From: an uncultured Alphaproteobacteria bacterium
GTDB taxonomy: Bacteria; Pseudomonadota; Alphaproteobacteria; RF32; CAG-239
Assembly (NCBI GenBank): GCA_934277545.1
Contig: CAKQUG010000006.1
Span: 5,473 to 69,472, forward strand
DNA length: 64,000 nucleotides
Reading direction: 5' to 3'
Part shown: positions 1 to 64,000 of the stretch, piece after piece
Layout of the letters: the number at the start of each line of letters is the position of its first letter
How positions within the stretch are numbered: position 1 is the stretch's first letter
Position numbers and translations under genes: made by a program
Notes under the pieces: generated by a model
The model's database searches: none
Seen by the model: only the letters and a program-made list of their open reading frames with translations
What the model was told of the DNA's origin: nothing

Positions 1-1016
1 TCTGAATTGTACGTTATAATATTTTTCAGCGTTGCACAATATTTATTTTCAGCCTGTACATAGCTTTGTTTTTTCAGCGGACGGGCGATAATCTGCCGAA
101 CCACCGCCAGCCGTTCTGCCGCCTCATCGCTCAAAACCGCGCCGCTTGCAGCCAATTCGGCATTTGCGGCAAAATCGGCGTTTCCTAAGCAAACCGCGTC
201 GCAGCCGGCAGCAAGAGTTCTTTGCGTCCGCTCGCTTATCGAGCCTTTAAGCGCCTGCATCATCACAGCATCAGAAACCAAAAATCCGTTGAAACCGATA
301 TGTTTGCGAATAATATTCTGAATTACTTTTGCCGATTCGCTTGCCGGATAAACCGTATCAACCGCTGTCATCAAGATATGCGCCACCATACCCATTGGGG
401 CGCTGTTCAACTGCTTAAACGGATAAAAATCCTGTTCCAAGATTTCCAAATCATCATCAATCACCGGCAGTTCTAAATGCGGATCGCTTTGCGCCCGCCC
501 ATGTCCCGGCAGATGTTTTACACACGGACAAACTCCGTTTGCCTCAAATTCCGCAACCATAGCCCTGCCCAGCTTGGCAATCTGCTTTTCATCTCCGGCA
601 AAGCAGCGACCTTTCAGCACAGCTGAGGTAAAATCATAATACACATCTAAAACAGGTGCAAAATTAACATTCACGCCGCAATTTTTCAAATCGTACGAAG
701 CTAAAAAAGCATGCTCACGCACCAAATCTTCCGTCGTTAAACGTACTTGCTCGCTAAGCGGCGTAAATTCAGGCTCGGTCAAACGGCGTACTCTTCCGCC
801 TTCTTGGTCTACGGCAATTAAAACATCATTCCGCCCGATTGTTTCTTTAATATCCCTGCACAGTCTTTGCAGCTGCGTTTTATTTTGCACATTGTTGCAG
901 CCTTTGGCAAACAAACACACTCCCAACGGATTACAGCTTTCAAACAAGCGTTTTTCTTCATCGCTTAAAGAAAATCCCTGAACGGATAAAAATGCCGGAA
1001 GTATTTTTTTATTCAT
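1..1016 (-). CDS. nagZ: beta-N-acetylhexosaminidase NagZ (GH3); 3' end runs off the window
   Basis: Absent from the ORF track because there is no stop inside the window. My translation from the ATG at 1016-1014 reads MNKKILPAFLSVQGFSLSDEEKRLF...AVDQEGGRVRRL...KHLPGHGRA, which carries GH3/NagZ signatures. About 338 codons are present. Confidence 0.8.
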   Translation of the reverse strand, partial: MNKKILPAFLSVQGFSLSDEEKRLFESCNPLGVCLFAKGCNNVQNKTQLQRLCRDIKETIGRNDVLIAVDQEGGRVRRLTEPEFTPLSEQVRLTTEDLVREHAFLASYDLKNCGVNVNFAPVLDVYYDFTSAVLKGRCFAGDEKQIAKLGRAMVAEFEANGVCPCVKHLPGHGRAQSDPHLELPVIDDDLEILEQDFYPFKQLNSAPMGMVAHILMTAVDTVYPASESAKVIQNIIRKHIGFNGFLVSDAVMMQALKGSISERTQRTLAAGCDAVCLGNADFAANAELAASGAVLSDEAAERLAVVRQIIARPLKKQSYVQAENKYCATLKNIITYNS

Positions 1017-1022
1017 CGGATA

Positions 1023-1919
1023 TTATTTTTCCTTAGCTATGCAATCGCGCAGACCTTTGGCTTTTAATGCAGCGCAAGCCTGTGCAGCAGTTGCTTTATC
1101 AGCAAACGAACCGGCACGTAGACGATAAAACATTCCCTGTGCGCCTAAATCGGAAGTTTGTATTTCATGCGGCATTTTTTTCAGGTCCTCATACTTAGAA
1201 GACAAATCGGCCCATAATTTTTCAACAGCAGCTTTATTTTTTGAAGCGATAAACTGAATTTGCCAACCGCCGGCTGCAACGGCGGGCACTTTTTCCACAA
1301 TGGCTTTAACTTCTGTTTTTGTCTGAGTTTCAGCTTTTTCGGCAGCTGCCGGCTTTGCGGTTTCAGCCAGCAAATCAGCAGGCTTGGCCGGAACATTGCC
1401 CCCGATTTCGGTTTCTTTCGCTTCGGTTTCTTTCGCTTCGGCTTTTACAGCTTCCGGCTTATTTGCGGCAACTTCATCTACAATCTGGTCCAAATTTGTA
1501 GCGTTAGCGTCAACATCAACAACCTCAGGCACAATATCCGGAAGTTTCGGAGTTTCCGGTTTAGGCAGCAAATTTTCCACAACCGTAGTGTCAACTTCTT
1601 TCTTTTCAACAATATTGTAAATATTTTTATCCTGATTTGGGATATCCATTCCGCCCGGGTTTTCAGGTTTAATTTTGATGGCGGTTTGCGGACGGCGGAT
1701 AATCGGAATTTCCTTTTCCGTTTCGGCATATTGCGGTGCCAAAACCAACCAACCGACAACGCCGGCCAACGCCACTCCGGCAAATGTGCCCAAAAAATTA
1801 TTGCGCGAACGCACCAGTTCTGTGCGGCGCTCTTCCAATGTGGCAATTTTCTGATTAGCCACTTTTTGCTTAAAATCGTTCAAATAATCGTCATCTTTAT
1901 TCAATAAACCGGGATACAT
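1023..1919 (-). CDS. SPOR domain-containing protein with one TM segment and a low-complexity E/K/A-rich linker
   Basis: The C-terminal ~75 aa (GGWQIQFIASKNKAAVEKLWADL...FYRLRAGSFADKATAAQAC) look like a SPOR peptidoglycan-binding domain. There is one N-terminal TM helix. Confidence 0.7.
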   Translation of the reverse strand: MYPGLLNKDDDYLNDFKQKVANQKIATLEERRTELVRSRNNFLGTFAGVALAGVVGWLVLAPQYAETEKEIPIIRRPQTAIKIKPENPGGMDIPNQDKNIYNIVEKKEVDTTVVENLLPKPETPKLPDIVPEVVDVDANATNLDQIVDEVAANKPEAVKAEAKETEAKETEIGGNVPAKPADLLAETAKPAAAEKAETQTKTEVKAIVEKVPAVAAGGWQIQFIASKNKAAVEKLWADLSSKYEDLKKMPHEIQTSDLGAQGMFYRLRAGSFADKATAAQACAALKAKGLRDCIAKEK

Positions 1920-2043
1920 AGATAAACCTCATTCAAAAATTTTCTTCATTTTACGGGCTAATGTTTTAAAATCACTTAACAGAACAAAAATTTTCTTTTA
2001 TTTCACAAAAAAGATACTATAGTCAGAAAAAAAGGATATGCTA

Positions 2044-2838
2044 ATGAAAATTGCCACGCTAAACATCAATTCCATCAACGCCAGACTGCCGAATCTGCTG
2101 CAATGGCTGCAGCAAAATCAGCCGGATATTCTGCTGTTGCAGGAAATTAAAACCGAATTTAACAATTTTCCGTTTTTCGATTTGCAGGTTTCGGGTTACG
2201 ACGCTAAAATTTTAGGGCAAAAAAGCTATAACGGCGTTGCGGTTTTAAGCAAACAAAAAATGACGGTTACCTCCGAGAATCTACCAAATTTTCCGGATGA
2301 AAACGCGCGTTATTTAGAAATAGAGTTTATGAAAAACGGTCAAAATTATATTGTGGCCTCGCTGTATCTGCCAAACGGCAATCCGCCGTATAACAATGAA
2401 AAAGACACTTCGCGCTTTGAATATAAACTCAAATGGATGGACGCTTTTTTAAGCCATGCCGAAGAATTGCTGCTGCAGCACAAAAACGTGATTTTAGCCG
2501 GCGATTTCAATGTGATATTAACTAAAGACGATGTTTTCAACCCCGAACTTTTTACCGGCAACGCTCTCTACCGACCGGAAGTTTGGCAGCGGCTGCATAA
2601 ATTAGAATTTATCGGCTATTCTGACGCCTATCGCCTTTTATATCCTTCACAAACCGGCTACACTTTTTGGGATTATACCAACGCCTCGTTTGCTAATGAT
2701 TTAGGTATGCGTATAGATTATATCTTTTGTTCTCCGGCGCTCGCCGATTGCCTGCAATCATGTCGCATAGACAAAGATTTCCGCGCTTTGGAAAAAGCAT
2801 CGGACCACACTGTTTTGCTGGCCGAATTTGAGGAATAG
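2044..2838 (+). CDS. xth: exodeoxyribonuclease III
   Basis: MKIATLNINSINARL...LLLQEIK...SDH matches the ExoIII/AP-endonuclease family. AAGGA lies 7 nt before the ATG at 2044; the track start at 2038 has no spacing for an RBS. Confidence 0.9.
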   Translation: MKIATLNINSINARLPNLLQWLQQNQPDILLLQEIKTEFNNFPFFDLQVSGYDAKILGQKSYNGVAVLSKQKMTVTSENLPNFPDENARYLEIEFMKNGQNYIVASLYLPNGNPPYNNEKDTSRFEYKLKWMDAFLSHAEELLLQHKNVILAGDFNVILTKDDVFNPELFTGNALYRPEVWQRLHKLEFIGYSDAYRLLYPSQTGYTFWDYTNASFANDLGMRIDYIFCSPALADCLQSCRIDKDFRALEKASDHTVLLAEFEE

Positions 2839-2840
2839 TG

Positions 2841-3902
2841 ATGAAAAAAATTATATTTTTTACAATTTTGCTAACGGCTTTTCCGGCTTTTGCCTCTGTT
2901 GATGAAAATTTGATAAATGAAATGCTGACTATGGTTAATAAAGACTATCTGCAACCGGTTAATAACGCCGAACTGGCGGCAAACGGACTGCAGGCGATTA
3001 CCAATCTGGATTCCGATGTTGTTATATCTAAAGGCAGCGACAAATTTTATCTTTACTATAAAAAACAAATAAAGAAAATTATTCCGCAACCCAAAGATGC
3101 CAATGATATTGCCGCTTGGAGCAAAACCATGGCGCAAATTGCCGATGAAACTTCAAAATGGTCAGAAAAAATAGCATTAAAAGATTTTGAACTACCGGAT
3201 TTAATGATGAAAAAAATCACCGGCAAACTTGATAAGTTTTCGCATTATTATTCGGAATACGATTACAGCGACGATAAAGAAGAAAACGCCATTTACACCT
3301 TATACAGCGACCGAAAAATTGATGATGTTTTATATTTGCGCGTACGAATTTTTAATAAGCAAACAGCCCTTGCCGTACAAGGTTCTTTGGAACGCAACAA
3401 GCCTTACAACGCCGTCATTTTAGACCTGCGAGGCAACAGCGGCGGAATTTTAAACGAAGCATTGAAAGTCGCCGATTTATTTACCGACAATGAAATTATA
3501 ACCTACACTTCCGGTCGCAATGGTTCCAACGAACATTACTACACCTCTAAAGAAGGACGATTGTATGACGGTCCGCTGGCCGTGCTGGTAGACGGCGAAA
3601 CCGCGTCGGCGGCAGAAGTTTTGGCAGCAGGGCTGCAAGACCAATCCCGCGCTGAAATTATCGGCACAAAGACCTTTGGCAAAGGCACCATCCAAAATGT
3701 GATACAAATGAGCAACGGCGGCAAACTCGTTTTAACCACCGAGCAATTTTTCACTCCGTCCGGCAAAGTAATTCACCAAAACGGCGTAACTCCTGATTTG
3801 TGCGTTGTCCCGGACAATAATGATTCCTGCCGCCAAGAAAGCCGGCTGTGGGATGAAAGCGACATTTCAACCGCCGTAAAATTGCTGAAAAATGAATTAT
3901 AG
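2841..3902 (+). CDS. S41 family (C-terminal processing-like) peptidase with signal peptide
   Basis: Motifs ILDLRGNSGG...VLVDGETASAAEVLAAGLQD...GTKTFGKGTIQ. GAGGA lies 6 nt upstream of the ATG at 2841. Confidence 0.8.
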   Translation: MKKIIFFTILLTAFPAFASVDENLINEMLTMVNKDYLQPVNNAELAANGLQAITNLDSDVVISKGSDKFYLYYKKQIKKIIPQPKDANDIAAWSKTMAQIADETSKWSEKIALKDFELPDLMMKKITGKLDKFSHYYSEYDYSDDKEENAIYTLYSDRKIDDVLYLRVRIFNKQTALAVQGSLERNKPYNAVILDLRGNSGGILNEALKVADLFTDNEIITYTSGRNGSNEHYYTSKEGRLYDGPLAVLVDGETASAAEVLAAGLQDQSRAEIIGTKTFGKGTIQNVIQMSNGGKLVLTTEQFFTPSGKVIHQNGVTPDLCVVPDNNDSCRQESRLWDESDISTAVKLLKNEL

Positions 3903-3914
3903 GCAAAAAAACAG

Positions 3915-3942
3915 TTGACAACCCCGTTAAAAAATGTATACT
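3915..3942 (+). promoter_or_regulatory. sigma70-like promoter for rpmG (TTGACA-16-TATACT)
   Basis: TTGACA at 3915-3920 and TATACT at 3937-3942, about 45 nt upstream of rpmG. Confidence 0.4.
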
Positions 3943-3986
3943 TCGCCTAAATGTTTTAATTGATAACTTTGTAAAAGAGTAAAAAA

Positions 3987-4154
3987 ATGGCTAAAGCAGT
4001 AAAAATTAAAATTAAATTGGAAAGCAGTGCCGGTACCGGTTCTTTCTATTTGGCAGAAAAAAATCCAAGAACTCATCCTGAAAAATTGGTTTTGAAGAAA
4101 TTTGATAAAAAATCTAAAAAACATGAAGAGTTCGTTGAAAAGAAATTAAAGTAA
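3987..4154 (+). CDS. rpmG: 50S ribosomal protein L33
   Basis: A 55-aa ORF below the track cut-off: [55 protein letters not shown], the typical L33 pattern. Confidence 0.9.
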
Positions 4155-4176
4155 TTTCTGCAAAAGAATTTGAAAG

Positions 4177-4209
4177 AAGAGGTGCTGGTAAATTCAGACC
4201 TCTTTTTTA
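4177..4209. terminator. hairpin plus T-run between convergent rpmG and xerC
   Basis: AAGAGGT (4177-4183) pairs with ACCTCTT (4198-4204), followed by TTTTAT. Confidence 0.6.
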
Positions 4210-4215
4210 TTATAT

Positions 4216-5151
4216 TTACTCTTTTTCAAGCGGATGCGCTTTATGGTATTCTCTTTGCAAAGTTGCAGTTTGAACATCTGTGTAGCGCTGGGTGGTGCTT
4301 AGGGACGCATGACCTAACAATTCTTGAATTGAGCGCAAATCCGTTCCCTCAGCCAACAACTGCGTGGCAAACGAATGTCTCAAGGCATGCGGGGTTACCG
4401 TATCGGGCAACCCTAAAATCGGACGCAGTTTTTGCAGTTGGCGCTGAATTATACGCGGGCTGATTCGCTCACCTCGTGCCCCCAAAAACAATGGTTCTCC
4501 TACATTGAGTTTATACGGGCATTCTGCAAGGTAAGCGGCGATATGCTGCCAAATAATCGGAAGAAGGGGCACTAAACGTTCTTTATTCCCCTTACCTTTA
4601 ACGCGAAGGAACTCGCTTTTCGCCGTTATATCGCCAATATTTATAGAAAGGGCTTCGGATATACGCAATCCACAACCGTATAACAAGGTTAAAATTGCTT
4701 TATCCCGAAGTCCCTGCCACGCTTCTAATTCTAATTTTTCAATACCTTTAAGCAAATTAAATGAATCATCAATATCCAAAGCCTTTGGCAAAACTTTAGA
4801 TTTTTTAGGTGAAGAAATAACGCTGATTGCCGGATTTTTAATAATTTTTTTGCGTTCCAACCATTTGAAAAAATTTTTAACAGCCGAAAGCTCGCGGCAC
4901 ATTGAAGATTTACTCAAGCAACGCGCGGCTTGTTTGCTTAAAAACTTTCTGAAATCATGGACATCCAGTTCTTTTAATTCCTGCATACTCAACGGAGTAT
5001 CTTTGACTTCCGTCAAAAAGAAAGATAAATCACGCGAATACCCGTCTAAAGTATGTTCGGAATACAGTCGTTCTTTCAAAAGCCAATCTTGCCACTTTTC
5101 AATAAGCGGCAGCAATGTGTTATCGGCATTAAATTGAATTTCGGCTCTCAC
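4216..5151 (-). CDS. xerC: site-specific tyrosine recombinase, XerC-like
   Basis: C-terminal HALRHSFATQLLAEGTDLRSIQELLGHASLSTTQRYTDV with catalytic R..H..R..Y context. GTG start. XerC versus XerD is not certain. Confidence 0.75.
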   Translation of the reverse strand: MRAEIQFNADNTLLPLIEKWQDWLLKERLYSEHTLDGYSRDLSFFLTEVKDTPLSMQELKELDVHDFRKFLSKQAARCLSKSSMCRELSAVKNFFKWLERKKIIKNPAISVISSPKKSKVLPKALDIDDSFNLLKGIEKLELEAWQGLRDKAILTLLYGCGLRISEALSINIGDITAKSEFLRVKGKGNKERLVPLLPIIWQHIAAYLAECPYKLNVGEPLFLGARGERISPRIIQRQLQKLRPILGLPDTVTPHALRHSFATQLLAEGTDLRSIQELLGHASLSTTQRYTDVQTATLQREYHKAHPLEKE

Positions 5152-5154
5152 GTT

Positions 5155-5667
5155 TTATTTTATAACCTCATTTTTATACAAACCGAACAACACATCGCGC
5201 GGCATCCAGCCTTTAACGGTGTCAAATTTTATTAAGCACATTCCATCCGGAGTCGGACATTTTTCTATTTCTCCGACAACTCCGTCTTCGGCTTTTGCCA
5301 CAACTTTAGAGTCTATCTCCGGCTTGGCGTAAATATTATTTTCACCCGGATTGATAACTTTAACAAAACGCCGTCCGGACAACATATTTTTCTTTACCCA
5401 GGTTTCCGAGCCTTCCCAATCCCTGATTTTCCGCCACAATTCAAATTCGGAAATAATTTCCACCGGCGCACCTTTTTGCTTATATACCCAAACAATGGGA
5501 TAGCGAATACCGGGGCCGGACCGCACATTTATCAGGCTGGAGCGCAAAGAAACCATGCGCGGCAAAGCTAATCCGCTTTCACTTTCGTTTTCTTCCGCCG
5601 CCTGCGCCATATTCATAACGCACAAAGCAAAACCAAACGCCATAAATGTTGTCAACAATGCTTTCAT
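5155..5667 (-). CDS. SH3-like domain protein (COG3807-type), secreted
   Basis: Signal peptide followed by LPRMVSLRSSLINVRSGPGIRYPIVWVYKQKGAPVEII..WRKIRDWEGSETWV, the alphaproteobacterial bacterial-SH3 pattern. Confidence 0.6.
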   Translation of the reverse strand: MKALLTTFMAFGFALCVMNMAQAAEENESESGLALPRMVSLRSSLINVRSGPGIRYPIVWVYKQKGAPVEIISEFELWRKIRDWEGSETWVKKNMLSGRRFVKVINPGENNIYAKPEIDSKVVAKAEDGVVGEIEKCPTPDGMCLIKFDTVKGWMPRDVLFGLYKNEVIK

Positions 5668-5751
5668 TTTTCTTCCCTTTAATAAAATTTAAATCAATGA
5701 TAAATGTATATAATAAAAAAAAGGTAAACATTAAAAAAGAAAGGCTGAAAA

Positions 5752-6864
5752 ATGGATTTAATGAACACTGTAAAAGACTTGATTCGTTTCCGCACCGAAA
5801 CCGGAAATGAATCTGAAATAAAAAAAGCCGCCAACTACATTGTAGAAAAATTTGCCGGCACCGATGTTATTGCGGAAATTTTCCAAACCACGGCTTCTCC
5901 TGTCGTTTTTTTGCGTAACTCAAACTGTTTGAATTTTGATGTTTTGGTTTTGGGACATATCGACGTTGTTCCGGCAGAAACCTCTATGTTTGAACCGATT
6001 GAGAAAAACGGCAGAATGTACGGACGCGGCACTCTGGATATGAAATCGTTTGCAGCAGTAGCGCTAAATTCCATGATGTATGTTGTCGAGCATCAGCTGC
6101 CGCTGAATTTCGGAGTTATACTTTCAACAGACGAAGAAAAAGGCAGTAAATCTACCGAATCTTTTTTGGAAAACTATCCGAATTTAACCGCTAAAATTGT
6201 GCTGGATAACGACGTGGGCGGAGACATTACTAAAATTGTCAGCAAATGCAAAAATCCGGTGTTTGTAAAATTGATTGCCGACGGCAAAGAGGCACACGGC
6301 TCAACTCCGTGGGAAGGAATCGACGCCAACGAGCTTCTTATTCAAAGCTGGAATAAACTGCGTCAAATTTATCCGTATTACGCCAAAGACTTGCCGCAGC
6401 CGCACAACACTTGGTTTGACACGGTACACATGGCGCTGATAAACGGCGGACAAGTTTCCAACGTGCTGTCCAATCATGCCGAAGCCCTGTTGGATTTTCG
6501 CTTAACCGAAAATTCCACCTTGAAGCATTTGGAAGAAAATTTGCAAAAATGTTTGGTTAAAGGCGTAAACTATAAAATTGTTTCATCATCAACACCGGTG
6601 GTTATGGATGAAAATAATCCGTATATTTTAGAATATAAAAATTTTGCCGAAAACATTTTAGGACGCCCGATAGAATTTGAACATATCGGCGGCGCTACGG
6701 ATTCGCGCGCATTCGCCGTAAAAGGTTCGGTGGTAATCATGCACTCCGGAACCGGCGAAGGTATGCACGCCGCCGGTGAATATGTGGAAATTGAAAGCGT
6801 AAAACAAATCGCCGACATTCAGATTAAATTTTTGGAAAAATTGGCAAAAGACGGCATAAATTAA
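5752..6864 (+). CDS. M20 family metallopeptidase (ArgE/DapE/ACY1 family)
   Basis: Motifs GHIDVVPA, GRGTLDMKS, TDEEKGS and EAHGSTPWEGIDAN. Confidence 0.8.
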   Translation: MDLMNTVKDLIRFRTETGNESEIKKAANYIVEKFAGTDVIAEIFQTTASPVVFLRNSNCLNFDVLVLGHIDVVPAETSMFEPIEKNGRMYGRGTLDMKSFAAVALNSMMYVVEHQLPLNFGVILSTDEEKGSKSTESFLENYPNLTAKIVLDNDVGGDITKIVSKCKNPVFVKLIADGKEAHGSTPWEGIDANELLIQSWNKLRQIYPYYAKDLPQPHNTWFDTVHMALINGGQVSNVLSNHAEALLDFRLTENSTLKHLEENLQKCLVKGVNYKIVSSSTPVVMDENNPYILEYKNFAENILGRPIEFEHIGGATDSRAFAVKGSVVIMHSGTGEGMHAAGEYVEIESVKQIADIQIKFLEKLAKDGIN

Positions 6865-6873
6865 CGCATTTTT

Positions 6874-6908
6874 GTTGACCGGCAAAGTATTTGGCTTTGC
6901 CGGTCAAC
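6874..6908. repeat. perfect 14-bp inverted repeat (hairpin) downstream of the M20 gene, no U-tract
   Basis: GTTGACCGGCAAAG (6874-6887) pairs with CTTTGCCGGTCAAC (6895-6908); 7-nt loop. Confidence 0.6.
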
Positions 6909-7013
6909 GAAAAAACACCCCACATGCAAACCAAACCATTACCACCTTGCCTATAAAATATTATATAAGTAACTAAAAAGGGCTATGATTTTTCATAACC
7001 CTTTGATTTTTAA

Positions 7014-7089
7014 TGGTGCCAACAGAGAGACTTGAACTCCCGACCCACTGATTACAAATCAGTAGCTCTACCAACTGAGCTATGTTGGC
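7014..7089 (-). tRNA. tRNA-Thr (anticodon UGU)
   Basis: The reverse complement folds as a cloverleaf: GCCAACA/TGTTGGC acceptor stem, anticodon loop TTTGTAA, TTCAAGT T-loop, encoded CCA. Confidence 0.9.
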
Positions 7090-7178
7090 AACATAACTGA
7101 AAGAACTTATACACTAGCGTTTTTTTATTGTCAACCAGTTTTTGAACATTTTTATAAAAAATATTTTGATAACAAATT

Positions 7179-8939
7179 TTAAACCAGCTGTGCCTGATAC
7201 AACGACGCGTAAATACTGTCTGATTTTGCCATCAGTTCCTTATGAGTTCCTGTTTCCACAATTTTACCATAATTAACCACCACTATTTTATCGGCATTGC
7301 GAACTGTTGACAGCCTATGCGCAATCACAAACACAGTTCTGTCCGCCATCAAATTATCAATAGCCTGCTGCACAATAGCTTCAGATTTATTATCCAACGC
7401 AGATGTAGCTTCATCTAAAATCACAATCGGCGCATTTTTAATAAAAGCTCTGGCAATGGCTATGCGTTGCTTTTGTCCTCCGGAAAGCAGTACCCCTCGC
7501 TCACCGATTTGCGTATCCAAACCGTTTGGCAGTTCTTTAATAAAATCAGTCAGACAAGCGCACGAAACCGCATATTCAATGTCTTTTTCATCAGCACCTT
7601 CATTACCAAGCAGAATATTGTCACGGATTGTTCCCGAAAACAAAAAATTATCCTGAAAAACTACGGCAATCATATCACGCAAAGAATAAAGCGAAAAATC
7701 TCTAATATCGGTACCGTCTATTAAAATTTGCCCTGAAGTTACATCATAAAAACGCGGCAACAAATTAACCAATGTTGTTTTACCACCGCCTGAATTGCCA
7801 ACCAGAGCAATAGTCTGCCCTTTTTTAATATTTAAATTGATGTTTTTAAGCACCGGTTTCCCGGCAATATATTCAAAGCAAACATTTTTATAGGAAATTC
7901 CGCGATTTATGCTTTTCAGTTCTTTAGCCCCTGTTCGGTCTTCTATTTTTGCTCTTTGGGTTAAAAGCTCAAACACGCGCTCCATTGCCAGCAACGCCAC
8001 CTGTACATTGTTAAAATTATTGCCGATACCTTTAATCGGATTATACAACAAAATCAGCGCCGCTACAAAAGAAACGAAGTTTCCGGCGGTTATTTGATGA
8101 TTGACAATCAAATAGCTTCCAACCCAAATAACCAAGGCAATTCCCAAAGAAACCACAAAGTGCATAAGCGGCGACAGCATACCTGTGCGCTGCACCATTT
8201 TCATACCGAGTTTAAACACTCGGTGCAAGGTATCATTAAAACGATTATTCTGATAGTCATATAAATTGTACGACGAAATAATGCGATTGCCGCAAAAACT
8301 TTCGTTATAATGTGTTACTACCTCGGCGCTGGTAAAAACCGTTTGTTTATTTATATCTTTTATACGTTTTCTGACTCCGGTCAACGGAAACAGCGCACCG
8401 AACAGCACCACAACTGCAATCAGCGCCAACTGCCAGCTGTTATAGAAAAGCACCGCCACCAATGACACCGATGAGAAAAATCGTGTAAAAAATTGTTTTA
8501 TATTGCTCAAAAGACCGCTGCACGCCGCGTCGACATCGTTATTAAAACGCATCATAATATTGCCGGAAGTCGTGGTATCAAAAAAAGCGGCTTCAAATTT
8601 CATAAGTTTTTCAAACAGCGATATTTTCACGTCGCTGGCAATGCGGTTGCCTACCCAAGTGTTTGTAAAATTCGCCGCAAACGTAAACATTCCCTGCAAA
8701 GCACTGAACAAAATAATAACCAGCGGAATCCACAAAGTATTAGTATTCTGTTCTATCATCATCACATCCATATACGGCTTTAACGCCCACGCGATTACCG
8801 CGTCCATGGCACCGACAGGTAAAGTCAGCAAAATAGCCAACAAGGCTCTGCCCCAATATGGTTTAACAAAAACCCACATTTGACCGTAATCATTGATAAA
8901 GTGATTGTCTTTTAATTTTTCTTTTAACTTTACAAACAT
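7179..8939 (-). CDS. ABC transporter permease/ATPase fusion, MsbA-like exporter
   Basis: Six-TM N-terminal half; Walker A GNSGGGKTT, signature LSGGQKQR, Walker B ILDEATSALD. Confidence 0.8.
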   Translation of the reverse strand: MFVKLKEKLKDNHFINDYGQMWVFVKPYWGRALLAILLTLPVGAMDAVIAWALKPYMDVMMIEQNTNTLWIPLVIILFSALQGMFTFAANFTNTWVGNRIASDVKISLFEKLMKFEAAFFDTTTSGNIMMRFNNDVDAACSGLLSNIKQFFTRFFSSVSLVAVLFYNSWQLALIAVVVLFGALFPLTGVRKRIKDINKQTVFTSAEVVTHYNESFCGNRIISSYNLYDYQNNRFNDTLHRVFKLGMKMVQRTGMLSPLMHFVVSLGIALVIWVGSYLIVNHQITAGNFVSFVAALILLYNPIKGIGNNFNNVQVALLAMERVFELLTQRAKIEDRTGAKELKSINRGISYKNVCFEYIAGKPVLKNINLNIKKGQTIALVGNSGGGKTTLVNLLPRFYDVTSGQILIDGTDIRDFSLYSLRDMIAVVFQDNFLFSGTIRDNILLGNEGADEKDIEYAVSCACLTDFIKELPNGLDTQIGERGVLLSGGQKQRIAIARAFIKNAPIVILDEATSALDNKSEAIVQQAIDNLMADRTVFVIAHRLSTVRNADKIVVVNYGKIVETGTHKELMAKSDSIYASLYQAQLV

Positions 8940-9239
8940 ATTTATCCTTTGTTTTTGATGTTTGAAAGCATAATAACGGATAATTTACAAAAGTAAACCG
9001 TTTGTCGCCGGATATAAACGAAAAATCTCAACAGTTATTAACTTTTTTTGTTACCAAACACTTATCTCATTGCACACAAAACATTCTAATTAAAGGCTCT
9101 TCGTTTTATGGTAAATCATAGTTTTACAGTATCGCCAAACACCAAATAACATTTTTCTGAAAATTTCATTGCCGGCAATACCTGCGAGCCGATACATGAG
9201 CATAATTATGTGCAAATACCGGCTAAATAAAATTAAAAC

Positions 9240-10076
9240 TTACAGATTTTCATCTATAGATTTAATTTCCTTCGGCGCACTATCTTTAGCCGGAACCGCG
9301 TTTTCATCTGTGGTAACAACTTTGTCTTCCAGTTCATCCATCAGCTTATCCAAATCCGAGGTTTCTTCTTTTTCATAGCCTTCGTCCTGAGTCTTGGTTT
9401 CGCCGTCAACCTTTGGCTGTACCAGTTTGTTAAACAGTTCTTCCCCGCTTTTTTTCAAAACTTCGCCATTGATACCGGCCGTATTATCAACCGCTTTTTC
9501 TTCTGTATTCTGAGCTTTGTCGCCTTCTGATTTTTCTTCTATCTTAGCAGCACCCAAACCAAGACTTTCGCCTTTAGCTTTCAAATCGTCAAACCATTTT
9601 TCAGGTATCAAGCCTTTAATCGGTCCGGCAGCGTCGCCGGCAAGTTTAAAGTAGCGGGATTCGGCAAACACACCTTTTTGCGATTCTTCCGGAATCAGTG
9701 ATGAAATCATAATCTGGAGCAAAATTACGATAATAACACCGCGAAAAATACCGAAAATAAATCCTAATATTCTATCCAGCGAACTTAATTTGCTGAAACG
9801 AATCTGCGTGCTGATTTTGTCGGCCGCCAGCACCCAAAAAATACAGAACATAATCAAAATAACCATACCGGAGACGAGGTTGGAAAGCACTTCGGAGGCT
9901 ATATATTTTTGCATTATCGGGTCAACCACCGGCAGCAGATAATACACTGAAACGGCCGCCAAAATCCAGCCGGTAATCGACAGCAGTTCTTTTGTTACGC
10001 CGCGGGCAATCGCCACCAGCGCCGAAACGCCGACAATTACCAAAAACACCACATCTAAGTTGTTTAATTGTTCCAT
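9240..10076 (-). CDS. cvpA: CvpA family membrane protein with an acidic low-complexity C-terminal tail
   Basis: The N-terminal 4-TM region resembles CvpA (colicin V production protein). The C-terminal ~110 aa are E/D/K-rich. Confidence 0.65.
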   Translation of the reverse strand: MEQLNNLDVVFLVIVGVSALVAIARGVTKELLSITGWILAAVSVYYLLPVVDPIMQKYIASEVLSNLVSGMVILIMFCIFWVLAADKISTQIRFSKLSSLDRILGFIFGIFRGVIIVILLQIMISSLIPEESQKGVFAESRYFKLAGDAAGPIKGLIPEKWFDDLKAKGESLGLGAAKIEEKSEGDKAQNTEEKAVDNTAGINGEVLKKSGEELFNKLVQPKVDGETKTQDEGYEKEETSDLDKLMDELEDKVVTTDENAVPAKDSAPKEIKSIDENL

Positions 10077-10086
10077 AATTTTGCTC

Positions 10087-11469
10087 CTAATTAAACCAAT
10101 TTATCAAACGATGAACATTGCCGATTTCATAGCAGGATAGCTCATAATTTTTTGCGCCTTTTTCTTTTTTATCTTTGCCGAAAGACGGTGGAATAATGGC
10201 GCTGACAAAGCCTAATTTATGCGCTTCTTTCATACGCAGATTCGGCTGGCTGACGGCTCTGATTTCTCCGGAAAGTCCGATTTCGCCGAACACCACCATA
10301 TCGGCCGGCAGCGGCTTGTTGGTAAGCGAAGAGATAACCGCCATGGCAACCGCCAAATCGGCAGCAGGCTCGGTAATTTTCAAGCCACCTGCTATATTTA
10401 AATACACATCATGCGAACTGAAATTCATACTGCAGCGAGCTTCCAACACTGCCAAAATCATTGACAAGCGGTTAGAATCCCAGCCCACAACCGCACGTTT
10501 AGGCGTTGAGTAGCCGCTCGGGCTGACCAAAGCCTGAATTTCCACCAGCAGCGGACGAGAACCTTCAATTCCGGCAAATACGCACGAACCGGAAACATTA
10601 CCTTGTCTTTCAGCCAAAAACAGAGCCGATGGATTCTCTACTTCAACCAACCCCTTATCCTGCATTTCAAACACGCCGATTTCATCTGTCGCGCCGTAGC
10701 GGTTTTTAACCGCACGCAAAATTCTGAAATGATGTCCGCGCTCGCCTTCAAAATACAACACCGTATCAACCATGTGCTCCAACACGCGCGGTCCGGCAAT
10801 TTCTCCCTGTTTGGTAACATGCCCGACTAGAAACAGCACAAATCCTTTGCGTTTGGCCAGTTTTATCAACTCGTATGCACAGGCTCTAACCTGCCCCACG
10901 CTGCCGGGAGTGGATTCTACTTCGTCTAAATACATTGTTTGAATAGAATCGATAATTACCACAGCCGCGTCTGTTTTTTCCAATGTGGTAATAATGTTGC
11001 GTACATCGGTGGCACTCGCCAAATTAACAGGGCTTTCAGCCAATCCCAAACGGCTTGCACGAATACGCACCTGGTCTATAGCTTCTTCTCCGGAAATATA
11101 ATAGCACGGATAATGTTCCTCTTTATTTGCCAAACCGGCACACACCTGCAGTAGCAATGTAGATTTACCGATTCCCGGGTCGCCGCCCACCAAAATAACC
11201 GACCCCGGCACCAATCCTCCGCCGGTTACCCTGTCAATTTCCTTAATGCCGGTCTGCAAACGCGCGTATGTGCTCTGTTCGCCTTTCAACGGCACAAAAT
11301 CAATGATTTTTCCTTCTTTACGCGGATTTATTTTAGAAAAACCGTCGTTTTTTTGCACTTCTTCGACAATAGTGTTCCACTCGCCGCAAGAATCACATTT
11401 CCCCTGCCAGCGCGGATAAGTCGTGCCGCAATTTTGACAAATAAATAAACTAACGTTTTTCTTCGCCAT
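10087..11469 (-). CDS. radA: DNA repair protein RadA
   Basis: Zinc finger CQNCG..C..CGEWN, Walker A GDPGIGKST, KNRYG motif and a Lon-like C-terminal domain. Confidence 0.95.
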   Translation of the reverse strand: MAKKNVSLFICQNCGTTYPRWQGKCDSCGEWNTIVEEVQKNDGFSKINPRKEGKIIDFVPLKGEQSTYARLQTGIKEIDRVTGGGLVPGSVILVGGDPGIGKSTLLLQVCAGLANKEEHYPCYYISGEEAIDQVRIRASRLGLAESPVNLASATDVRNIITTLEKTDAAVVIIDSIQTMYLDEVESTPGSVGQVRACAYELIKLAKRKGFVLFLVGHVTKQGEIAGPRVLEHMVDTVLYFEGERGHHFRILRAVKNRYGATDEIGVFEMQDKGLVEVENPSALFLAERQGNVSGSCVFAGIEGSRPLLVEIQALVSPSGYSTPKRAVVGWDSNRLSMILAVLEARCSMNFSSHDVYLNIAGGLKITEPAADLAVAMAVISSLTNKPLPADMVVFGEIGLSGEIRAVSQPNLRMKEAHKLGFVSAIIPPSFGKDKKEKGAKNYELSCYEIGNVHRLINWFN

Positions 11470-11472
11470 AAC

Positions 11473-12225
11473 CTATACTTCCACTTTTATCGGGCCTTGC
11501 GAGCTACCGTGAATAAATTGCTGCAAATACGGATTTTCGGACTTGTCCATTTCTTTAACAGTGCCGGACCAAATAATTTTCCCCTGATAAAGCATGGCGA
11601 TTCTGTCGGCAATTTTGCGCGCAGACGCCATATCATGCGTAATAGTCAAGGTTGTCGCACCCAAACCGCGGGCGGATTCGATAATTAAATCGTTAATTAC
11701 ATCGGCCATAATCGGGTCAAGCCCAGTTGTCGGCTCATCAAAAAAGATAATTTCCGGCCGGCTGATAATAGCTCTGGCCAAGCCTACGCGTTTCTGCATA
11801 CCGCCCGAAAGCTCGGCCGGAGACAAATCTGCCACATCAGGCGCCAACCCAACCTGTCGCAGCACCCGTATTGCCGCTACTTTAGCCTGTTTACGCGATT
11901 TTTCGCCTTTCTGCAACAACCTGAAAGCCACGTTTTCCCACACGCTCAAGCTGTCAAACAACGCCGCCCCCTGAAAAAGCATACCCATTTTTTCGTGAAT
12001 GTCTTTTTTGCTGCCGATAGTTTCTTCATCATCAATTTTAATTGAACCACAGTCGGGCGTTAACAATCCCTGTATACATTTAATCAACACCGATTTGCCG
12101 GTTCCCGAACCGCCGATAACCACCAAGGATTCGCCTTTTTTAATATCCAAATCCACACCATCCAGCACCTTCTTTTTGCCAAACGCTTTATATAAGTTGC
12201 GAATTTCTATTTTATTTTCACTCAT
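11473..12225 (-). CDS. mlaF: ABC transporter ATP-binding protein, MlaF-like
   Basis: Walker A GGSGTGKS, LSGGMQKR, FFDEPTTGLDP. Lies immediately downstream of an MlaE-type permease. Confidence 0.8.
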   Translation of the reverse strand: MSENKIEIRNLYKAFGKKKVLDGVDLDIKKGESLVVIGGSGTGKSVLIKCIQGLLTPDCGSIKIDDEETIGSKKDIHEKMGMLFQGAALFDSLSVWENVAFRLLQKGEKSRKQAKVAAIRVLRQVGLAPDVADLSPAELSGGMQKRVGLARAIISRPEIIFFDEPTTGLDPIMADVINDLIIESARGLGATTLTITHDMASARKIADRIAMLYQGKIIWSGTVKEMDKSENPYLQQFIHGSSQGPIKVEV

Positions 12226-12233
12226 AGCTCATC

Positions 12234-13031
12234 CTATTTAGAAAAGAAAATTTCCGTAATCAGATAGTTAAAAATTAAAATCAAGATAGACGACGAAACC
12301 ACGGCATTGGTTGTAGCCTCGCCCACGCCTTGTGCACCGCCTTTAGAGCGATAACCGTGATAGCAGCCCATAACCGAAATAATAAAACCGAACACACCGG
12401 CTTTTACCATACCTGAAATCACATCTATTGCCTGCAAATTCTGCATGGTGGCGTTAATATAGTTTGCAGGGTTAAAATCCAATTTATAAACTCCGACCAC
12501 ATAACCGCCGAAAATACCGATAATATCGCCGAACAACACCAACAACGGCATAACCACCACGCCGGCCCACAATCTCGGCGCCATCAAATAGCGAAACGGA
12601 TTAGCCGACAAGGTAACCAAGGCGTCAATTTGTTCCGTAACCCGCATAGTGCCGATTTCCGCAGCCATAGCCGCACCGATACGCCCGGCAACCATCAGCG
12701 CTGACAAAACAGGAGCCAGTTCACGCGTTACCGAAATCAAAACCACGGTCGCCACTGCGCTCTCCGCTCCAAACTTAGAAAAACCGGAATAAGTCTGTAT
12801 GGCAATTACCATACCGGCAAACAGCGTAGTTAACCCGACAACCGGAAGCGAATAAAAGCCCATGTTTAAGAACTGATTAAAAAACAGCTTAATATAAAAC
12901 GGCGGCACAAAACAATTATAAACCGATTTTGCCACAAAGCGCGTAAAAGCCCCCAATTCCAACACAAAAGAAAGCAAAGGTTTGCCCAGCAGCTGTAAAA
13001 ACGTTTCCATGTTTTTTTTTAGCATCTTCAA
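12234..13031 (-). CDS. mlaE: MlaE family ABC transporter permease
   Basis: About 265-aa polytopic protein with the MlaE-like RELAPVLSALMVAGRIGAAMAAEIGTMRVTEQIDAL motif. Confidence 0.8.
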   Translation of the reverse strand: MKMLKKNMETFLQLLGKPLLSFVLELGAFTRFVAKSVYNCFVPPFYIKLFFNQFLNMGFYSLPVVGLTTLFAGMVIAIQTYSGFSKFGAESAVATVVLISVTRELAPVLSALMVAGRIGAAMAAEIGTMRVTEQIDALVTLSANPFRYLMAPRLWAGVVVMPLLVLFGDIIGIFGGYVVGVYKLDFNPANYINATMQNLQAIDVISGMVKAGVFGFIISVMGCYHGYRSKGGAQGVGEATTNAVVSSSILILIFNYLITEIFFSK

Positions 13032-13036
13032 TTTTC

Positions 13037-13477
13037 CTATTCCGTTGTCAAAAGATTATTGCGCAGCTTGACTATAATCTTTTCCAAAATTGTTTGGTCT
13101 TCAGCATACAAATCTATTGCCGGAATTTCAACACCTAAAATATTTTCACACTTATTTTTTGGCAGACGTTCCAAATTTTCTTTATTCGGCAGCAGATTAA
13201 CCAACAGACTGACCTCGGCTTCATTAACAAATTCATAGCGGGAAATTCCGACATTTCGTATTTCCAGCAAACCTTTTATATTTTGCGGAGCCGCGCCTGT
13301 CAGCCGATTTTCACACACTTTTAAGGCGACAACGTCATCAGCCACCAACACCGCGCCTTTATTTTCTATAAATTTCAGCGCCAGCTCGGATTTTCCGCTT
13401 CCCGACTTTCCTTTAAATAAAATTCCTTTGTTGCGCCACTGCACAAAAGAAGCATGTATTGTGCATAAGTCAGACAT
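13037..13477 (-). CDS. hprK: short HPr kinase/phosphorylase-like protein (C-terminal domain only)
   Basis: P-loop GKSGSGKSELAL, LVADDVVAL and GLLEIRNVGI. The 146-aa form is typical of alphaproteobacteria. Confidence 0.7.
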   Translation of the reverse strand: MSDLCTIHASFVQWRNKGILFKGKSGSGKSELALKFIENKGAVLVADDVVALKVCENRLTGAAPQNIKGLLEIRNVGISRYEFVNEAEVSLLVNLLPNKENLERLPKNKCENILGVEIPAIDLYAEDQTILEKIIVKLRNNLLTTE

Positions 13478-13928
13478 TTAACAACCGTTTCTGTTTGTTT
13501 TCATCAGTGGTGGAAACGGTTATTCTGCGTCCGTCCTCCGTCATTTCTATTTGCACATTCCACATATTACGCGGAGAAAATGCCCCCATTCTTTCCGGCC
13601 ATTCCACCAGACTTACGCCGGAATAAAAAGCCTCTTCCACACCAAGCTCAAAAATTTCCACTGGCTTTTCCAAACGATACAAATCATAGTGATAAATATC
13701 AAACGCCGGAGCGCTGTAAGTTTGCAATAATGTAAAAGTCGGACTCGGAACTTCTCCGGCGCCGGTAAGTTTTTTTATAAACGCGCGGGCAAACACACTT
13801 TTACCGGCTCCCAAAGTGCCGTTTAAAGCCCAAACATCGCCTTGCGTGCTGATTGCCGCCAACTTTTCCGCCACTGCGCCGGTGTCATCTTCACTGTGAG
13901 AAATAAAAACTTTTTCCATTAAAACCAC
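13470..13928 (-). CDS. tsaE: tRNA t6A37 biosynthesis protein TsaE
   Basis: GTLGAGKSVFARAFI...VPSPTFTLLQTY...YHYDLYRL. Confidence 0.85.
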   Translation of the reverse strand: MVLMEKVFISHSEDDTGAVAEKLAAISTQGDVWALNGTLGAGKSVFARAFIKKLTGAGEVPSPTFTLLQTYSAPAFDIYHYDLYRLEKPVEIFELGVEEAFYSGVSLVEWPERMGAFSPRNMWNVQIEMTEDGRRITVSTTDENKQKRLLNV

Positions 13929-14959
13929 CCGTCAAAATTAAACCAATCCGAACTTTTTTCTTGGGCTTTTGCCACGGCTTCCGCTTGTTTTGCCTGTAAC
14001 CGACGCCAATCACTCGGACGATAGAAACGTCCGTTCCACAAGCCCTTAGACTGTGAACGCGCCTGCTTTTCATACGGTACATAAACATCGGTGTTTTTAG
14101 CATAAGCCACCGCCCAACCGGCGCTTACAACCGCCGCCGCTACGTCATATTGCCCCAAAAAACAAACACCGGTCGCCCGATGTTGCAAAACATTTCCCAA
14201 AACATGACACTTAACTTCACGGCCGTTCAGCCAATTTTGCAGCCAGGTAATAGCCTTATGTCCGCAAGAATATGACAGTCCACGTGAATCCGAACAGGTT
14301 TGATTAGGATTCGGAGCGTCAACACCCAACAATTTAATATTTATACCTTTCACTCTCAGTACACTGCCAGTAATAACTCTCGGTACGCCCGTAACTTCGG
14401 GATAATCCTGCGGATTAAAATTGCTTATCTGCGCCGGTGCGGCGTCTGTTTTTCCGAACATACCGCTAATTTTAGAAAAAAAACCTCCGTTTTCCTCAAC
14501 TTCGCTTGCTGCATTATTATCAGTTGCCACTCCGTTCATTCCGACAGGTTCCAATTCGGCAAGTTTTTGCTCATTTGCGTTATTATCCGGCGCATATTCC
14601 GCCGACGCCTCGTTTTCGCTCAAAACCTGCTGCACGATTTTACCGCCGGCGCTATCCGCTCCGATAATTCCCAAACAATATAAAATAAACACCACCACGG
14701 CGCCGATAATGGCAAAAGAAAAGAAAAAGCTGACCGTCGACCACATAATTTTGAACAAAATATACAAAACCACAAACGCAATCACCACGCTGACAAATCC
14801 CATACCCTGCAGCGAAGTGCTGTCGCTTTGCGTCCCGGCGCCGCCGTAATACATTAAAACGGCAAACAACATGCACAAAAACACTTTTTTAACAAAAAAC
14901 ATCGGTAAAATCCTTATAATTATTGGTAATATTAGAACACAGTTTTTATGCTTATGCAA
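13919..14959 (-). CDS. membrane-anchored thermonuclease (SNase-like) family protein
   Basis: Several N-terminal TM helices. The C-terminal part (RVKGINIKLLGVDAPNPNQTC...AVVSAGWAVAY...KQARSQSKGLWNG) resembles the staphylococcal-nuclease fold. The true start may be the Met at 14902. Confidence 0.6.
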   Translation of the reverse strand: MHKHKNCVLILPIIIRILPMFFVKKVFLCMLFAVLMYYGGAGTQSDSTSLQGMGFVSVVIAFVVLYILFKIMWSTVSFFFSFAIIGAVVVFILYCLGIIGADSAGGKIVQQVLSENEASAEYAPDNNANEQKLAELEPVGMNGVATDNNAASEVEENGGFFSKISGMFGKTDAAPAQISNFNPQDYPEVTGVPRVITGSVLRVKGINIKLLGVDAPNPNQTCSDSRGLSYSCGHKAITWLQNWLNGREVKCHVLGNVLQHRATGVCFLGQYDVAAAVVSAGWAVAYAKNTDVYVPYEKQARSQSKGLWNGRFYRPSDWRRLQAKQAEAVAKAQEKSSDWFNFDGWF

Positions 14960-14960
14960 G

Positions 14961-16724
14961 CTATTTATAAAGTTTCGGCAGCGGCTCGGCTTCCGTTTTT
15001 TGCTTTTGCGAGCTTTCCGCTTGCTTTATTGTCCGTAAAATTACTTTTTCATCAACATTTTCATCTTTTCCGCCATATAAAATATTATTGAGTTTTTGCA
15101 GCTGTTTTCCGAATTCCGGTTCCGCCGCCGCTTTTGCCACATCGTCCAAGTTATTGATATTTTGCGATTTATAATTTTTCTGTCCCCACAGCACTAAATT
15201 ATCCCTCAGCAAACGATAATTTTTATCGGCAAAATTTTTATGTAAAATCGAACTCATATCGCTGATTTTAACTTCTTTTTCGCAAGCCTTTTCCGGGCGA
15301 CGGCGCAAAAGCAGACTGAACAGCATGCCCAAGATAAAAGCACAGGCGGCTAAAGCAATCGCTTTTTCTTTAGCAAAACCGCCTTTATCCGCAGTTCGGT
15401 TTTCAGTTTCCGACACTGCGGTTTGATTTACATTTTCCGCCTGTTTGCCGATATTTATATTTTGTTCGGTTTGCGTTTCGGTTACCGCCGTTCCGCCTTC
15501 CACAAAAACTTTTTCCGCCGGAATAACAGCCGTTTCCGCTTTTCCGGTTTTAACATTAAACCAATTTATTTTAATTTCCGGTAAAATCTGCTCGCCGCCC
15601 TTTTGCGGAATATACACCACTCTGGTTACGGATTGAGCCACCACTTTATCATCATAAACTTTAGCTTCCAATTCGGGATTTTCCGGATAAATTCTAAAGT
15701 TTTCGTCATCCGTAAAGTTCAGTTCCGGCAACTGAGTTTCGGCAACTCCGGCAGCCAAAACGGCAATTTGCCGCGACACGGTTTCGCCCACCTTAAACAA
15801 CGGCTTTTTCTCATTCCAAAAGGCTTTGACTTTTACCGCTTCCGCCGGCAGCCACCAGCCGTTTTCCGCCGCCGGCAGCACATTTACTTTTACCGGCTTT
15901 GTATATAATTCCACCGGTTTTTGCGTGCCGAACATTTCATCAAAATTTACATTCATCAACTGAAACAGACTGTTAGCGCCCCGGTGCAACAACGGATGAT
16001 TCTTTGCTTTATCAAACCCCATATAAAAGCCGTTAACCTTTAGCAACGGAATTTCCTGCTCTCCGCTTTTCTGCGGAAACAGCGCGTAATAAAACTTTAT
16101 AACCCGCTCGCCGTTTTGCTGAGTTATTTCCGGCTTTTTCAAAATTCTTACAATCCAATCTTCCGCATTAACAAACTTAGGCTCTTCAGTTAATTGCAAT
16201 CCGACTTTATCCTTAAGCGTCAGCACGGCGTTGATTTCCTGCTGAACATACGCTTTTTGAGAACTTACCGCCAAATCAACACTAAATTTATTAGCTTCAG
16301 CCAATCGGTTATCACTTTGAATATTATCATTTTTCTTTGCCGAAGCGCTGACATTGCTGCCGGCAGGCAACACTTTAATTTTCAGCGGCTTACTGCTGTA
16401 GGCTCCTATGCTGATTGCAGGAATTTCCAAATTTCCCTCGCGTTTCGGCATTAACCCAATATCCCAATCCGTCTGCTCTGAGCTATGCCCGTTAATATAG
16501 CTCATCTGCGACGAACTTGAGGTTGAATAAATATTAAAATCTTTTTGCAAAACGCTTAAATCAGGCTGCATTGAACCGCCGTTTTTACCGTCAAACGACA
16601 AGTTAAGGTTAAAGACTTCTCCCAAAGGCACAGTAGCATTATCCACCGCCGCCGTCAAGGATTCGGCATTGACCGTTGCAACTTTCATAAGCGCCAAAGC
16701 GCAAACCAGCACCAATTTTTTCAT
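14961..16724 (-). CDS. batD: BatD-like (oxygen tolerance) protein
   Basis: Signal peptide, large extracytoplasmic region and a C-terminal TM. Occupies the last position of a batA-batB/C operon. Confidence 0.6.
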   Translation of the reverse strand: MKKLVLVCALALMKVATVNAESLTAAVDNATVPLGEVFNLNLSFDGKNGGSMQPDLSVLQKDFNIYSTSSSSQMSYINGHSSEQTDWDIGLMPKREGNLEIPAISIGAYSSKPLKIKVLPAGSNVSASAKKNDNIQSDNRLAEANKFSVDLAVSSQKAYVQQEINAVLTLKDKVGLQLTEEPKFVNAEDWIVRILKKPEITQQNGERVIKFYYALFPQKSGEQEIPLLKVNGFYMGFDKAKNHPLLHRGANSLFQLMNVNFDEMFGTQKPVELYTKPVKVNVLPAAENGWWLPAEAVKVKAFWNEKKPLFKVGETVSRQIAVLAAGVAETQLPELNFTDDENFRIYPENPELEAKVYDDKVVAQSVTRVVYIPQKGGEQILPEIKINWFNVKTGKAETAVIPAEKVFVEGGTAVTETQTEQNINIGKQAENVNQTAVSETENRTADKGGFAKEKAIALAACAFILGMLFSLLLRRRPEKACEKEVKISDMSSILHKNFADKNYRLLRDNLVLWGQKNYKSQNINNLDDVAKAAAEPEFGKQLQKLNNILYGGKDENVDEKVILRTIKQAESSQKQKTEAEPLPKLYK

Positions 16725-16736
16725 ATTAACCTCGCT

Positions 16737-18581
16737 TTATTTATCATATCTTCTTTTTGCATATTCTCTTTGAATCAAAGCCCGGAGCAAACCGCCTTTG
16801 TCTTCTGGAATTTGCCGAAACTTCTGCATTCTGGCACGCATTTTTTCCAGTTCTTCCGGCGATTTTTCATCATTTACGCCAACAGTTTCCTGCTGTTCGT
16901 TGCCTTCTTTATTTTCCGCAGTCTGCTGCTGAATTTCAGCCTTATTTTCCCTATCCGACTTATTATCAGACAACTTGCTGTTTTCAGATTGCCGAGATTC
17001 ATTGTTATTTTGTTTTTTCTCGGCCTGCTGTGCCTTATTCTCGTTTTCATCTGTCTGTTGTTTATCTGCCTGCTGCTGTTCGGAGCTGTCGGATTTTGAC
17101 TGCTGAGGCTTTTGCTTTTCCTGCTGCCCCGATTGATTCTGCTGTTTCTGCTGATTTTCACTTTCTTTTTGCTCTTGCTGTGGATTTTGTTTCTGCTTTT
17201 CATCAGCTTGCTGCTGCTCGGAATTATTCTGAGCCTGCTGTTTCTGCTGCTGTTGTTCCTTTTTATCCTGCTTATTTTTATCTTGCTGCTGATGCTGTTG
17301 ATTTTGCTGCTGCTGTTGTTTTTTCAAATATTCCAAATTAAACTTTGCATCAGGAAAATCAGATTGTTTTTGCAAAGCCTCCTCATATTTCTTTATCGCC
17401 TCGGCAATTTTTCCGCCTTTTGCCAATGCGTTTCCTTGATTATACAATGAAACGGCGTCATTTTTTTGCGCATATTTTTCATACGCCTTCTGATAATTTC
17501 CGTTTTTATATTCTGCCGCGGCTTTCCATTGCGTATCCGTAAATTTTTCGGCCGCCGCCGCATAATTTTGTTTATTAAATTCTTGCAGCGCCTCCTGGTT
17601 GTCATTCAAAAACCAACCGGCCTGAGCATTCACTCCTGTTAACAGACTCAACAACAGCGCCGCCAACGCGCCTTTGCGAAAAAATCCCAGTAAAAGCAAG
17701 GCCGGAAGCCACAGCAAATACCAGCCCATATCTTCCCAAACTGTCTGCATATTTTTGCTCTGTTTAATTTCTTTAGAGGTTATGTCGTTAATTTTTTTAA
17801 CCAGCGGCGCATAGCTCTGATTATAATTAAGCAGCATTCCCCGTCCTTTTTCGGCAACCATTTCCAGCTTCTCCACCGCCTTGGAGCTGACATTGATTAT
17901 ATTTACATCAAATCCCTGCTCCGCCGCCTTAGCCGCCGCCGTCAGCGCCGCGTCAAAACGTTCTCCCACGTTTGAAGTAACTACAATCAGATTGCCGCTT
18001 GGCACATCGGCTTCCCGCATACGCGAAACCGCGAAATCAATAGCTCTGTCCAAGCGATCGCCGTCTTCCGGCATCACATTCATTTGCAGCGCCGGCAGCA
18101 TATTATCAATAATAGAAACATCTTCCGCCAGCGGAGTAATCATAAACGGCTCTTTGCTATACACAATCAGTCCGCTTTCAGTATTCCGCAAAGATTTGGT
18201 TAAATCTTTAATCACATATTTGGCACGCTCAATCCGGCTCGGAGAAACATCTTTATTCCACATCTCGCCTGACATATTCAACAAAATCATCACCGGATTT
18301 TCCACGCTCAGCGCCGGGTTTTCTTTTTTTATCCAGGTCGGTCCGGACAATCCCAGCACCAAAAACAAAGAAATCAGCGCCGGCACCAAAGAACTGAGTT
18401 TTGTTTTTTTCAGCTTTTCATTTTTCACCAGCAAAAATTTCAGTAAATTTTCATCACATACTTTGCGCCATGCCGATTGAGCTACGGCCTGCCGATAGGC
18501 AATAACGTAAACCGCCAGCGGAATAATCAGCCCGATAAGCCACCACGGACGTAAAAAGTGAAAATCCTGCCACCAAGCCAT
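16737..18581 (-). CDS. VWA domain plus TPR protein (BatB-BatC-like fusion) with a long Q-rich tail
   Basis: N-terminal TM followed by a VWA-like region, then TPR-like repeats (YKNGNYQKAYEKY, YNQGNALAKGGKIAEAIKKYEEAL), then about 190 aa of Q/K/E/N low complexity. Confidence 0.65.
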   Translation of the reverse strand: MAWWQDFHFLRPWWLIGLIIPLAVYVIAYRQAVAQSAWRKVCDENLLKFLLVKNEKLKKTKLSSLVPALISLFLVLGLSGPTWIKKENPALSVENPVMILLNMSGEMWNKDVSPSRIERAKYVIKDLTKSLRNTESGLIVYSKEPFMITPLAEDVSIIDNMLPALQMNVMPEDGDRLDRAIDFAVSRMREADVPSGNLIVVTSNVGERFDAALTAAAKAAEQGFDVNIINVSSKAVEKLEMVAEKGRGMLLNYNQSYAPLVKKINDITSKEIKQSKNMQTVWEDMGWYLLWLPALLLLGFFRKGALAALLLSLLTGVNAQAGWFLNDNQEALQEFNKQNYAAAAEKFTDTQWKAAAEYKNGNYQKAYEKYAQKNDAVSLYNQGNALAKGGKIAEAIKKYEEALQKQSDFPDAKFNLEYLKKQQQQQNQQHQQQDKNKQDKKEQQQQKQQAQNNSEQQQADEKQKQNPQQEQKESENQQKQQNQSGQQEKQKPQQSKSDSSEQQQADKQQTDENENKAQQAEKKQNNNESRQSENSKLSDNKSDRENKAEIQQQTAENKEGNEQQETVGVNDEKSPEELEKMRARMQKFRQIPEDKGGLLRALIQREYAKRRYDK

Positions 18582-19616
18582 TTATTTAACCTTTCTTGAA
18601 ACAACCAACCACAACACAAACAAAAACAGCGCCGCTGCCGCCGGATAAGGATATAATTCTCTTATTTCCTGCACATAGCGACCATCAGCAGTTCTTGGTT
18701 CCAACTTATCAATTTTATCATAAATCTGCGCCAGTGAATTTACATCTCTGGCTCTGAAATAATTACCTTGGGTTTCTTTTGCCAACGCTTTCAAACTTTT
18801 TTCATCCAGCCCCTTATCCCTCGGAATACTGAACAGCCCGCCGAAAAACACTTCTGTGTCGCTGCCGGCGCCAATGGTGTAAATTTTAACTCCTTCTTCT
18901 TTTGCCAAAGCTATTGCCTGCGGCAATGACAAACTTCCGTCATTATTTTCACCGTCGGTCAGCAAAATAATCACTTTATTTTCCGGCTTTCCGGCAGATT
19001 CGGCCAAACTTTTCAGCGCCACTCCCACGGCATCACCTATAGAAGTGGAATTTCCGGCCATTCCGGCATCGGCAGTTTGCAGCATTTCTTTAACCGATTG
19101 CCTGTCATAGGTTAACGGCGCTTGCAAATAAGCTCTGGTACCGAACAAAACCAAGCCGATTCTATCCGCCGTACGCTTATCAATAAAACTTGACACCACG
19201 CTTTTAACCGCGGCTAAACGGCTGTACATTTTCTGTTGATATTCAAAATCTTCTTCGCTCATGGAATTAGAAATATCCACCACCAGCAAAATATCACGTC
19301 CCTCGTTTTTTACCGGTATCGGTTTGCCGGCCCATTGCGGACGACACAAGGCAAAAACCAGCAGGCACCACGCTGCAATCAATATAATTCCGCGGATTCC
19401 TGCGGCAATTTTCGGACTTAGCAGCGCACTGTTTCCGCTTTGAGTTTGAATGTGCTTTATATCCGCCAAAAACGGAATTTTCAAAGCCTCGCTATATGTT
19501 TTTTTCAGTGCCGGCAACAGAAAATACACCGCAAACGGCAGCAACAGCAGCCAAGCCGCCTCCGGACAGGCAAAATGATTTATCATCATAGATTCGCTCC
19601 TATCCAACCCAAGCAA
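18582..19616 (-). CDS. batA: VWA domain-containing protein, BatA-like
   Basis: Two N-terminal TM helices, MIDAS-like DILLVVDISNSM, LLTDGENN, and a C-terminal TM. Confidence 0.75.
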   Translation of the reverse strand: MLGLDRSESMMINHFACPEAAWLLLLPFAVYFLLPALKKTYSEALKIPFLADIKHIQTQSGNSALLSPKIAAGIRGIILIAAWCLLVFALCRPQWAGKPIPVKNEGRDILLVVDISNSMSEEDFEYQQKMYSRLAAVKSVVSSFIDKRTADRIGLVLFGTRAYLQAPLTYDRQSVKEMLQTADAGMAGNSTSIGDAVGVALKSLAESAGKPENKVIILLTDGENNDGSLSLPQAIALAKEEGVKIYTIGAGSDTEVFFGGLFSIPRDKGLDEKSLKALAKETQGNYFRARDVNSLAQIYDKIDKLEPRTADGRYVQEIRELYPYPAAAALFLFVLWLVVSRKVK

Positions 19617-20044
19617 AACTTCCGCAGTTCTGCCACATTATCCGCAGCAAACAAAGCGCTGTCCGTCGGAGCATACGGAGCGTCAATCAGCAAACTCGCC
19701 GTTTCTGAACTCAATTTATTTTTAGAATGTTCATTTAAAAAATTAACCCAATTACGTCCGGCATAAGCAACGGCTTCCGGATAGCGGCTGACACAGATTC
19801 GCCGCAGCAGTTCCGACATAAAAACCGCTGCTGCCGCCGTGTTTTCCGCTCCGTTTTTCTGCAACAGATAACGAGCATAAATTTTTTTGCTGTTTTCTCT
19901 GAACCAAGTAATTATTTTCCATAAAGCGAAAATCAGCAAAACCGCCGCTACGAGGCTCCACCAGCCATAAGCCAACGGCCAAACGGAAACACCGTTTTCC
20001 GGCAGATGAATGTCTTTTAAATCGGGTAAATTATCCATATTCAA
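19586..20044 (-). CDS. DUF4381-like small membrane protein (first gene of the Bat operon)
   Basis: LPDLKDIHLPE..VS.WPLAYGWW followed by a TM. A TTGATA-17-TAAATT promoter-like sequence lies just upstream on the minus strand. Confidence 0.5.
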   Translation of the reverse strand: MNMDNLPDLKDIHLPENGVSVWPLAYGWWSLVAAVLLIFALWKIITWFRENSKKIYARYLLQKNGAENTAAAAVFMSELLRRICVSRYPEAVAYAGRNWVNFLNEHSKNKLSSETASLLIDAPYAPTDSALFAADNVAELRKFCLGWIGANL

Positions 20045-20126
20045 ACCTCTCCTATATGCTATATAAATTTAAGTTTTATCGTTGCAAATATCAAGTGTCG
20101 GATAAAGTTTTGCCGTTGTTTTGTTT

Positions 20127-22169
20127 TTATTTTCTTTTCGGTTTGCGAGAAATTTGCCGAACCAGCCGCAATGATTTAGCTTCTGCGGCACGTTCTGCCT
20201 GTTTCTTTTTAAGAGAACGGGCGGGCGGATATACCGGTTTTTGCGTGCTTTTTACAACCGTTTCCGTATTTTCAGCCGGTATTTCAATTTTTTCGACAGC
20301 CTTTTCCTCCGTTTTTTCCGCAGCAGCTTCTTCTACCGATTCGTCAGTTGTTTTTTCCATAGCTGTTTCCGCTTTTTCTTCTGCGGCTTTATTTATAATC
20401 TGTCCGGCAAAAATATCTTCTTTCTGCGGAATCGAAACTCCGTTATTATTGGCTATAACTTCAACCGGCTTAACATCATCATTGCCGTTTTCAACTTCTG
20501 TTTCCGACTTCATTTCCGCACTTTCAGCCGGCTTTGACTGCACGACAGCCTCTTTCTTTATTTCCGACGGTTTATTTTCGCTTGCTTGCACCGTGCCAGT
20601 CTTTTGAGTTTTCTGCAATTCGGCATTTTGCTCGGCAGCCTCATTTTTAGCTTCAATAGCTTCTTTTTTCTTTTCGGTAGCGGCTAATTCCGTGTTTTTG
20701 ATATTATCAACCTTTTTAACGATTCGTTTAAATTCAGCCAGCTGAGTTCCTGTCAAATCGTTACCGGTGGCAACTTTAGCTTTAAGCGGGTCGATTCGCT
20801 GTCCTTTACGCAAAATTTCAAAGTGCAGGTGCGGACCGGTAGAACGGCCGGTACTGCCCACATATCCGATAATTTGTCCTTTTTTCACACGCACTCCAGG
20901 TCTCATACCGCTGGCAAATTTGTGCATGTGCCCATACGCCGTTTCATATTCCGAATTATGGCGAATTTTGATAAAATTACCATAACCGTTTACATACCGA
21001 GCCATTTCAATGGTTCCAGCACCGCTGGCATAAATAGCTGTACCGCGCGGAGCAGCATAATCAACGCCGCTGTGGAATTTTTTAGTCTTATAAATAGGAT
21101 GGCGGCGATAGCCAAACAATGAAGAAATACGAGCATTGCGCATAGCCAAAGGCTTTTTATCCAAACCCGACTTTTTGGCACCGCCTTTTTCATCATAATA
21201 ATCAGCCGCTCCGCCGCGCGGTTTATAACGATATAACTTATATGTTTTGCCGGCAACCGTAAATGAAGCATAAATTACATCACCGACACTGACAACATCA
21301 CCGTTTGAGGTTTTATTAACTTCATATTTTACATTAAAAGTATCGCCTTTTTTAACATCGCGCCTAAAATCAATCAAATGCGCAAACATCTGCGTAATTC
21401 TGCCGCAAAGTTTATATGGAACACCGGACTTATTAAGCGAAGCGCTGACATTACCGGAAACCGCGCCTTTTATATCTTTAATCTCATAGACAAACTCTTC
21501 TTGTTCGACTCTGGCCTCAAATTGATCATATTCGTTAATTTGTAAAATATAGCGCGTGCCGCGAACCGGCTCAATAACCAAAGTATCAAGTGCTTCCAAA
21601 GATTTTGACTGCACATCAAAAGTTGCCGTCAATTCAATATGCTGACCGGCTTTCAAGTTGCGCGCGTCATAAACTTTTTTCAATGTGGCATAGGCGTTTG
21701 CAGCACTTTTATTTTCCATACCTAAATTAGTCAGAATACCTATAAAGTTATCCCCCGGATTAACCACAATCACACGGCGCTCTTTTTGGTAGATTCCATC
21801 AAAACTGCCTGCTTGCTCAAACATTTTCGGTTTTGGCTGAATCGGCATAATCACGCCGTTTTTACCATTTTGACTGATTCTATATTTTTGGGTAAGAACA
21901 GTATCGTCGCTCAAAAGCCTCATATTATTTACTTGAGCATACAAAATATCAAACGGATTGTCTTTAACATCATTAAATGCCGGTATCATCACATCATTGC
22001 CAAAATCATACCCTTCATCGGCAATTTGCTGTTTAACAACCGGCTCGTTGTTTTTATTCAGCATTGAGACAAACAATGCGCAGGTTACAGCCACGGCGTA
22101 TCCTGCAAGCAGAATAGTCTCAATCCGGCGGCGGCGCACTTTTTTTCTTAAATTTGTAAACCCAGGCAT
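20127..22169 (-). CDS. M23 family peptidoglycan metalloendopeptidase with a long E/K/A-rich C-terminal extension
   Basis: HSGVDYAAPRGTAIYASGAGTI...GHM...GYVGSTGRSTGPHLHFE is the M23 core. The last ~230 aa are low complexity. Confidence 0.8.
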   Translation of the reverse strand: MPGFTNLRKKVRRRRIETILLAGYAVAVTCALFVSMLNKNNEPVVKQQIADEGYDFGNDVMIPAFNDVKDNPFDILYAQVNNMRLLSDDTVLTQKYRISQNGKNGVIMPIQPKPKMFEQAGSFDGIYQKERRVIVVNPGDNFIGILTNLGMENKSAANAYATLKKVYDARNLKAGQHIELTATFDVQSKSLEALDTLVIEPVRGTRYILQINEYDQFEARVEQEEFVYEIKDIKGAVSGNVSASLNKSGVPYKLCGRITQMFAHLIDFRRDVKKGDTFNVKYEVNKTSNGDVVSVGDVIYASFTVAGKTYKLYRYKPRGGAADYYDEKGGAKKSGLDKKPLAMRNARISSLFGYRRHPIYKTKKFHSGVDYAAPRGTAIYASGAGTIEMARYVNGYGNFIKIRHNSEYETAYGHMHKFASGMRPGVRVKKGQIIGYVGSTGRSTGPHLHFEILRKGQRIDPLKAKVATGNDLTGTQLAEFKRIVKKVDNIKNTELAATEKKKEAIEAKNEAAEQNAELQKTQKTGTVQASENKPSEIKKEAVVQSKPAESAEMKSETEVENGNDDVKPVEVIANNNGVSIPQKEDIFAGQIINKAAEEKAETAMEKTTDESVEEAAAEKTEEKAVEKIEIPAENTETVVKSTQKPVYPPARSLKKKQAERAAEAKSLRLVRQISRKPKRK

Positions 22170-22305
22170 ATCAGTTCCAATTCAATAATGCCGAAATAAT
22201 GATATATTTTAATATTCAATGCAAGTAGATAAATGTAGTTATACCAACAAAAACTGCCGTTTTTCCACAAGATAAATTTTTTTTATAAAAAAGTAAAAAA
22301 AGTTC

Positions 22306-22334
22306 TTGCAATATGAAATTTTATCTTATATAAG
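22306..22334 (+). promoter_or_regulatory. promoter for tRNA-Asp (TTGCAA-17-TATAAG)
   Basis: Hexamers at 22306-22311 and 22329-22334. The tRNA 5' end lies 14 nt downstream. Confidence 0.45.
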
Positions 22335-22347
22335 TGTTTTTGTCGTT

Positions 22348-22424
22348 GGGGGCGTAGTTCAGTTGGTTAGAATGCATGCCTGTCACGCATGAGGTCGCGA
22401 GTTCGAGCCTCGTCGCTCCCGCCA
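22348..22424 (+). tRNA. tRNA-Asp (anticodon GUC)
   Basis: Cloverleaf with anticodon stem CATGC/GCATG, loop CTGTCAC, T-loop TTCGAGC and encoded CCA. Confidence 0.9.
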
Positions 22425-22431
22425 CTAAAAA

Positions 22432-22460
22432 AGTCTTGTTGTTTTCAACAAGGCTTTTTT
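22432..22460 (+). terminator. intrinsic terminator after tRNA-Asp
   Basis: 10-bp stem AGTCTTGTTG/CAACAAGGCT with one G-U pair, TTTT loop, T6 run. Confidence 0.65.
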
Positions 22461-22624
22461 GTTTTTAATACATTTCACTATTTCATAGTTTAAACAACAA
22501 AAACTAATAAAATAATTAAAAGTAATAACCCTAGGACAACAATTTTGTTGCCGTTTTTTTCAAATTTTAAATTTCTACCGTTAATCTAAACAAATAAACT
22601 CCCTTTCGGGAGCTTTTCGTTTAT

Positions 22625-22715
22625 TGGCGGTGAGACAGGGATTTGAACCCTGGGTACCTGAAAGAGGTACAATTGATTTCGAGTCAATCGCATTCGACCA
22701 CTCTGCCATCTCACC
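22625..22715 (-). tRNA. tRNA-Ser (anticodon CGA), long variable arm
   Basis: The reverse complement reads GGTGAGATGGCAGAGTGGTCGAA...ATTGA CTCGAAA TCAAT...GGTTCAAATCC...CGCCA. The track ORF 22581-22772 is its spurious translation. Confidence 0.9.
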
Positions 22716-22983
22716 ATACTTTATATATATATGCCAAACGCGATTTGCTTTTTTGTATGACAGTTTAAGCAAAAAAGCAAGTACTTTTTAAAAATGAAAT
22801 TGAATAAATTTTACCAGCATTTAAATTCCCCTGCTTGACAAAAAACACAAAAAAGTATATATATGCAAGTATTGTTTAATTTTTAATTTTTTTATTATGA
22901 TGTATCCTAAATCATTATGTAGTGTTAATCGTACCATTCCGGTTGGACAACGCCGTGCGGTTATAACCAGAGAAGGCGGAAAA

Positions 22984-23745
22984 ATGTTTGTCAGCACAGC
23001 CATTATGCCAGGCGATTTTTTGCTTGCGGACGGCAGCTGGTCAACATCTACCGTTTTTCAGCAGGAACGTGGTATATTCATCGGCAAAGACGACAAATAT
23101 ATCGAGCTTTCCTCTATTTCCGACAATACCGTAACCCGTGAAAAAGCGTTTGAGTATTGCCGCAAAAACCGCGTAACACTCCCCAATTCGGAAGACCTGC
23201 AGTTAATTGACAAACTGGTTGCCCAAGCCATCAACAACAGCTTGATGCAAATCGGTTTAAACGATTCGGTGCTTTCCGGCAACACCACGGACGAGTTTTG
23301 GTCACAAGAAAGCATGGAAAATCAGCAGGGCATAACCAAACGCCGCATCATGCTGATTAAGCAGGCCATTCACCTGAACAAGCCCGACTTTCCGAACCTG
23401 GACGGACCTGTTAATTACAGGAAGGCGTTTTTGCCTGATGTAGTTTTAGTGCGTCAGAACTTTAACGACGCCGTTTGGATATTGCAAAACATTGCGCATA
23501 ACCAAGACTACTTCTACATTCTGGAGTGTCAGCTGCTGAACTGCCGCGACAAATATGGCTCCATTGACAACGGCAATATCCACATGGAGGGTGTCAGCAT
23601 TGTTGTTGAACACCCGTTTGGCGAGACCTATTATGAAAACGGCCGTGAATTTGTTAACACGCACAAAGACTATTATCAGCGAAGATCTGGCGGTCTCTAC
23701 CTCAAAATCGGAGAAAATCATGACCGCTGGCAGATAAAGCCTTAG
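22984..23745 (+). CDS. hypothetical protein (start uncertain; the track ORF begins at 22897)
   Basis: Open frame with a TTGACA-17-TATATA promoter at 22835-22863. TREKAFEYCRKNRVTLPNSEDLQLIDKL weakly recalls the DUF1566/Lcl-C motif. No confident family assignment. Confidence 0.4.
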   Translation: MFVSTAIMPGDFLLADGSWSTSTVFQQERGIFIGKDDKYIELSSISDNTVTREKAFEYCRKNRVTLPNSEDLQLIDKLVAQAINNSLMQIGLNDSVLSGNTTDEFWSQESMENQQGITKRRIMLIKQAIHLNKPDFPNLDGPVNYRKAFLPDVVLVRQNFNDAVWILQNIAHNQDYFYILECQLLNCRDKYGSIDNGNIHMEGVSIVVEHPFGETYYENGREFVNTHKDYYQRRSGGLYLKIGENHDRWQIKP

Positions 23746-23752
23746 ACTTACC

Positions 23753-23788
23753 AAAAACAGCTTTTCATTTGCGAAAAGCTGTTTTTTT
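23753..23788 (+). terminator. intrinsic terminator
   Basis: 14-bp stem AAAAACAGCTTTTC/GAAAAGCTGTTTTT plus T-run. Confidence 0.7.
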
Positions 23789-23845
23789 GTTATAAAACAT
23801 ATATTTTTTGCTATATATAAAATAAACAACTTATTGAGGATAATC

Positions 23846-24487
23846 ATGCTTGAACAACAACTGCCGCCGGAAATTATGAAACAAGCCGTTAAAGGAATCA
23901 GCTACATTGCACATCCTTTGCGTTTGCGAATTTTAGAGTTTTTAGATGTCAACGGTGAAGCCTCGGTTTCTCAAATTACTAAAGCCGTAAATGCCGAACA
24001 AATGATTGTGTCGCAAAGCCTAAAAAAATTCCGTGACGCCGGTCTTGTTACAACCAAACGGCACGGAATCTTTATATATTACAGTATACATGAAGAATAT
24101 CCGGCCAGCATATTTGAATGTTTGCGCAAATTATACGGCTATATGACCGACAGCATACGTTTTTTGGCTGACGGATACAAAGCCGTTTTACCTCCGGATT
24201 ATACCACTATGGCCGCAAATCGTATAAAATTGTTTGCAAATTATGATAAAATGCGAATTTTGGAATTTTTATTGCTCAACGGTGAAAGCAATGTTACACA
24301 AATTGTGCTATCTACCCAAAATGACCAACTGAAAGTTTCGCAATACTTACGCCGCCTGAAAGATGATGAGTTTGTAACTTGTCGGCGCGACGGCAGATTT
24401 ATTTACTATAACATCACTAAAGGCGTGCACAAAACCGCCTTGCAGTGCATTCACAAACGCTATGAAAAAATAGGCAGGCTTATATAA
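23846..24487 (+). CDS. transcriptional regulator with two tandem ArsR/SmtB-type winged-helix domains
   Basis: The two halves align: HPLRLRILEFLDVNGEASVSQITKAVNAEQMIVSQSLKKFRDAGLVTTKRHGIFIYYSI versus YDKMRILEFLLLNGESNVTQIVLSTQNDQLKVSQYLRRLKDDEFVTCRRDGRFIYYNI. GAGGA lies 5 nt before the ATG at 23846. Confidence 0.7.
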   Translation: MLEQQLPPEIMKQAVKGISYIAHPLRLRILEFLDVNGEASVSQITKAVNAEQMIVSQSLKKFRDAGLVTTKRHGIFIYYSIHEEYPASIFECLRKLYGYMTDSIRFLADGYKAVLPPDYTTMAANRIKLFANYDKMRILEFLLLNGESNVTQIVLSTQNDQLKVSQYLRRLKDDEFVTCRRDGRFIYYNITKGVHKTALQCIHKRYEKIGRLI

Positions 24488-24559
24488 TAAAATAAAATGT
24501 TGTACAAACAGCTTTTTTTGCTATACTGACAATAGTATTTCGGCAGAAAGGAGAATTTT

Positions 24560-25024
24560 ATGTTTTCAGAAAAATGGAATTACCGCTTTTTAGAATTGGC
24601 AACTTTAGTCGCAGGCTGGTCTAAAGACCCGTCGACTAAAACCGGCGCCGTTGTTGTGGGACCGGATAAAGAAATACGCGCCACCGGATATAACGGCTTG
24701 GTTCGCGGTGTATCAGATGACATTCCCGAAAGAATGGAACGCCCTACTAAATATGATTTTTTTGAACACGCCGAACGCAATGCCATTTATAATGCCTGTT
24801 TAACCGGAACACAACTCAAAGGCTGCACTATTTTTTGCACTTTGACACCTTGCACCGATTGTGCGCGCGCCATAATCCAAGCCGGCATAAAAGAAGTTAT
24901 AACCTATGAATATAAGCCTACGGAAAACGACCCGAAAAACACTTGGCGAGATAAACTCAATTTTTCGGCGCAAATGTTCAATGAAGCCGGTGTAACCTAT
25001 ATTGAATTACCGACCAAAAAATAA
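24560..25024 (+). CDS. deoxycytidylate (dCMP) deaminase, ComEB-type
   Basis: HAERNAI and TLTPCTDCARAIIQAGI (zinc-binding HAE / PCxxC). 154 aa. AGGAG RBS. Confidence 0.85.
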   Translation: MFSEKWNYRFLELATLVAGWSKDPSTKTGAVVVGPDKEIRATGYNGLVRGVSDDIPERMERPTKYDFFEHAERNAIYNACLTGTQLKGCTIFCTLTPCTDCARAIIQAGIKEVITYEYKPTENDPKNTWRDKLNFSAQMFNEAGVTYIELPTKK

Positions 25025-25119
25025 TTTATTTTAAGGCGTTTTTACCCCTTTAAATTTACTAAAACGTCAATATATATCTTACCGATTGAATTTTGCCCAA
25101 AGTTAAAGGAGGTTGGATA

Positions 25120-25737
25120 ATGAAAATTTTAATTGCCGACGGCTGTCCCATTTTTCGCGACGGGCTTAGTTTGCATCTTAGTCATATTTTGCCCGTTGCT
25201 AAAATTAAACAAGCGCCGGATTATGCGCAATTTATTAAAGTATTAACCGAAGAACAAAACTATGATTTACTGTTTTTAGATTTGGATATATGCGATATAT
25301 CGCCGCAAAATATTTTAAGAGAAGTTAAAAAAATTGCTCCGCTTGCTAAAATCATTACTTTGGCTAACTCAAAAAATTTTCATTTCACAAAACAAATTTT
25401 GACCGCCGGCACTAATGGAATTATCGCCAAACAAACGGAAATATCCGAACTATATACCGCCGTAAAATCAGTTTTAGCCGGAAACAACTATGTTTCAAGT
25501 TCGCTGAATGAGCATAACTTCTCTGCTGAAAACTCCGAAAAAAGTAAAACTCTGACCAATCGCCAATCTCAAGTGCTGGATTTGATAGCTCAGGGCAAAT
25601 CAAATAAACAAATAGCCTATGATATGGGAGTTTCGGAATCCACCGTAAAACTGCACATCAACGCTTTGTTACGCTCGCTTAACGTCAGCAACCGTACACA
25701 AGCCGTGGTTACCGCACAAAAAATGGGTATTATTTAG
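25120..25737 (+). CDS. NarL/FixJ (LuxR-type HTH) response regulator, orphan
   Basis: REC domain (LLFLDLD, GIIAKQ) followed by LTNRQSQVLDLIAQGKSNKQIAYDMGVSESTVKLHINALLRSL. AAGGAGG lies upstream of the ATG at 25120; the track start at 25093 is a TTG. Confidence 0.8.
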   Translation: MKILIADGCPIFRDGLSLHLSHILPVAKIKQAPDYAQFIKVLTEEQNYDLLFLDLDICDISPQNILREVKKIAPLAKIITLANSKNFHFTKQILTAGTNGIIAKQTEISELYTAVKSVLAGNNYVSSSLNEHNFSAENSEKSKTLTNRQSQVLDLIAQGKSNKQIAYDMGVSESTVKLHINALLRSLNVSNRTQAVVTAQKMGII

Positions 25738-26815
25738 AATCTTTCTTATCATCACTGTCTTTTTTAGACTTTAATTGTCCGCAAGCCGCTAAAATGTCCT
25801 GTCCTCTAGCCACCCGAACCGGAGCGGCAAAGCCGGCTTTTTCCAGTTCACGAGCAAAAGCATGCACCCGATTGTTTGAACTCGGGCTAAATAAGCACCC
25901 CGGCCACGGATTAAACGGAATTAAATTAAAACTTGCTCTGAGTTGATATTTTTTCATCAATGAGATAAGTTCACGCGCACATTCCAAACTATCGTTAACA
26001 CCGTTTAACAGCAAATATTCAAAAGTAATATACCTACTGCCGTCGCCTGCCTGATAAGCTCGGCACGCCTCCATAATATCTTCCAACGGATAGCGGTTGT
26101 TAATTGGCATAATTTGCGAACGAATTTCATTGTTCGGAGCATGCAAAGACACCGCCAAACGTACGCCTGTTTGCTGCAATGCCGGTAAAATTTTCGGAGC
26201 TATGCCTGATGTAGACATTGTTACACGGCGGCGAGAAATAGCTATACCGTCGCCGTCTGTCAAAATTTGCAGAGCTTTTATTGTATTTTCCATATTATGC
26301 AAAGGCTCACCCATACCCATAACCACAATATTGGAAAGATAACGCGTTTCATTAGTCGGACTCGGCCATTCGCCATAAGTATCGCGCGCCACCATAAATT
26401 CGCTGACAATTTCTCCGGCAGTTAAGTTACGAGTAAGTTTCTGGCTGCCGGTATGGCAGAAACGACAACCGACTGCACACCCCACCTGTGTAGAAATGCA
26501 AACAGCTCCTCTATCCTCTTCGGGAATATAGACCATTTCCACCCGCTGACCATCTTTAAATTCCAAAAGCCATTTACGGGTTTTATCAACCGAAAGCTGT
26601 TCCGCCACAATTTTCGGACGGCTTATCGTAAAGTTATCGGCAAGTTTTTGCCGCAGCTCTTTGGAAAGATTGCTCATTTTAGCAAAATCTGTTTCTCCGA
26701 AATAATAAAGCCACTGCCACAGTTGCTTGGCGCGAAAAGGTTTTTCACCGATATTTACCAAAGCAGACTGTAATTCTTCTTTACTTAAACCGATAAGCTC
26801 TGTTTTTTCTGTCAT
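25730..26815 (-). CDS. rlmN: 23S rRNA/tRNA (adenine-C2)-methyltransferase RlmN (radical SAM)
   Basis: ISTQVGCAVGCRFCHTG radical-SAM cluster, GMGEPL and the typical C-terminal CGQL. Confidence 0.9.
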   Translation of the reverse strand: MTEKTELIGLSKEELQSALVNIGEKPFRAKQLWQWLYYFGETDFAKMSNLSKELRQKLADNFTISRPKIVAEQLSVDKTRKWLLEFKDGQRVEMVYIPEEDRGAVCISTQVGCAVGCRFCHTGSQKLTRNLTAGEIVSEFMVARDTYGEWPSPTNETRYLSNIVVMGMGEPLHNMENTIKALQILTDGDGIAISRRRVTMSTSGIAPKILPALQQTGVRLAVSLHAPNNEIRSQIMPINNRYPLEDIMEACRAYQAGDGSRYITFEYLLLNGVNDSLECARELISLMKKYQLRASFNLIPFNPWPGCLFSPSSNNRVHAFARELEKAGFAAPVRVARGQDILAACGQLKSKKDSDDKKDSK

Positions 26816-26817
26816 GA

Positions 26818-27327
26818 CTATTTTTTCTTACATTTAGCGGAAATTGCCTGATAAGCGCTGGAAAAACCCTTTAAAGAATATGTATCTTTAGTAGTGGTGC
26901 CGCGACTTGATTTGCCATCTACAATCATGCGTTCGCCACGTTTCATGGCTGCAATCAAATTACGGTCTTCCTGAGAATTTACCATCCAGCCTTTAGTACC
27001 TTCGGTAAATGTATTTTTAAAAGTTTTATCTCCGATTTTAATAGTAAACGGAGCTTTAGTGTCAAAGCTGTAACCGGCGACAAAACTAACCTCATCAAAT
27101 GTCTTTTCCGACGGACGATGAGTAATAATCGCATAAATATCACCGCGCTTAGTATATTTTCCTTCGTCTTTTTTAGGTGTGGACGACATATAGCAAATTA
27201 AATTGCCGCGATCGTTATAAGTCCAAGCGGTCCAATCGCCGTATTGCCCCAATTCTTTTGGCATTTCAGCCGCATCTGCCGCTGCCGCCAATATCAAACC
27301 GCTCAAAACCAATAAATATTTTAACAT
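26818..27327 (-). CDS. invasion-associated locus B (IalB)-like periplasmic protein
   Basis: Signal peptide, GDWTAWTY...LICYMSS..., C-terminal SLKGFSSAYQAISAKC. Size and pattern fit the IalB family. Confidence 0.5.
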   Translation of the reverse strand: MLKYLLVLSGLILAAAADAAEMPKELGQYGDWTAWTYNDRGNLICYMSSTPKKDEGKYTKRGDIYAIITHRPSEKTFDEVSFVAGYSFDTKAPFTIKIGDKTFKNTFTEGTKGWMVNSQEDRNLIAAMKRGERMIVDGKSSRGTTTKDTYSLKGFSSAYQAISAKCKKK

Positions 27328-27428
27328 AGTTTTTTATCCTTTTACACTTAAATTTTGCTTGGATTATAGCAAAAAATTATATATAAACAATTAAAATTTA
27401 TAAAAAATGCAAAAGGAATTTTCAAATC

Positions 27429-28661
27429 ATGATGAAACCGAATTTTTTAGATATGTCAAAATTACTGACCTCTAAACGAATTTACCGCCTGTTTGACGCT
27501 GTGGAAGCACATGGAGGAACTCTGCGTTTTGTCGGCGGTTCGGTGCGCGACACTCTTGCCGGCAGACAAAATCATTTTGATTTGGATTTGGCCTCTGATT
27601 TATCTCCTGACGAATTAGTCGAGGCCTGTCAGGATTACGGCTTAAAAACCGTGCCAATCGGTCTGAAATTCGGCACTATCGGCGTAATTATCGATAATCA
27701 GGTACTTGAAGTTACCTCTTTGCGCAAAGATGTTAAAACCGACGGACGCCACGCCGAAGTGGAATTTACCGACGACTGGAGTGTTGACGCTTCCCGCCGC
27801 GACTTGACGATTAACGCCGTTTACGCCGACCTGTACGGCAATGTTTTTGACTATTACAACGGTATAACCGATTTGGAAAACGGTATTGTACGTTTTATCG
27901 GCAATCCCGATGAACGTATTAAAGAAGATTACCTGCGTATCATGCGTTTTTTCCGTTTTTATTCTATTTTCAGCAAAAAGCCTATAAATAAAGAAGCCTT
28001 AAAAGCCTGCGTTGCCAATAAAGACGGTTTGCGTACCATATCTATTGAACGTGTACGCGATGAGCTGTTTAAGCTGTTAGTTACTCCGAAAGCCGCTGAA
28101 ACCATGCAGATTATTTTTGACAACGACATTCTAAGCTACTTTTTACCAAATAAATTCACACATTTTGACGCCTTAAAACGTCTGACTGAATTGGTTTCCG
28201 ATATGAAATATGAAGGCAACTTTCTGCGGCGACTGTTTGTGTTATATCAACCAAACGCGTCAGAAGCCGAAAACATTGCCGGCACATTGCGCTTTTCTAA
28301 AAAACAAAAAGAAAATTTTGTAAATTGGTCAAAAATAACCTTGATGCCCGAAAATATTTCCACACCGACGCAGCGTTTACGCTTTATTTACCGCTATGGC
28401 AAAACATTTTGTTTAGATAAAATTTTACTAACCGCCGCCATTTTTGAGTTGGACAGTACCAAAATCGCCAATGTTCTGCAAGAGGTTGAAGATGCCGTCG
28501 TGCCTATTTTTCCGCTGCGAGGCCGTGATTTGATTGACCACGGCATTGCTAAAGGTGAAAAAATCGGTCAAATACTGACTTTGCTTGAACAACAGTGGAT
28601 TGACAGCAATTTTAACCTTACCCGCGACGAATTATTAGAATCGGCTAAAAGAACAATTTAA
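27429..28661 (+). CDS. cca: CCA tRNA nucleotidyltransferase / poly(A) polymerase family protein
   Basis: RFVGGSVRDTLAGR..DLDLA, RRDLTINA and ERIKEDYLRIMRFFRF. Confidence 0.8.
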   Translation: MMKPNFLDMSKLLTSKRIYRLFDAVEAHGGTLRFVGGSVRDTLAGRQNHFDLDLASDLSPDELVEACQDYGLKTVPIGLKFGTIGVIIDNQVLEVTSLRKDVKTDGRHAEVEFTDDWSVDASRRDLTINAVYADLYGNVFDYYNGITDLENGIVRFIGNPDERIKEDYLRIMRFFRFYSIFSKKPINKEALKACVANKDGLRTISIERVRDELFKLLVTPKAAETMQIIFDNDILSYFLPNKFTHFDALKRLTELVSDMKYEGNFLRRLFVLYQPNASEAENIAGTLRFSKKQKENFVNWSKITLMPENISTPTQRLRFIYRYGKTFCLDKILLTAAIFELDSTKIANVLQEVEDAVVPIFPLRGRDLIDHGIAKGEKIGQILTLLEQQWIDSNFNLTRDELLESAKRTI

Positions 28662-29079
28662 CTTTATTGCCGGTCTGCTGACAGCTTCCGCCGTTGTTTA
28701 TTTCGGCTCTTTTGGCGCCGGTGCCGCTTTGGCAAACAAAGCAAGTTGCGCCGTCCAAACCGTCAAAGGCTATATAAAATCCACCGTCATCAGCCGGTTT
28801 AATATCCCAGTTTATGCCGAAAAAACCGTTAAAATCCAGCCCGGCTTTGCTCAGTCCGGCATAACTGCCAAAATAAGTGGTCTGCACCGTAGCCACCAGA
28901 TTACCTAAATCCTGCTGAAAACGCATTCGGTTGACCGCGCGCTGTCCTTGTGATACTGCCTGATAGCCTTCATTAGACAATTCGCCGTCTATCAGCAAAG
29001 TGCCCAAAGCGTCGCTCATTTGCGCCATAGCGCTACCACTGAACAAACATAAAGCTGAAATCAATATAATTTTTTTCAT
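28645..29079 (-). CDS. secreted hypothetical protein
   Basis: AAGGAGG lies 5 nt before the ATG at 29079. Sec signal MKKIILISALCLFSGSAMA. No family recognised. Confidence 0.4.
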   Translation of the reverse strand: MKKIILISALCLFSGSAMAQMSDALGTLLIDGELSNEGYQAVSQGQRAVNRMRFQQDLGNLVATVQTTYFGSYAGLSKAGLDFNGFFGINWDIKPADDGGFYIAFDGLDGATCFVCQSGTGAKRAEINNGGSCQQTGNKVKLFF

Positions 29080-29089
29080 ACATACCTCC

Positions 29090-30391
29090 TTATTCATTTA
29101 TTTTGTTTTGCCAACCCCGTGCCGCCCGGCTTAAATAATCGTCAACCAAAGCCGCGTGAGGAAGGCGTTTATAGCCCAAAACCAAAGATTTGCCGCTGTT
29201 TATCAATTCAGGCAACTCCCAGCTTTTCCGTTCTAAATAACAGCGAGCCAAATCAGCAAATAAACGAGCCTCCATAAATTCGCCGAAATTTGAATATTTA
29301 ATAACCGGTTCGGCGTTAAGCCTTTGTGTAAAGTTTTTAAACAATTTTTTATGCTGCGGCAAAACCGGAATTTTGCCTGATAAAACACCTTCAAAACTCT
29401 GACGGGCCAGCGGATTCTTCCAACCGCCGCCGAACAGTCTGAAATTCTGAGTAATTTCAATATGTTCAGGTGTTGCCGCAACCGCATACGCTGTTAAATA
29501 TCCGGCAAAAAATTCCAATGTATGCAGAACATTGCAAAAAATTTGTTCGTTTTGCGCCGGATTGCCATATTTTTCCTCAATATAAGCAAACAATTTTTCG
29601 GTTTTATAAAAAGCCGGGTCGCCTGATTTCGGCGGTTCTGTTTCATAAAAATTGCGGCAAAGTGCAAACAAATATTCTGCTAATTCAAGCAGCAAAATTC
29701 CTTTTTTTCCCCATTCGGCGTCTTTATCAAAGCCCCTATTTTTGTAACGCAGCACAAAATTATCAATATATTCGTTAAAAGGTCCGGAGTCCCAGCTGAT
29801 TTGCGCCCTGCCGTTTTTTATCCACGCTAAATTTGCAGTATTACCGGCATTGATATAACAACCGTCGCCTTCTTGTTTGGCAATGCGCGCATTGTGCGGA
29901 GCGGCCAACGGCGCCCCCTCAAATCCGTTCATAAGCAATGCCGAACGAAAATCGTTTATCACAGGAATATCAGTCAAATCAGCCAAAAGCTGCGCCGAAC
30001 CCATTTGCGTTGTAAAAGGCTGCGTGCCGTTCAATTTTGCCAATGAAGGCGGATTGTGGTCAAGAGTTTTACCATGAAAACCAATAGCCTGCACACTTTT
30101 TTTATCTATATTGTTCAGTCGGCAAAGCTCATTTACGGCATTGGCAACTCCTTCAACATATTTTTGGTGTATGCGCAAAAATTCTTGGTCTTTTATTAAA
30201 TCCTCAGCCGGAATTTTTTGTCCGACAACCCGCCGGCGCAAATTATCTATTTCACGCTTTTCATCCACACTGTAAGGAATACTCAAACTGCAAATATCTT
30301 TAATATGGCAGTCCGAAAATTCTGTTAAAACCACATCAACAGCATCCATGGAATTGCCGGTCATATTACCGATTATACGCCAATCAGCCAT
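29090..30391 (-). CDS. anmK: anhydro-N-acetylmuramic acid kinase-like protein
   Basis: GNMTGNSMDAVDVVL, GFHGKT, NDFRSALLMNGFEGAPL, DSGPFN, DKDAEWGKKG and PKSG match the AnmK motif order. About 60 aa longer than E. coli AnmK. Confidence 0.7.
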   Translation of the reverse strand: MADWRIIGNMTGNSMDAVDVVLTEFSDCHIKDICSLSIPYSVDEKREIDNLRRRVVGQKIPAEDLIKDQEFLRIHQKYVEGVANAVNELCRLNNIDKKSVQAIGFHGKTLDHNPPSLAKLNGTQPFTTQMGSAQLLADLTDIPVINDFRSALLMNGFEGAPLAAPHNARIAKQEGDGCYINAGNTANLAWIKNGRAQISWDSGPFNEYIDNFVLRYKNRGFDKDAEWGKKGILLLELAEYLFALCRNFYETEPPKSGDPAFYKTEKLFAYIEEKYGNPAQNEQIFCNVLHTLEFFAGYLTAYAVAATPEHIEITQNFRLFGGGWKNPLARQSFEGVLSGKIPVLPQHKKLFKNFTQRLNAEPVIKYSNFGEFMEARLFADLARCYLERKSWELPELINSGKSLVLGYKRLPHAALVDDYLSRAARGWQNKINE

Positions 30392-31184
30392 TGATTTTGT
30401 CTTTCAGCAACAGCGCCGCACCAATCAACCCGGCATTTGCTCCGGTTTGGGCTTTTTTCAAGCACAGCGGATTATGATACCCTTTAGCGTTAACGGCTTT
30501 TTCCACTACCGGATAATCTACGATTTCAGCCAAACTTCCTGACAGCGCCACTGCCTCGATGTCTAATATATTATTCAAAAGAGCCAGGCAATCAATCAAA
30601 CGTTCCTGCCATTCCGCAAAAGTTTTTACGGCTGCCGGATTATGTTCATCTTTTAATTTGCATAAAGCAAAACAATCCTTTTCATTTAAGCCGTTTTGAG
30701 AGGCAATATTTGCTAAATCTCCGCCGGCTATTAAAAACGGCAGTTCGCCGGCAGCACCGGTTTTTCCGCGCAAAATTTTACCGCCGCAGATTATACCGCA
30801 GCCCACGCCTGTTCCCAATGTCAGCATTATTGAGTGTTCCGTTCCTTTCAACACTCCGATTTTATATTCCGCCCACAATGCTGCGTTAGCGTCGTTTTCC
30901 ACTAAAACCGGCTTGTCTGTAAATTTGTGAAAATTGATATTTTCATATCCTGCCGGCAAATTATGCGGTTTAGCCAAAAGTTTTTCATTCCACACTACTC
31001 CGGCTGTGGCAACGGCAACACCGTCAAATTCTTCAACATTCATTCGGTTAATGAAATATTTTTCTATTTCTTCCGCTGTTTTCGGTGTCGGCACACATTC
31101 TATGGGACTAAGCAAATTACCGCAAACAGATACTACTGCCGACGAAATCTTGGTGCCGCCTATATCAAAAGCCAATATTTTCAT
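30384..31184 (-). CDS. ROK family sugar kinase
   Basis: MKILAFDIGGTKIS..., ENDANAALWAE and LGTGVGCGII. Confidence 0.75.
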   Translation of the reverse strand: MKILAFDIGGTKISSAVVSVCGNLLSPIECVPTPKTAEEIEKYFINRMNVEEFDGVAVATAGVVWNEKLLAKPHNLPAGYENINFHKFTDKPVLVENDANAALWAEYKIGVLKGTEHSIMLTLGTGVGCGIICGGKILRGKTGAAGELPFLIAGGDLANIASQNGLNEKDCFALCKLKDEHNPAAVKTFAEWQERLIDCLALLNNILDIEAVALSGSLAEIVDYPVVEKAVNAKGYHNPLCLKKAQTGANAGLIGAALLLKDKING

Positions 31185-31420
31185 TACAACCTCCTTACAC
31201 TGCCTTAAATATATGCCGAGAGTGTAAAAACTTGGTTAGCAAAAATCAAAATTAAAACGGCAATTCCGCAATACCACAGTTTTTACATTTTTTTACAAAC
31301 AGCTTAAATATCACTCCCTCTCAAAATTTTTTAAAATAAGTACTTGCGTTAGGCCAAAAAATATTGTATATAATAATTCTAACTCCTTCCTTATTAAGTT
31401 TATGATAAAAAAAACGACCT

Positions 31421-31446
31421 CCTCCGCTTGGCGGAGGTTTCTTTTT
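31421..31446 (+). terminator. intrinsic terminator inside the crcB 5' leader
   Basis: CCTCCGC-TTG-GCGGAGG (7-bp GC-rich stem) followed by TTTCTTTTT. It abuts the crcB RBS GAGGA (31447-31451). Confidence 0.55.
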
Positions 31447-31459
31447 GAGGAAAAACAAA

Positions 31460-31807
31460 ATGATTAGTTTTTTGGCCGTATTTAGCGGCGGCGGTATCGG
31501 TTCGGTTTTGCGTTGGCTATGCTGCAGCCTTATTCCCTCGCATTGGGGCATAATGTTTGTTAATGTGGTCGGTGCGCTTTTAATCGGCTGCGCCTATTCT
31601 TATTTTGCCAAAAGCAATTTAAGCGCCGAAGCCAAAATGTTTGTAATGACCGGTTTATTGGGCGGATTTACTACCTTTTCCACCTATTTATTAAATTTCA
31701 TCACCTTGCTGAATGAAAATAAAATTGTCGAAGGCTTTGCTTATTTAATTACTTCCGTGCTGGTTGGAAGTTTGTTTTTGCTGGCAGGAATCCGACTGGC
31801 GTCCTAA
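31460..31807 (+). CDS. crcB: fluoride ion channel CrcB/FluC
   Basis: MISFLAVFSGGGIGSVLRW...GLLGGFTTFSTY. 115 aa, 4 TM. Confidence 0.85.
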   Translation: MISFLAVFSGGGIGSVLRWLCCSLIPSHWGIMFVNVVGALLIGCAYSYFAKSNLSAEAKMFVMTGLLGGFTTFSTYLLNFITLLNENKIVEGFAYLITSVLVGSLFLLAGIRLAS

Positions 31808-31888
31808 ACAGCTTTTCGCTTGACTATTTTCACAAATAACTTATATTCAAAAACGATTTTATATAATTTTGTTTAATTTTTTATAATT

Positions 31889-32623
31889 ATGGTTTTAAAG
31901 TATATTACATGTTCCGGCGCCAACGAACATACAAACATTGATGATTTGTTGGCTTTAGTAAAAGAATATCCGATAATGGAAATCGGTATTCAGGTATCAG
32001 AGAAAAAAATTATCGAAAATCCTGCTCGCTTTGATTGGATTACAGCTCTGCATGAAAAAGTGGTAACTTTGAAAATTGCCCCCAACATTGCTCTGCATGT
32101 TAACGGCGATTGGGTGCAGCAATTTGCAAATCGGGCAATAATTCCGGAGTTAGATTATTTTCTAACTCTGAGAAATGGCCTAAAAGATTGTTTTATCAAG
32201 CGCTTGCAAGTCAATTTTTTAATTGGAAACAATCATCGAATTAATTTTGGACGTTTTTGTCAAGCCATGACCGACCACTCTGCTCGTCCGATTGTACTGC
32301 CGTATAACAAACAGAATTCTGCTTTTGTGCACAAACTGCATAGCAAAAGCATTAAGTTCGACTGCTTATATGACAGTTCTCACGGCGAAGGGATTTTACC
32401 GCAACAACTGCAGGCTCCGGTTTTCAAAGATTGCCTACAAGGCTATTCCGGCGGTCTGTCGGCAGATAATGTGGCCGAACAGCTGCAAAAACTGTCACTG
32501 GTAGTTAAGTCCAAACGCGCAATTTATATTGATGCCGAGGGCAAGCTGAAAGGTAATGACGGACATTTGGATTTGCAAAAATGCAAAGCCTATATTGAAA
32601 ACGCGCTGTCAGCCGTAAAGTAA
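31889..32623 (+). CDS. hypothetical protein (possible TIM-barrel, PRAI/TrpF-like C-terminal motifs)
   Basis: LYDSSHGEGI...GYSGGLSADNV...IYIDAEGKLK loosely recalls phosphoribosylanthranilate isomerase-like barrels. Not confident. Confidence 0.3.
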   Translation: MVLKYITCSGANEHTNIDDLLALVKEYPIMEIGIQVSEKKIIENPARFDWITALHEKVVTLKIAPNIALHVNGDWVQQFANRAIIPELDYFLTLRNGLKDCFIKRLQVNFLIGNNHRINFGRFCQAMTDHSARPIVLPYNKQNSAFVHKLHSKSIKFDCLYDSSHGEGILPQQLQAPVFKDCLQGYSGGLSADNVAEQLQKLSLVVKSKRAIYIDAEGKLKGNDGHLDLQKCKAYIENALSAVK

Positions 32624-32626
32624 ACT

Positions 32627-32661
32627 AAAAAATCCGCTTTAGCAATAAAGCGGATTTTTTT
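32627..32661 (+). terminator. intrinsic terminator
   Basis: AAAAATCCGCTTT / AAAGCGGATTTTT stem with T-run. Confidence 0.7.
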
Positions 32662-32822
32662 GCTTAGCGCTCTCAACTTTAGATAAAATTTGCGATATTT
32701 TAAGAGCTATAAATTTTTTTTTATGTTTTACTTTTAATTATTACCATTATGAATAAGCATTTGCTGCTGCATTTTTAAAGACCACTTTAATAGGAATCTT
32801 CAAAAAATCTGAAACAAATATT

Positions 32823-33602
32823 TTAATCCAGCAGCATATATTCTATGCGTTCCGGATAAACATCCATAACCTTAAAGCGAATACCGTTGATTTCCACCAA
32901 GTCTTGGTTTTGCGGAAAAACATAGCGCTGGAAGAAGCCTTCACTGGCGTTAGCATTGCTGTAATCGGTATAAATAAACGCCATATAGCCGTTTTCCAAG
33001 CCGTCATATTTAAGTTCAAACTGCAATTTAGGGTCGCTGACGCTTTCACGGGTTGCTTTCTTTTGTTCAACTCCCAAACCTTTAGGACTGATAACAGACC
33101 GATGACGCGGCATTAAAAGCTGACCGTGATACAAGTGACAGATATAATCTAAAAAATTACCTTGTTCGTCAACCAACAACATATCACCTAAATCATTGCC
33201 GGGAACTACCAAATAATAATTGCCGTTCAGCTTTATTTCACCAATCGGCTCAAACAGTTGGTCTTGATGAATTTGCACATTAAAATTACTGCCGGATATG
33301 CTGCCGTCGGTTTTCGCAACCAATTCCGGTTTAGCAAAATTCTGCACCGTATAGGTTTGAGCGTCAACCATGCGCTGTCCCAAATTTGCCGAAACCACAA
33401 CATTATGTTTATAAATTCTCGTATTCAAAGTTTTGCTGTCGGTTATTTTTTCATCTGACGCGCCGTCATTCGGGTCGTAATAGTTTATTTTCATCAACTT
33501 ATACGGACGCACGTTGTTCAGCCAATAATTATCGTTGTCGCTTTCAAAAACGGTACATGCCGCTAAAAGCATAGAAGAAAGAGTGATAAATATTTTTTTC
33601 AT
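32823..33602 (-). CDS. hypothetical lipoprotein
   Basis: Lipobox MKKIFITLSSMLLAAC. No family recognised. Confidence 0.5.
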   Translation of the reverse strand: MKKIFITLSSMLLAACTVFESDNDNYWLNNVRPYKLMKINYYDPNDGASDEKITDSKTLNTRIYKHNVVVSANLGQRMVDAQTYTVQNFAKPELVAKTDGSISGSNFNVQIHQDQLFEPIGEIKLNGNYYLVVPGNDLGDMLLVDEQGNFLDYICHLYHGQLLMPRHRSVISPKGLGVEQKKATRESVSDPKLQFELKYDGLENGYMAFIYTDYSNANASEGFFQRYVFPQNQDLVEINGIRFKVMDVYPERIEYMLLD

Positions 33603-33690
33603 GATAAGCTCTTTTTAAATGTTTATTTAGTATACTGATTATAAATTTATACCAAAGTTAGTAAAAAAAGTAATAACGAAAGATAAAAAA

Positions 33691-34563
33691 ATGAGTAATA
33701 ATTCAGGAAGCTGCAAAATAGCAAAATTTGAACCGTCAACCGAAGTAAACGAAGAACTGCAAGCATTTGCCGAAGATTTTTTCGAGGTAACATCAATAGA
33801 TTACTGCGATGACGGCAAAGAACAGCTGGTCGGCTATTTGCGCCAAAACGCTAAAGAAGAAGATTTGCAAAAAGCGGCAAAAGAACAAAATATATCCTTG
33901 CCGCCATACAGTTGGGATTTACTGCAAAGCGACGATTGGCTGACCGAAAACGTGATGACTTTCGCTCCATTGGAAGAAGCCGAATTTTTTATTTGCAGCA
34001 TTCATGATGACACAACGCTGCCCCAAGATAAAATCGGGCTGAAAGTTTACGCCGCCACGGCGTTCGGTTCGGAACATCAAACCACCCGCGGCTGTTTGGA
34101 TGCAATTTCAGATATAAATAAACTTTGCCGGCAAAAGCCGAAAAAAGTTTTAGATGTCGGTACCGGTTCGGGAATTTTAGCTTTAGCGGCGGCAAAAATT
34201 TGGAATAATTCTAAAATTGTGGCCGTTGATATTGATGACGAAGCCGTACGCGTAGCACAGCAAAATGCTATAGATAACAGAGTAGAAAAACAAATCAGTG
34301 CAGCTTTGAGCGACGGATATCAATCTGATTTAGTACAAAAAAATGCGCCGTATGACGTAATATTTGCCAACATTCTGGCTCGTCCGCTGATAGCCATGGC
34401 GCCGGATATGGCAAAGAGCTTAAAAAAAGGCGGTTACGCCGTAATTTCCGGCTTTATTGACGACCAAGTGGATTGGGTTGTCGGCGAGCATGAAAAACAA
34501 GGCTTAAAACTCGTAAAATTATATGAAAAAGAAAACTGGCGCGTCGCCTTGCTGGAGAAATAA
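33691..34563 (+). CDS. prmA: ribosomal protein L11 methyltransferase
   Basis: VLDVGTGSGILALAAAK...VAVDIDDEAVRVAQQNA...ANILA. Confidence 0.85.
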   Translation: MSNNSGSCKIAKFEPSTEVNEELQAFAEDFFEVTSIDYCDDGKEQLVGYLRQNAKEEDLQKAAKEQNISLPPYSWDLLQSDDWLTENVMTFAPLEEAEFFICSIHDDTTLPQDKIGLKVYAATAFGSEHQTTRGCLDAISDINKLCRQKPKKVLDVGTGSGILALAAAKIWNNSKIVAVDIDDEAVRVAQQNAIDNRVEKQISAALSDGYQSDLVQKNAPYDVIFANILARPLIAMAPDMAKSLKKGGYAVISGFIDDQVDWVVGEHEKQGLKLVKLYEKENWRVALLEK

Positions 34564-34564
34564 A

Positions 34565-36241
34565 ATGACTTTAGCCGAAATTCAAAACAAATTGAAATTT
34601 CTTAAAATCGACGCCTATATTGTGTCATACGGCAATAAATTTATCGGGCAGGATATTTTACCGAGTGAGCATAAACTAAAGCATTTATGCGGTTTCAGCG
34701 GTTCGGCCGGTATGCTGGCAATAACAAAAAAACAGGCTTTTTTGTTCGTGGACGGACGCTATGAACTGCAGGCGCGGCAGGAAGTTAATTTAAACAAAGT
34801 TACTGCAATAAATAAAGACCCATGTTTTGTAAATGTTTGTTCTTTTTTGCAAGAAGCGGGAGCAGAAGTTGTCGGCTATGACGGAATGTCTGTTTCTTTA
34901 GCAGAAGAAAAAACCGCTGAAGAACTGTTTGAAAGTTTGAATTTAACTGATGTCGGCGATTTAACCGATTTAGATTGCAAAACTCCGATAAAAGTTTTGG
35001 AACGACCGCTGAAATATGCCGGTAAAAGCCGGGAAGAAAAAATAGAGGCTATTACCGCTTTGCTTAAAAAAGATGCTGATTATTATTTGCTGACGGCGGC
35101 GGACAGTGTTTCATGGCTTTTAAATATATACGCCGAAGATTTGCCGTGTTCACCTGTGGTGCGCGCTTATGCCCTGATTGATAAAAAAGGAAAAGCCATT
35201 TTAATCAGCGATAATCTGCAAACAGATTTGCCGGTTTGGACTTTTGACCGCCTTTCAAAATGGCTTGATGATAATGATAATGTAATTTTGTATGATGAAA
35301 GTATAACCCCGGAAAGTTTAATCAGAAAAATTAAAAACGGGCACAATGTTTGCGACGTTTGCCAAATGCTGAAAGCCGAAAAAAATGAAACCGAGTTAAA
35401 AGGCATGATTTCCTGCCATGAACGCGACGGCGTTGCCTTGGTTAAATTGCTTTATTGGCTGAAAAATAATTGGCAAGGTCAAACAGAGTTAGATGTGGTA
35501 AAAAAATTGCATGAATTTAGAAAAAAACAGAATTTGTTTTTTTCCGAGAGTTTTGAAACCATCGCCGGCGCGTCTGAAAACGGGGCTATTGTTCACTATC
35601 AACCGACTCAAAAATCTAACCGCCTGCTGCAAGAAAACAATTTGCTTCTGCTCGACAGCGGCGGCCAATATCTTGACGGCACCACAGATGTAACCCGCAC
35701 CGTGGCTTTGGGCGTTCCAACCCCGGAAATGATACATGATTTCACTTTGGTGCTGAAAGGACACATAGCTTTGGAAAAAGCTCAATTTCCGGCAGATACC
35801 GGGGGAATTCGTTTAGATGTACTGGCGCGCGCACCTTTATGGCGTGAAGGTAAAGACTATAAACACGGAACCGGACACGGCGTCGGCTGCTTCGGCAATG
35901 TGCACGAAGGGCCTAACCGCATTTCAAGCGGCGGCAGCACCTATGGTTTCAAGCCGAATATGATAACTTCCATAGAACCGGGATACTATAAAGAAAACGC
36001 TTACGGAATCCGCATTGAAAATTTGGTTTACACTAAAGAAACCGCATTAAATTCCGGTTTTTTAAAATTTGAACCCCTGACCTTAGTGCCTATTGATAAA
36101 AAGCTGATTGATGTTTATCTACTTGATGAGGGAGAACGGGACTGGCTGAACGATTATCATAAAAAAGTATATGAGCGTTTGGCCGCGTGTGTAAATGATG
36201 ATGAAAAGAAGTGGCTGAAAGAGTCCTGTTCTCCTTTGTGA
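34565..36241 (+). CDS. M24 family Xaa-Pro aminopeptidase
   Basis: Creatinase-like N-terminal domains plus LLDSGGQY.DGTTDVTRT, HGTGHGVG, EPGYY and RIEN metal ligands. The start at MTLAEIQ lies immediately after the prmA stop. Confidence 0.85.
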   Translation: MTLAEIQNKLKFLKIDAYIVSYGNKFIGQDILPSEHKLKHLCGFSGSAGMLAITKKQAFLFVDGRYELQARQEVNLNKVTAINKDPCFVNVCSFLQEAGAEVVGYDGMSVSLAEEKTAEELFESLNLTDVGDLTDLDCKTPIKVLERPLKYAGKSREEKIEAITALLKKDADYYLLTAADSVSWLLNIYAEDLPCSPVVRAYALIDKKGKAILISDNLQTDLPVWTFDRLSKWLDDNDNVILYDESITPESLIRKIKNGHNVCDVCQMLKAEKNETELKGMISCHERDGVALVKLLYWLKNNWQGQTELDVVKKLHEFRKKQNLFFSESFETIAGASENGAIVHYQPTQKSNRLLQENNLLLLDSGGQYLDGTTDVTRTVALGVPTPEMIHDFTLVLKGHIALEKAQFPADTGGIRLDVLARAPLWREGKDYKHGTGHGVGCFGNVHEGPNRISSGGSTYGFKPNMITSIEPGYYKENAYGIRIENLVYTKETALNSGFLKFEPLTLVPIDKKLIDVYLLDEGERDWLNDYHKKVYERLAACVNDDEKKWLKESCSPL

Positions 36242-36265
36242 TTTTGTAAAAGAAAAGGAGGAAAT

Positions 36266-36718
36266 ATGAAAATTTTGCAGGCGGCGGCTTTTTTGTTTTG
36301 TTGTTTATGGTTGGCGCCTGCAAATGCGCAATACATAGATTCTTCGGGCTACACGCCGTATATTAGACAATATGTAGAGGAAAACGAAAATAATTGGAAT
36401 AAATCAATAATTTATGTGTTTTATAATAATACCCCATGTGCGCATTGCGCCGAAGCCATGGGCGAAATTTACAACATCTATCAGCAATACTACAGCAATG
36501 ATTTCAGCTATTTTGAAATAAATTACCAGGAACAGGGCGAATTTGAATTTACAAACGCCTATTTTTTGAACCAGGCACTGTCGATTGTGCTGGTGCGGAT
36601 TAACGACGGCATGAGCCGCGGTTACTATAAAATAGACAATCCGCAGCAATGGTGGGGAGATGAGCTGTTTTTTAAGGAACAAATAACCACGGCGATAAAT
36701 AACTTTTTACTGAATTAA
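36266..36718 (+). CDS. secreted thioredoxin-like protein (CxxC)
   Basis: Signal peptide. YVFYNNTPCAHCAEAM resembles a thioredoxin-fold CxxC context. Confidence 0.4.
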   Translation: MKILQAAAFLFCCLWLAPANAQYIDSSGYTPYIRQYVEENENNWNKSIIYVFYNNTPCAHCAEAMGEIYNIYQQYYSNDFSYFEINYQEQGEFEFTNAYFLNQALSIVLVRINDGMSRGYYKIDNPQQWWGDELFFKEQITTAINNFLLN

Positions 36719-36787
36719 AATTTTATCTAAAAATTTACTAATTTGGTCTAAACTGCTTTTTATGTAATTGAAAACAGTTAGGGCAAA

Positions 36788-37615
36788 ATGAACAGTCTGA
36801 TTAAACATATTTCGCGTATCCGCGATGAATTTGACACCGTTATCTGCGGTGTTAACGGCGTGTTTACGGACGGTCAAAAAGTTTTTCCCGAAAGTGTCGA
36901 CGCCCTGACCAAACTTTATCAAAGCGGCAAAAAAATCGCCTTAGCCTCTAACAGCGGCCTGCGGGTGCAAAATTTATTTTGGCACTTAAAACGCTGCGGC
37001 ATGCCCATGAATATTTTTTATGCTTTGATTACTGCCGGAGAAATTGCCCATTATTATTTTAAGCGGCAAAAAAACGCCGGCAGCACCTATTATTCTTTGG
37101 TTTCGGAAAATTGCTGCGCTTTAAATGAATTGGACTATGAAAAAGTTGACAGCGTGCTGATGGCAGATTTTTTGATAGCCGAGCAATCGGAAAAAGGGGC
37201 CGAAATCGCTGAACTTATGCCGACTTTGGAACAAGCTGCCGGCTTGAATTTGCCATTACTTTGCATAGGAAACGATACTTCGGTGCTGACACCGCAAGCC
37301 GTAAAAACGGCAGCGGGCGCGGTTGCCGAACAATATGCCATGATTGGCGGCAAAATAATATCATTCGGCAAACCTGATTTACGCATTGCTGCATATTTAA
37401 CCGAAAATTTGCCGAATTTTGACGTTTCCCGCTGTTTGTTTATCGGCGACAATATGGCAACCGATATGCGTTTGGGAAATAATTTCGGCGGTAAAAATTT
37501 GCTGATAACCTCCGGCATCCACCAACTGAGCGGCGATTTAATTAAACAAACGGATGAACTTTCCACCGGTTTTGGGCTGAATGTTGACTATTGCATGGAG
37601 AAACTGCAATGGTGA
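36788..37615 (+). CDS. HAD superfamily subfamily IIA (TIGR01459-like) protein, nucleophile Asp apparently absent
   Basis: LASNS (motif II) and FIGDNMATDM (motif IV) are present. Motif I reads ICGVNGVFTDG where relatives, as I recall them, have xxDxWGVxHNG. Confidence 0.65.
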   Translation: MNSLIKHISRIRDEFDTVICGVNGVFTDGQKVFPESVDALTKLYQSGKKIALASNSGLRVQNLFWHLKRCGMPMNIFYALITAGEIAHYYFKRQKNAGSTYYSLVSENCCALNELDYEKVDSVLMADFLIAEQSEKGAEIAELMPTLEQAAGLNLPLLCIGNDTSVLTPQAVKTAAGAVAEQYAMIGGKIISFGKPDLRIAAYLTENLPNFDVSRCLFIGDNMATDMRLGNNFGGKNLLITSGIHQLSGDLIKQTDELSTGFGLNVDYCMEKLQW

Positions 37616-38142
37616 TGTCGTTTTGGAAACGCTTGGCTTGGCTGACAATCGGAATAATTCTGATTTTGTATGTGGCAAAATGCCAGGTAACCGAAACCGT
37701 TTGGAAACAGGCAAATCGGGAAATTTCGGCAAAACAGCAAGATTATACGACAGAAATTACCGAGGCGGAATTGAATGATTTTATTAAATTATTTCCGCAA
37801 TATAAAGAACTCGGTTTTGATGACGGGCTTACGGTTTCATATCAGGTGGCGCGTCCGTCTAAATGGCTGGGCTGGAAAAGCAAAATCTGGTTTGTTTACC
37901 ATCAATGGGACGCCGACCGCTTTTTTTATGTGCAGCAGCGCATAGCGGCTTTACTGTTTACATTGAGTATCCGCCGCAACGCCAAAGCCTTAATCAAGCA
38001 GCTGGCAGCCTGGCCGGAATCTTCGGCGGTGCAGCAAATGCTGGAATTGCAAAAACAGCGCAGCGAAGCCGGCGAAGGCGGTGTAACCGAGCTGCAGCTG
38101 ATTGAGCAGAAAGAAGAAATTTTGAAAAAATTATTTAAGTGA
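37609..38142 (+). CDS. hypothetical membrane-anchored protein
   Basis: One N-terminal TM (WLTIGIILILYVA). The start overlaps the HAD stop. No family recognised. Confidence 0.4.
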   Translation: MVMSFWKRLAWLTIGIILILYVAKCQVTETVWKQANREISAKQQDYTTEITEAELNDFIKLFPQYKELGFDDGLTVSYQVARPSKWLGWKSKIWFVYHQWDADRFFYVQQRIAALLFTLSIRRNAKALIKQLAAWPESSAVQQMLELQKQRSEAGEGGVTELQLIEQKEEILKKLFK

Positions 38143-38266
38143 TGTATTCGGCCAAGTCTTTTTTGTAAAAATTTTACAAAAAAAATCGTCGTGTGCTTAT
38201 TTTTTATTTTTCTTATTAAGAAAATTATAACTTTATCGGATAATAATGGATTTAACACGAAAATGA

Positions 38267-39367
<1,101 letters not shown>

Positions 39368-39369
39368 AA

Positions 39370-40488
39370 TTGAACAGCGAGCACAGACCTGATTACAGCG
39401 AGTTTAGAGATAAAGCCGAGCAAGAAAGTAACAATCTTGCGCTCAAAAGCGACTGCTATGCGGCGATTGATTTAGGCACAAACTCCTGCCGGCTGGTTAT
39501 CGCTCAACCAACCCCGAGCTCATTTCATGTAGTTGAAACATTTTCACGCGTTACCCGTTTGGGAGAAGGAATTATAAACGGCAATATGCTGTCCAAGCCG
39601 GCAATACGGCGCACGATTGCCGCGTTAAAAGTCTGCGGCGCCATTATCAACGAATATAAACCGATTGTGCGGATGCGCTTTGTAGCGACTGCCGCTTGTC
39701 GGCGCGCGCTTAACTGCCGTGAATTTGAAACGGCGGTAAAACAAGCCACCGGCTTAAACATGGAAGTAATATCCTCAAAAGAAGAAGCGCGTCTGGCAGT
39801 TGTCGGCTGTATGCCGCTTTTAAACCGCATGATTAAACGCGCACTGGTGTTTGACATTGGCGGCGGTTCAACCGAAATTTCGTTGGCCCGCATTACCGAA
39901 ACCGGTAGAACTTTTATTGAAGGTTTTGTCTCTTTGCCCTATGGAGTGGTAACCATTTCCGAAGCCTTTCCGGGAAAAGACATGACCACTTTGGCCTATG
40001 ACACCATTGTTGAACGCACCCAAAAAATTTTGCAGGAATTTGAAGATAAATACCATATCAGCGAGGCTATCCGCAATCAGGAAATTCAGGTAATCGGCAC
40101 ATCGGGAACGGTTACGGTTTTGGGCGCCGTGCATTTGAATTTGCCGCGTTATAACCGGGCGGCCGTGGACGGCATTGCCCTATCCGGCTCGGATGTTGAA
40201 AAAGTTATTCGCCGCATTAAAAATATGGGCTATGAAGGCCGATGCAAACATTCGTGTATCGGCAAACTCAAGGCCGATTTAACTATGGCCGGCTGTACAA
40301 TTATCGAAGCCTTATGCTCTTTCTGGCCGGTTTCAGAAATCACCATTGCCGACAGAGGAATCCGCGAGGGCATTCTTTTGGATATGATGCACCATCAAAA
40401 AAACAATTACTTCCACAAAGGCGGAAAACGCCACAAACTTTTCAGAAAAGGACACTATCATGGACAACGAAAATCTGGCGGCGATTGA
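39370..40488 (+). CDS. Ppx/GppA family phosphatase, short form (no HD domain)
   Basis: AAIDLGTNSCRLVIA, DIGGGSTE. A probable TTG start at 39370 lies right after the ccrM stop; the track start at 39331 overlaps ccrM. Confidence 0.7.
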   Translation: MNSEHRPDYSEFRDKAEQESNNLALKSDCYAAIDLGTNSCRLVIAQPTPSSFHVVETFSRVTRLGEGIINGNMLSKPAIRRTIAALKVCGAIINEYKPIVRMRFVATAACRRALNCREFETAVKQATGLNMEVISSKEEARLAVVGCMPLLNRMIKRALVFDIGGGSTEISLARITETGRTFIEGFVSLPYGVVTISEAFPGKDMTTLAYDTIVERTQKILQEFEDKYHISEAIRNQEIQVIGTSGTVTVLGAVHLNLPRYNRAAVDGIALSGSDVEKVIRRIKNMGYEGRCKHSCIGKLKADLTMAGCTIIEALCSFWPVSEITIADRGIREGILLDMMHHQKNNYFHKGGKRHKLFRKGHYHGQRKSGGD

Positions 40489-41401
40489 TTTGGGGACAAA
40501 CTCCTGCCGTCTGCGTATTACAGACCCCAAAGGCAATTTACTTTATCGCGAAGCCGTTACCATAAAATTGGGCGAAGGACTTTATGAAAACAGCAATTTC
40601 TCGCAAGCCTCAATTCAGCGCGGAATTGATTGTTTAGTGCGCTTTTCCGAGCTGATGAAAGATTATCACGTCGGGCACTACAGAGCAGTGGCAACCGCTT
40701 CTTGCCGCAAAGCGCAAAACAGCAGTACATTTATTCAAATGGTGCAGGAACTCAGCGGTATAAATTTAGAAGTTATCTCTGCGGAAGAAGAAGCCCTCTT
40801 GAACCTTAAAGGCGCCATGCTGAATGTTCCTCCGTCAGCAAAATACGTTTTGCTTTATGATTTGGGCGGCGGTTCGACCGAAATCATTTTAGCCGAAAAC
40901 GGCAAAAAACCGAAAGAAATTTATACATTATCCGTACCCTGGGGAGCCAGAACTGCTTCCGAAGCCTTTGACCTGCCGGAATATGATGAAGAAAAGGCTC
41001 AGAAACTGCGGAATGAAATAAAAAAATACGTTGAAGAATTTTTGGTTAACTCCGAGTTTTTAATGTATCTGCCGCAAAGTTTTTGCATAGCCACTTCAAG
41101 CACGCCTTTACGTTTGTTCAGTATGATTAACAAAACCGGCTCTTATAACAAGGATTTTGCAGACGGTATGACGGTAACCACCGAGCAGATAGACCGGCAA
41201 ATTGCCGAAACGCTGAAAATGAATTTGGAACAGCTCAGCGAAAGCCCGTATATCGGAGAAAACCGCGCGCCGATTTTCGTTGCCGCCTGTATAATATTTC
41301 AGACAATTTATCAAGTATTGCAAATAAAAAATTTAACCGCTTCGCTAAAAGGAGCGCAAGAAGCAATTATAGCAGAATTGGAGCAGAAATGGCAAAATTA
41401 A
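40460..41401 (+). CDS. Ppx/GppA family phosphatase, short form, second tandem paralog
   Basis: AAIDLGTNSCRLRIT, DLGGGSTE. Overlaps the upstream paralog by 29 nt. Confidence 0.75.
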   Translation: MDNENLAAIDLGTNSCRLRITDPKGNLLYREAVTIKLGEGLYENSNFSQASIQRGIDCLVRFSELMKDYHVGHYRAVATASCRKAQNSSTFIQMVQELSGINLEVISAEEEALLNLKGAMLNVPPSAKYVLLYDLGGGSTEIILAENGKKPKEIYTLSVPWGARTASEAFDLPEYDEEKAQKLRNEIKKYVEEFLVNSEFLMYLPQSFCIATSSTPLRLFSMINKTGSYNKDFADGMTVTTEQIDRQIAETLKMNLEQLSESPYIGENRAPIFVAACIIFQTIYQVLQIKNLTASLKGAQEAIIAELEQKWQN

Positions 41402-42078
41402 CAGCATCTGCAAAGTTGATTAGAGGCCGCAACCATTTAACGGTAAAGGTTAAAACCGCAAAATATAACAAACCGTCTTCCAACCGCTGGCTGCAGCGTC
41501 AGCTGAACGACCCGTACGTCAGCGAATCCAAACGGCTGGGCTATCGTTCACGTGCCGCGTTTAAACTGATTCAGCTGGATGAAAAATATCACTTTTTAGG
41601 CAAAGGCAAAACCATTGTCGACCTTGGCTGCGCCCCGGGAGGCTGGACACAAGTTGCAGCACAGCGTAACAAAGGCAGTGGGCAGATTGTTGGAATGGAC
41701 TTGCTGCCGGCAGAGCCTATAGAAGGTGCTATTTTGCTGCAGCAGGATTTTACCGAACCGAGCGCCGCCGATAAGCTGAAAGAACTTTTACATGGTCATG
41801 CCGACGTAGTTATGAGCGATATGGCAGCCAACACTACCGGTCATCAGCAAACCGACCATTTGCGCACCATTGCTTTGGTTGAATTGGCTTATGAATTTGC
41901 AAAAGAGGTATTGGCAGAAGGCGGTATTTTCATCGCTAAAGTTTTTCAAGGCGGAACCGAGGGCGAACTTTTAACGGATATGAAAAAGAACTTTGCTAAA
42001 GTTACACACTTTAAACCGGACGCCAGCCGTCAGGATTCGGTTGAGATGTATGTGGTTGCCCAAGGCTTTAAGGGATAG
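41389..42078 (+). CDS. rlmE: 23S rRNA (uridine2552-2'-O)-methyltransferase RlmE/FtsJ
   Basis: WLQRQLNDPYV..GYRSRAAFKLIQLDEKY..VDLGCAPGGWTQV...SDMAANTTGH. Confidence 0.9.
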   Translation: MAKLTASAKLIRGRNHLTVKVKTAKYNKPSSNRWLQRQLNDPYVSESKRLGYRSRAAFKLIQLDEKYHFLGKGKTIVDLGCAPGGWTQVAAQRNKGSGQIVGMDLLPAEPIEGAILLQQDFTEPSAADKLKELLHGHADVVMSDMAANTTGHQQTDHLRTIALVELAYEFAKEVLAEGGIFIAKVFQGGTEGELLTDMKKNFAKVTHFKPDASRQDSVEMYVVAQGFKG

Positions 42079-42468
42079 GATAAAACCATCTAATGATTGT
42101 ATTTATTTGACATTTATTTTTAATTGATATATTATTAAAAAAGTCCGGTGCTCGAACACTGGACTTTAATTTAACTGGAAAGGGTTAAACCCTATCTTTA
42201 ACCATTTTCTAAGTTAAAGGTAACCTATTTTTGCATAAAAGTCAATACTTTTATCAAATTTAGACGGTTTTATCCCTTTCCCAACTGCCTAAATTAGGCT
42301 GAAAGGTGAAAGATGGTAAACTTACTCAAAGTTTTAAGCATTCTTATCCATTTGCTTAAAATCATCATCCTTCTATTAAAATAGTATAGTATGATGAGGC
42401 GGAGTTTTCAAGCTCCGCCCTTTGATATTTAATTGTATTGAAAAACACATTACTTGCACATTTCACTG

Positions 42469-43305
42469 CTAAAATTCCAAAACAAACAAGCAATATTCCT
42501 CTCCTATCGCACAAGAGGTGCAAACATTTTGTATATCGGATAACGTCATATTAACTAAACACTTATTGCTGTCAGTGCATTGTGAATCTCCATAATAATG
42601 GATATTGCCGTTTTTAGTTCTAAAAATCCAGACAAATTGTAGAGAAGAATGCAAAGGCTGAGCAAAATTGCTGATAAATTCTCGGCACAATTTAGTTGAA
42701 AAATTATCTGAAACCAAATAGTTATCAGTAGAAGAGGCATTTCCTAGCGCTATGTCGTAAACTAGATGGTTATCACGGGAAAATATCGTGATTATGCTGC
42801 CGACAGTATCTGATATTACAGTACTGTTTTCAAACGACCAACCTTCAGGAAGCAGATTTAATCCTTTAATTGTTTCTGCTAAATCATATTTATTGCTACC
42901 ATTATCAGATTTCAGGTTTCTCAAATTATCTATATGTTCCAGCAAACCATGAGTTAAATAACTATATCCAGCAATGGCTTTGTTAATTTTCCACTTTTCC
43001 ATAGCCTTGGAATAACCAGCAATACCGCCAACCGATAACACGCCGATAATTGCCAGTACGCCCAGCATTTCTATCATTGAACGCCCACCTTGCAACACAC
43101 TCCAGTGGTCATACTTGGCTTTGAGCGTCAGTTCATTTTCCGAGAATCCGGTATGGTATATCCGCTTTAAAAACTTGCAACAAACGCTAAGCCCTCGCCC
43201 CCTGCACCCGTCATTCTCGAATTCATCCCGAGTATCTTGTATGAACATACTCCTTTTGAATAATAATGCGATAATCTTATCTCTCAACTCCTTATATCTC
43301 CTCAT
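42469..43305 (-). CDS. type IV pilin-like protein, copy A (prepilin-type N-terminal block; start uncertain)
   Basis: QGG|RSMIEMLGVLAIIGVLSVGGIAGYSKAM has Gly, Glu at +5 and a hydrophobic helix. The track ORF extends to 43362, into the inverted-repeat module; I regard that part as non-coding. Confidence 0.6.
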   Translation of the reverse strand: MRRYKELRDKIIALLFKRSMFIQDTRDEFENDGCRGRGLSVCCKFLKRIYHTGFSENELTLKAKYDHWSVLQGGRSMIEMLGVLAIIGVLSVGGIAGYSKAMEKWKINKAIAGYSYLTHGLLEHIDNLRNLKSDNGSNKYDLAETIKGLNLLPEGWSFENSTVISDTVGSIITIFSRDNHLVYDIALGNASSTDNYLVSDNFSTKLCREFISNFAQPLHSSLQFVWIFRTKNGNIHYYGDSQCTDSNKCLVNMTLSDIQNVCTSCAIGEEYCLFVLEF

Positions 43306-43306
43306 T

Positions 43307-43483
43307 TGTGTAAAAATAATGACCGTTATTTTTACACACTTTAAACAACCGTTTGAAAACACTTAACAAAACGCAAAAAATATTGTAATTATAAAAAGTT
43401 ATTGCAAATTTCACCGACCTTTGCTACATTGCAAAAAGAGTTAGTTTTAAAGTCCAATTTAAACGGTCGTTTTTTTTACACAC
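43307..43483. repeat. conserved ~177-bp module bounded by 22-bp inverted repeats, copy A
   Basis: About 85% identical by eye to 51451-51628. Left arm TGTGTAAAAATAATGACCGTT, right arm AACGGTCGTTTTTTTTACACAC. Confidence 0.75.
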
Positions 43484-43643
43484 TTTTGTTCTGTTAGCAA
43501 AAAAATAATCTACTTTGATACCCTATAAATTATCCCGATTTTTCATCTCATTGACAAATTTTCAGATAACCACTTGACAAAATAAACATAAACAGGTATT
43601 TTAAAGTCTGAAAAAAAATTATTTATGTAAATTCTTCTGCCTT

Positions 43644-44159
43644 ATGATTAAGTTTAAGATTAAGGTCAAGAAATCCCGTATGTGGATTCCTGCCTTGGGT
43701 GTGGTGATTGCTTATGGATTTTTCCATAACTGCGCTATCGCCCCTTATTTCAACTGCCGTGTAATTGATTGGTCTCAACTGATTTTAACATTCAGCGTAG
43801 TTATCGGCTTGGGAGGCGCTCGAGATATTGTTTTACAGCGTTTTCGCTATCTCGGTCCGGTGCAAAAGGCCATTGATGTTACAGTAGGCAACAAAGAGTT
43901 GAGCAACCGCTTTTGGATTCCGGCAATCGGTTGGATTCTGGTTTTGGGTTACAGCAATAATTTTATTGTTTCTCCCTACTTTGACATTCATCCTGTTGAC
44001 TGGGAAGGCTTGCTTGCTTCACTTAGTATTTTACTGACTGTCAGCGGCGCGCGCGATTACGGTATTTATGCCACTGAGCGCAAGACCACTGAAAATGATG
44101 AAGCTAAAGCGGCAAACGCTCAAGAATCATCAACGGAAAGCTCAGAAGTTCCGGTTTAA
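43644..44159 (+). CDS. hypothetical membrane protein with an internal duplication
   Basis: Two ~80-aa repeats: RMWIPALGVVIAYGFFHNCAIAPYFNCRVIDWSQLILTFSVVIGLGGARD versus RFWIPAIGWILVLGYSNNFIVSPYFDIHPVDWEGLLASLSILLTVSGARD. Confidence 0.45.
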   Translation: MIKFKIKVKKSRMWIPALGVVIAYGFFHNCAIAPYFNCRVIDWSQLILTFSVVIGLGGARDIVLQRFRYLGPVQKAIDVTVGNKELSNRFWIPAIGWILVLGYSNNFIVSPYFDIHPVDWEGLLASLSILLTVSGARDYGIYATERKTTENDEAKAANAQESSTESSEVPV

Positions 44160-44167
44160 TCTTTAAC

Positions 44168-44200
44168 AAAAAAACAGCCTTTTTAACAGGCTGTTTTTTT
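44168..44200. terminator. bidirectional intrinsic terminator
   Basis: AAAAAAACAGCCT / AGGCTGTTTTTTT stem flanked by an A-run and a T-run, between convergent genes. Confidence 0.75.
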
Positions 44201-44204
44201 GTTA

Positions 44205-45461
44205 TTATTTCGGCAAAATCACGCTGAACACGCTTCCTTTGCCAAACTCGCTCTGCACTTTCAACTTCCCGTGATATTTATTAACAATTTCCTGCGCTAA
44301 TGAAAGTCCGAGCCCGAAACCGCCGCTTTGTCGATTTCTTCCCTTATCCGCACGATAAAAACGTTCAAAAACATGCGGAAAATCCTCTGCTTTTATGCCG
44401 ATTCCTTCATCCTGAACCGCAATTTTTACCCTATGTTCATCCGACTTGACTTCAACCGAAATTTTTTTATCATCCGGTGTATATTTTACGGCGTTATCCA
44501 GCAAAATAATCAGTAATCTTTCCAAATGCTGCGCAGACATTTTAACCGCAACCTTAGGCGAGCAAACAACTTTAATCGTTTCTTTTCTATTTTTATGCAC
44601 CATATTCAAACGCTCGGCCAGCGGCAGTAAAACATCTGCGACATTCAGTTCCGAAGCCGCCGTATTTTCTGTTTGTTCCAAGCGCGTCAGCGCCAGCAGA
44701 TTTTCCACCAAATCCGACATATTTTTTGTCTCGTCCCGCATAACCTGCAAAGCCTTGGCGTTTTGCGGCTGCTGTTCCAAAATTTCGATATAAGTCAGCA
44801 ACACGCTGAGCGGCGTCTTTAATTCGTGCGATGCATCCGAAACAAACTCTTTTTGCTTGCGATAGGCTTCGGCCAACGGCTTTACGGCATTGCCCGCCAA
44901 CAGCGCAGCTGCCAAAATTGAAAGCAGGCACAAAATTCCGACCGCAATTAAGCCATAGCTTTTATAACGATGTGTAACATAAAAATACGGCGTAACATTT
45001 AAAAGCACCACCACTCGATATTCATCTCCGTCCGGTTCATTTTTCCAACTTTCTGAAAGCGCTAAAAAACGCCAACGCTCACCGTTATTTTTAATCTTTA
45101 CGCTTTTAATTTCTCCGTCATTTTCCTGCCAGTCTGCCATTTTTTGCGTCAGCATATCGCCAGCCTCGCCGGCCGGCTGTTCCAAACGGCGCATTTTACT
45201 GTTTACAAATCCGTAAGAAAAAAAGTGCAAAGCGTTATTGCGCGCCGCCACCGCGATTCGCTCTGGTTTTACCGCTAATTCATCGGAGTCCTGCTTAAAC
45301 TCAAAAACTTCTTCCTGCAAATAGTCATATAAACTCGAGGCAATCACATTTTTTGAAATAATCCGATATGCCGCATACCCGCCCAAAAATATAAGCAAAG
45401 ACACGCTGAACAATATCAATGCGTATCTGATTAAAAGTTTACGTTTTAAAATATCTATCAT
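44205..45461 (-). CDS. sensor histidine kinase (HisKA + HATPase_c), PmrB/BasS-like architecture
   Basis: Two TM helices, H-box FVSDASHELKTPLS, N-box LLDNAVKYT, G-boxes DEGIGI and GGFGLGLS. Confidence 0.85.
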   Translation of the reverse strand: MIDILKRKLLIRYALILFSVSLLIFLGGYAAYRIISKNVIASSLYDYLQEEVFEFKQDSDELAVKPERIAVAARNNALHFFSYGFVNSKMRRLEQPAGEAGDMLTQKMADWQENDGEIKSVKIKNNGERWRFLALSESWKNEPDGDEYRVVVLLNVTPYFYVTHRYKSYGLIAVGILCLLSILAAALLAGNAVKPLAEAYRKQKEFVSDASHELKTPLSVLLTYIEILEQQPQNAKALQVMRDETKNMSDLVENLLALTRLEQTENTAASELNVADVLLPLAERLNMVHKNRKETIKVVCSPKVAVKMSAQHLERLLIILLDNAVKYTPDDKKISVEVKSDEHRVKIAVQDEGIGIKAEDFPHVFERFYRADKGRNRQSGGFGLGLSLAQEIVNKYHGKLKVQSEFGKGSVFSVILPK

Positions 45462-46147
45462 TTAAGCTCCAGCATATATCCGATGTTTTTCAGCAAGTTT
45501 ATCTGCATGTTATCTTGCCAAATTTTAAGTTTTTTACGCAAATTGTAAATATAAGAATCCAAACTTGCGCTGCTTATTTCCGGGTTATTGCCCCACACTT
45601 TTTCAAAAAGCGTTTCGCGTAAAATGGTTTTGTCGTGATTTACAAAAAGAATTTGCAATATTTTAAATTCGGTTTTAGAAAAATTAAGCGTTTGCTTGCC
45701 ATCACTCAAAGTGTTTTGCGTACAATCCATCACAAAACCGCCGGTTTCAAACACGCTGTCGACATACGGCTTGTTCTTACGGCGCAAAACTGCGTGGATT
45801 CTGGCTTTCAGCTCGCGGATTTCAAACGGTTTGGTAATATAGTCGTCAGCCCCCACTTCCAAGGCCTGCACACAATCATCCAGCTCCGACTTTGCCGTTA
45901 AAAAAATAATTCCGCCGGTATAATGGCCTTTTTTAATATCACGCAGCCACTTGCAGACTTCTATTCCCGAAAGCTCCGGCAGCATCCAATCCAGCAGCAC
46001 CACATCATATTGCTCCGGGCCATATTTAACTTCATCTATAGCCTCGACGCCGGTTTTTGCCAAATCAACTTCATAACCGTCTATTTCCAGCAGAGTTTTA
46101 ATTCCCTGCCCCAAGTTTGCATCATCTTCAACCAATAAAATACGCAT
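45458..46147 (-). CDS. OmpR/PhoB family response regulator
   Basis: MRILLVEDD, VLLDWMLPELSG, ADDYITKPF, and a winged-helix C-terminal domain (LSKTEFKILQILF...GYML). Confidence 0.9.
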   Translation of the reverse strand: MRILLVEDDANLGQGIKTLLEIDGYEVDLAKTGVEAIDEVKYGPEQYDVVLLDWMLPELSGIEVCKWLRDIKKGHYTGGIIFLTAKSELDDCVQALEVGADDYITKPFEIRELKARIHAVLRRKNKPYVDSVFETGGFVMDCTQNTLSDGKQTLNFSKTEFKILQILFVNHDKTILRETLFEKVWGNNPEISSASLDSYIYNLRKKLKIWQDNMQINLLKNIGYMLELK

Positions 46148-46194
46148 AAACGTCTCCTGGTAAAATATTTTATGCTGTTTTTATTAAGAGCGCA

Positions 46195-46246
46195 ATCTGA
46201 AATTTATCTGAAATTTTTTTCAGATTTTTTCAGATTGTTTTCAGAT
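46195..46246. promoter_or_regulatory. array of five TTCAGAT heptamers (2 inverted + 3 direct, 10-11 bp phasing) in a divergent promoter region
   Basis: ATCTGAA at 46195 and 46206; TTCAGAT at 46219, 46229 and 46240. Lies between the response regulator-histidine kinase operon and the eptA remnant. Confidence 0.5.
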
Positions 46247-46292
46247 TGACCTTCTAATTTCGGCAATGTATCAACAGGAGGACAAACAAAAA

Positions 46293-46814
46293 ATGAACAG
46301 AATAAATATAAAATCAACAACGTTAATCTGCATTGTTTCCCTTTACTTTGCAACGGTCTTAAACCTGTCGTTTTGGCGCTACATAACACACAACATTCAA
46401 ATCGACAGCCCGATGATGTTGCTGTTCGCCTTTTCCCTTGGCGTGTTTATATTTGTTCCTCTTTATGCGCTGTTCAATTTTTTATTTTGTCCTTATGTTG
46501 GTAAGCTGATAACAACAATATTGCTTTTAGGCTCGGCGGCGGCAAACTATTACATGTATGCTGACGGCATTTATATTGACTCCGATATGATTCGCAACAT
46601 TATGGAAACCAACCTGCGCGAAACGATAGAACACACTTCTTTTTCCTTCTGGATGTATGTTCTTTTTACCGGCGTGGTTCCGGCAATGCTGTTACAAATG
46701 TGCCGCATACAATATCAACCGGCCGCCGCCGAGCTCAAACAGCTGTCTATAATTCAAATATGGACATTACAGCCGGCTGCCGCTCCAGCGCTCTCGCCGT
46801 CAAATAATAATTGA
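46293..46814 (+). pseudogene. eptA: phosphoethanolamine transferase (EptA-like) N-terminal membrane domain only; sulfatase domain missing
   Basis: MNRINIKSTTLICIVSLYFATVLNLSFWRYI...YMYADGIYIDSDMIRNIMETNLRE matches the EptA/DUF1705 N-terminal region. The frame ends after ~150 homologous aa in an unrelated GC-rich tail. Full-length enzymes are about 550 aa. Confidence 0.6.
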
Positions 46815-46873
46815 CAACAGTCTGAAAAAAGCCGATAATCTATACATCTTTTAATTATTAAATTTGAATCATT

Positions 46874-47176
46874 ATGGTGTATTGGATTATTTATTTAACC
46901 TGCATCGCGGTTTTTGCTGCCATTTTATATTTAGACAGCGATGAACACAGCAAGTTTTTAGCCTGTTTTCATAAATGGCCGCAACGCATTGTCCGGGTGT
47001 TGTTTATTGTAATTATCTGTTTAATCCCGCTGATTCCGTTATATCCGGATTCTTTCTGGCAGTTTAACCGGGGAATTGCAGCTTTTTTCCAATGGGGCGG
47101 CATTGCCATTATCGGCTTTGTTTTCGGTTTGGCAATAGTTTTGCTTATCAAGCTGCTACGTTGGGTATGGAAATAA
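46874..47176 (+). CDS. small hypothetical membrane protein (3 TM)
   Basis: TTGACA-17-GATAAT promoter at 46811-46839. Hydrophobic 100-aa ORF. No family recognised. Confidence 0.4.
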   Translation: MVYWIIYLTCIAVFAAILYLDSDEHSKFLACFHKWPQRIVRVLFIVIICLIPLIPLYPDSFWQFNRGIAAFFQWGGIAIIGFVFGLAIVLLIKLLRWVWK

Positions 47177-47253
47177 AAATTAAAGCTCTAGCAGAAAATG
47201 AATTTTATCTTTTCAAAGATATGCTTCAAATTCGGCGAGAGCTTTTTTTGCAT

Positions 47254-47278
47254 AAAAAAACCGTCTTAAAACAGACGG
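47254..47278 (-). terminator. intrinsic terminator after tRNA-Arg
   Basis: CCGTCT/AGACGG stem. A T7 run follows on the minus strand. Confidence 0.5.
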
Positions 47279-47290
47279 CTGAAAGGAGAT

Positions 47291-47367
47291 TGGCGCGCTC
47301 CGGGCGATTCGAACGCCCGACCCACAGCTTAGAAGGCTGTTGCTCTATCCTGCTGAGCTAGGAGCGC
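47291..47367 (-). tRNA. tRNA-Arg (anticodon UCU)
   Basis: The reverse complement reads GCGCTCCTAGCTCAGCAGGATAGAGCAACAGCCTTCTAAGCTGTGGGTCGGGCGTTCGAATCGCCCGGAGCGCGCCA. Confidence 0.9.
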
Positions 47368-47516
47368 AACCTGACAATCTGCAACATAAATCGCACAAAA
47401 ATCGGCTGTTGTCAACAAATAAAATAAATTATTTTTAATTTTTTGTCTTGCATTTTAGACAAATTTAAGTTACTCTTAACAAGATTTCAAATTTTTAACT
47501 AATTATTTTATAAAGT

Positions 47517-47837
47517 ATGGCAAAAAATTGCTTTATCAATTTCATGGAAGGTGTTAACAAGTTCTCTTCTGAGGAACGTTCTGAGATTTCAAAGTCTTTC
47601 CGCAAGGACTTGAAGGCTTACAAAATCAGCGGCGCAATTATGAAAATCGTAGAAAGCGCCAGTGACAAAGTTCCTGTATACATCAATGTGATGTGCCAGC
47701 AGGCTCGTAAAAAGAACTTCATCACTGAATTTGAAGAAGAGTGTTCTCGACTCCGCCGCCTGTACGTTCGCGACCGCGCCGAAGTAGCTGAGAAGATTCA
47801 CGCACTTCAGGAAATTGTAACGGACAGCCTTAAGTAA
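47517..47837 (+). CDS. small hypothetical protein
   Basis: 106-aa charged helical-looking ORF followed by a hairpin plus T-run (about 47859-47900). No family recognised. Confidence 0.4.
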   Translation: MAKNCFINFMEGVNKFSSEERSEISKSFRKDLKAYKISGAIMKIVESASDKVPVYINVMCQQARKKNFITEFEEECSRLRRLYVRDRAEVAEKIHALQEIVTDSLK

Positions 47838-47978
47838 GACCTGTCCAAACCGAATTAAAGAGCACTGTTTTAGCAATAAAACTGTTGCTCTTTTTTTTAT
47901 TAGAAACAAAATATTTAAAATTAAAAAAGACCCTCGCTTGAGAGTCTTTTTAATTGCACTTTAAACAATGATTAAACA

Positions 47979-48104
47979 TTAACCTTGACGAGCTTTCAGC
48001 TTCGGGTTCTTTTTGTTAATCACATAAACGCGACCTTTACGGCGAACAACTTTACAATCCTTATCGCGTTCTTTTTTAGATTTTAACGAACTGAAACATT
48101 TCAT
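47979..48104 (-). CDS. rpmJ: 50S ribosomal protein L36
   Basis: 41-aa ORF below the track cut-off: [41 protein letters not shown]. Confidence 0.9.
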
Positions 48105-48259
48105 TTTTATTATCCTTTACAAAACATTTTGAGCGCAAAATAAGCTATTTATCCGCAAATGTCAAGCATTCTTTTTATATATTTCCACAAAATTAAGATA
48201 TATTTTATTTTTTATCTTGTATTATATCACAAAAGCACAAAACCTTTAGGACATCTGAA

Positions 48260-48814
48260 ATGAAAAAATTTTTGCTACTTACTTTTATATTTTGCAGCGC
48301 CGTAACCGCTGTTCAGGCTGAAAACTCTCTTTCTTATTTGGATGAAATGCAGCAGCTGGGCGATGTTGCCGGACAAGGGCTGGCCTGCCGCGCTCGCAAA
48401 TATCAAAAATATGAGCTTTTGGCCAGAGCTTTGCTGGTTACCAAATCGCCGAATGACAAAATGCAGCAACAAGCCATGCGCACTTATAACGAAGCCAAAA
48501 TTGACGCCATGAGCACTATTTTTGACAATGATTATGCCGGCTGCGACCAAATTGTCTATAACTTTAACCGTCAAAAGATTTTTCAATCCACGCTTTATGC
48601 CGACGGCAAAATCAAACTCTATGACGGCACCATGTTGAAACCGCGCAAACTCTATGACGCTGCCAGTTTATATAAAAACGACCCTAAAGTTTATGACAAA
48701 GCGCTGGCCAGCTACAAAAAAGCACTTGCAAAAGCGCAAAAAAACAGGCAGAATACCCCGAAAATGGAACTGCGCGACGCAAATTACAGCCGTTACGCCA
48801 ATCAATTTAACTAA
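48260..48814 (+). CDS. secreted hypothetical protein
   Basis: Signal peptide MKKFLLLTFIFCSAVTAVQA. No family recognised. Confidence 0.45.
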   Translation: MKKFLLLTFIFCSAVTAVQAENSLSYLDEMQQLGDVAGQGLACRARKYQKYELLARALLVTKSPNDKMQQQAMRTYNEAKIDAMSTIFDNDYAGCDQIVYNFNRQKIFQSTLYADGKIKLYDGTMLKPRKLYDAASLYKNDPKVYDKALASYKKALAKAQKNRQNTPKMELRDANYSRYANQFN

Positions 48815-48828
48815 AATAGGAGATAATA

Positions 48829-50508
48829 ATGGCATCGTACCAATACATTTTTGTAATGCAAAACCTGACAAAAGTCTTGCCGGGAGGGAGAGAATTGTTC
48901 AAAAACATCACACTCTCTTTTTTCCCCGGAGCCAAAATCGGGGTATTGGGTGTTAACGGGGCCGGAAAATCGACTCTTTTAAAAATTATGGCCGGTATTG
49001 ATAAGGAATTTAGTGGCGAAGCCTGGGCTGCCGACGGTGTAAAAATCGGTTATTTGGAACAAGAGCCGCAATTAGATTCAAGTAAAAACGTTATGCAAAA
49101 CGTTATGGACGGCTTGGGCGAAACTCAGCGGCTTTTGCAGCGTTTTGAAGAAGTTTCGGCCAAATTTGCCGAACCGATGACCGATGACGAAATGAACGCG
49201 CTGATTGAGGAACAAGCCGAGCTGCAAGAAAAAATCGATGCCTGCAACGGTTGGGATATTGAACGAACCGTGCAAATTGCCATGGATGCTTTGCGCTGTC
49301 CGCCGGCCGAAGCCGATGTAACCAAACTTTCAGGCGGAGAAAAACGCCGTGTCGCCCTTTGCCGGCTGCTTTTGCAAAAGCCTGATTTATTGCTTTTAGA
49401 CGAACCTACCAACCATCTGGACGCCGAATCTGTGGCTTGGCTGGAACACCACCTCAAAGACTATAACGGCACAGTGGTAATGGTAACCCACGACCGTTAC
49501 TTCTTAGACAATGTAACCGGCTGGATTTTGGAACTTGACCGCGGTCAGGGTATTCCGTATGAAGGCAACTACACTTCTTGGCTGGAGCAAAAAGAAAAAC
49601 GTCTTGCGCAGGAAGCCCGTGAAGAAAACGCCCGTCAGCGCACCTTGGCGCTGGAGCTGGAGTGGATTCACAAAAATCCGAAAGCCCGTCAGGCTAAATC
49701 AAAAGCCCGCATTAACGCCTATGATGAATTGCTGTCGCAAGCCGGACGCGAAAAACTCAGCACCGCTCATATCAATATTCCGATGACCGAACGCTTGGGC
49801 GATTTGGTAATTGAAGCCAACCACATCAGTAAAGCCTTTGGAGATAAAGTTCTGATAGATGATTTGTCTTTCAAAATTCCGAAGGGCGCGATTGTCGGCA
49901 TTATCGGACCAAACGGCGCCGGCAAAACCACCTTATTTAAAATGATTACCGGACAGGAAAAGCCGGATTCTGGCGAAATCCGTATCGGCGATTCGGTGGA
50001 TTTGGGTTATGTTGACCAATCCCGCGACGAGCTGAATCCTGATAAAAACGTTTGGGAAGAAGTTTCCGACGGTTTGGATATGATTCAGCTGGGCAAAAAT
50101 GAAGTGTCTTCCCGCGCCTATGTCGGACAGTTTAACTTTAAGGGCTCAGACCAACAAAAGAAAGTCGGTCAGCTTTCAGGTGGCGAGCGCAACCGCGTGC
50201 ATTTGGCGAAAATGTTGCGTAAAGGCGCAAACGTCATTCTGTTAGATGAACCTACCAACGACTTGGATGTAGACACTCTGCGCTCGTTGGAAGAAGGTAT
50301 CAACAACTATCCGGGCTGTGTGCTGGTAACCTCGCACGACCGTTGGTTCTTAGATCGCTTGGCAACTCACATTTTAGCCTATGAAGACAACGGACACGTC
50401 GAATGGTTTGAAGGCAATTTTGAAGACTATGAGAAAGATAAAAAAGCCCGATTGGGCGAAGATGCCTGCAATCCGCACCGCATCCGCTATAAAAAACTGG
50501 AACGCTAA
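48829..50508 (+). CDS. ettA: energy-dependent translational throttle protein EttA (ABC-F)
   Basis: Two ABC cassettes ([17 protein letters not shown]; [17 protein letters not shown]), an N-terminus [13 protein letters not shown], and about 555 aa. Confidence 0.9.
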
Positions 50509-50513
50509 ATTTT

Positions 50514-50546
50514 AAAGCCTGATATACTTAAACATCAGGCTTTTAT
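50514..50546. terminator. hairpin terminator between convergent ettA and pilin-like copy B
   Basis: AAAGCCTGAT / ATCAGGCTTT 10-bp stem followed by TTTTAT. Confidence 0.65.
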
Positions 50547-50547
50547 G

Positions 50548-51435
50548 TTAATCAGGATTGAGCAAAATTCGGAAATATCCTCGTCCGTTTTCTTTAATTG
50601 CAATATTGCAGCGTTCATTTATTTGCGCAGGAGAAGTCTGTCCGATTGTGCTTTTATTGAAAATCAACACACCGCTAGTTCCGCTCCAGCTATCGGAATC
50701 TATGCGGCTAAAGTCAACCTGTTCAACTTCATTGGGTATGGTTTGTACGATTTGTATAATATTTTTACAATATTCTTTCATGGATATAGAAAGTTTGCCG
50801 GTTCCTTCTATGGCGCTGATACGAATTGCATATTTAAATACTTGTTTGGTAGAACCGTCTTTTTGCATGTCATTTTCAATGCCATAGGTTATGCTTATAC
50901 TGTTATTATCTAAGTCATATATTATGCGGTTTTTATAAATAAAACCATTTGGTATGGCTCCCATAGCATTAAAAATATCAGTTACAGTTATTGAGCGATT
51001 TCCTCTTATGGAAGACAAATTTGGTTTTAGAGTAATAGCATTGTTTATTAACTCAACAAGCAAATCTTTCTGCTTGTCTGAATGCCACATCAGCATAGCT
51101 TTGGAATATCCGGCGATACCACCTACGCTCAGCACGGCAATAATCGCGAGCACGCCGAGCATTTCAATCATAGACCGACCAACCTCGCCACATGCGGGAG
51201 AGGTCGGCGTGATAACGCCGTGTGAGGGATACTTAAAAGACTTGCAAAAGACACCAAACCAGCGTTTCCAGTACCTACCTAAAACGTCATTCTTCAGCGG
51301 CACACACCACAGGCTGTGCCATGCTGGATAATCCATGACTTTGTTGCTGAAAGCAACGCTACTTTTTTCTCCCGCACGGGGCGAGGTTTTAAATCCCCTA
51401 CTCTTCTTCAATAAAAATTCTATACCTTTCAACAC
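50548..51435 (-). CDS. type IV pilin-like protein, copy B, with a ~95-aa leader
   Basis: GTG at 51435 preceded by AAGGAG at 7-nt spacing. ...GEVG|RSMIEMLGVLAIIAVLSVGGIAGYSKAM. Confidence 0.6.
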   Translation of the reverse strand: MLKGIEFLLKKSRGFKTSPRAGEKSSVAFSNKVMDYPAWHSLWCVPLKNDVLGRYWKRWFGVFCKSFKYPSHGVITPTSPACGEVGRSMIEMLGVLAIIAVLSVGGIAGYSKAMLMWHSDKQKDLLVELINNAITLKPNLSSIRGNRSITVTDIFNAMGAIPNGFIYKNRIIYDLDNNSISITYGIENDMQKDGSTKQVFKYAIRISAIEGTGKLSISMKEYCKNIIQIVQTIPNEVEQVDFSRIDSDSWSGTSGVLIFNKSTIGQTSPAQINERCNIAIKENGRGYFRILLNPD

Positions 51436-51450
51436 GTTGTTTCTCCTTGA

Positions 51451-51628
51451 GTGTGTAAAAATAACGACCGTTATTTTTACACACTTCGAACAACCGTCTG
51501 AAAATACTTAAAAAACAAGCAAAAAATATCGTAATTATAAAAAGTTATTGCAAAAACCGCCAACCTCTGATAAATTGCAAAAAAAGCTATTTTAAAGTCC
51601 GATTTAAACGGTCGTTATTTTTACACAC
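51451..51628. repeat. conserved 178-bp module bounded by perfect 22-bp inverted repeats, copy B
   Basis: GTGTGTAAAAATAACGACCGTT (51451-51472) is the exact reverse complement of AACGGTCGTTATTTTTACACAC (51607-51628). The left end is itself a 34-bp near-palindrome. Confidence 0.8.
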
Positions 51629-51669
51629 TTTTGACAAAACACTCTTATATGACATTTACAATTTAACAT

Positions 51670-51698
51670 TTGACATATTTAGTTTGAGCACCTAAAAT
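51670..51698 (+). promoter_or_regulatory. near-consensus sigma70 promoter (TTGACA-17-TAAAAT) upstream of pilin-like copy C
   Basis: Hexamers at 51670-51675 and 51693-51698, about 35 nt upstream of the RBS GAGGA (51721-51725) and the ATG at 51733. Confidence 0.5.
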
Positions 51699-51755
51699 AA
51701 AAATATAACTAACCAAAAATGAGGAAAGAAAGATGAAAAATAAGCAAACAAAAGG

Positions 51756-51770
51756 TCTCTCTCTCTCTCT
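51756..51770 (+). repeat. (CT)7 dinucleotide tract
   Basis: TCTCTCTCTCTCTCT read directly. It lies between the ATG at 51733 and the open frame leading into copy C. Confidence 0.95.
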
Positions 51771-51908
51771 GCAAATCCTAGACATCTAATTAAAGGTACT
51801 TTTTTCGCCGCTACACAGGTATTTACAGAGTTTTTCGATAAAATCAGAAATTTTCCAACCTCGCCAATTGAGGGAGTACTAAGAAGCGTTGCTTACAGTA
51901 ACAAGGTT

Positions 51909-52808
51909 ATGGATACTCGTCGGCCACAACCAGCGGGGTGTGGCGACAAGTATGACGTTGATTGTTGGTGCTTTAAACGCTTGTTTAATATATGTAGCAA
52001 GTTCTTTAAATACCCCTCACCCGACACTAACGTGTCGACCTCTCCCGCAAGGGGCGAGGTAAAAACAAACATCCTACACAATGGTTTGGATGTCGTGCGT
52101 CAATACGCCGCACTTTTGGAACGTGGTGTACAATGTAGTACACGAGTGAGAAAAGCGCTAGTAGAGACCAGACAGGCAAACCCGCTAGGGCAGAGTATGA
52201 TTGAAATGCTCGGAGTGCTCGCAATCATTGCGGTGTTATCAGTTGGTGGGATTGCCGGATACTCAAAAGCTATGAGTATTTGGCGGATAAACAAAGCCAC
52301 GGAAGAATATACCAACATAATTTACAATTTGCTATCAAATCTTGATGAAGCCAGAAATCAAAAATATGAAGACCCAGCTGCAGGAATAAATTTATTTGAA
52401 TATGTAAAAGCAACAGATATTGTACCTAAAAATTGGAAAAACAATTCGAATAACCAGTTTATAGACCAATATGGAAATGTTTTTGCATTTGTTCATCGAT
52501 ACAACATCGTTGTTATTGATATGTATATCGGTGGTTCAAAGCCTCTAAACAGTGGAAATGCCGGCTTAGATAGTTTCTACCCTCAATATTGTACAACAAT
52601 GTTAAGGAATGTAGCAAAACCTCTTTCTTCTATTCTTAACAATGTTTGGTTTATAATAAATGGGCGTAATGCAGGTATATATTATGGTGATAATTACTGT
52701 GTCAAAGGAAAAAATTGTATAAGAAATATGAATATGAGCACAATAAAAGATATTTGCTTACAATGTACTAATAACAATAGTTTTTGTGGTATAATTTGGG
52801 AATTTTAA
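51909..52808 (+). CDS. type IV pilin-like protein, copy C (frame is open upstream to 51744)
   Basis: ...NPLGQ|SMIEMLGVLAIIAVLSVGGIAGYSKAM. The ATG at 51909 has no RBS and lies inside the conserved SVAYSNKVMD leader motif. Confidence 0.6.
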   Translation: MDTRRPQPAGCGDKYDVDCWCFKRLFNICSKFFKYPSPDTNVSTSPARGEVKTNILHNGLDVVRQYAALLERGVQCSTRVRKALVETRQANPLGQSMIEMLGVLAIIAVLSVGGIAGYSKAMSIWRINKATEEYTNIIYNLLSNLDEARNQKYEDPAAGINLFEYVKATDIVPKNWKNNSNNQFIDQYGNVFAFVHRYNIVVIDMYIGGSKPLNSGNAGLDSFYPQYCTTMLRNVAKPLSSILNNVWFIINGRNAGIYYGDNYCVKGKNCIRNMNMSTIKDICLQCTNNNSFCGIIWEF

Positions 52809-52898
52809 AATATACAACAAACATCTTTTAACATACGCCCCAAAAAATGCAGACCGCCTGTCGCGAATGTGTTAACTCATCAGACGGGCAATGTGGCT

Positions 52899-53180
52899 TC
52901 ATTTTTTCTTTTGAACAGTTTTTGAATGTTCGACCATCTTAGGTAAAATTTTATGTTCTATTATTTGAACCTTTTCTGTACGTTCTATTTTAACAATTTC
53001 CGTATGATAATGGTCGATAATGTGCATAATTTTATGCCATAACCCGGCTTCATACGCCGCAATCGCTCCCCACACCGCCATAAGAAACATCAGCACGGTA
53101 GAAATGCTTTCGGCTATATCCAGTTTTTCTTTCAAACTATATTTAGGTTTTGAGTTTTCCATAAAAAAACATGTAATCAC
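52899..53180 (-). CDS. small hypothetical membrane protein
   Basis: 93-aa ORF with one TM (VLMFLMAVWGAIAAY). No family recognised. Confidence 0.35.
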   Translation of the reverse strand: MITCFFMENSKPKYSLKEKLDIAESISTVLMFLMAVWGAIAAYEAGLWHKIMHIIDHYHTEIVKIERTEKVQIIEHKILPKMVEHSKTVQKKK

Positions 53181-53202
53181 TCAATACCTGAATATAAATA
53201 TA

Positions 53203-53808
53203 TTATTTCGGATAGCCTACCGGCTGATGAGCGATTGTAAATTCATCTTCGCTCAAATTCAAAGCCTTTGCCACTGCTTCATCATTTGGTAAACCGCGAA
53301 TTACCGTGCCAAGACCTTTGGAGGCCGCATATAAATAAACATTTTGATAAGCGGAACCGGCATAAGCAAAGCCCCACATTTTATCCGAACTGGTATAAAT
53401 TAAATGAACGGGTGCCTGCAAAATATAATCCTGCTTTTCTGCCAAATACGGCAATAAATTTTTATCCGAAACTTTTTCCAATTGATTTTCTTTTGCCTCA
53501 TATAACCAAGCACCCTCGCCGTTCAACATAAAAACTTTCAAATTTTGATTATTAAAAGCAGTCGGAATAGTTATTTTATCATATTGGTTAACCCCTGCGG
53601 CGCTCCACAAAATCTCGCTTAAGGTAGTATCGTCAATCCGTTTATCCGTATCATAGTTTCTGCCGGAATGACGAATATTCAAAAGCTGCATTAACGGCGC
53701 CGACTGCGCTTCCAAATCAGGTTCGGGAAGTTTTTTTATCTCCGCGGCGTTTGCAGCGACAGACACAAGTATGAATGCGGCTAAACTGATTGTAAAAAAT
53801 TTGTTCAT
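53203..53808 (-). CDS. nitroreductase family protein with signal peptide
   Basis: Start taken at MNKFFTISLAAFILVSVAANA (53808), just after the HAD stop. RHSGRNY...LSEILWSAAGVN... is nitroreductase-like. Confidence 0.65.
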   Translation of the reverse strand: MNKFFTISLAAFILVSVAANAAEIKKLPEPDLEAQSAPLMQLLNIRHSGRNYDTDKRIDDTTLSEILWSAAGVNQYDKITIPTAFNNQNLKVFMLNGEGAWLYEAKENQLEKVSDKNLLPYLAEKQDYILQAPVHLIYTSSDKMWGFAYAGSAYQNVYLYAASKGLGTVIRGLPNDEAVAKALNLSEDEFTIAHQPVGYPK

Positions 53809-53818
53809 TTTGTTATCC

Positions 53819-54502
53819 TTAATTCTTACTAAAATGTTTTTTGACAGTTTTATAAACGTCCTGCATATTATCGCAGATTTCAAAGGCGCCGGCCTCCGTA
53901 CAAGCAGCAGCATATTCCGGCGTGTTATGCCCTGTAGCTCCGATATAAGCGATAACCGGTATTCCGGCGGCAACCGCAGCTTTTATGCCGGCAACGGAAT
54001 CTTCCACCACCAAACAATTTTGCGGTTCAAAGCCCATTTTTTCCGCCGCATACAAAAAAATATCCGGCGCCGGTTTTCCGTTTGCCACCATATAAGCGGT
54101 AAAAGTGTTATGCCCGTCAAAATATTTACCCAAACCGAGTTTTTTAACTTTTTTATTATGCTTTTCGATTGTAGCGCCGGTTGCAACACACTGAGCAAAA
54201 TTTTTATCATCTAAAATTTTTTCTATATCCGTTGTCAGCACTAATTCAGAGGCAATCAGCCTGTCTTCGTTTTGATGAATTTCTTCCCAAAATTTTTCAT
54301 CAAGTTTTATATTCGGAAAATCTACAGAAAACAAATCCACCTTGGTTTTATCGGCCTTCCCTTCTAAATATTGTTTTTGCTGAGCCGGCGAAAGTTTTAA
54401 ACCATATAGTTTTTGCAGCGTGTCGGTCCAATTTTGCACCCACAAATGCTCGCTGTCCGCCAAAACTCCGTCAAAATCCCAAATCAGCAAATTTTTATGC
54501 AT
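53819..54502 (-). CDS. HAD family hydrolase (beta-phosphoglucomutase-like subfamily IA)
   Basis: LIWDFDGVLADSE (DxDG motif), GKPAPDIF and VEDSVAGIKAAVAAG. Confidence 0.8.
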   Translation of the reverse strand: MHKNLLIWDFDGVLADSEHLWVQNWTDTLQKLYGLKLSPAQQKQYLEGKADKTKVDLFSVDFPNIKLDEKFWEEIHQNEDRLIASELVLTTDIEKILDDKNFAQCVATGATIEKHNKKVKKLGLGKYFDGHNTFTAYMVANGKPAPDIFLYAAEKMGFEPQNCLVVEDSVAGIKAAVAAGIPVIAYIGATGHNTPEYAAACTEAGAFEICDNMQDVYKTVKKHFSKN

Positions 54503-56128
54503 TTAATTCTCCTTATGTCGATATTCATCTTTTAAAATCCACAAAGACGGAAGCTCCGTTTGCTTGTAATATTTTTTAACCAAATCCATATTCCATATAT
54601 AGGCTTTAGGCTGCGGAATATTAATCAGCAATTCGGTTAAAGGATAATCTTTTATATTCATTTTCTGATATAAATACGTCATATCCGCATTGTATTCAAA
54701 CAGTTTTTTCTCTCGGCGCTCGCTGAACGGAGTGTTCATATAATCCGTCGTAAAAATAATTGTCGGCCTTTTTTTGATAATCACTTCATCCAAATTTGTT
54801 TTTTTACCAGCAAAATTTGTTTCATACACATAACCGGTGTCGTTTAATAAAAACCAAACATAACCACTGTCGGGACGGAACAAATTAGGGCTGTAATTAT
54901 GCGCATTCATAACCATTTCATCGGCCGAAGTGTTTTCGATAATAAATTTAGTATTCAACAAAGCATTCTTTATTTGGTCGCGGTATATCTCGCTGCTGAA
55001 ATTAGCGTAGTTTGCCGAACCTAAAATACAGATAGAGCAAAATAAAAACAAATCAAATAATTTTTGCTTAAATTTTGACATATTTCCAAACAAAACATCT
55101 GCAATGATTATTGAAGCAAACGCCAGCAATAAAGAAAAATAATGCGGATACGGCGAAAAAGTCAAAAGCCTTGCCCCGAGTTCTCCGAAAAACAAAACAA
55201 CCAAACAAAGACTGGCAGGTTTCTTTATTTGCAAAAACTTAGCATAAAGCAAAACCGCCGCCGTGCTAAGAACGGTCGTAATCGGCGTAAACCGAACAGC
55301 ACCCCAACCGTTGACAAAAGGCAAATACAGCTGAAAATTCCCCAAATTAACCTGTACTCTGTGCAAACCGTAATATTGCACCAGCGCACTGTTCAACGTA
55401 TAATTTAATTCAATATATTTGAAAAACATTCCGTGATAGCACAACCAAGCGACAAAACTCAATGTGATAACAGCTGGCAATATCAGCGCCTTGCCGAAAT
55501 CTGCAGGTTTAATTTGCTTTTGCCCTAACAAAATAAAAGTATATATTGCCAACACCAACAGTAACAATATAATCTTTTGCAAAAAGAAAAATGAAAGTGT
55601 AAAAAGCACAAATGAAATGATTAAATCTTTGCCGCGTTTTTCCTCCAAATAAGACAAATAATAATATAAAGCACTCCAAAAACATAAATTCATAAACGTA
55701 TCCGGCCGAAATTCCGTGATATAGCGGCTGTCATCATAGCCGCCGCAAAACAATAAAAACGCAGCCAACCAAACTTGCCAACCACCCAGCCATTTTGCAA
55801 TAATTTTATAAATATAAAACCAACAGGTAAACGAAACCGCCACCGCAACAATTCGGGAAACATAGGCAATATTTAAATTATCATACATCAGTCCGGCAAC
55901 CGGAGCAAACAAATACCACAACAGCGGATTATGATGTTCAAAAAAATCAATATACGGCGTTTTGCCGCTCCATACCAGCCAGGAAACATGCAAATGTTCA
56001 AATTCATCGGACGGATAACCCATATAGAACATATCAAAAACAATTTTGACCAACAACAAGGCTATTGTCAAAAGAACCAAACATCCTGTTATGCTAATGT
56101 TACTTAAATTTATCTTATACTTCATCAT
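54503..56128 (-). CDS. polytopic GT-C fold glycosyltransferase (family 39/83, ArnT/PMT-like)
   Basis: About 11-13 TM helices. The first-loop motif YPSDEFEHLHVSWLVWSGKTPYIDFFEHHNPLLWY resembles the DE...PY.D..PPL signature of the ArnT/PMT families. C-terminal soluble domain. Confidence 0.5.
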   Translation of the reverse strand: MMKYKINLSNISITGCLVLLTIALLLVKIVFDMFYMGYPSDEFEHLHVSWLVWSGKTPYIDFFEHHNPLLWYLFAPVAGLMYDNLNIAYVSRIVAVAVSFTCWFYIYKIIAKWLGGWQVWLAAFLLFCGGYDDSRYITEFRPDTFMNLCFWSALYYYLSYLEEKRGKDLIISFVLFTLSFFFLQKIILLLLVLAIYTFILLGQKQIKPADFGKALILPAVITLSFVAWLCYHGMFFKYIELNYTLNSALVQYYGLHRVQVNLGNFQLYLPFVNGWGAVRFTPITTVLSTAAVLLYAKFLQIKKPASLCLVVLFFGELGARLLTFSPYPHYFSLLLAFASIIIADVLFGNMSKFKQKLFDLFLFCSICILGSANYANFSSEIYRDQIKNALLNTKFIIENTSADEMVMNAHNYSPNLFRPDSGYVWFLLNDTGYVYETNFAGKKTNLDEVIIKKRPTIIFTTDYMNTPFSERREKKLFEYNADMTYLYQKMNIKDYPLTELLINIPQPKAYIWNMDLVKKYYKQTELPSLWILKDEYRHKEN

Positions 56129-56293
56129 ATTTATATTATAAAATAGCCAACAAAACTAAGTCAATTTATTTCTAAATCTGTCCACGCCAAAATATACCTA
56201 TCATTTTATACCCAAATACAAAAAAAATACTTACATAAAAATTTTTCCAAGAATATACTGTCAGAGTGTTATGTGTTATAAAATAGGGAAAAA

Positions 56294-56905
56294 ATGAAAC
56301 TTATAGAATTTTTAAAAGGAATTCCGGCGCGCTTGCAATGGAATTTATCAAAACTTACCGTTGTTGAATTGATTTATATTGCAGCGATTCCATTCATGAT
56401 GAATTATGCGCGTGCCGAACTTTTTACGGAAGGCGGCTTGGTAGAAAATTTACAGCTTTTGATTTTAGGAATAGCTTTGATTATCGCCCTGCGTTCACCA
56501 AAGGATAAAACTTTATTTACGGCTCTGACACTGGTTATTGTGCTTATGCTTATGCGTGAAACCAATTTAGGGCGTTCCTATTTTTGCGAAAAATATTTAT
56601 CGCCGGATGAAATCTGCCGTTGGAAAAATATGAAATACGGCTTTATAGTCGAACCTCTGCGTAACCTTTACGGCGCGTATATTCTGTATTATATATGGAG
56701 CAAAAAAGTATATCAAACCTTATGGCGCTATATTTTGCAGGCTCCTGTTTTTGTTTGGGATTCTTTCGTTTTAGTCGGTGCGATAATTGCGGCCACCCTT
56801 GCCGAATTTCCGTTTATTGATAACGAAATTTTGGAAGAAAGCAGCGAAATGCTGATGTATATTGCCTTTACCCATCTTATTTGGCGATATTCTCACACCG
56901 ATTAA
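56294..56905 (+). CDS. hypothetical polytopic membrane protein
   Basis: 203-aa ORF with about 5 TM helices. No family recognised. Confidence 0.4.
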   Translation: MKLIEFLKGIPARLQWNLSKLTVVELIYIAAIPFMMNYARAELFTEGGLVENLQLLILGIALIIALRSPKDKTLFTALTLVIVLMLMRETNLGRSYFCEKYLSPDEICRWKNMKYGFIVEPLRNLYGAYILYYIWSKKVYQTLWRYILQAPVFVWDSFVLVGAIIAATLAEFPFIDNEILEESSEMLMYIAFTHLIWRYSHTD

Positions 56906-56925
56906 ACGTGTAAATTTTTGTTACA

Positions 56926-57651
56926 TTAAAAGGAAGTGTTATCCAACAAAAACACTATACCGCAGCGATTAAGCTCGCATTTCTTGCAAAGTTCAGCCAC
57001 CTTAGCTAAACTATAGGGCTGACATCCCATATCTTTTGCATATTCAGTCGGAGCCGCTTTTCCGCAAACCGCATAACCGAAATTTTCATTCCAAACAACC
57101 CAATTACTATTAAAAACCTGCCCCATCTCATACAATTTCTTACAGCAGGCAACTGCGTCTTTTCCCGCCGGCATTTGATGATACACATGCAGCCTTATAC
57201 CATATTTAGCCCAATATCTGGTTAAAATCTGCAATCTGTTGCCAAACAAATCTCTGCGGTTCGCATCCAACATGCCTTGAGGAATCACTCCTGATTCAAT
57301 CAAAGTTCCGGTAATATCCTTAACCGTATCGCCGAATGATTTTTGGTTCATATACATAGCCTGTGTTTCTACAATAACCTGGGTTAAGTTTGCACTCCAC
57401 TTATCCAGTTTATACATACTCATTGCTTTGGAATATCCGGCAATTCCTCCGACTGACAGCACGCCGATAATAGCCAGCACGCCCAGCATTTCAATCATAC
57501 TTCGTCCGCCCTGTATATTGTTACCAACGCCATACTTCGGCACTTCATGCCGTTTAATGGACTGAGACAGTTTCGGAGTATCCATGACTTTGTTGCCAAA
57601 GGCAACGCTTATTAAACGATAGAATACACTATTTTCAAACTTCTTACACAT
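56926..57651 (-). CDS. type IV pilin-like protein, copy D, with a 49-aa leader
   Basis: AAGAGG lies 9 nt before the ATG at 57651. ...NIQGG|RSMIEMLGVLAIIGVLSVGGIAGYSKAM. Confidence 0.65.
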   Translation of the reverse strand: MCKKFENSVFYRLISVAFGNKVMDTPKLSQSIKRHEVPKYGVGNNIQGGRSMIEMLGVLAIIGVLSVGGIAGYSKAMSMYKLDKWSANLTQVIVETQAMYMNQKSFGDTVKDITGTLIESGVIPQGMLDANRRDLFGNRLQILTRYWAKYGIRLHVYHQMPAGKDAVACCKKLYEMGQVFNSNWVVWNENFGYAVCGKAAPTEYAKDMGCQPYSLAKVAELCKKCELNRCGIVFLLDNTSF

Positions 57652-57675
57652 ATTTCCGAACCTCTTAATATACCT

Positions 57676-57700
57676 AAAATAAAAACCCGCACAAAGCGGG
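57676..57700 (-). terminator. short GC hairpin plus U-run directly upstream of the copy D RBS
   Basis: The minus strand reads CCCGC-TTTGT-GCGGG followed by TTTTTATTTT. The stem is only 5 bp. Confidence 0.45.
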
Positions 57701-57708
57701 CGGATGTT

Positions 57709-57846
57709 CAGAAACCGTATATGAGTAAACGGCTCGGCTTATTCAGCACATAGCCACATTTAGCCGACATCCGTCCAACGAACAGAAATCGGCATATAAA
57801 ATTTTAAGTCGCTTATGCTCTGCGACTACTCATATAAGGGGTTCTG
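57709..57846 (-). ncRNA. candidate structured leader RNA (riboswitch-like or sRNA), unclassified
   Basis: An interrupted ~19-bp closing helix (57709-57727 with 57827-57846) encloses three hairpins. It lies between a terminator at 57957-57987 and the terminator at 57676-57700. Confidence 0.3.
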
Positions 57847-57956
57847 ACGCCCTAAAAGCACCATAGTACTTTCAAAAGAAACATTATCGGAAAACATAAA
57901 GGTTGTAAAGAAAAAAATACTTCATCAATAGCAATAAAATTATCACAATAATCTCA

Positions 57957-57987
57957 TACAGAAAAGCCACGCACTTAATACGTGGCT
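57957..57987 (-). terminator. intrinsic terminator of the 58048-58770 gene
   Basis: AGCCACG / CGTGGCT 7-bp stem followed by TTTTC on the minus strand. Confidence 0.55.
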
Positions 57988-58047
57988 CTTAAAGAAATAG
58001 CAATATTTTTCGACCTTTTTAAAATCTAACTTTGTTATATAGACATA

Positions 58048-58770
58048 CTATCTCTCGTTACCCCGTATTGCCAATCTATTAAAATTATTCTGTTTCGAAT
58101 TCATTTGCTTTTGTATATCTTTTGCAGCGTCTTTAATATCTTTTTCCTTTTGTTTTTCCAACGAACTTTTATCCTTTACATGACCACCAATCTGCATCAC
58201 ATCTGGATTAATTTGAAAATATTTTCCGTCTTTTTCAACAAGTCCTAACTTCTGCATATTTTTTTCAGTATTATTCATTAAGTTAGCTGCTTGTAAAGGA
58301 ATGTCCTTACCACAACTCTCTTTAATATCTTCAATAATTTTATTGAAAATTATCACTTTTTTTATTTTTTCAGAAACCACCTTATTTAAGACAGCCTTAT
58401 TAGAGTTAAATGTACCGCCACATTCAAAAACTCTTTTTCCATTTCCGTCATCATCAATTTCATAAATTTTTGGCATTAAATGATGTGTACTCAAACCAAT
58501 ACTCGCCTGAAACTTTACACCATCAGGCGTTAATGCATATTTTATACCTTCTTTAGTCGTTTTCCATTCCGTGTTCTCACTGTCAGCATTACTTTTAACA
58601 TCTATATTGTTTTGCTTACTAAAATCGGAAAATTCTTTTTTGCTTTTTTCCTTAAAGGACGCAAAATTTTCAGCAACACTCTGACCTTTAGCACCTGTAA
58701 CACTAAGTGTTATCAAACCTCCCAGTACTAATTTCTTTTTCATATTATTTAAACGCTCTTTTACATTCAT
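58048..58770 (-). CDS. secreted hypothetical protein, K-rich
   Basis: Signal-like MKKKLVLGGLITLSVTGAKG. No family recognised. Confidence 0.45.
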   Translation of the reverse strand: MNVKERLNNMKKKLVLGGLITLSVTGAKGQSVAENFASFKEKSKKEFSDFSKQNNIDVKSNADSENTEWKTTKEGIKYALTPDGVKFQASIGLSTHHLMPKIYEIDDDGNGKRVFECGGTFNSNKAVLNKVVSEKIKKVIIFNKIIEDIKESCGKDIPLQAANLMNNTEKNMQKLGLVEKDGKYFQINPDVMQIGGHVKDKSSLEKQKEKDIKDAAKDIQKQMNSKQNNFNRLAIRGNER

Positions 58771-58952
58771 TTTTAATTACCTCTGATATTTATATACATA
58801 TATATATACTACAAACTTTTTGTTTATTTGTCAACAATAGAAAGATTTCATATCGACACAATACTCGCCCTTAAAGATAAATACATTAAATTATGCAAAA
58901 AACTCCCTCATTCATTGAACAAGGGAGTTTTTTTTAGCCCAAATAAGTTTTT

Positions 58953-61900
58953 TTATTCAGTTGGTTCTGCATTATTTTCTAATGCTGCATTTCCATCTTC
59001 AGCGGTCTGAGCTTCTCTCATAGCAAGAATTTCCTTGTCATTTTGAGCAGCCACACGGCGCAAAGAACGCAATACATTACCTGTACCGGCAGGAATCAAA
59101 CGACCTACGATTACGTTTTCTTTCAAACCTGTCAATTTATCTACCTTGCCTTCAACAGCAGCTTCGGTCAAGACACGAGTTGTCTCTTGGAATGAAGCGG
59201 CAGAAATAAACGACTTGGTCTGTAATGAAGCCTTAGTGATACCCAGCAAGATTGGATCGGCAACAGCAGGCTGTCCGCCATCTTTAATCACTTTATTGTT
59301 TTCGGTTTCAAATACATCGCGGTCAACTTGTTCTCCAACCAGGAATGTGGTATCGCCCGGAGCGGTGATTTCAACTTTACGCAACATTTGCGAAACAATC
59401 ACTTCAATGTGCTTATCGTTGATGGCCACACCTTGCAGACGATATACGGCTTGAACTTCCTGAACCAAATATTCGGCCAATTTTTCAACGCCCAAAACGC
59501 GCAAAATATCGTGCGGAGCCGGTGTGCCTTCTACCAGCATATCGCCTTTCTTCACAATATCACCGTCTTGAACAACCAAACGGCGTCCCTTAGGAATCAA
59601 GTATTCAACCGGATTTCCTTCTGTCGGAATAACGGTAATACGTTGTTTAGCCTTATAGTCTTTACCGTATTCAACCATACCGTCAATATCTGAAATAACG
59701 GCAGGGTCCTTCGGACGACGGGCCTCAAACAGTTCAGCCACACGCGGCAAACCACCGGTAATATCCTTGGTTTTTGCACTTTCTCTCGGAATACGGGCGA
59801 TAACTTCACCGACTTTAATTTCGTCGCCGTTATCAACATTCAACACCGCGTCAACCGACAAATAATAGCGAACTTCTTTGCCGGAATCCGAAGTTACGGA
59901 ATTGCCGTTTTCATCTTTCAGAACAATGCTCGGTTTCAGGCTGCTATTAGCTGTCGGACCTGTCTGCCAATCAATAACCACCTTAGAGGTAATACCGGTA
60001 ACTTCATCCGTGCTTTCTTTTACGGAAACATTCGGAATAAGGTCAACCAGCTGAGCTCTACCGGCTTTTTCGGAAATTACAGGCACCATGAACGGATCCC
60101 AAACGGCAATTTTTTGACCTTTGGCAACTTCAACGCCTTCCTGTACCAAAACTTCTGCGCCGTACGGAACACGATGGCGTGATTTTTCACGGCCTTGAGC
60201 GTCCTGAATAACCACATCACAGTTACGAGACAAAATAACCAGGTGATTTTCGGCATTGGTAACGGTATGACCGTTTTCAAGTTTCAAAATACCGGCAAAC
60301 GGAACTTCAATACTTGCCTGTTCGGCAGATTTAGAAGCCGCACCACCGATGTGGAACGTACGCAATGTTAATTGGGTACCCGGTTCGCCGATTGACTGAG
60401 CAGCGATAACGCCGACAGCTTCGCCAATGTTAACCGGATTACCGCGAGCCAAATCACGACCGTAACAAGCAGCGCAAACACCGTTTTCGCATTCGCAGGT
60501 CAAAACCGAACGAATCTTAACTTGTTCAACACCGGCTTTTTCAACTTTTTCAACATCGGCTTCGTCAATCAGTTTACCTTTCTTAACCAAAACAATGTTT
60601 GAATCTTCAGGATCCAAAATATCTTCTTGAGCCGTACGCCCCAAAATTCTCTCGCCGATAGTGGCAATCACGTTGTCGCCGTCAACTACCGGACGAACAA
60701 TAATGCCGCGTTCGGTACCGCAGTCGGTTTCAGTAATAACCACATCTTGTCCGACATCTACCAAACGACGGGTTAAGTAACCGGCGTTAGCTGTCTTCAA
60801 AGCGGTATCGGCCAAACCTTTACGGGCACCGTGGGTAGAGTTGAAGTACTCAGACACGGTCAAGCCTTCTTTAAAGTTAGAGATAATCGGTTGTTCGATA
60901 ATTTCACCTGACGGTTTAGCCATCAAACCACGCATACCGGCCAGCTGACGCATTTGTGCGGCACTACCGCGGGCGCCGGAGTCGGCCATCATGAATACTG
61001 AGTTATAATAACCGTGGTCAGCTTTAGAAATATTCTTCATCATTTCATCTGCAACTTTATCGGTGCAGGCAGCCCAAATATCCACCACTTTGTTATATTT
61101 TTCGCCTTTAGTAATCAAACCGTTTTGATATTGCTGTTCAAATTCCTTAACCTGAGCAGAAGTCTCGGCAATCAATTTTTCTTTGGCGGCCGGAACAATC
61201 AAATCATCTTTACCGAACGAAATACCGGACAAGCAAGCATATTTATAACCCATGCTCATAATTTTATCAACCATGATACAGGTTTCTTTGCCGCCGCAAA
61301 CACGATAAACTTCATCAATAATTTGAGAAATTTGCTTTTTCTTCATCAAGCGGTTAACCAATGAGAATGGAACACCCTCTATCAATTTACCGTCTTTTTT
61401 TGGTAAAATATCAGATATAATCAAACGTCCCGGTGTTGTGTCTACAATACCATGGTGCAGTTTTCCATCATCGCCGACATAGTCCATACGGCATTTGATT
61501 TTAGCGTGCATATCCACAACTTTGGCATTCAAAGCCAACATACATTCTTCCGGACTGGCATAGATACTGCCTTGTCCCAACATATCGTCGGCGTCGTATG
61601 ACAAGTAGTAAATACCCAAAACCATATCTTGTGAAGGTACGATAATAGGTTTACCCGAAGCCGGAGATAAAATGTTGTTTGAAGACATCATCAATACGCG
61701 GGCTTCCAATTGCGCTTCAATAGACAACGGAACGTGAACGGCCATTTGGTCACCATCGAAGTCGGCGTTGAACGCTGTACAAGCCAACGGGTGCAAGTGA
61801 ATAGCCTTACCTTCAACCAAAACAGGCTCGTATGCTTGAATACCCAGTCTGTGCAAAGTCGGAGCACGGTTCAGCAATACCGGATGTTCGCGGATAACTT

Positions 61901-63152
61901 CTTCAAGAATATCCCAAACTTCCGGACGTTCTTTTTCTACCATGCGTTTTGCGGCTTTAATGGTTGTGGCCATGCCATACATTTCCAATTTTGCATAAAC
62001 AAAAGGTTTGAACAATTCCAAAGCCATTTTCTTCGGCAAACCGCACTGGTGCATTTTGAGTTCCGGACCGACGGTAATAACCGAACGTCCTGAGTAGTCA
62101 ACACGTTTACCCAACAAGTTTTGACGGAAACGACCCTGCTTACCTTTCAGCATATCTGACAAAGATTTCAACGGGCGTTTGCTTGCACCGGTAATAGCGC
62201 GACCGCGGCGACCGTTATCAAACAAGGCGTCAACAGACTCTTGCAACATACGTTTTTCATTGCGGATAATAATATCCGGAGCATGCAATTCCAACAATCT
62301 CTTCAAACGATTGTTACGGTTAATCACACGACGATATAAATCGTTCAAATCAGAAGTAGCAAAACGACCGCCGTCCAATGGAACCAACGGACGCAAATCA
62401 GGCGGAATAACCGGTAATACAGTCAGAATCATCCATTCCGGCTTAGTATTGGATTCCAAGAAGGCTTCAACCAATTTCAAACGTTTAACCAAGTTTTTAC
62501 GCTTAGCTTCAGAAGTTGTTTCTTTCAATTCAACACGCATGGAAGCACGTTCGGCTTCCAAATCTATATTAGAAAGAATTTCACGCAAAGCCTCGGCACC
62601 GATACCGGCTCTGAATGAATCTTCGCCGTATTGGTCAATAGCATCCTGATATTCGTCTTCGGTCAACAACTGGTTAACAGTTAACGGTGTCAAACCCGGT
62701 TCAATTACCACATAGCTTTCAAAGTACAAAATGCGCTCCAAAGCCTTCATCTGAATTCCGGTTAATACCGAAATACGAGACGGCAGCGACTTCAAAAACC
62801 AAATATGGGCAACCGGTGCAGCCAGTTCAATGTGTCCCATTCTTTCACGGCGCACTTTGGACAAAGTTACTTCCACACCGCACTTTTCGCAGACAATACC
62901 GCGGTATTTCATACGCTTATATTTACCGCACAAACATTCATAGTCTTTTACCGGACCAAAAATGCGCGCGCAGAACAAACCGTCTTTTTCCGGTTTGAAT
63001 GTTCTATAGTTAATGGTTTCAGGCTTTTTAACCTCACCATAAGACCAAGAACGAATTTGTTCAGGAGAAGCAATGGAAATTTTGATTTCGTCAAAATTTT
63101 CTTCCGTAGACGGTTGCTGCTGATTAAACATATTCATTATTTCATTATTCAT
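58953..63152 (-). CDS. rpoC: DNA-directed RNA polymerase subunit beta'
   Basis: 1399 aa. [12 protein letters not shown] catalytic motif and zinc-binding CLCGKYK...C.KCGVEV. GAGGAG RBS. Confidence 0.98.
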
Positions 63153-63170
63153 TTGTTAAGACTCCTCAGC

Positions 63171-64000
<830 letters not shown>

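Follow-up and report, generated by a model that had tools for sequence, protein, structure and literature searches.

The window analysed here, a 64 kb stretch of DNA, contains four open reading frames (copies A, B, C and D) with the block G-(R/Q)-SMIEMLGVLAII(G/A)VLSVGGIAGYSKAM in common, and the question they raise is whether these are prepilins and, if so, what the long open stretches upstream of the block represent. A first-pass annotation had described them as four paralogous pilin-like genes with unusually long, basic, mosaic leaders. Taken as a whole, the evidence is best explained if A–D are prepilins of a hyper-expanded type IV pilin-like family closest to type IVb, a reading we regard as probable. 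The genes are as follows.

42469..43362, minus strand: copy A, longest open frame, prepilin-like, class 2 cassette, with ATG 43305 and TTG 43287 inside
50548..51435, minus strand: copy B, prepilin-like gene, class 2 cassette
51744..52808, plus strand: copy C, long open frame with 149 leader codons, then the Gln+1 mature part (52191-52805)
56926..57651, minus strand: copy D, prepilin-like gene, class 1a cassette

A very large family of pilin-like proteins

A six-frame scan of the whole 64 kb with SMIEMLGVLAII[GA]VLSVGGIAGYSKAM returned exactly four matches (43000-43080, 51094-51174, 52194-52274 and 57421-57501), which confirms that the four frames share the block; the frames themselves lie at the coordinates first given. 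With Gly-1 included, it lies at:

43000..43086, minus strand: copy A invariant block, Gly-1 to Met+28, G|RSMIEMLGVLAIIGVLSVGGIAGYSKAM
51094..51180, minus strand: copy B invariant block, Gly-1 to Met+28
52188..52274, plus strand: copy C invariant block (G|QSMIEML...)
57421-57507, minus strand: copy D block

Differences in block DNA among A–D fall nearly all at third codon positions. In the Gly-Arg/Gln-Ser ahead of the block's Met, different codons are used (GGG/GGT/GGA; CGT/CGG/CGA/CAG; Ser TCA/TCT and AGT), and translation therefore begins upstream of that Met.

A–D are members of a very large type IV pilin-like surface-protein family of uncultured human-gut Alphaproteobacteria. The 1.26 Mb of DNA sampled from MAGs of such bacteria holds 153 unique copies, all of them with Gly-1 (153/153) and Glu+5 (153/153) and nearly all with Arg at +1 (150/153), copy C being the sole Gln+1. 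Clustered at 50% identity, the family amounts to 5,562 representatives; a handful of gut Alphaproteobacteria genomes together contain at least 589 matching stretches, with at least 47 copies in one MAG and at least 35 in another. The initial picture of four isolated paralogues has to give way to one of dozens of copies per genome, many with normal 7-8 aa leaders. The mature domain (~175-200 aa, usually 6 Cys) is diversified among copies. A Cys-rich C-terminus, described for three of the four, is indeed present in A, C and D, and the mature part of B is a divergent 2-Cys subtype that ends in ...LNPD. The copy A protein is 100% identical to database protein P0001. The 28-residue invariant block would form the hydrophobic N-terminal helix of a class III signal (Gly-1, Arg+1, Glu+5), presumably kept constant by the need of every paralogue to fit a single machinery for processing and assembly.

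Long leaders and their palindromic modules

About 40% of copies have ordinary 7-8 aa leaders (e.g. MYKNLEKG|R; canonical examples in relatives are MYKNCEKG|R and MKQNQYG|R). In the remaining copies, in-frame insertions separate the start codon from Gly-1 and bring the leader to a length of 29 to ~220 aa; at least 22 aa precede the block in ~95 of the best 150 cluster representatives. Described prepilin leaders measure 6-26 or about 15-30 aa (PMC4471445); judged from sequence, the leader translated ahead of the cleavage site would, in many copies of this family, exceed any described one several-fold in length. Across 129 copies, the gene frame stays open upstream for a median of 67 codons, control frames for 7-10, and the open length reaches at least 100 codons in 39/129 copies versus 0 in control frames, in line with the earlier argument that the open upstream frames are translated. 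The start-to-Gly stretches of A–D contain no in-frame stop and the other two forward frames contain 2-13 stops each; the shuffling probability of no stop is 0.0069 (A), 0.0068 (B), 0.0001 (C) and 0.027 (D). Canonical SD-plus-start pairs stand at the far end of each open frame, and net charge is positive in 80-100% of leaders. These comparisons support the view that the long upstream frames have been kept open by selection.

Every family copy appears to have its own promoter and one of three 5' cassettes. In the class 2 cassette of copies A and B, a promoter would be followed by a hairpin formed by a 5'-UTR palindrome, then by an SD and a start that opens the protein with M(L/F)KSIEF... The features of this cassette, and the related leader units, are:

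43084..43305, minus strand: copy A leader coding region
43083 to 42472, minus strand: copy A mature part (stop 42469-42471)
43307..43338: copy A class 2 palindrome TGTGTAAAAATAATGACCGTTATTTTTACACA, between promoter and SD; related half-site at 43462-43485
51452..51483: copy B class 2 palindrome; half-site at 51607-51630
51563-51534, minus strand: copy B promoter-like TTGGCG-18-TATAAT, between class 2 palindrome and half-site
51182..51393, minus strand: REPIN/MITE-like unit of ~210 nt in the B leader, with inverted ends, 72% over 212 nt versus the C unit
51852..52060, plus strand: homologous REPIN/MITE-like unit in the C leader (z -3.4)

The arrangement of the class 2 palindrome is always the same in 26 copies, and that of copy A is a putative 5'-UTR hairpin or operator. 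The likely start of copy A is TTG 43287, with the SD GAGGAG 10 nt upstream and a 68-aa leader; it is taken as the homologous start position because the relatives' ATG is GAG in A, and ATG 43305 is the alternative. For copy B the start is GTG 51435, with AGGAG 7 nt upstream of it, and the leader measures 86 aa. A non-pilin Cys-rich secreted protein, L053, is likewise headed by the class 2 cassette and modules.

Long-leader insertions are built as mosaics from palindromic modules. A 36-nt palindrome among them yields three peptides according to the frame and orientation in which it is read: PVILGLVPRI (35 copies), ILGTRPRMTG (33) or DSWDKPKNDG (11). The copy A leader holds a degenerate family palindrome (..DTRDEFENDG..). 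The B unit is bounded by inverted hairpin repeats at 51368-51388 and 51181-51201 (CCTCGCCccgtGCGGGAGA ... TCTCCCGCatgtGGCGAGG), whose ends pair (z -2.7); the inverted ends of the C unit are at ~51856-51876 and 52041-52060. Mismatch by codon position is 0.104/0.101/0.126 in leaders versus 0.135/0.083/0.318 in mature parts, and 20% of homologous module pairs have the two copies in different frames. Module substitutions thus have almost no codon periodicity, so selection on long leaders would keep just an open frame and net positive charge, not the peptide sequence, plausibly because this segment stays cytoplasmic and is cut off at Gly|Arg. The first description of the leaders stands in that they are long, positive and mosaic, with the amendment that their sequence is unconserved and built from palindromic repeat modules. 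Leaders would have become long because palindromic (REP/REPIN-like) modules accumulated in frame between the start and the Gly-1 codon, to be translated as part of the leader.

Two known kinds of element offer a comparison. REP/REPIN sequences are imperfect palindromes of ~20-36 nt that form inverted pairs around a spacer (PMC3116915), and such pairs are seen in the B and C units and in PVILGLVPRI...DSWDKPKNDG pairs; REP/REPIN are extragenic and genome-wide, whereas the modules here are intragenic and leader-specific. In-frame insertion of Rickettsia palindromic elements in protein-coding genes has been discussed (PMC1779305, PMC10969869), and these too are short palindromic repeats within ORFs whose frame is kept open and translated. 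Unlike them, the repeats here are limited to the removable leader of one family and one other secreted protein, and they form multi-module mosaics instead of being dispersed in unrelated genes.

The modules could, as a competing possibility that we hold to be somewhat unlikely, be functional nucleic-acid elements and not tolerated passengers: as RNA, hairpins in the translated leader could tune translation or mRNA stability, and as DNA, palindromes could drive recombination that swaps 5' cassettes among paralogues. One palindrome occurs 29 times in 32.8 kb of leaders versus 4 times in the 1.22 Mb outside, a ~270-fold leader enrichment, and this near-confinement is not what one would expect of selfish DNA tolerated passively throughout the genome; it hints at a functional role or at leader-to-leader spread. 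The same possibility is favoured by modules just 3' of family genes, by compensatory stem changes between the B and C modules, by modules that stop precisely at the Gly-1 codon, each type with its own ends, and by orthologous mature domains, including those of copy A orthologues, that bear unrelated leaders and cassettes. However, the copy A leader has no excess structure (z +0.2), 40% of copies manage without any module, and gene conversion among paralogues together with the lack of another permissive site could explain the enrichment.

Signal, fold and putative processing

The prepilin-peptidase substrate architecture proposed at the outset is supported by the invariance of Gly-1 and Glu+5 in the 153 copies; together with a 21-residue hydrophobic stretch and a Tyr at ~+24, this register fits the class III signal definition (PMC4471445). 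The atypical +1 residue is likewise borne out by the prevalence of Arg. We know of no characterised pilin with Arg at this position. Structure prediction gives a pilin-like fold in which a long N-terminal helix precedes a sheet (AlphaFold model with pLDDT 85.5, helix at residues 4-51, then sheet), and the top PDB structural match is the type IVb pilin CofA, at a probability of 0.98 and a TM of 0.45-0.50, which is a modest match. The suggested HMM check went the other way, with scores below threshold for both Pfam N_methyl (PF07963; 13.9-15.8 bits versus a cutoff of 21.2) and TIGR02532 (10-15 versus 16.3), and a profile search of PDB sequences found no pilin. Some relatives have precomputed Pfam matches to PilS_N or Bundlin, or NCBI 'prepilin-type' names; the PilS_N and Bundlin matches are weak, and no family HMM reaches its threshold.

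Type IVb pilins (CofA, TcpA, BfpA/bundlin, PilS of R64 and Salmonella) have the same class III signal, and the likeness extends to a non-Phe +1 residue, a mature part of ~200 aa, Cys pairs close to the C-terminus, leaders that exceed those of type IVa in length, the closest structure (CofA) and the weak Pfam matches. The family differs from them in its Arg+1, its sub-threshold HMM scores, its leaders of up to ~220 aa and its dozens of paralogues, scattered in the genome with their own promoters and without an adjacent assembly operon.

The statement that the window lacks pilus or T2SS genes held when E. coli HofB/HofC/GspD/E/F/L/O were used as tblastn queries, none of which matched in it. The wider search revealed no prepilin peptidase (A24), GspF/PilC platform protein or secretin in the window or in 1.26 Mb of flanking DNA, just a lone divergent PilT-like ATPase. 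As the first three were not found in the sampled DNA, processing at Gly|Arg is something we infer, as is assembly into filaments.

The proteins might instead be bitopic inner-membrane or surface proteins that keep their N-terminus, the helix serving as an anchor or oligomerisation module with no prepilin peptidase involved. The lack of a peptidase, platform protein and secretin in the sampled DNA would fit this, as would the sub-threshold methylation-motif scores, the atypical Arg+1 and the occurrence of the class 2 cassette and modules on the non-pilin L053. We nevertheless consider it unlikely, given the class III register, the pilin-like fold, the prepilin-typical 7-8 aa leaders of 40% of copies and the unconserved peptides of long leaders, where a functional domain that is kept should show conservation.

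A dinucleotide tract in class 3 genes

Copy C represents the class 3 cassette, which would comprise a promoter, a strong SD, an ATG-MKNK..KG start and a (CT)n tract:

51670..51698, plus strand: promoter-like site TTGACA-17-TAAAAT (11/12 match)
51721..51789, plus strand: class 3 start, SD GAGGAAAG, then ATG 51733 encoding MKNKQTKG
51756..51770, plus strand: (TC)7T dinucleotide tract, whose 7 units put the long frame out of phase with ATG 51733

The first-pass annotation had started copy C at ATG 51909, with a leader of at least 95 codons. That ATG lies inside the long frame and has no SD, the real-looking start is ATG 51733, and the open frame runs through the (CT)7 tract, 149 codons upstream of +1, to 51744. 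In its present state the frame of ATG 51733 stops at 51787-51789 (MKNKQTKGLSLSLQILDI*); loss of one unit or gain of two fuses it with the long frame into a prepilin of ~357 aa. By its sequence, copy C, with 7 units, would be an OFF allele that the loss of a single CT unit would turn ON. All class 3 copies share the 25-mer GAGGAAAGAAAGATGAAAAATAAGC without change, and the tract differs in length between alleles, from 4 to 9 units. In metagenome contigs, the intact genes comprise 4 with the in-frame length of 6 units, 25 with 7 and 7 with 8; at two loci, 7 versus 8 units occur in different samples with flanks 99% identical, and in-frame alleles encode complete prepilins of 268-343 aa. The tract is thus polymorphic, with intact in-frame alleles, and slippage in it may switch a class 3 gene between out-of-frame and in-frame states.

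In Neisseria opa genes, CTCTT repeats lie in the leader-peptide coding region, and the frame is lost or regained as the number of units changes (PMC3745409). Both are multicopy surface-protein families with a pyrimidine-rich simple repeat inside the leader-coding sequence, whose unit number makes or breaks the frame. The repeat here is a CT dinucleotide and not a pentamer, the products are pilin-like and not beta-barrel outer-membrane proteins, the cassette is found in just about a third of the family, and switching is read from alleles in different samples, not within a clone.

In-frame alleles fall below the expected one-third (0/38 in MAGs, 4/36 in metagenome contigs), and 7 and 8 units are each one unit from an in-frame length, as if class 3 genes were expressed from 7- and 8-unit templates via transcriptional slippage or ribosomal frameshifting on (CU)n. 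This would predict constant low-level expression and not heritable ON/OFF switching. It seems improbable to us, since DNA length differs at the same locus across samples, intact in-frame alleles exist, and the two templates need opposite frameshift directions; to our knowledge, moreover, RNA polymerase slippage is documented for homopolymer, not dinucleotide, runs.

That the upstream stretches of this family are untranslated, structured-repeat 5' UTRs, with starts a few codons before Gly-1 and short leaders, might be argued from TTG 43095 of copy A (3 codons before Gly-1, with GGAG at usable distance), from an ATG/GTG/TTG with an SD-like motif at most 30 codons from Gly-1 in 35/81 long-type copies and from B and C leaders that fold more stably than shuffles, but it is very improbable. 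In copy B the 41 codons before Gly-1 contain no start codon, and C and D offer just GTG without an SD near it; a UTR would not need the openness seen in 129 copies; the canonical SD and start pairs are distal; and in-frame class 3 alleles read through from ATG to stop as a single ORF.

A structured RNA upstream of copy D

Copy D starts at ATG 57651 (MCKKFEN..), and its 49-aa leader ends at Gly 57505-57507. The class 1a cassette would place a riboswitch-like structured RNA with a terminator before this short leader:

57662..57910, minus strand: conserved class 1a structured 5' leader RNA (z -5.05, covariation)

The element is made up of a promoter (TTTACA-17-TAATGT), a multi-helix segment of ~170 nt and an intrinsic terminator (57701-57685), which lies ~35 nt upstream of the SD and ATG. 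The RNA covaries, and one helix differs in every copy. Riboswitch or attenuator leaders occur upstream of pilin genes, c-di-GMP riboswitches being an example; class 1a resembles them in its covarying multi-helix RNA and its terminator just before the SD, and departs from them in that helix and in having no family match in Rfam 15.

A possible repertoire of surface variants

The family recalls Neisseria pilE/pilS in its many copies with a constant N-terminal pilin segment and variable C-terminal domains, and in the repeats that flank the copies. Unlike in that system, each copy here is complete at its N-terminus and equipped with a promoter and start codon of its own, and neither silent promoterless cassettes nor a G4-type recombination signal was identified. 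The diversified mature domains would provide a repertoire of surface variants, through which this family may contribute to antigenic or adhesive variation.

A hyper-expanded pilin-like family with an invariant N-terminus

The four pilin-like reading frames reported in the first-pass annotation are present and as described, and the block that they share, SMIEMLGVLAII[GA]VLSVGGIAGYSKAM, occurs exactly four times in a six-frame scan of the window:

42469-43362, minus strand: prepilin-like gene A
50548-51435, minus strand: prepilin-like gene B
51744-52808, plus strand: prepilin-like gene C
56926-57651, minus strand: prepilin-like gene D

Together with 77 fetched loci that hold relatives, the window makes up 1.26 Mb of sampled DNA with 153 unique family copies. 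Numbered from the presumed prepilin-peptidase cut, Gly-1 and Glu+5 are present in 153/153 copies, and the atypical +1 residue noticed earlier is Arg in 150 of the 153, the sole Gln being that of copy C. Residues +6 to +23 are all hydrophobic or small and hardly vary, and the first 28 residues of the mature part (the protein after Gly-1) are essentially invariant. A class III signal consists of a leader ending in Gly-1, followed by ~21 mostly hydrophobic residues broken by Glu+5 (PMC4471445); by this definition the claimed prepilin-peptidase substrate architecture stands, except in the length of the leader and in the +1 residue. The HMM searches proposed as a check stayed below threshold at the block, with PF07963 (N_methyl) at 13.9-15.8 bits against 21.2 and TIGR02532 at 10.2-15 bits against 16.3; some relatives nevertheless carry prepilin-type names at NCBI. 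In the AlphaFold2 model of the mature part of A (pLDDT 85.5), residues 4-51 form a helix that is followed by a sheet, with at least eight strands in all; among PDB structures, the type IVb pilin CofA matches it best (probability 0.98, E 0.016, TM 0.45-0.50). The predicted fold is thus the lollipop of type IV pilins, with a modest match to CofA; a sequence profile search found no relatives among PDB sequences. The mature part has a median length of 204.5 aa and contains six Cys in 109/150 copies.

The description as four paralogues was genuine and covers only part of a family of which one metagenome-assembled genome (MAG) has at least 47 copies and another at least 35. With copy A as query, more than 7,600 homologous proteins were retrieved, nearly all of them metagenomic, the named relatives coming from 'Alphaproteobacteria bacterium' MAGs; an exhaustive profile search gave 5,562 family representatives at 50% identity. 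When one genome per species was scanned, at least 589 stretches matched, largely within a small number of human-gut Alphaproteobacteria MAGs, and the family-rich MAGs come from the Hadza, Nepal and other cohorts. Our literature search found no description of this family. The finding is therefore a lineage-wide, hyper-expanded pilin-like family with an invariant Arg+1 N-terminus, which is more interesting than four paralogues. Some family-rich public bins (L001, L003 and others; records CAVGVF01, CAVKTH01 and CAVIDY01) are labelled 'Eubacteriales' or 'Bacteroidaceae'; both their family genes and the genes next to these look like those in the Alphaproteobacteria MAGs, so an error of binning or taxonomy probably lies behind the labels. 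One fetched locus also holds tandem variant members of 177 and 199 aa (L005:16367-16900 and 16920-17519, plus strand) with short leaders, which diverge after the hydrophobic helix (..GGLSVYNRMQ.., ..GGFSMVNKMQ..) and may be minor-pilin-like subunits.

Long leaders and their translation

Prepilin leaders are short and hydrophilic, with 6-26 aa, or ~15-30 aa in type IVb (PMC4471445). Counted from the start codon to Gly-1, those of the window copies have 49 (D), 68 (A), 86 (B) and ~152 aa (C). Of the 129 copies left once those truncated at a contig end are set aside, 52 have leaders of 7-8 aa; the rest comprise 16 with a class 1 start (MYKN..) and an in-frame insertion, 24 of class 2 (median 33 aa) and 37 of class 3 (median 121 aa), the classes being those of the 5' cassettes described below. 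The comparison with relatives suggested in the first-pass annotation agrees: many are 208-215 aa long with ordinary leaders (MYKNCEKG/RSMIEML, MKQNQYG/RSMIEML, the slash marking Gly-1|+1), and other relatives of A have N-terminal extensions of up to ~270 aa.

A start at Met+3 (MIEML...), with the Gly-Arg-Ser codons acting as Shine-Dalgarno (SD) sequence, is ruled out by synonymous codon changes. When the block DNA of copies A-D is aligned, differences lie almost all at third codon positions, and the codons for Gly, Arg/Gln and Ser before Met differ among the four, Ser being written both as TCN and as AGY. This argues that the protein sequence is under selection and that translation begins upstream of Gly. 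The frames upstream of the block are open in the window, as had been claimed, with no in-frame stop from the best start to Gly as against 2-13 stops in each of the other forward frames; the probability of finding no stop in shuffled sequence is 0.0069 (A), 0.0068 (B), 0.0001 (C) and 0.027 (D). Over the 129 copies, the open length upstream of the block has a median of 67 codons in the gene frame versus 7 and 10 in the control frames, and the gene frame is open for at least 60 codons in 72 copies and for at least 100 in 39, a length that the control frames never reach. In copy B, AGGAG stands 7 nt before a GTG at 51435, and no other start codon lies among the last 41 codons before Gly-1. At least 22 residues precede the block in ~95 of the 150 best family representatives, and 80-100% of copies have a leader with a net positive charge, as a segment in the cytoplasm should. 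The open frames, the start of copy B, the N-termini of the representatives and the charge together show the long leaders to be translated. In copy A the leader could instead be very short, begun at the TTG at 43095 with its GGAG.

Palindromic modules within the leaders

The leaders contain palindromic repeat units in frame, here called modules. In BLAST searches of the four leaders against the window, leader sequences matched other leaders only, and window-wide repeats are accordingly ruled out, there being no copies in the 64 kb outside the leaders. A and B have ~210 nt of promoter and 5' UTR in common, and B and C share a ~210-nt unit bounded by inverted hairpin repeats, the two ends of which base-pair with each other in the predicted structure (z = -2.7 and -3.4). 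Between B and C, internal stems show compensatory changes (for example GTTGCT/AGCAAC vs GTTGCC/GGCAAC in D; GGCACA/TGTGCC vs GCCACA/TGTGGC). In homologous segments, mismatch rates by codon position are 0.104/0.101/0.126 for leaders and 0.135/0.083/0.318 for mature domains, and the reading frames differ in 20% of homologous leader segment pairs. Indel lengths say nothing about coding constraint, as blastn alignments contain mostly pairs of 1-nt gaps, even within the mature domain.

The 36-nt palindrome GCACCAGTCATTCTAGGCCTTGTGCCTAGAATCTTG is read as PVILGLVPRI in 35 copies, in reverse orientation as ILGTRPRMTG in 33 copies (consensus 100% identical), and in another frame of the reverse orientation as DSWDKPKNDG in 11 copies. 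Being read in three ways, it is conserved for an open frame alone and not for a peptide sequence. Its copies lie inside leader frames in 29 of 33 cases, although these frames amount to 32.8 kb, or 2.6% of sampled bases; four lie in the remaining 1.22 Mb. One of these four is in the leader of a Cys-rich secreted non-pilin protein with the same class 2 cassette. This protein (L053:7443-9287, minus strand; 589 aa) has an ordinary signal-peptide-like segment and no Pfam or NCBIfam family match, and its gene is headed by the class 2 palindrome, SD, start and leader modules of the pilin-like genes, so that the 5' cassette is portable between gene families. Orthologues of A, with mature parts 63-79% identical, have unrelated leaders and cassettes, which suggests that 5' regions have been exchanged at the conserved block. 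The B and C units and GCACCAGTCATTCTAGGCCTTGTGCCTAGAATCTTG resemble REP, REPIN and MITE sequences in being short imperfect palindromes and inverted pairs; those elements, however, are extragenic and genome-wide, whereas the palindrome is nearly confined to leaders. The closest known phenomena are the Rickettsia palindromic elements, which lie in frame, and REP/REPINs, neither of which is leader-specific.

Three control cassettes

Class 1a, found at D, is a structured 5' RNA:

57662-57910, minus strand: class 1a 5' RNA of ~215 nt; conserved promoter, then a structured stretch of ~170 nt and the terminator
57701-57685, minus strand: intrinsic terminator of this RNA, ~35 nt before the SD

About 30 further copies are present in the loci (e.g. 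L026:9699-9958 and L043:9482-9741). The fold of the window RNA has z = -5.05, and in an alignment of 30 copies compensatory changes occur at 19 of the 50 consensus pairs. The share of paired cells is 95.9%, whereas shuffles give 85.4% (0/500) and slid registers 33-42%. The sequence of one 6-10 bp helix differs from copy to copy in almost all cases, with its complementarity kept perfect. Between the invariant GGACGGAUG and CAUCCGCCC, the likewise invariant 5' arm of the terminator, 8/9 positions are complementary, which points to an antiterminator. On this RNA, the score of every Rfam 15 family stays below its gathering threshold (best sRNA-Xcc1, 26.5 bits vs 53), a permissive scan of 57500-58100 gave sub-threshold sRNA matches only, and the whole window at gathering threshold yielded four tRNAs only. 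Judged by its predicted pairing, the RNA has both the structure and the putative expression platform of a riboswitch or attenuator, and we consider it a well-supported candidate for a new cis-regulatory RNA of either kind.

The class 2 cassette of A and B is composed, identically in 26/26 copies, of a promoter-like site, a 32-nt palindrome (TGTGTAAAAATAAC-N4-GTTATTTTTACACA), AGGAG(G) and the start M(L/F)KSIEF.... The palindrome and an upstream half-site flank the promoter like the inverted repeats of fimS-type switches; an invertible promoter is ruled out by the same orientation in 26/26 copies and by the palindrome adjoining SD and ATG.

Class 3, found at C, has the order TTGACA-17-TAAAAT, GAGGAAAG, ATG, MKNKxxKG and a (CT)n tract. 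The long frame starts inside this cassette; at n = 7 or 8 the ATG lies in a different phase. Copy C has (CT)7 at 51756-51770, and 6 or 9 units would fuse the ATG at 51733 to the long frame. Tract lengths in relatives were as follows.

Units of the class 3 (CT)n tract in relatives
MAG loci: 7 units, 31; 8 units, 6; interrupted, 1; in frame, 0
Metagenome contigs, scanned with an invariant 25-mer: 83 stretches, 4 to 8 units
Intact genes on metagenome contigs: 6 units (in frame), 4; 7 units, 25; 8 units, 7

The four intact in-frame alleles (L082, L111, L134 and L137) encode complete prepilins of 268-343 aa. Each of two loci has 7 versus 8 units in different samples (L092 vs L121, L112 vs L119), with flanks ~99% identical. 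More 6- and 9-unit alleles occur at degenerate copies, giving an overall range of 4-9 units. This polymorphism and the intact in-frame alleles, which come from loci of relatives and not from copy C itself, are the sequence signature of slipped-strand phase variation in class 3 genes of the family. The assembled consensus is strongly biased to OFF, and copy C, at 7 units, is one unit from ON. Eight metagenome contigs (L089, L103, L123, L125, L135, L140, L144 and L150) end 16-29 nt after the class 3 ATG, either ahead of the (CT)n tract or inside it, which fits assembly breaks at a repeated cassette, at tract-length heterogeneity, or both. In Neisseria opa, CTCTT repeats lie in the leader-coding region (PMC3745409), a close parallel to (CT)n in the class 3 leader region.

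Pilus machinery and neighbouring genes

Neither regex screens nor tblastn with E. coli HofB, HofC and GspD, E, F, L and O found a platform protein (PilC/GspF), a peptidase (PilD/GspO) or a secretin in the window or the 77 loci. The sampled share is ~15-20% of each genome, as estimated from 336 kb of CAKQRZ01 against a guessed ~2 Mb, so this absence applies to the sampled DNA and not to whole genomes. The only pilus-type machinery gene in 1.26 Mb is a lone ATPase between family genes:

L066:18283-19236, minus strand, equal to L007:19348-20301, plus strand: T2SSE-family ATPase, 317 aa

It best matches PilT/PilU (113 bits vs a cutoff of 319), stands outside any pilus operon and adjoins a 197-aa FxLYD-domain protein. 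The L005 variant-pilin region is ruled out as a pilus operon, its neighbours not being pilus genes, and no other kinds of class III signal occur in the sampled DNA. Cleavage at Gly/Arg (Gly-1|Arg+1) and filament assembly are inferred.

Other genes of the window near the four copies were the following:

54503-56128, minus strand, between C and D: 541-aa polytopic membrane protein of PMT_2 / GT-C glycosyltransferase type
46266-46814, plus strand: 182-aa ORF matching the N-terminal domain only of EptA/EptB phosphoethanolamine transferases
47291-47367, minus strand, close to the preceding ORF: tRNA-Arg(TCT)

The PMT_2 / GT-C protein is conceivable as a surface-protein modifier. The EptA/EptB-like ORF is probably a truncated gene, as the catalytic domain is missing.

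Significance

The family has translated leaders far beyond described lengths, with leader-specific palindromic modules, and its control cassettes are of three kinds, among them a putative (CT)n phase switch and a structured RNA that is new. A fuller reading, which we offer as speculative and rather doubtful, is a 'wardrobe' of ~50 interchangeable pilus subunits in a gut commensal, from which a riboswitch-like RNA, a palindromic operator or hairpin and (CT)n slippage would choose; the modules would be recombination or regulatory devices that shuffle 5' cassettes, and a prepilin peptidase would remove leaders of >200 aa. Many family genes are mis-started or split by gene callers.

Few surface proteins have been studied as thoroughly as type IV pilins, for which leaders of 6-30 aa are described (PMC4471445). 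If the leaders of 50 to ~220 aa are cleaved as proposed, insertion and peptidase cleavage tolerate very large cytoplasmic extensions. Should the reading hold, the invariant Arg+1 would widen the substrate range of prepilin peptidases, and the leaders would clearly exemplify palindromic repeat DNA that resides in a translated but disposable part of a gene. To our knowledge, almost nothing is known of how this gut Alphaproteobacteria group interacts with its host. Under the same reading, the size of the family and its opa-like (CT)n switch would point to large-scale surface variation in common uncultured Alphaproteobacteria of the human gut.

Follow-up and report, generated by a model that had tools for sequence, protein, structure and literature searches.

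Between two divergent pilin-like genes of an uncultured Alphaproteobacteria bacterium lies a 178-bp module that is probably an invertible promoter cassette of the Mpi type, the type flipped by a small serine invertase, caught in its OFF state. The module belongs to a continuous stretch of 64,000 nucleotides, which was analyzed at its full length and is referred to here as the window; positions are those of the window unless another locus is named. The support for this reading comes from the anatomy of the sites at the module ends, their conservation, a match to the Mpi repeat consensus, relatives that encode a member of the Mpi family, and a sister element that inverts. Three points are inferred: flipping of the module itself, an OFF state in the assembly, and an invertase gene in the window's own genome. 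The sequence-only reading had left three options, namely an inverton of the fim or Bacteroides type, a MITE, and an operator pair. The inverton is the best supported of the three, in its Bacteroides Mpi serine-invertase form and not in its fim form, and no inverted copy of the module was found.

Site anatomy, copies and internal promoter of the module

The module is bounded by two inverted-repeat arms of 23 nt each (51450-51472 and 51607-51629), which are 100% complementary and 134 nt apart. The 22-bp core of the repeat (51451-51472 and 51607-51628) is exact, and the left module end forms a 17+2+17 palindrome (51450-51485) in which only the central AC is asymmetric. The exact 22-bp repeats and the 34-bp left palindrome had been described from the sequence before, and all of their coordinates and sequences check out. 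Allowing up to three mismatches, the 22-mer occurs six times in the 64-kb window, always inside one of two modules, and 0 times in 100 shuffles. Each module end contains two 16-nt half-sites flanking a 2-nt centre, which is the layout of a recombinase site. The left site (L, 51451-51484, palindromic over 34 bp except for its centre) has the arrangement a-AC-a', with half-site a (GTGTGTAAAAATAACG) at 51451-51466, the centre AC at 51467-51468, and half-site a' (CGTTATTTTTACACAC) at 51469-51484; the left arm of the 22-bp repeat covers the outer half-site, the centre, and 4 nt past the centre. The right site (R, 51595-51628), defined from the sequence and the alignment of copies, has the arrangement b-GT-a'', with the inner half-site b (AAGTCCGATTTAAACG) at 51595-51610, the centre GT at 51611-51612, and the outer half-site a'' (again CGTTATTTTTACACAC) at 51613-51628. 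The right end had been taken for a repeat arm; the arm (51607-51628) is present, but it lies within this second two-half-site site, the inner half of which is of the other type. Half-site b has the conserved form (C/A)(T/A)GTCC.(A/T)TTTAAACG and is a half-site type distinct from a. Next to the left site is a spacer (51485-51518) that is hypervariable in sequence, with low information content, and fixed in length. Outside the left arm, the ribosome-binding site (RBS) AAGGAG (51443-51448) and the GTG start (51435) of gene B, a type 1 pilin-like gene (50548-51435, minus strand), are found within 2-16 nt, consistent with the earlier description of their position.

A second copy of the module is located at 43306-43483, upstream of gene A, another type 1 pilin-like gene (42469-43287, minus strand). 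Its sites are at 43306-43339 (L) and 43450-43483 (R), and its predicted promoter has a -35 element at 43402-43407, a TG at 43422-43423, and a -10 element TACATT at 43425-43430. The two copies match along the full module, with a mean identity of 83% over wider 300-nt aligned stretches, and the flanking leader regions barely align. These comparisons confirm that the whole module is duplicated and that it is better conserved than the adjacent coding leaders. The left core of the second copy is mutated to AATG-AC-CGTT in this strain, which counts against the Mpi-type inverton. Gene A is called as 272 aa; its canonical ATG position is now GAG, and the start is likely the TTG at 43287.

A profile built from the two window copies gave 67 full-length module matches in the loci examined, including 65 distinct copies with a readable state. 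These 65 copies come from gut Alphaproteobacteria assemblies, and in each of them the palindrome abuts an RBS and a start codon, the gene being pilin-like almost always. The palindrome is 3-4 nt from a conserved AGGAGG-N7-ATG start in every copy, and a MIEMLG motif is in frame with the palindrome-adjacent start codon in 59 of 59 module copies, at a distance of 102-633 nt. The same left palindrome with the AC centre is found in 57 distinct copies, and all 57 have AC at L and GT at R. The distance from centre to centre is 144 bp (143-145), despite the hypervariable interior of ~35 nt. Conservation across module copies ends exactly at the right repeat.

Diverged variants (L028, L064, L102, and L093) were recovered by the profile search; a 13-mer anchored search was too noisy. 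In L028, the sites are composed of b-type half-sites, and the base next to the centre is changed in a mirrored manner (AAACC-AC-CGTT and AACG-GT-GGTTT), while L102 contains full palindromes at both sites. In L064 just the promoter half remains; an R-like site comes after it, then an RBS, then a pilin-gene ATG. This order is the layout expected from inversion, so that a 'fixed ON' layout exists, and it counts in favor of the inverton. 'Solo' palindromes precede type 1 genes in L036 (3898-3979) and L117 (5464-5549), where the interior and one repeat are gone between the direct repeats a' and a''. [quoted passage not shown] Three copies (L092 from 299, L093 from 1105, and L099 from 979) are located before a Cys-rich, repeat-rich signal-peptide protein (MFNYLKKYNIFC...), so the module is not restricted to pilin-like genes. 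A different arrangement was observed in L069 (5958-7375), where two convergent pilin-like genes share identical 5' UTRs and first 43 codons. A perfect 24-nt inverted repeat, whose core is AAACG-GA-GGTT, encloses this gene pair, which may be a gene-swapping inversion cassette.

Inside the module, a sigma-70 promoter is predicted in silico on the plus strand (51534-51576), pointing away from gene B. It is composed of an UP-like element ATTATAAAAAGTTA (51534-51547), the -35 element TTGCAA (51548-51553), a 17-nt spacer, and an extended -10 element with TG at 51568-51569 and TAAATT at 51571-51576. On the plus strand of 54 copies, TTGCAA, the 17-nt spacer, and TG-n-T-A-n-A-n-T are conserved, and -10 positions 3 and 5 vary freely; in an alignment, variation limited to these non-critical positions is the signature of a selected extended -10 element. 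The stretch (TAT)AAAAAG-N3/4 before the -35 element is common to the tRNA-Asp, tRNA-Ser, and L36 promoters of the window, which have an AAAAAG-N3/4-TTG.. layout. The right-hand neighbor of the module was classified in 37 loci: it is pilin-like with its own promoter in 14, otherwise co-directional in 10, and a minus-strand ORF in 13, at least 8 of which are real convergent housekeeping genes 40-100 nt away. These convergent neighbors, and the stop of conservation at the right repeat, indicate that the promoter is not kept for expressing the right flank. The proposal that the module is the promoter of copy C fails, as gene C has its own consensus promoter on the plus strand (TTGACA 51670-51675, a 17-nt spacer, and TAAAAT 51693-51698), a start at 51733, and a (TC)7 frameshift switch. 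TTGCAA had also been proposed to serve as a -35 element in both directions. The plus-strand TTGCAA-17-TAAATT is conserved, but the minus-strand TTGCAA-17-GATATT (51530-51525), although present, does not stand out.

Other functions of the module were considered. The module matches no Rfam family, either at the gathering threshold or with the cut-off relaxed to E <= 1. A short RNA that starts at the internal promoter and stops at the right repeat was rejected, as no terminator-like fold is formed (-5.9 kcal/mol, z = -0.9). A methylation switch was also rejected, by inspection only, as the module contains no GANTC, the motif of the CcrM-like methylase of the window.

Human gut metagenomes have yielded contigs nearly identical to the window, of which two carry the label Hadza/Nepal. 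Gene B, the module, and gene C form a strain-variable island of 2.36 kb (50543-52898), an indel between strains that is missing from L006 and L007, whose EttA protein is identical. GGCTT microhomology is found at both ends of the island. When the window is compared with L001 and L003, strains that are otherwise identical, ~8 changes are found within ~30 nt (51554-51585), in the promoter spacer and -10 element (TAAATT vs TAATTT). This substitution hot spot suggests gene conversion from other module copies.

Mpi-family invertases and an inverting sister element

The repeat consensus of Bacteroides fragilis Mpi is ARACGTTCGTN, and the Mpi-type invertible promoters of B. intestinalis are 183-186 bp in length and flanked by GTTCGTTTAA (PMC8375218). 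The module core AAACGGTCGTT (AAACG-GT-CGTT) agrees with the former consensus at 10 of 11 positions, and the sole mismatch is one centre base (PMC8375218).

When all loci were scanned for motifs, a single serine recombinase was recovered, encoded in L015 at 9465-10121 and containing Resolvase and HTH_7 domains. This protein scores 293.6 bits against the NCBIfam model NF009949, 'master DNA invertase Mpi family' (cut-off 272). A module is present on the same contig at 5402-5669, 3.8 kb from the invertase gene. Homologues of the invertase are named Mpi family by NCBI in Alphaproteobacteria MAGs, and in four further assemblies (three labelled Hadza) a 94%-identical invertase gene is found near rpoD, divergent to a short-leader pilin-like gene. 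There is no serine invertase gene in the 64-kb window. The only recombinase encoded there (4216-5151) is a tyrosine recombinase with an Xer-type domain pair, probably XerC/D.

Inversion itself was observed in a sister element. Another Mpi-family gene (P0218, 63% identical) is followed directly by a 172-nt segment that has opposite orientations in L147/L148 and in L149, with 168 of 172 positions identical after reverse complementing, compared with 100 in the same orientation. The inverting element (L147:10636-10842 and L149:10636-10841) bears a promoter, is located upstream of a polysaccharide locus, and has site centres 184 bp apart. Its repeats are ...GACG-GT-GGTTT and AAACC-AC-CGTT..., and each of its sites is a palindrome whose half-sites (GTGTTGTTT.TA.AC.) resemble a as well as b. 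The segment is a directly observed inverton with an AAACC-AC-CGT core, and its 10-nt core AAACCACCGT is the one bounding the L028 variant of the pilin module. In L150 (765-964), an Alphaproteobacteria MAG, the palindrome GAAATAAATAACG-TC-CGTTTTTTATTTC comes after an Mpi gene and has a partner site, AACG-GA-GGTTATTT, 181 bp away, ahead of a polysaccharide locus; the architecture is unchanged and the centre differs. The centres co-vary and are mirrored between paired sites, being AC/GT in the module and TC/GA in this Mpi-adjacent pair.

The module resembles the Mpi promoters of Bacteroides (B. fragilis polysaccharide promoters and B. intestinalis PVR7-12) in several respects. Each is a short cassette (the module measures 178 bp, those of B. 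intestinalis 183-186 bp) flanked by inverted repeats with the core AAACG-NN-CGT; both contain a promoter, occur in many unlinked copies per genome, and are located upstream of genes for surface structures; and in both cases there is an Mpi-family serine invertase (NF009949), here encoded in relatives. There are also differences. The host belongs to Alphaproteobacteria, not Bacteroidota, the promoter is of the sigma-70 type, and the targets are pilin-like genes instead of polysaccharide operons. The centre is GT/AC here and TT/AA there, and the left site here, a perfect palindrome of 34 bp, adjoins the RBS. At 144 bp, the core is shorter than previously described Mpi-type invertons, and one orientation is seen here.

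Other known switches share parts of this design. The sites of the Hin, Gin, Cin, and Pin invertases (hix, gix) contain two inverted half-sites with an A/T tract and a 2-bp crossover centre, and the two sites of a pair are inverted; the module sites are likewise inverted half-sites around a 2-nt centre, paired in inverted orientation. The Hin, Gin, Cin, and Pin systems flip 1-4 kb, usually together with the invertase gene and a Fis-dependent enhancer, each at a single locus. In Escherichia coli fimS, as proposed here for the module, a short invertible segment immediately before a pilus subunit gene carries the promoter. The fimS switch relies on the tyrosine recombinases FimB and FimE, 9-bp repeats, and a 314-bp segment, and it is present in a single copy.

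Proposed inversion and alternative explanations

As an Mpi-type cassette, the module would control the pilin-like gene abutting its left end, which is gene B here and gene A for the second copy. Each end would act as a dimer-binding recombination site made of two 16-nt half-sites and a 2-nt crossover centre. Since the centres AC and GT are reverse complements, the sites are in inverted orientation, and recombination would flip the 144-bp core. In the assembled orientation, the predicted strong sigma-70 promoter points away from the gene, which would be OFF. After inversion, the promoter would read through the site into the RBS, producing a 5' UTR of ~60 nt, and the gene would be ON.

The inverted orientation was found in 0 of the 65 distinct assembled copies, and consensus assemblies cannot show a minority orientation. 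An exact-pattern scan of a metagenome collection for the inverted junction also returned 0 matches; the orientation-neutral control returned 51 stretches, all in the reference state. Only 3 contigs were obtained from an exact-protein look-up of gene B for orientation variants. Contig ends at the palindrome were considered as a sign of mixed orientation and set aside, as they are equally explained by the repeat and the palindrome. Some invertons are reported to have a nearly universal preference for one orientation (PMC11892184). As 41 of 42 (TC)n switches in this gene family are OFF, a consensus OFF state is the family norm, and the single orientation of the modules is not decisive.

The same single orientation in 65 copies would be expected if the module were a static cassette, an explanation that we consider possible though rather unlikely. 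It would then contain two overlapping divergent promoters between operators L and R, with no DNA rearrangement, and a family-specific dimeric regulator would loop the 144 bp between L and R and repress or co-ordinate the pilin-like genes. The perfect palindrome at L is of the type bound by dimeric repressors, and the fixed L-R spacing of 143-145 bp fits this explanation as well. A further point concerns the minus strand, where TTGnnn-18-TATA(A/T)T (51563 to 51534) is also conserved and could drive the abutting gene; if real, this promoter would do so without any inversion, which counts against the inverton. Its -10 element has decayed to GATATT in L064, which has no leftward gene. As a working promoter, however, the minus-strand pattern is at most a candidate, because its '-10' falls in the UP-like A/T stretch, which the tRNA and L36 promoters of this genome carry as well. 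The static explanation also leaves the outward promoter without a conserved target, and no candidate regulator was found for it. Moreover, every lineage has the asymmetric centre and the base beside it in mirrored form at L and R (AC/GT; C-AC-C and G-GT-G in L028), although a symmetric operator has no use for such mirroring. Finally, the core agrees with both the Mpi recombination consensus and the repeats of a demonstrably inverting element.

The left palindrome may also be read as RNA. As part of the 5' UTR of the pilin-like mRNA, it would fold into a 16-bp stem-loop immediately upstream of the Shine-Dalgarno sequence and influence stability or translation, and the right repeat would be a by-product of duplication. 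The 95 nt of the minus strand fold at -25.1 kcal/mol (z = -3.8), no shuffle folds as well, and in all copies 2-4 nt separate the end of the hairpin from the RBS. Any DNA palindrome, however, folds well as RNA, and an Rfam match is absent. The hairpin would require a leftward promoter, itself only putative, and it leaves the conserved right site, the fixed spacing, and the outward promoter unexplained. We regard this explanation as very unlikely.

That the module is a MITE or another small mobile element with terminal inverted repeats can practically be dismissed: it has such repeats, many copies per genome, and conservation ending exactly at the right repeat, but 65 of 65 copies share one position and one orientation with respect to the start codon, target-site duplications are absent, no copies were found at unrelated sites (the window holds two only), and the real MITE-like elements of the region are different sequences located inside leaders.

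Pilin-like genes and a possible surface-variation system

The window contains four pilin-like genes, A to D, which share the invariant prepilin-type cleavage motif G↓(R/Q)SMIEMLGVLAII.VLSVGGIAGYSKAM (the arrow marks the cleavage point), with Glu at +5 and a hydrophobic N-terminal helix following. The scores of the pilin-like proteins against Pfam N_methyl and TIGR02532 are just below the cut-offs. Gene B encodes an 87-aa translated leader followed by G↓RSMIEMLGVLAII..., and gene D (56926-57651, minus strand) encodes a 50-aa leader and has no module; many paralogues have classical leaders of 7-10 aa, such as MKQNQFG↓RS. The Ser codon before the motif is TCA, TCT, or AGT in three genes, which indicates that residues upstream of the Met are translated. 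The motif is always in frame with the adjacent ATG, which likewise indicates that the long leaders are translated, and REP- and MITE-like insertions in the leaders are always in frame. An AlphaFold2 model (pLDDT 81) contains an N-terminal helix of 45 residues and then beta strands. A fold search of the PDB with the pilin-like domain gave nothing significant (best E = 0.03, TM 0.27). For mature gene C (52188-52805), the globular domain is confidently modelled (pLDDT 81) and has no significant PDB match. The family is large: a protein search returned 6,686 relatives, more than 572 stretches were confirmed in species-representative genomes, and a single MAG holds dozens. The closest genomes with this gene family are mostly labelled uncultured Alphaproteobacteria.

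Several additional features of these genes and their surroundings were observed. MITE-like elements of ~208 bp are inserted in frame inside the translated leaders of B (51181-51388) and C (51858-52060). They have terminal inverted repeats of 19-21 nt (ACCTCGCC...GGGAG), and the pair forms a long inverted repeat around the module. REP-like peptides (LLRCARNDAE and SPSPARGE) recur in the leaders of many paralogues. A structured stretch upstream of gene D (57677-57776) ends in a terminator-like hairpin, and sub-threshold Rfam matches there include sRNA-Xcc1 (26.5 bits, threshold 53) and anti-hemB. Elsewhere in the window, a 182-aa ORF (46266-46814) with only the N-terminal EptA/EptB domain adjoins a two-component system and may be a truncated phosphoethanolamine transferase.

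Gene C is a type 2 pilin-like gene (51733-52808, plus strand) with an RBS at 51721-51728 and an ATG at 51733. It and about 45 relatives (e.g., in L127, L015, and L028) begin with MKNKQ.KG, followed by a (TC)n tract, which is (TC)7 at 51756-51769 in the window and (TC)8 at the same locus in sister strains. With (TC)6 or (TC)9, a single ORF of 357 or 359 codons extends from 51733 to 52808; with (TC)7 or (TC)8, a stop occurs after 18 or 16 codons, and the window copy of gene C is OFF, its frame being broken. Throughout the family, n alone determines whether the pilin domain is in frame (at 6) or out of frame (at 7 or 8), and 41 of 42 classifiable copies are OFF. The tract is a case of slipped-strand phase variation in the leader-coding region. 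As in Neisseria opa genes with their CTCTT repeats, a repeat tract that directly follows the start codon decides the frame in which the entire protein is read. Unlike in opa, the unit is a dinucleotide and the proteins are pilin-like, and the likeness concerns the neighbor gene C, not the module.

Taken tentatively, the module may be one layer of a combinatorial surface-variation system, made of invertase cassettes, (TC)n tracts, and tolerant leaders, that is undescribed in Alphaproteobacteria. In such a system, one Mpi-family master invertase would flip dozens of promoter cassettes before type 1 pilin-like genes, and (TC)n slippage would turn type 2 paralogues on and off. In-frame MITE-like insertions would be tolerated by the translated leaders, which are unusually long (30-210 aa) and would be cleaved off at G↓RSMIE. 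These insertions would form long inverted repeats between divergent genes and may allow the exchange of 5' expression cassettes.

For annotation, these results mean that the long 'leaders' are translated, that gene C starts at 51733 and not at 51909, and that the consensus sequence shows most family members in a silent state. The signature xTGT-N9-AAC(G/C)-NN-(G/C)GTT may be used to find such switches without reads. If the module flips, gut Alphaproteobacteria from Hadza and Nepali metagenomes would possess a master-invertase regulon similar to that of Bacteroides, acting on a very large pilin-like family rather than on capsules. This would explain the assembly breaks at pilin-like genes, and it would extend Mpi-type global phase variation to another phylum.

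Follow-up and report, generated by a model that had tools for sequence, protein, structure and literature searches.

A CT-repeat tract as a probable translational phase-variation switch of a pilin-like gene in an uncultured gut Alphaproteobacterium

Analysis of the window (the whole stretch of 64,000 nucleotides that was analyzed) indicated that the pilin-like gene copy C is probably controlled by slipped-strand translational phase variation at a (TC)n tract, and that the window carries the OFF state; we put the probability of this reading at roughly three in four. This type of switch is well known, and here it occurs in an uncultured gut Alphaproteobacterium, in an allele that lies one repeat unit from ON. 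The parts of the switch and of the gene that it precedes are as follows.

51670–51698, plus strand: sigma-70-like fixed promoter of copy C, TTGACA-17-TAAAAT, within a 73-nt segment (51648–51720)
51721–51732, plus strand: Shine-Dalgarno (SD) block GAGGAAAGAAAG, core GAGGA at 51721–51725, identical in nearly all related loci
51733–51755, plus strand: ATG and basic, prepilin-leader-like start MKNKQTK(G), so described from its likeness to short leaders of the family
51756–51770, plus strand: (TC)7T frame switch, its 7 units being out of frame (OFF)
51733–51789, plus strand: predicted OFF-state product MKNKQTKGLSLSLQILDI followed by a stop, 18 codons
51771–52190, plus strand: stop-free leader or spacer in the pilin frame with hairpin/REP-like modules, ending in ...NPLG, with predicted cleavage before QSMIEM
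51909–51911, plus strand: ATG used as the copy C start by ORF and gene callers, inside the stop-free frame that begins at the tract
52061–52065, plus strand: A5 run within the leader, another hot spot of indels
52191–52808, plus strand: mature pilin-like protein QSMIEMLGVLAIIAVLSVGGIAGYSKAM... with a variable head, stop at 52806–52808

The original prediction had described a ribosome-binding site GAGGA followed after a 7-nt spacer by the ATG at 51733, downstream of a near-consensus promoter; both descriptions match the window, the promoter agreeing with the consensus at 11/12 positions. This promoter is the positional homologue of a conserved TTGACT-N17/18-TAGAAT element that most tract-bearing paralogs have 5′ of their SD, and its segment is absent in the loci L002 and L003 (indel of ~72 nt). 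The basic start resembles short canonical leaders of the family, MKQNQFG↓RS, MKNNQCG↓RS and MYKNFEKG↓RS (the arrow marks the boundary between leader and mature part). A check of the window sequence located the tract, (TC)7T or TCTCTCTCTCTCTCT, 8 codons 3′ of the SD-preceded ATG, where it encodes LSLSL straight after MKNKQTKG and 5′ of the cleavage site predicted at G↓QSMIEM. As had been claimed, the frame opened at 51733 runs through the tract to the TAA at 51787–51789, and the frame of copy C (ATG 51909, end 52808) contains no stop back to 51744, so that its 354 codons (51744–52808) are intact in the window. Conceptual removal of one unit, which had been predicted to join these frames, yielded a single 357-aa ORF (51733–52808), and by frame arithmetic 9 units give the same joining as 6. 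Both non-pilin frames end shortly 3′ of the tract, at TAG 51779–51781 and TAA 51787–51789, and these two stop positions are shared by almost all relatives, though the stop codons differ. No other (TC)n of at least 7 units occurs in the 64 kb, and none appeared in 100 dinucleotide-preserving shuffles (0/100); the tract is therefore not a chance feature. The annotated ATG at 51909 had been said to have no ribosome-binding site, and upstream of it we found just AAGG at 2-nt spacing, which is not a usable SD; some initiation at this ATG in the OFF state is nevertheless conceivable.

In the proposed mechanism, the promoter at 51670–51698 and the strong SD-ATG (51721–51735) would start a short basic leader, MKNKQTKG, and the tract, which comes next, would set the reading frame. 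With 6 or 9 units, translation would read through an unconstrained spacer of ~140 codons into the G↓QSMIEM... protein, giving a 357-aa precursor from which a prepilin peptidase would presumably cut off the whole leader. With 7 units, as in the window, it would stop after 18 codons, and with 8 units after 16, leaving the gene OFF in either case. Slipped-strand mispairing in replication would add or remove CT units, so that each paralog would flip stochastically, with a minority ON at any locus. On this mechanism, tract length would be expected to switch within clonal populations, the long precursor would probably be made and processed, and the product would be a putative surface filament subunit.

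The comparison of related loci revealed that the whole module (promoter, SD, ATG-MKNKxxKG, (TC)n, GCAAATCC) precedes more than 100 pilin-like paralogs in several species of related gut Alphaproteobacteria, each module-bearing locus having its own conserved promoter. Loci with SD-ATG-MKNKxxKG-(TC)n-GCAAATCC were taken from two sources, namely 33 tract-bearing family loci from a GTDB scan, with a recognizable pilin N-terminus in 28 of the 33, and 83 metagenome loci. The latter came from a search of metagenome_contigs in which a strain-specific DNA pattern gave 0 matches and a generic SD-ATG pattern gave the 83 loci, the SD block being specific enough to pull them out. Tract lengths, all of them read from population consensus assemblies and not from isolates, were 6 units at 5 loci, 7 at 72, 8 at 30 and 9 at none (0) in the unbiased sets; among intact genes, 4 were in frame and 76 out of frame.

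Invariance at 7 units would have spoken against a switch, and it was not what we found: tract lengths differ between near-identical orthologs. Copy C orthologs with identical flanks had 7 units in 6 distinct loci and 8 units in another 6, and these 12 distinct loci included no 6- or 9-unit allele (0/12), 7 and 8 units both being OFF. The locus L007 (ERZ27287257) is identical to the window. L002 with 7 units and L003 with 8 showed 0 differences over 1500 nt, and all of the four ortholog groups at ≥96% identity (4/4) were polymorphic in tract length (7 or 8). In four 6-unit paralogs (L096, L125, L148 and L151), an uninterrupted ORF starts at the ATG, spans the leader and continues into a mature pilin-like part of 199–209 aa; the alternative between a full-length product and a premature stop, which is conceptual for the window (357 versus 18 aa), is thus real in these paralogs. 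The idea that every intact gene is out of frame was rejected, since the DNA scan found these four alleles. The protein database also holds in-frame alleles with 6, 9 or 12 units; a profile search of it with conceptual in-frame N-termini, which was not exhaustive, returned 30 short proteins only, and three in-frame alleles on long contigs from the protein search (L091–L093) are disrupted genes. The tracts are pure repeats, and the sole interrupted one (L169) has no pilin downstream. We thus observe a perfect 5′ coding repeat between start and ORF, with conserved flanks and variable unit number, as is expected of repeat-driven phase variation. These comparative data support the original claims that copy C truly starts upstream, at the SD-preceded ATG 51733, with the tract setting the frame, and that the sequenced state with its 7 out-of-frame units is OFF.

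The same length distribution could be read in terms of RNA-level recoding, in which the 7- and 8-unit alleles would be functional, RNA polymerase or the ribosome would slip by one CU unit (+2 or −1 nt for 7 units, −2 or +1 nt for 8), and expression would be constitutive and low, with DNA switching secondary. As many as 95% of the intact genes have 7 or 8 units, each one unit off frame, tRNAs can re-pair perfectly after a 2-nt slip, and both out-of-frame readings end within 4–7 codons at conserved positions. An invariant, SD-like AAAGG stands right before the tract, but these letters also just code the K-G end of the prepilin leader. The natural 6-unit alleles with intact ORFs indicate that in-frame DNA is tolerated, and the two prevailing lengths would require slips in opposite directions. 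We are not aware of any report of programmed slippage on a dinucleotide tract in bacteria, and consider recoding improbable. The conservation of stop positions in both alternative frames would also fit upstream-ORF control, whereby the SD-ATG yields a peptide of 16–18 aa and translation reinitiates at a non-canonical codon after the tract, whose length would tune the coupling instead of acting as an on/off switch. In 7-unit alleles the stop does overlap an AUU of the pilin frame, as UAAUU in the window and as UGAUU in relatives, but the 8-unit stop sits 8 nt upstream of this AUU, and initiation at AUU is inefficient when no SD precedes it. Since such control would explain neither the retention of a pure hypermutable repeat nor the full-length in-frame 6-unit alleles, we regard it as very unlikely.

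Further evidence for DNA-level phase variation came from the leader between the tract and the mature protein. From 51771 to the MIEM ATG, the pilin frame of copy C contains 0 stops, versus 13 and 7 in the other two frames, and in the family as a whole 80/85 leaders contain no stop from the tract onward. Counting from the tract to the first ATG, GTG or TTG, the pilin frame was stop-free in 81/84 loci; this stretch amounts to 4,334 codons, in which the pilin frame has 11 stops, confined to 3 loci, and the other two frames have 257 and 406. Of the three exceptional loci, L124 is broken, and a downstream frameshift is known in the other two. With the pilin frame open even 5′ of every canonical start at the 81 loci, ribosomes would have to enter it at the tract. 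Selection keeps the frame downstream of the tract open, whereas no excess of third-codon-position variation was detected 3′ of the tract, so that the leader peptide is not conserved as a protein would be and its openness alone is conserved.

Frameshifts in the leader behave in the same manner. The A5 run is shortened to A4 in L004 and L008, where a 2-nt deletion compensates, and in L006, where a 14-nt deletion does; the copy C leader frame has thus been maintained in two independent ways in related strains. In the orthologs L094 and L095, A5 is likewise A4, but this additional frameshift is uncompensated, which suggests that copy C may be decaying in some strains. These two orthologs, together with the disrupted relatives L091–L093, could be taken to mean that copy C is in general a decaying pseudogene, in which the tract frameshift is merely inactivating. 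Such decay, however, would leave the intact 354-codon frame in the window, the one-unit-off state at 76 other intact loci and the repeated compensation of leader frameshifts without explanation, and we hold it to be highly unlikely.

A start at or downstream of 51909, with the tract as a mere passenger of a repeated 5′ cassette spread by recombination, would account for several of the observations: the module is near-identical in DNA across species, no constraint is seen at the amino-acid level 3′ of the tract, NCBI and the gene callers annotate downstream starts (P0020, P0123), and some family members have short leaders beside the mature part. If the start were downstream, however, the absence of pilin-frame stops at 81 of the 84 loci, as opposed to the hundreds in the other frames, would be unexplained, the ATG at 51909 would have to act without a usable SD, and a neutral repeat should gain interruptions, of which a single case was seen. 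A passenger tract therefore appears improbable.

The nature of the leader was characterized further. The original prediction regarded the ...SVAYSNKVMD segment upstream of 51909 as homologous to copies B and D; this holds at the DNA level, where the segments align and share a small hairpin, GTTGC-N5-GYAAC, but not for the peptide, which is not conserved in a protein-like way. A sigma-54 promoter at the conserved GTTGC element was rejected on account of unsuited spacing, and an Rfam scan of 41–59 kb for a known RNA element in the leader gave one tRNA and sub-threshold noise only. A conserved protein domain was likewise rejected, given the lack of third-position excess, the low-confidence structure model (pLDDT <50 for most of residues 1–92) and the modular mosaic composition; an untranslated 5′ UTR was rejected because of the stop-free leaders and the compensated frameshifts. 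Predicted leader peptides include ANPRHLIK and GTFFAATQVFTEFFDK. Leaders of 60–220 residues are predicted in the family, and copy C would have one of ~150 aa; to our knowledge, these far exceed any prepilin leader.

For the mature product, the N-terminal ~27 residues are invariant throughout the family, and G↓(R/Q)SMIEMLGVLAII(A/G)VLSVGGIAGY was invariant in 20/20 aligned members. The features of a prepilin motif are present, with G at −1, E at +5 and some 20 hydrophobic residues in a row; the scores nonetheless remained just below the curated thresholds of N_methyl (PF07963)/TIGR02532 (15.8 bits vs 21.2; 15.5 and 14.7 vs 16.3). Structure models predicted a helix of 48–49 residues followed by a beta-sheet head. 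A Foldseek search against PDB gave no match at E ≤ 0.001 (top pseudopilin, E 0.82), and a PDB profile search gave Geopilin at a non-significant E of 0.058. One family member is named a GspH-family protein by NCBI, and some members have a short leader that adjoins the mature part (MKQNQFG↓RS). A scan of 20 other ORFs of the window revealed no pilus or T2SS machinery. We accordingly call the protein pilin-like, an assignment drawn from sub-threshold motif scores and predicted architecture.

Upstream of copy C, a second potential switch adjoins the divergently oriented copy B.

50548–51435, minus strand: copy B, divergent partner, with GTG start at 51433–51435 and SD AAGGAG at 51443–51448
51451–51628, no strand assigned: invertible segment between copies B and C, ~178 bp, with 20-nt inverted repeats
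51548–51576, plus strand: candidate promoter in the invertible segment, TTGCAA-N17-TAAATT preceded by TG, identified from consensus matches only

The inverted repeats are GTGTGTAAAAATAACGACCG (51451–51470) and CGGTCGTTATTTTTACACAC (51609–51628), with the pattern GTGTGTAAAAA...CG, and an extra inner arm (51471–51484) makes the B-side end palindromic. Over its first 154 nt, L003 is the exact reverse complement of this segment as it stands in L002, the flanks of the two being identical, and L097 provides a second flipped case; since a segment with inverted repeats thus occurs in both orientations in natural samples, it qualifies as an inverton. It is conserved in 43 distinct loci, and the window has another such element 5′ of copy A (43308–43483). 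The candidate promoter points in the window toward C and away from B; across species its −35 and TGn-TAnAnT elements are conserved and its spacer is variable. The SD and start of copy B, which has no tract, lie directly outside the inverted repeat, and the layout of divergent pilin, inverton and tract gene recurs in L015, L048, L050, L066, L073 and L074. A motif scan of window ORFs of at least 110 aa found no dedicated recombinase near the inverton; the sole strong tyrosine-recombinase candidate is XerC-like (4216–5154; TIGR02224, 313 bits), 47 kb away.

A broader reading, which we offer tentatively and consider rather doubtful, would combine both elements in a previously undescribed two-switch system, with dozens of pilin-like paralogs per genome that have exceptionally long, cleavable leaders and are each placed under a (TC)n tract or a conserved ~178-bp inverton. 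Divergent pairs might then often share one inverton, and the leaders, constrained for openness only, might accommodate insertions of REP-like hairpins and of IS110 as well as compensated frameshifts. A stronger form of this reading adds that the near-universal one-unit-off state may also support RNA-level slippage as a normal mode of low-level expression.

If slipped-strand switching at the tract is correct, an uncultured lineage of Alphaproteobacteria abundant in the human gut would hold a large, stochastically switched repertoire of pilin-like proteins, a signature of antigenic or phage-receptor variation that is better known in Helicobacter and Neisseria. The long, openness-only leaders would then represent an unusual coding region, selected for the absence of stops alone. 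On the practical side, gene callers would be misplacing the starts of tract genes, as at 51909, and metagenome assemblies break at the repeated 5′ modules and invertons, where many related contigs end.

Among known systems, sabA and hopZ of H. pylori contain CT repeats in the 5′ signal-sequence coding region. Slipped-strand mispairing at the CT-dinucleotide repeats near the 5′ end of the H. pylori oipA coding region switches expression of this gene (PMC10564699), and in sabA the repeat number sets the frame in slipped-strand switching (PMC2715451). Copy C shares with oipA/hopH the CT unit and its position just after the start codon and inside a cleaved leader (predicted for copy C), and with the H. 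pylori outer-membrane genes the setting of frame by unit number in what is, here putatively, a surface-protein family. The likeness is an analogy of mechanism, with no homology implied: protein and organism are unrelated (type-IV-pilin-like, in uncultured gut Alphaproteobacteria), and unlike in H. pylori, an unconstrained spacer of 60–220 codons follows the tract and dozens of paralogs exist per genome.

In Neisseria, the leader-coding region of opa genes contains repeats of CTCTT, and pilC has a poly-G tract in its signal-peptide region. Common to opa, pilC and the present family is a simple repeat in the leader of a surface or pilus multigene family with most copies OFF; in contrast, the repeat unit is different, pilE varies by gene conversion, and there is no sequence homology.

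The segment at 51451–51628, as distinct from the tract, recalls the invertible switches of E. coli fimS, Bacteroides invertons and Moraxella Piv pilin inversion (PMC11868660), with which it has in common 20-nt inverted repeats, a promoter-like core and both orientations; it differs in the absence of an adjoining recombinase, in its extra inner arm and in its divergent pairing with a repeat-switched gene. Finally, the family resembles type IV pilins and T2SS pseudopilins in G(−1), E(+5), the ~20-residue hydrophobic helix and the modeled long N-terminal helix with a beta head, whereas its +1 residue is R or Q in place of F or M, and its leaders are very long.

Upstream of copy C, a pilin-like gene, the window sequence contains the following elements.

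51670–51698, forward strand: promoter TTGACA-17-TAAAAT, matching 11/12 consensus positions
51721–51725, forward strand: SD core GAGGA, followed after a 7-nt spacer by an ATG at 51733
51733 to the stop TAA at 51787–51789, forward strand: short ORF MKNKQTKGLSLSLQILDI, reading across the tract
51756–51770, forward strand: repeat tract TCTCTCTCTCTCTCT, inside the ORF from ATG 51733
ATG 51909 to the stop at 52808, forward strand: copy C as in the ORF listing, 299 aa

The original prediction had placed the SD, ATG, short ORF, tract and open frame at exactly these positions, and the copy C frame is, as it stated, stop-free upstream as far as 51744, ahead of the ATG at 51909. Its further proposal that loss of one CT unit or gain of two joins ATG 51733 to this frame was borne out by a conceptual six-unit allele, which encodes a single 357-aa ORF; nine units would produce the same fusion. 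A run of at least seven TC units occurs once in the 64-kb window, at copy C, and in 0/100 dinucleotide-preserving shuffles of the window. The simplest reading is that copy C undergoes classical slipped-strand translational phase variation, in which transcription and initiation would be constitutive, as they look, and the tract alone would set whether ribosomes get to the pilin-like ORF.

Copy C is one of four paralogs of this family in the window (A, B, C and D); the other three are located as follows.

42469–43362, reverse strand: copy A
50548–51435, reverse strand: copy B
56926–57651, reverse strand: copy D

All four share an invariant segment, G|(R/Q)SMIEMLGVLAII(A/G)VLSVGGIAGYSKAM, whose G at −1, E at +5 and hydrophobic helix follow the type IV prepilin pattern. 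Scores for Pfam N_methyl and TIGR02532 were slightly under cut-off, and Foldseek and PDB profile searches for a pilin fold returned no significant match; thus "pilin-like" describes architecture, with limited support for calling the proteins pilins and membership unproven. In AlphaFold models, a low-confidence leader precedes a helix of 48–49 residues, after which comes a beta-sheet head. The protein search gave 6,686 matches, restricted to uncultured gut Alphaproteobacteria MAGs, each genome with many paralogs. In some members the prepilin leader is of the ordinary short type (MKQNQFG|RS, MKNNQCG|RS, MYKNFEKG|RS), which the MKNKQTKG encoded at 51733 closely resembles. Directly ahead of a conserved ATGGAT, copies B, C and D carry a small conserved hairpin (GTTGC-N5-GCAAC at ~51340–51354, GTTGC-N5-GTAAC at 51888–51902 and GTTGCC-N3-GGCAAC at ~57589–57603, respectively), whose changes keep pairing. 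Elsewhere in the window, an imperfect (AT)11 tract (58786–58809) lies downstream of copy D, and a reverse-strand cluster at 13919–19637 (BatD, VWA, TPR and a nuclease-domain protein) resembles a Bat aerotolerance-type operon and appears unconnected with the pilin-like genes.

Scans of GTDB genomes and of metagenome contigs for GAGGAAAGAAAGATGAAAAATAAGC revealed a recurring 5' block ahead of >100 paralogs in several species. From 5' to 3' it comprises the promoter TTGACT-N17/18-TAGAAT, a ~25-nt spacer, the SD GAGGAAAG, ATG AAA AAT AAG ... AAA GG, (TC)n and T GCAAATCCTrAACATCTGATTAAAGG; the promoter at 51670–51698, correctly predicted to be near-consensus, is the positional homologue of the conserved one. 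The tracts are pure, the one interrupted case seen having no pilin downstream. Termination-reinitiation at the AUU overlapping the OFF-state stop (UAAUU) would be an alternative, though unlikely, route to copy C, but it leaves the upkeep of a pure hypermutable repeat unexplained. In the unbiased sets, tracts had 6 units at 5 loci, 7 at 72, 8 at 30 and 9 at none. Four six-unit loci (L096, L125, L148, L151) contain an unbroken ORF from the SD-ATG through LSLS and the leader to a full-length protein (for example, MKNKLFKGLSLSANPKHLIKG...VGRSMIEM...), and intact genes were in frame in 4 cases and out of frame in 76. RNA-level slippage could act on the 7- and 8-unit alleles, since a 2-nt slip on a CU repeat keeps codon–anticodon pairing, but the two lengths demand opposite slip directions and the natural in-frame alleles make it unnecessary. 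Nor does a pseudogene accord with the intact 354-codon frame of copy C or with the 76 other intact loci sharing its out-of-frame state. Consensus assemblies show the ON state at only ~5% of intact loci, which fits a many-paralog family with few members expressed per cell and hence a population consensus that is OFF at any one locus. Many contigs among L011–L090 and L096–L178 begin or end within a few nucleotides of the SD-ATG-tract module or the invertible promoter segment, and short-read assembly appears to fail systematically at these repeated 5' cassettes. Several of the carrier bins bear the label Bacteroidaceae or Eubacteriales, the genes otherwise occurring in Alphaproteobacteria MAGs; mis-binning or mislabelling may account for these labels.

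Copy C orthologs were recovered at 12 further syntenic loci (L001–L010, L094, L095), of which L007 is identical to the window. The 150 nt on each side of the tract are practically invariant, but tract length differs, with 7 units (n=6) and 8 units (n=6) among distinct loci; L002 and L003 show 0 differences over 1500 nt downstream yet have 7 and 8 units, respectively. The invariant tract that the original prediction had named as its first refuting outcome is therefore not what the orthologs show. Likewise, near-identical ortholog groups of the family (≥96% identity) were polymorphic, 7 vs 8 units, in 4/4 cases. Both copy C lengths are out of frame, and the comparative evidence supports the claim that the sequenced seven-unit allele is OFF, one unit short of ON. 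The switch interpretation as a whole gains from the same comparison, although no 6- or 9-unit ON allele of copy C itself was seen among the orthologs recovered. Segment 51648–51720, with copy C's own promoter, is missing from the P0002-type strains L002 and L003 (~72-nt indel), where, from the sequence, only the invertible promoter could be left to transcribe copy C; L009 has other sequence at this site, also with a TTGACA.

A protein-database profile search for in-frame N-termini found only 30 short proteins. The three inspected on long contigs were all disrupted, each differently: a weakened SD plus an early stop (L091), a leader interrupted by an IS110-family transposase (L092) and a truncated remnant (L093). 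The reading taken from these, that no intact gene is in frame, was disproved by the in-frame alleles of the DNA scan. The IS110-family (DEDD) transposase gene (L092 2215–3147, reverse strand) lies within the leader of a six-unit paralog, and the junction peptide NSDEKVIHREI also ends four database proteins, which suggests that insertion into a leader module is site-specific. The Moraxella pilin invertase Piv belongs to the same IS110 family.

Analysis of the leader showed that the pilin frame lacks stops back to the tract in 80 of the 85 loci whose pilin N-terminus is recognizable. Over the stretch from the tract to the first in-frame ATG, GTG or TTG (4,334 codons, 84 loci, 74 unique sequences), 11 stops fall in the pilin frame, confined to three loci (two with a known downstream frameshift, and L124, simply broken), compared with 257 and 406 in the other two frames. 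Translation of copy C from 51909 whatever the tract length is at odds with this stop-free stretch ahead of every canonical start and hence unlikely. Ribosomes reading the pilin frame must thus come in no later than the tract, and the MKNK ATG is the sole SD-start there. Past the tract, variation is even over codon positions (0.42, 0.50 and 0.45 bits), so the leader peptide sequence is unconstrained. Leaders are mosaics of hairpin/REP-like modules (171–636 nt among the first 28), such as the hairpins CGACAC-TAAC-GTGTCG and CCTCTCCC-GCAA-GGGGCGAGG at 52022–52070. In P0111, P0013 and P0014, tandem modules such as GLHRPWC.KILGT.PRMTGG and LLRR.TPRNDA are translated REP-like hairpins, stretching such leaders to >200 residues without a stop. 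The A5 run at 52061–52065 in the copy C leader is A4 in L094/L095, uncompensated; in L004/L008 a 2-nt deletion compensates, and L006 combines A4 with a 14-nt hairpin deletion. These are two independent restorations of frame (−2 nt, −14 nt). Together, the open frame, unconstrained peptide and repaired frameshifts indicate selection for "no stop, right frame" rather than for the peptide, as would be expected of a leader that is translated, then discarded.

Two copies of an invertible segment were found in the window.

51451–51628: invertible segment, 178 bp, between B and C, with 20-nt inverted repeats at its ends
43308–43483: second copy, upstream of copy A

An extra inner arm creates a palindrome on the B side. 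L003 1–154 is the exact reverse complement of L002 2628–2781 with identical flanks, thus the segment inverts in nature. It is kept in 43 distinct loci across species and holds a promoter-like TTGCAA-N17-TGnTAnAnT whose hexamers are conserved and whose spacer varies. With the segments oriented by this promoter, 33/43 loci have a tract-less pilin gene behind it, with SD and start codon immediately outside the repeat, as in B; the flipped orientation was found twice (L003 and L097). Because the promoter mostly points away from them, these tract-less genes, too, look OFF for the most part in consensus. Several species share the divergent layout of inverton-gated pilin, inverton and tract-gated pilin. 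The window encodes no dedicated recombinase, the single one found resembling XerC.

The literature search found no paper on this pilin-like family or its switch. The logic of the tract is similar to that of Neisseria opa and pilC. A general review of such systems is available (PMC11868660). The closest precedent comes from H. pylori, in outer-membrane protein genes whose 5' coding region carries CT repeats, such as oipA (PMC10564699) and sabA (PMC2715451). The mechanism is thus of a known kind, the protein family and lineage are new for it, and its setting is unusual in the very long leaders of unconstrained sequence and the pairing with an inverton.
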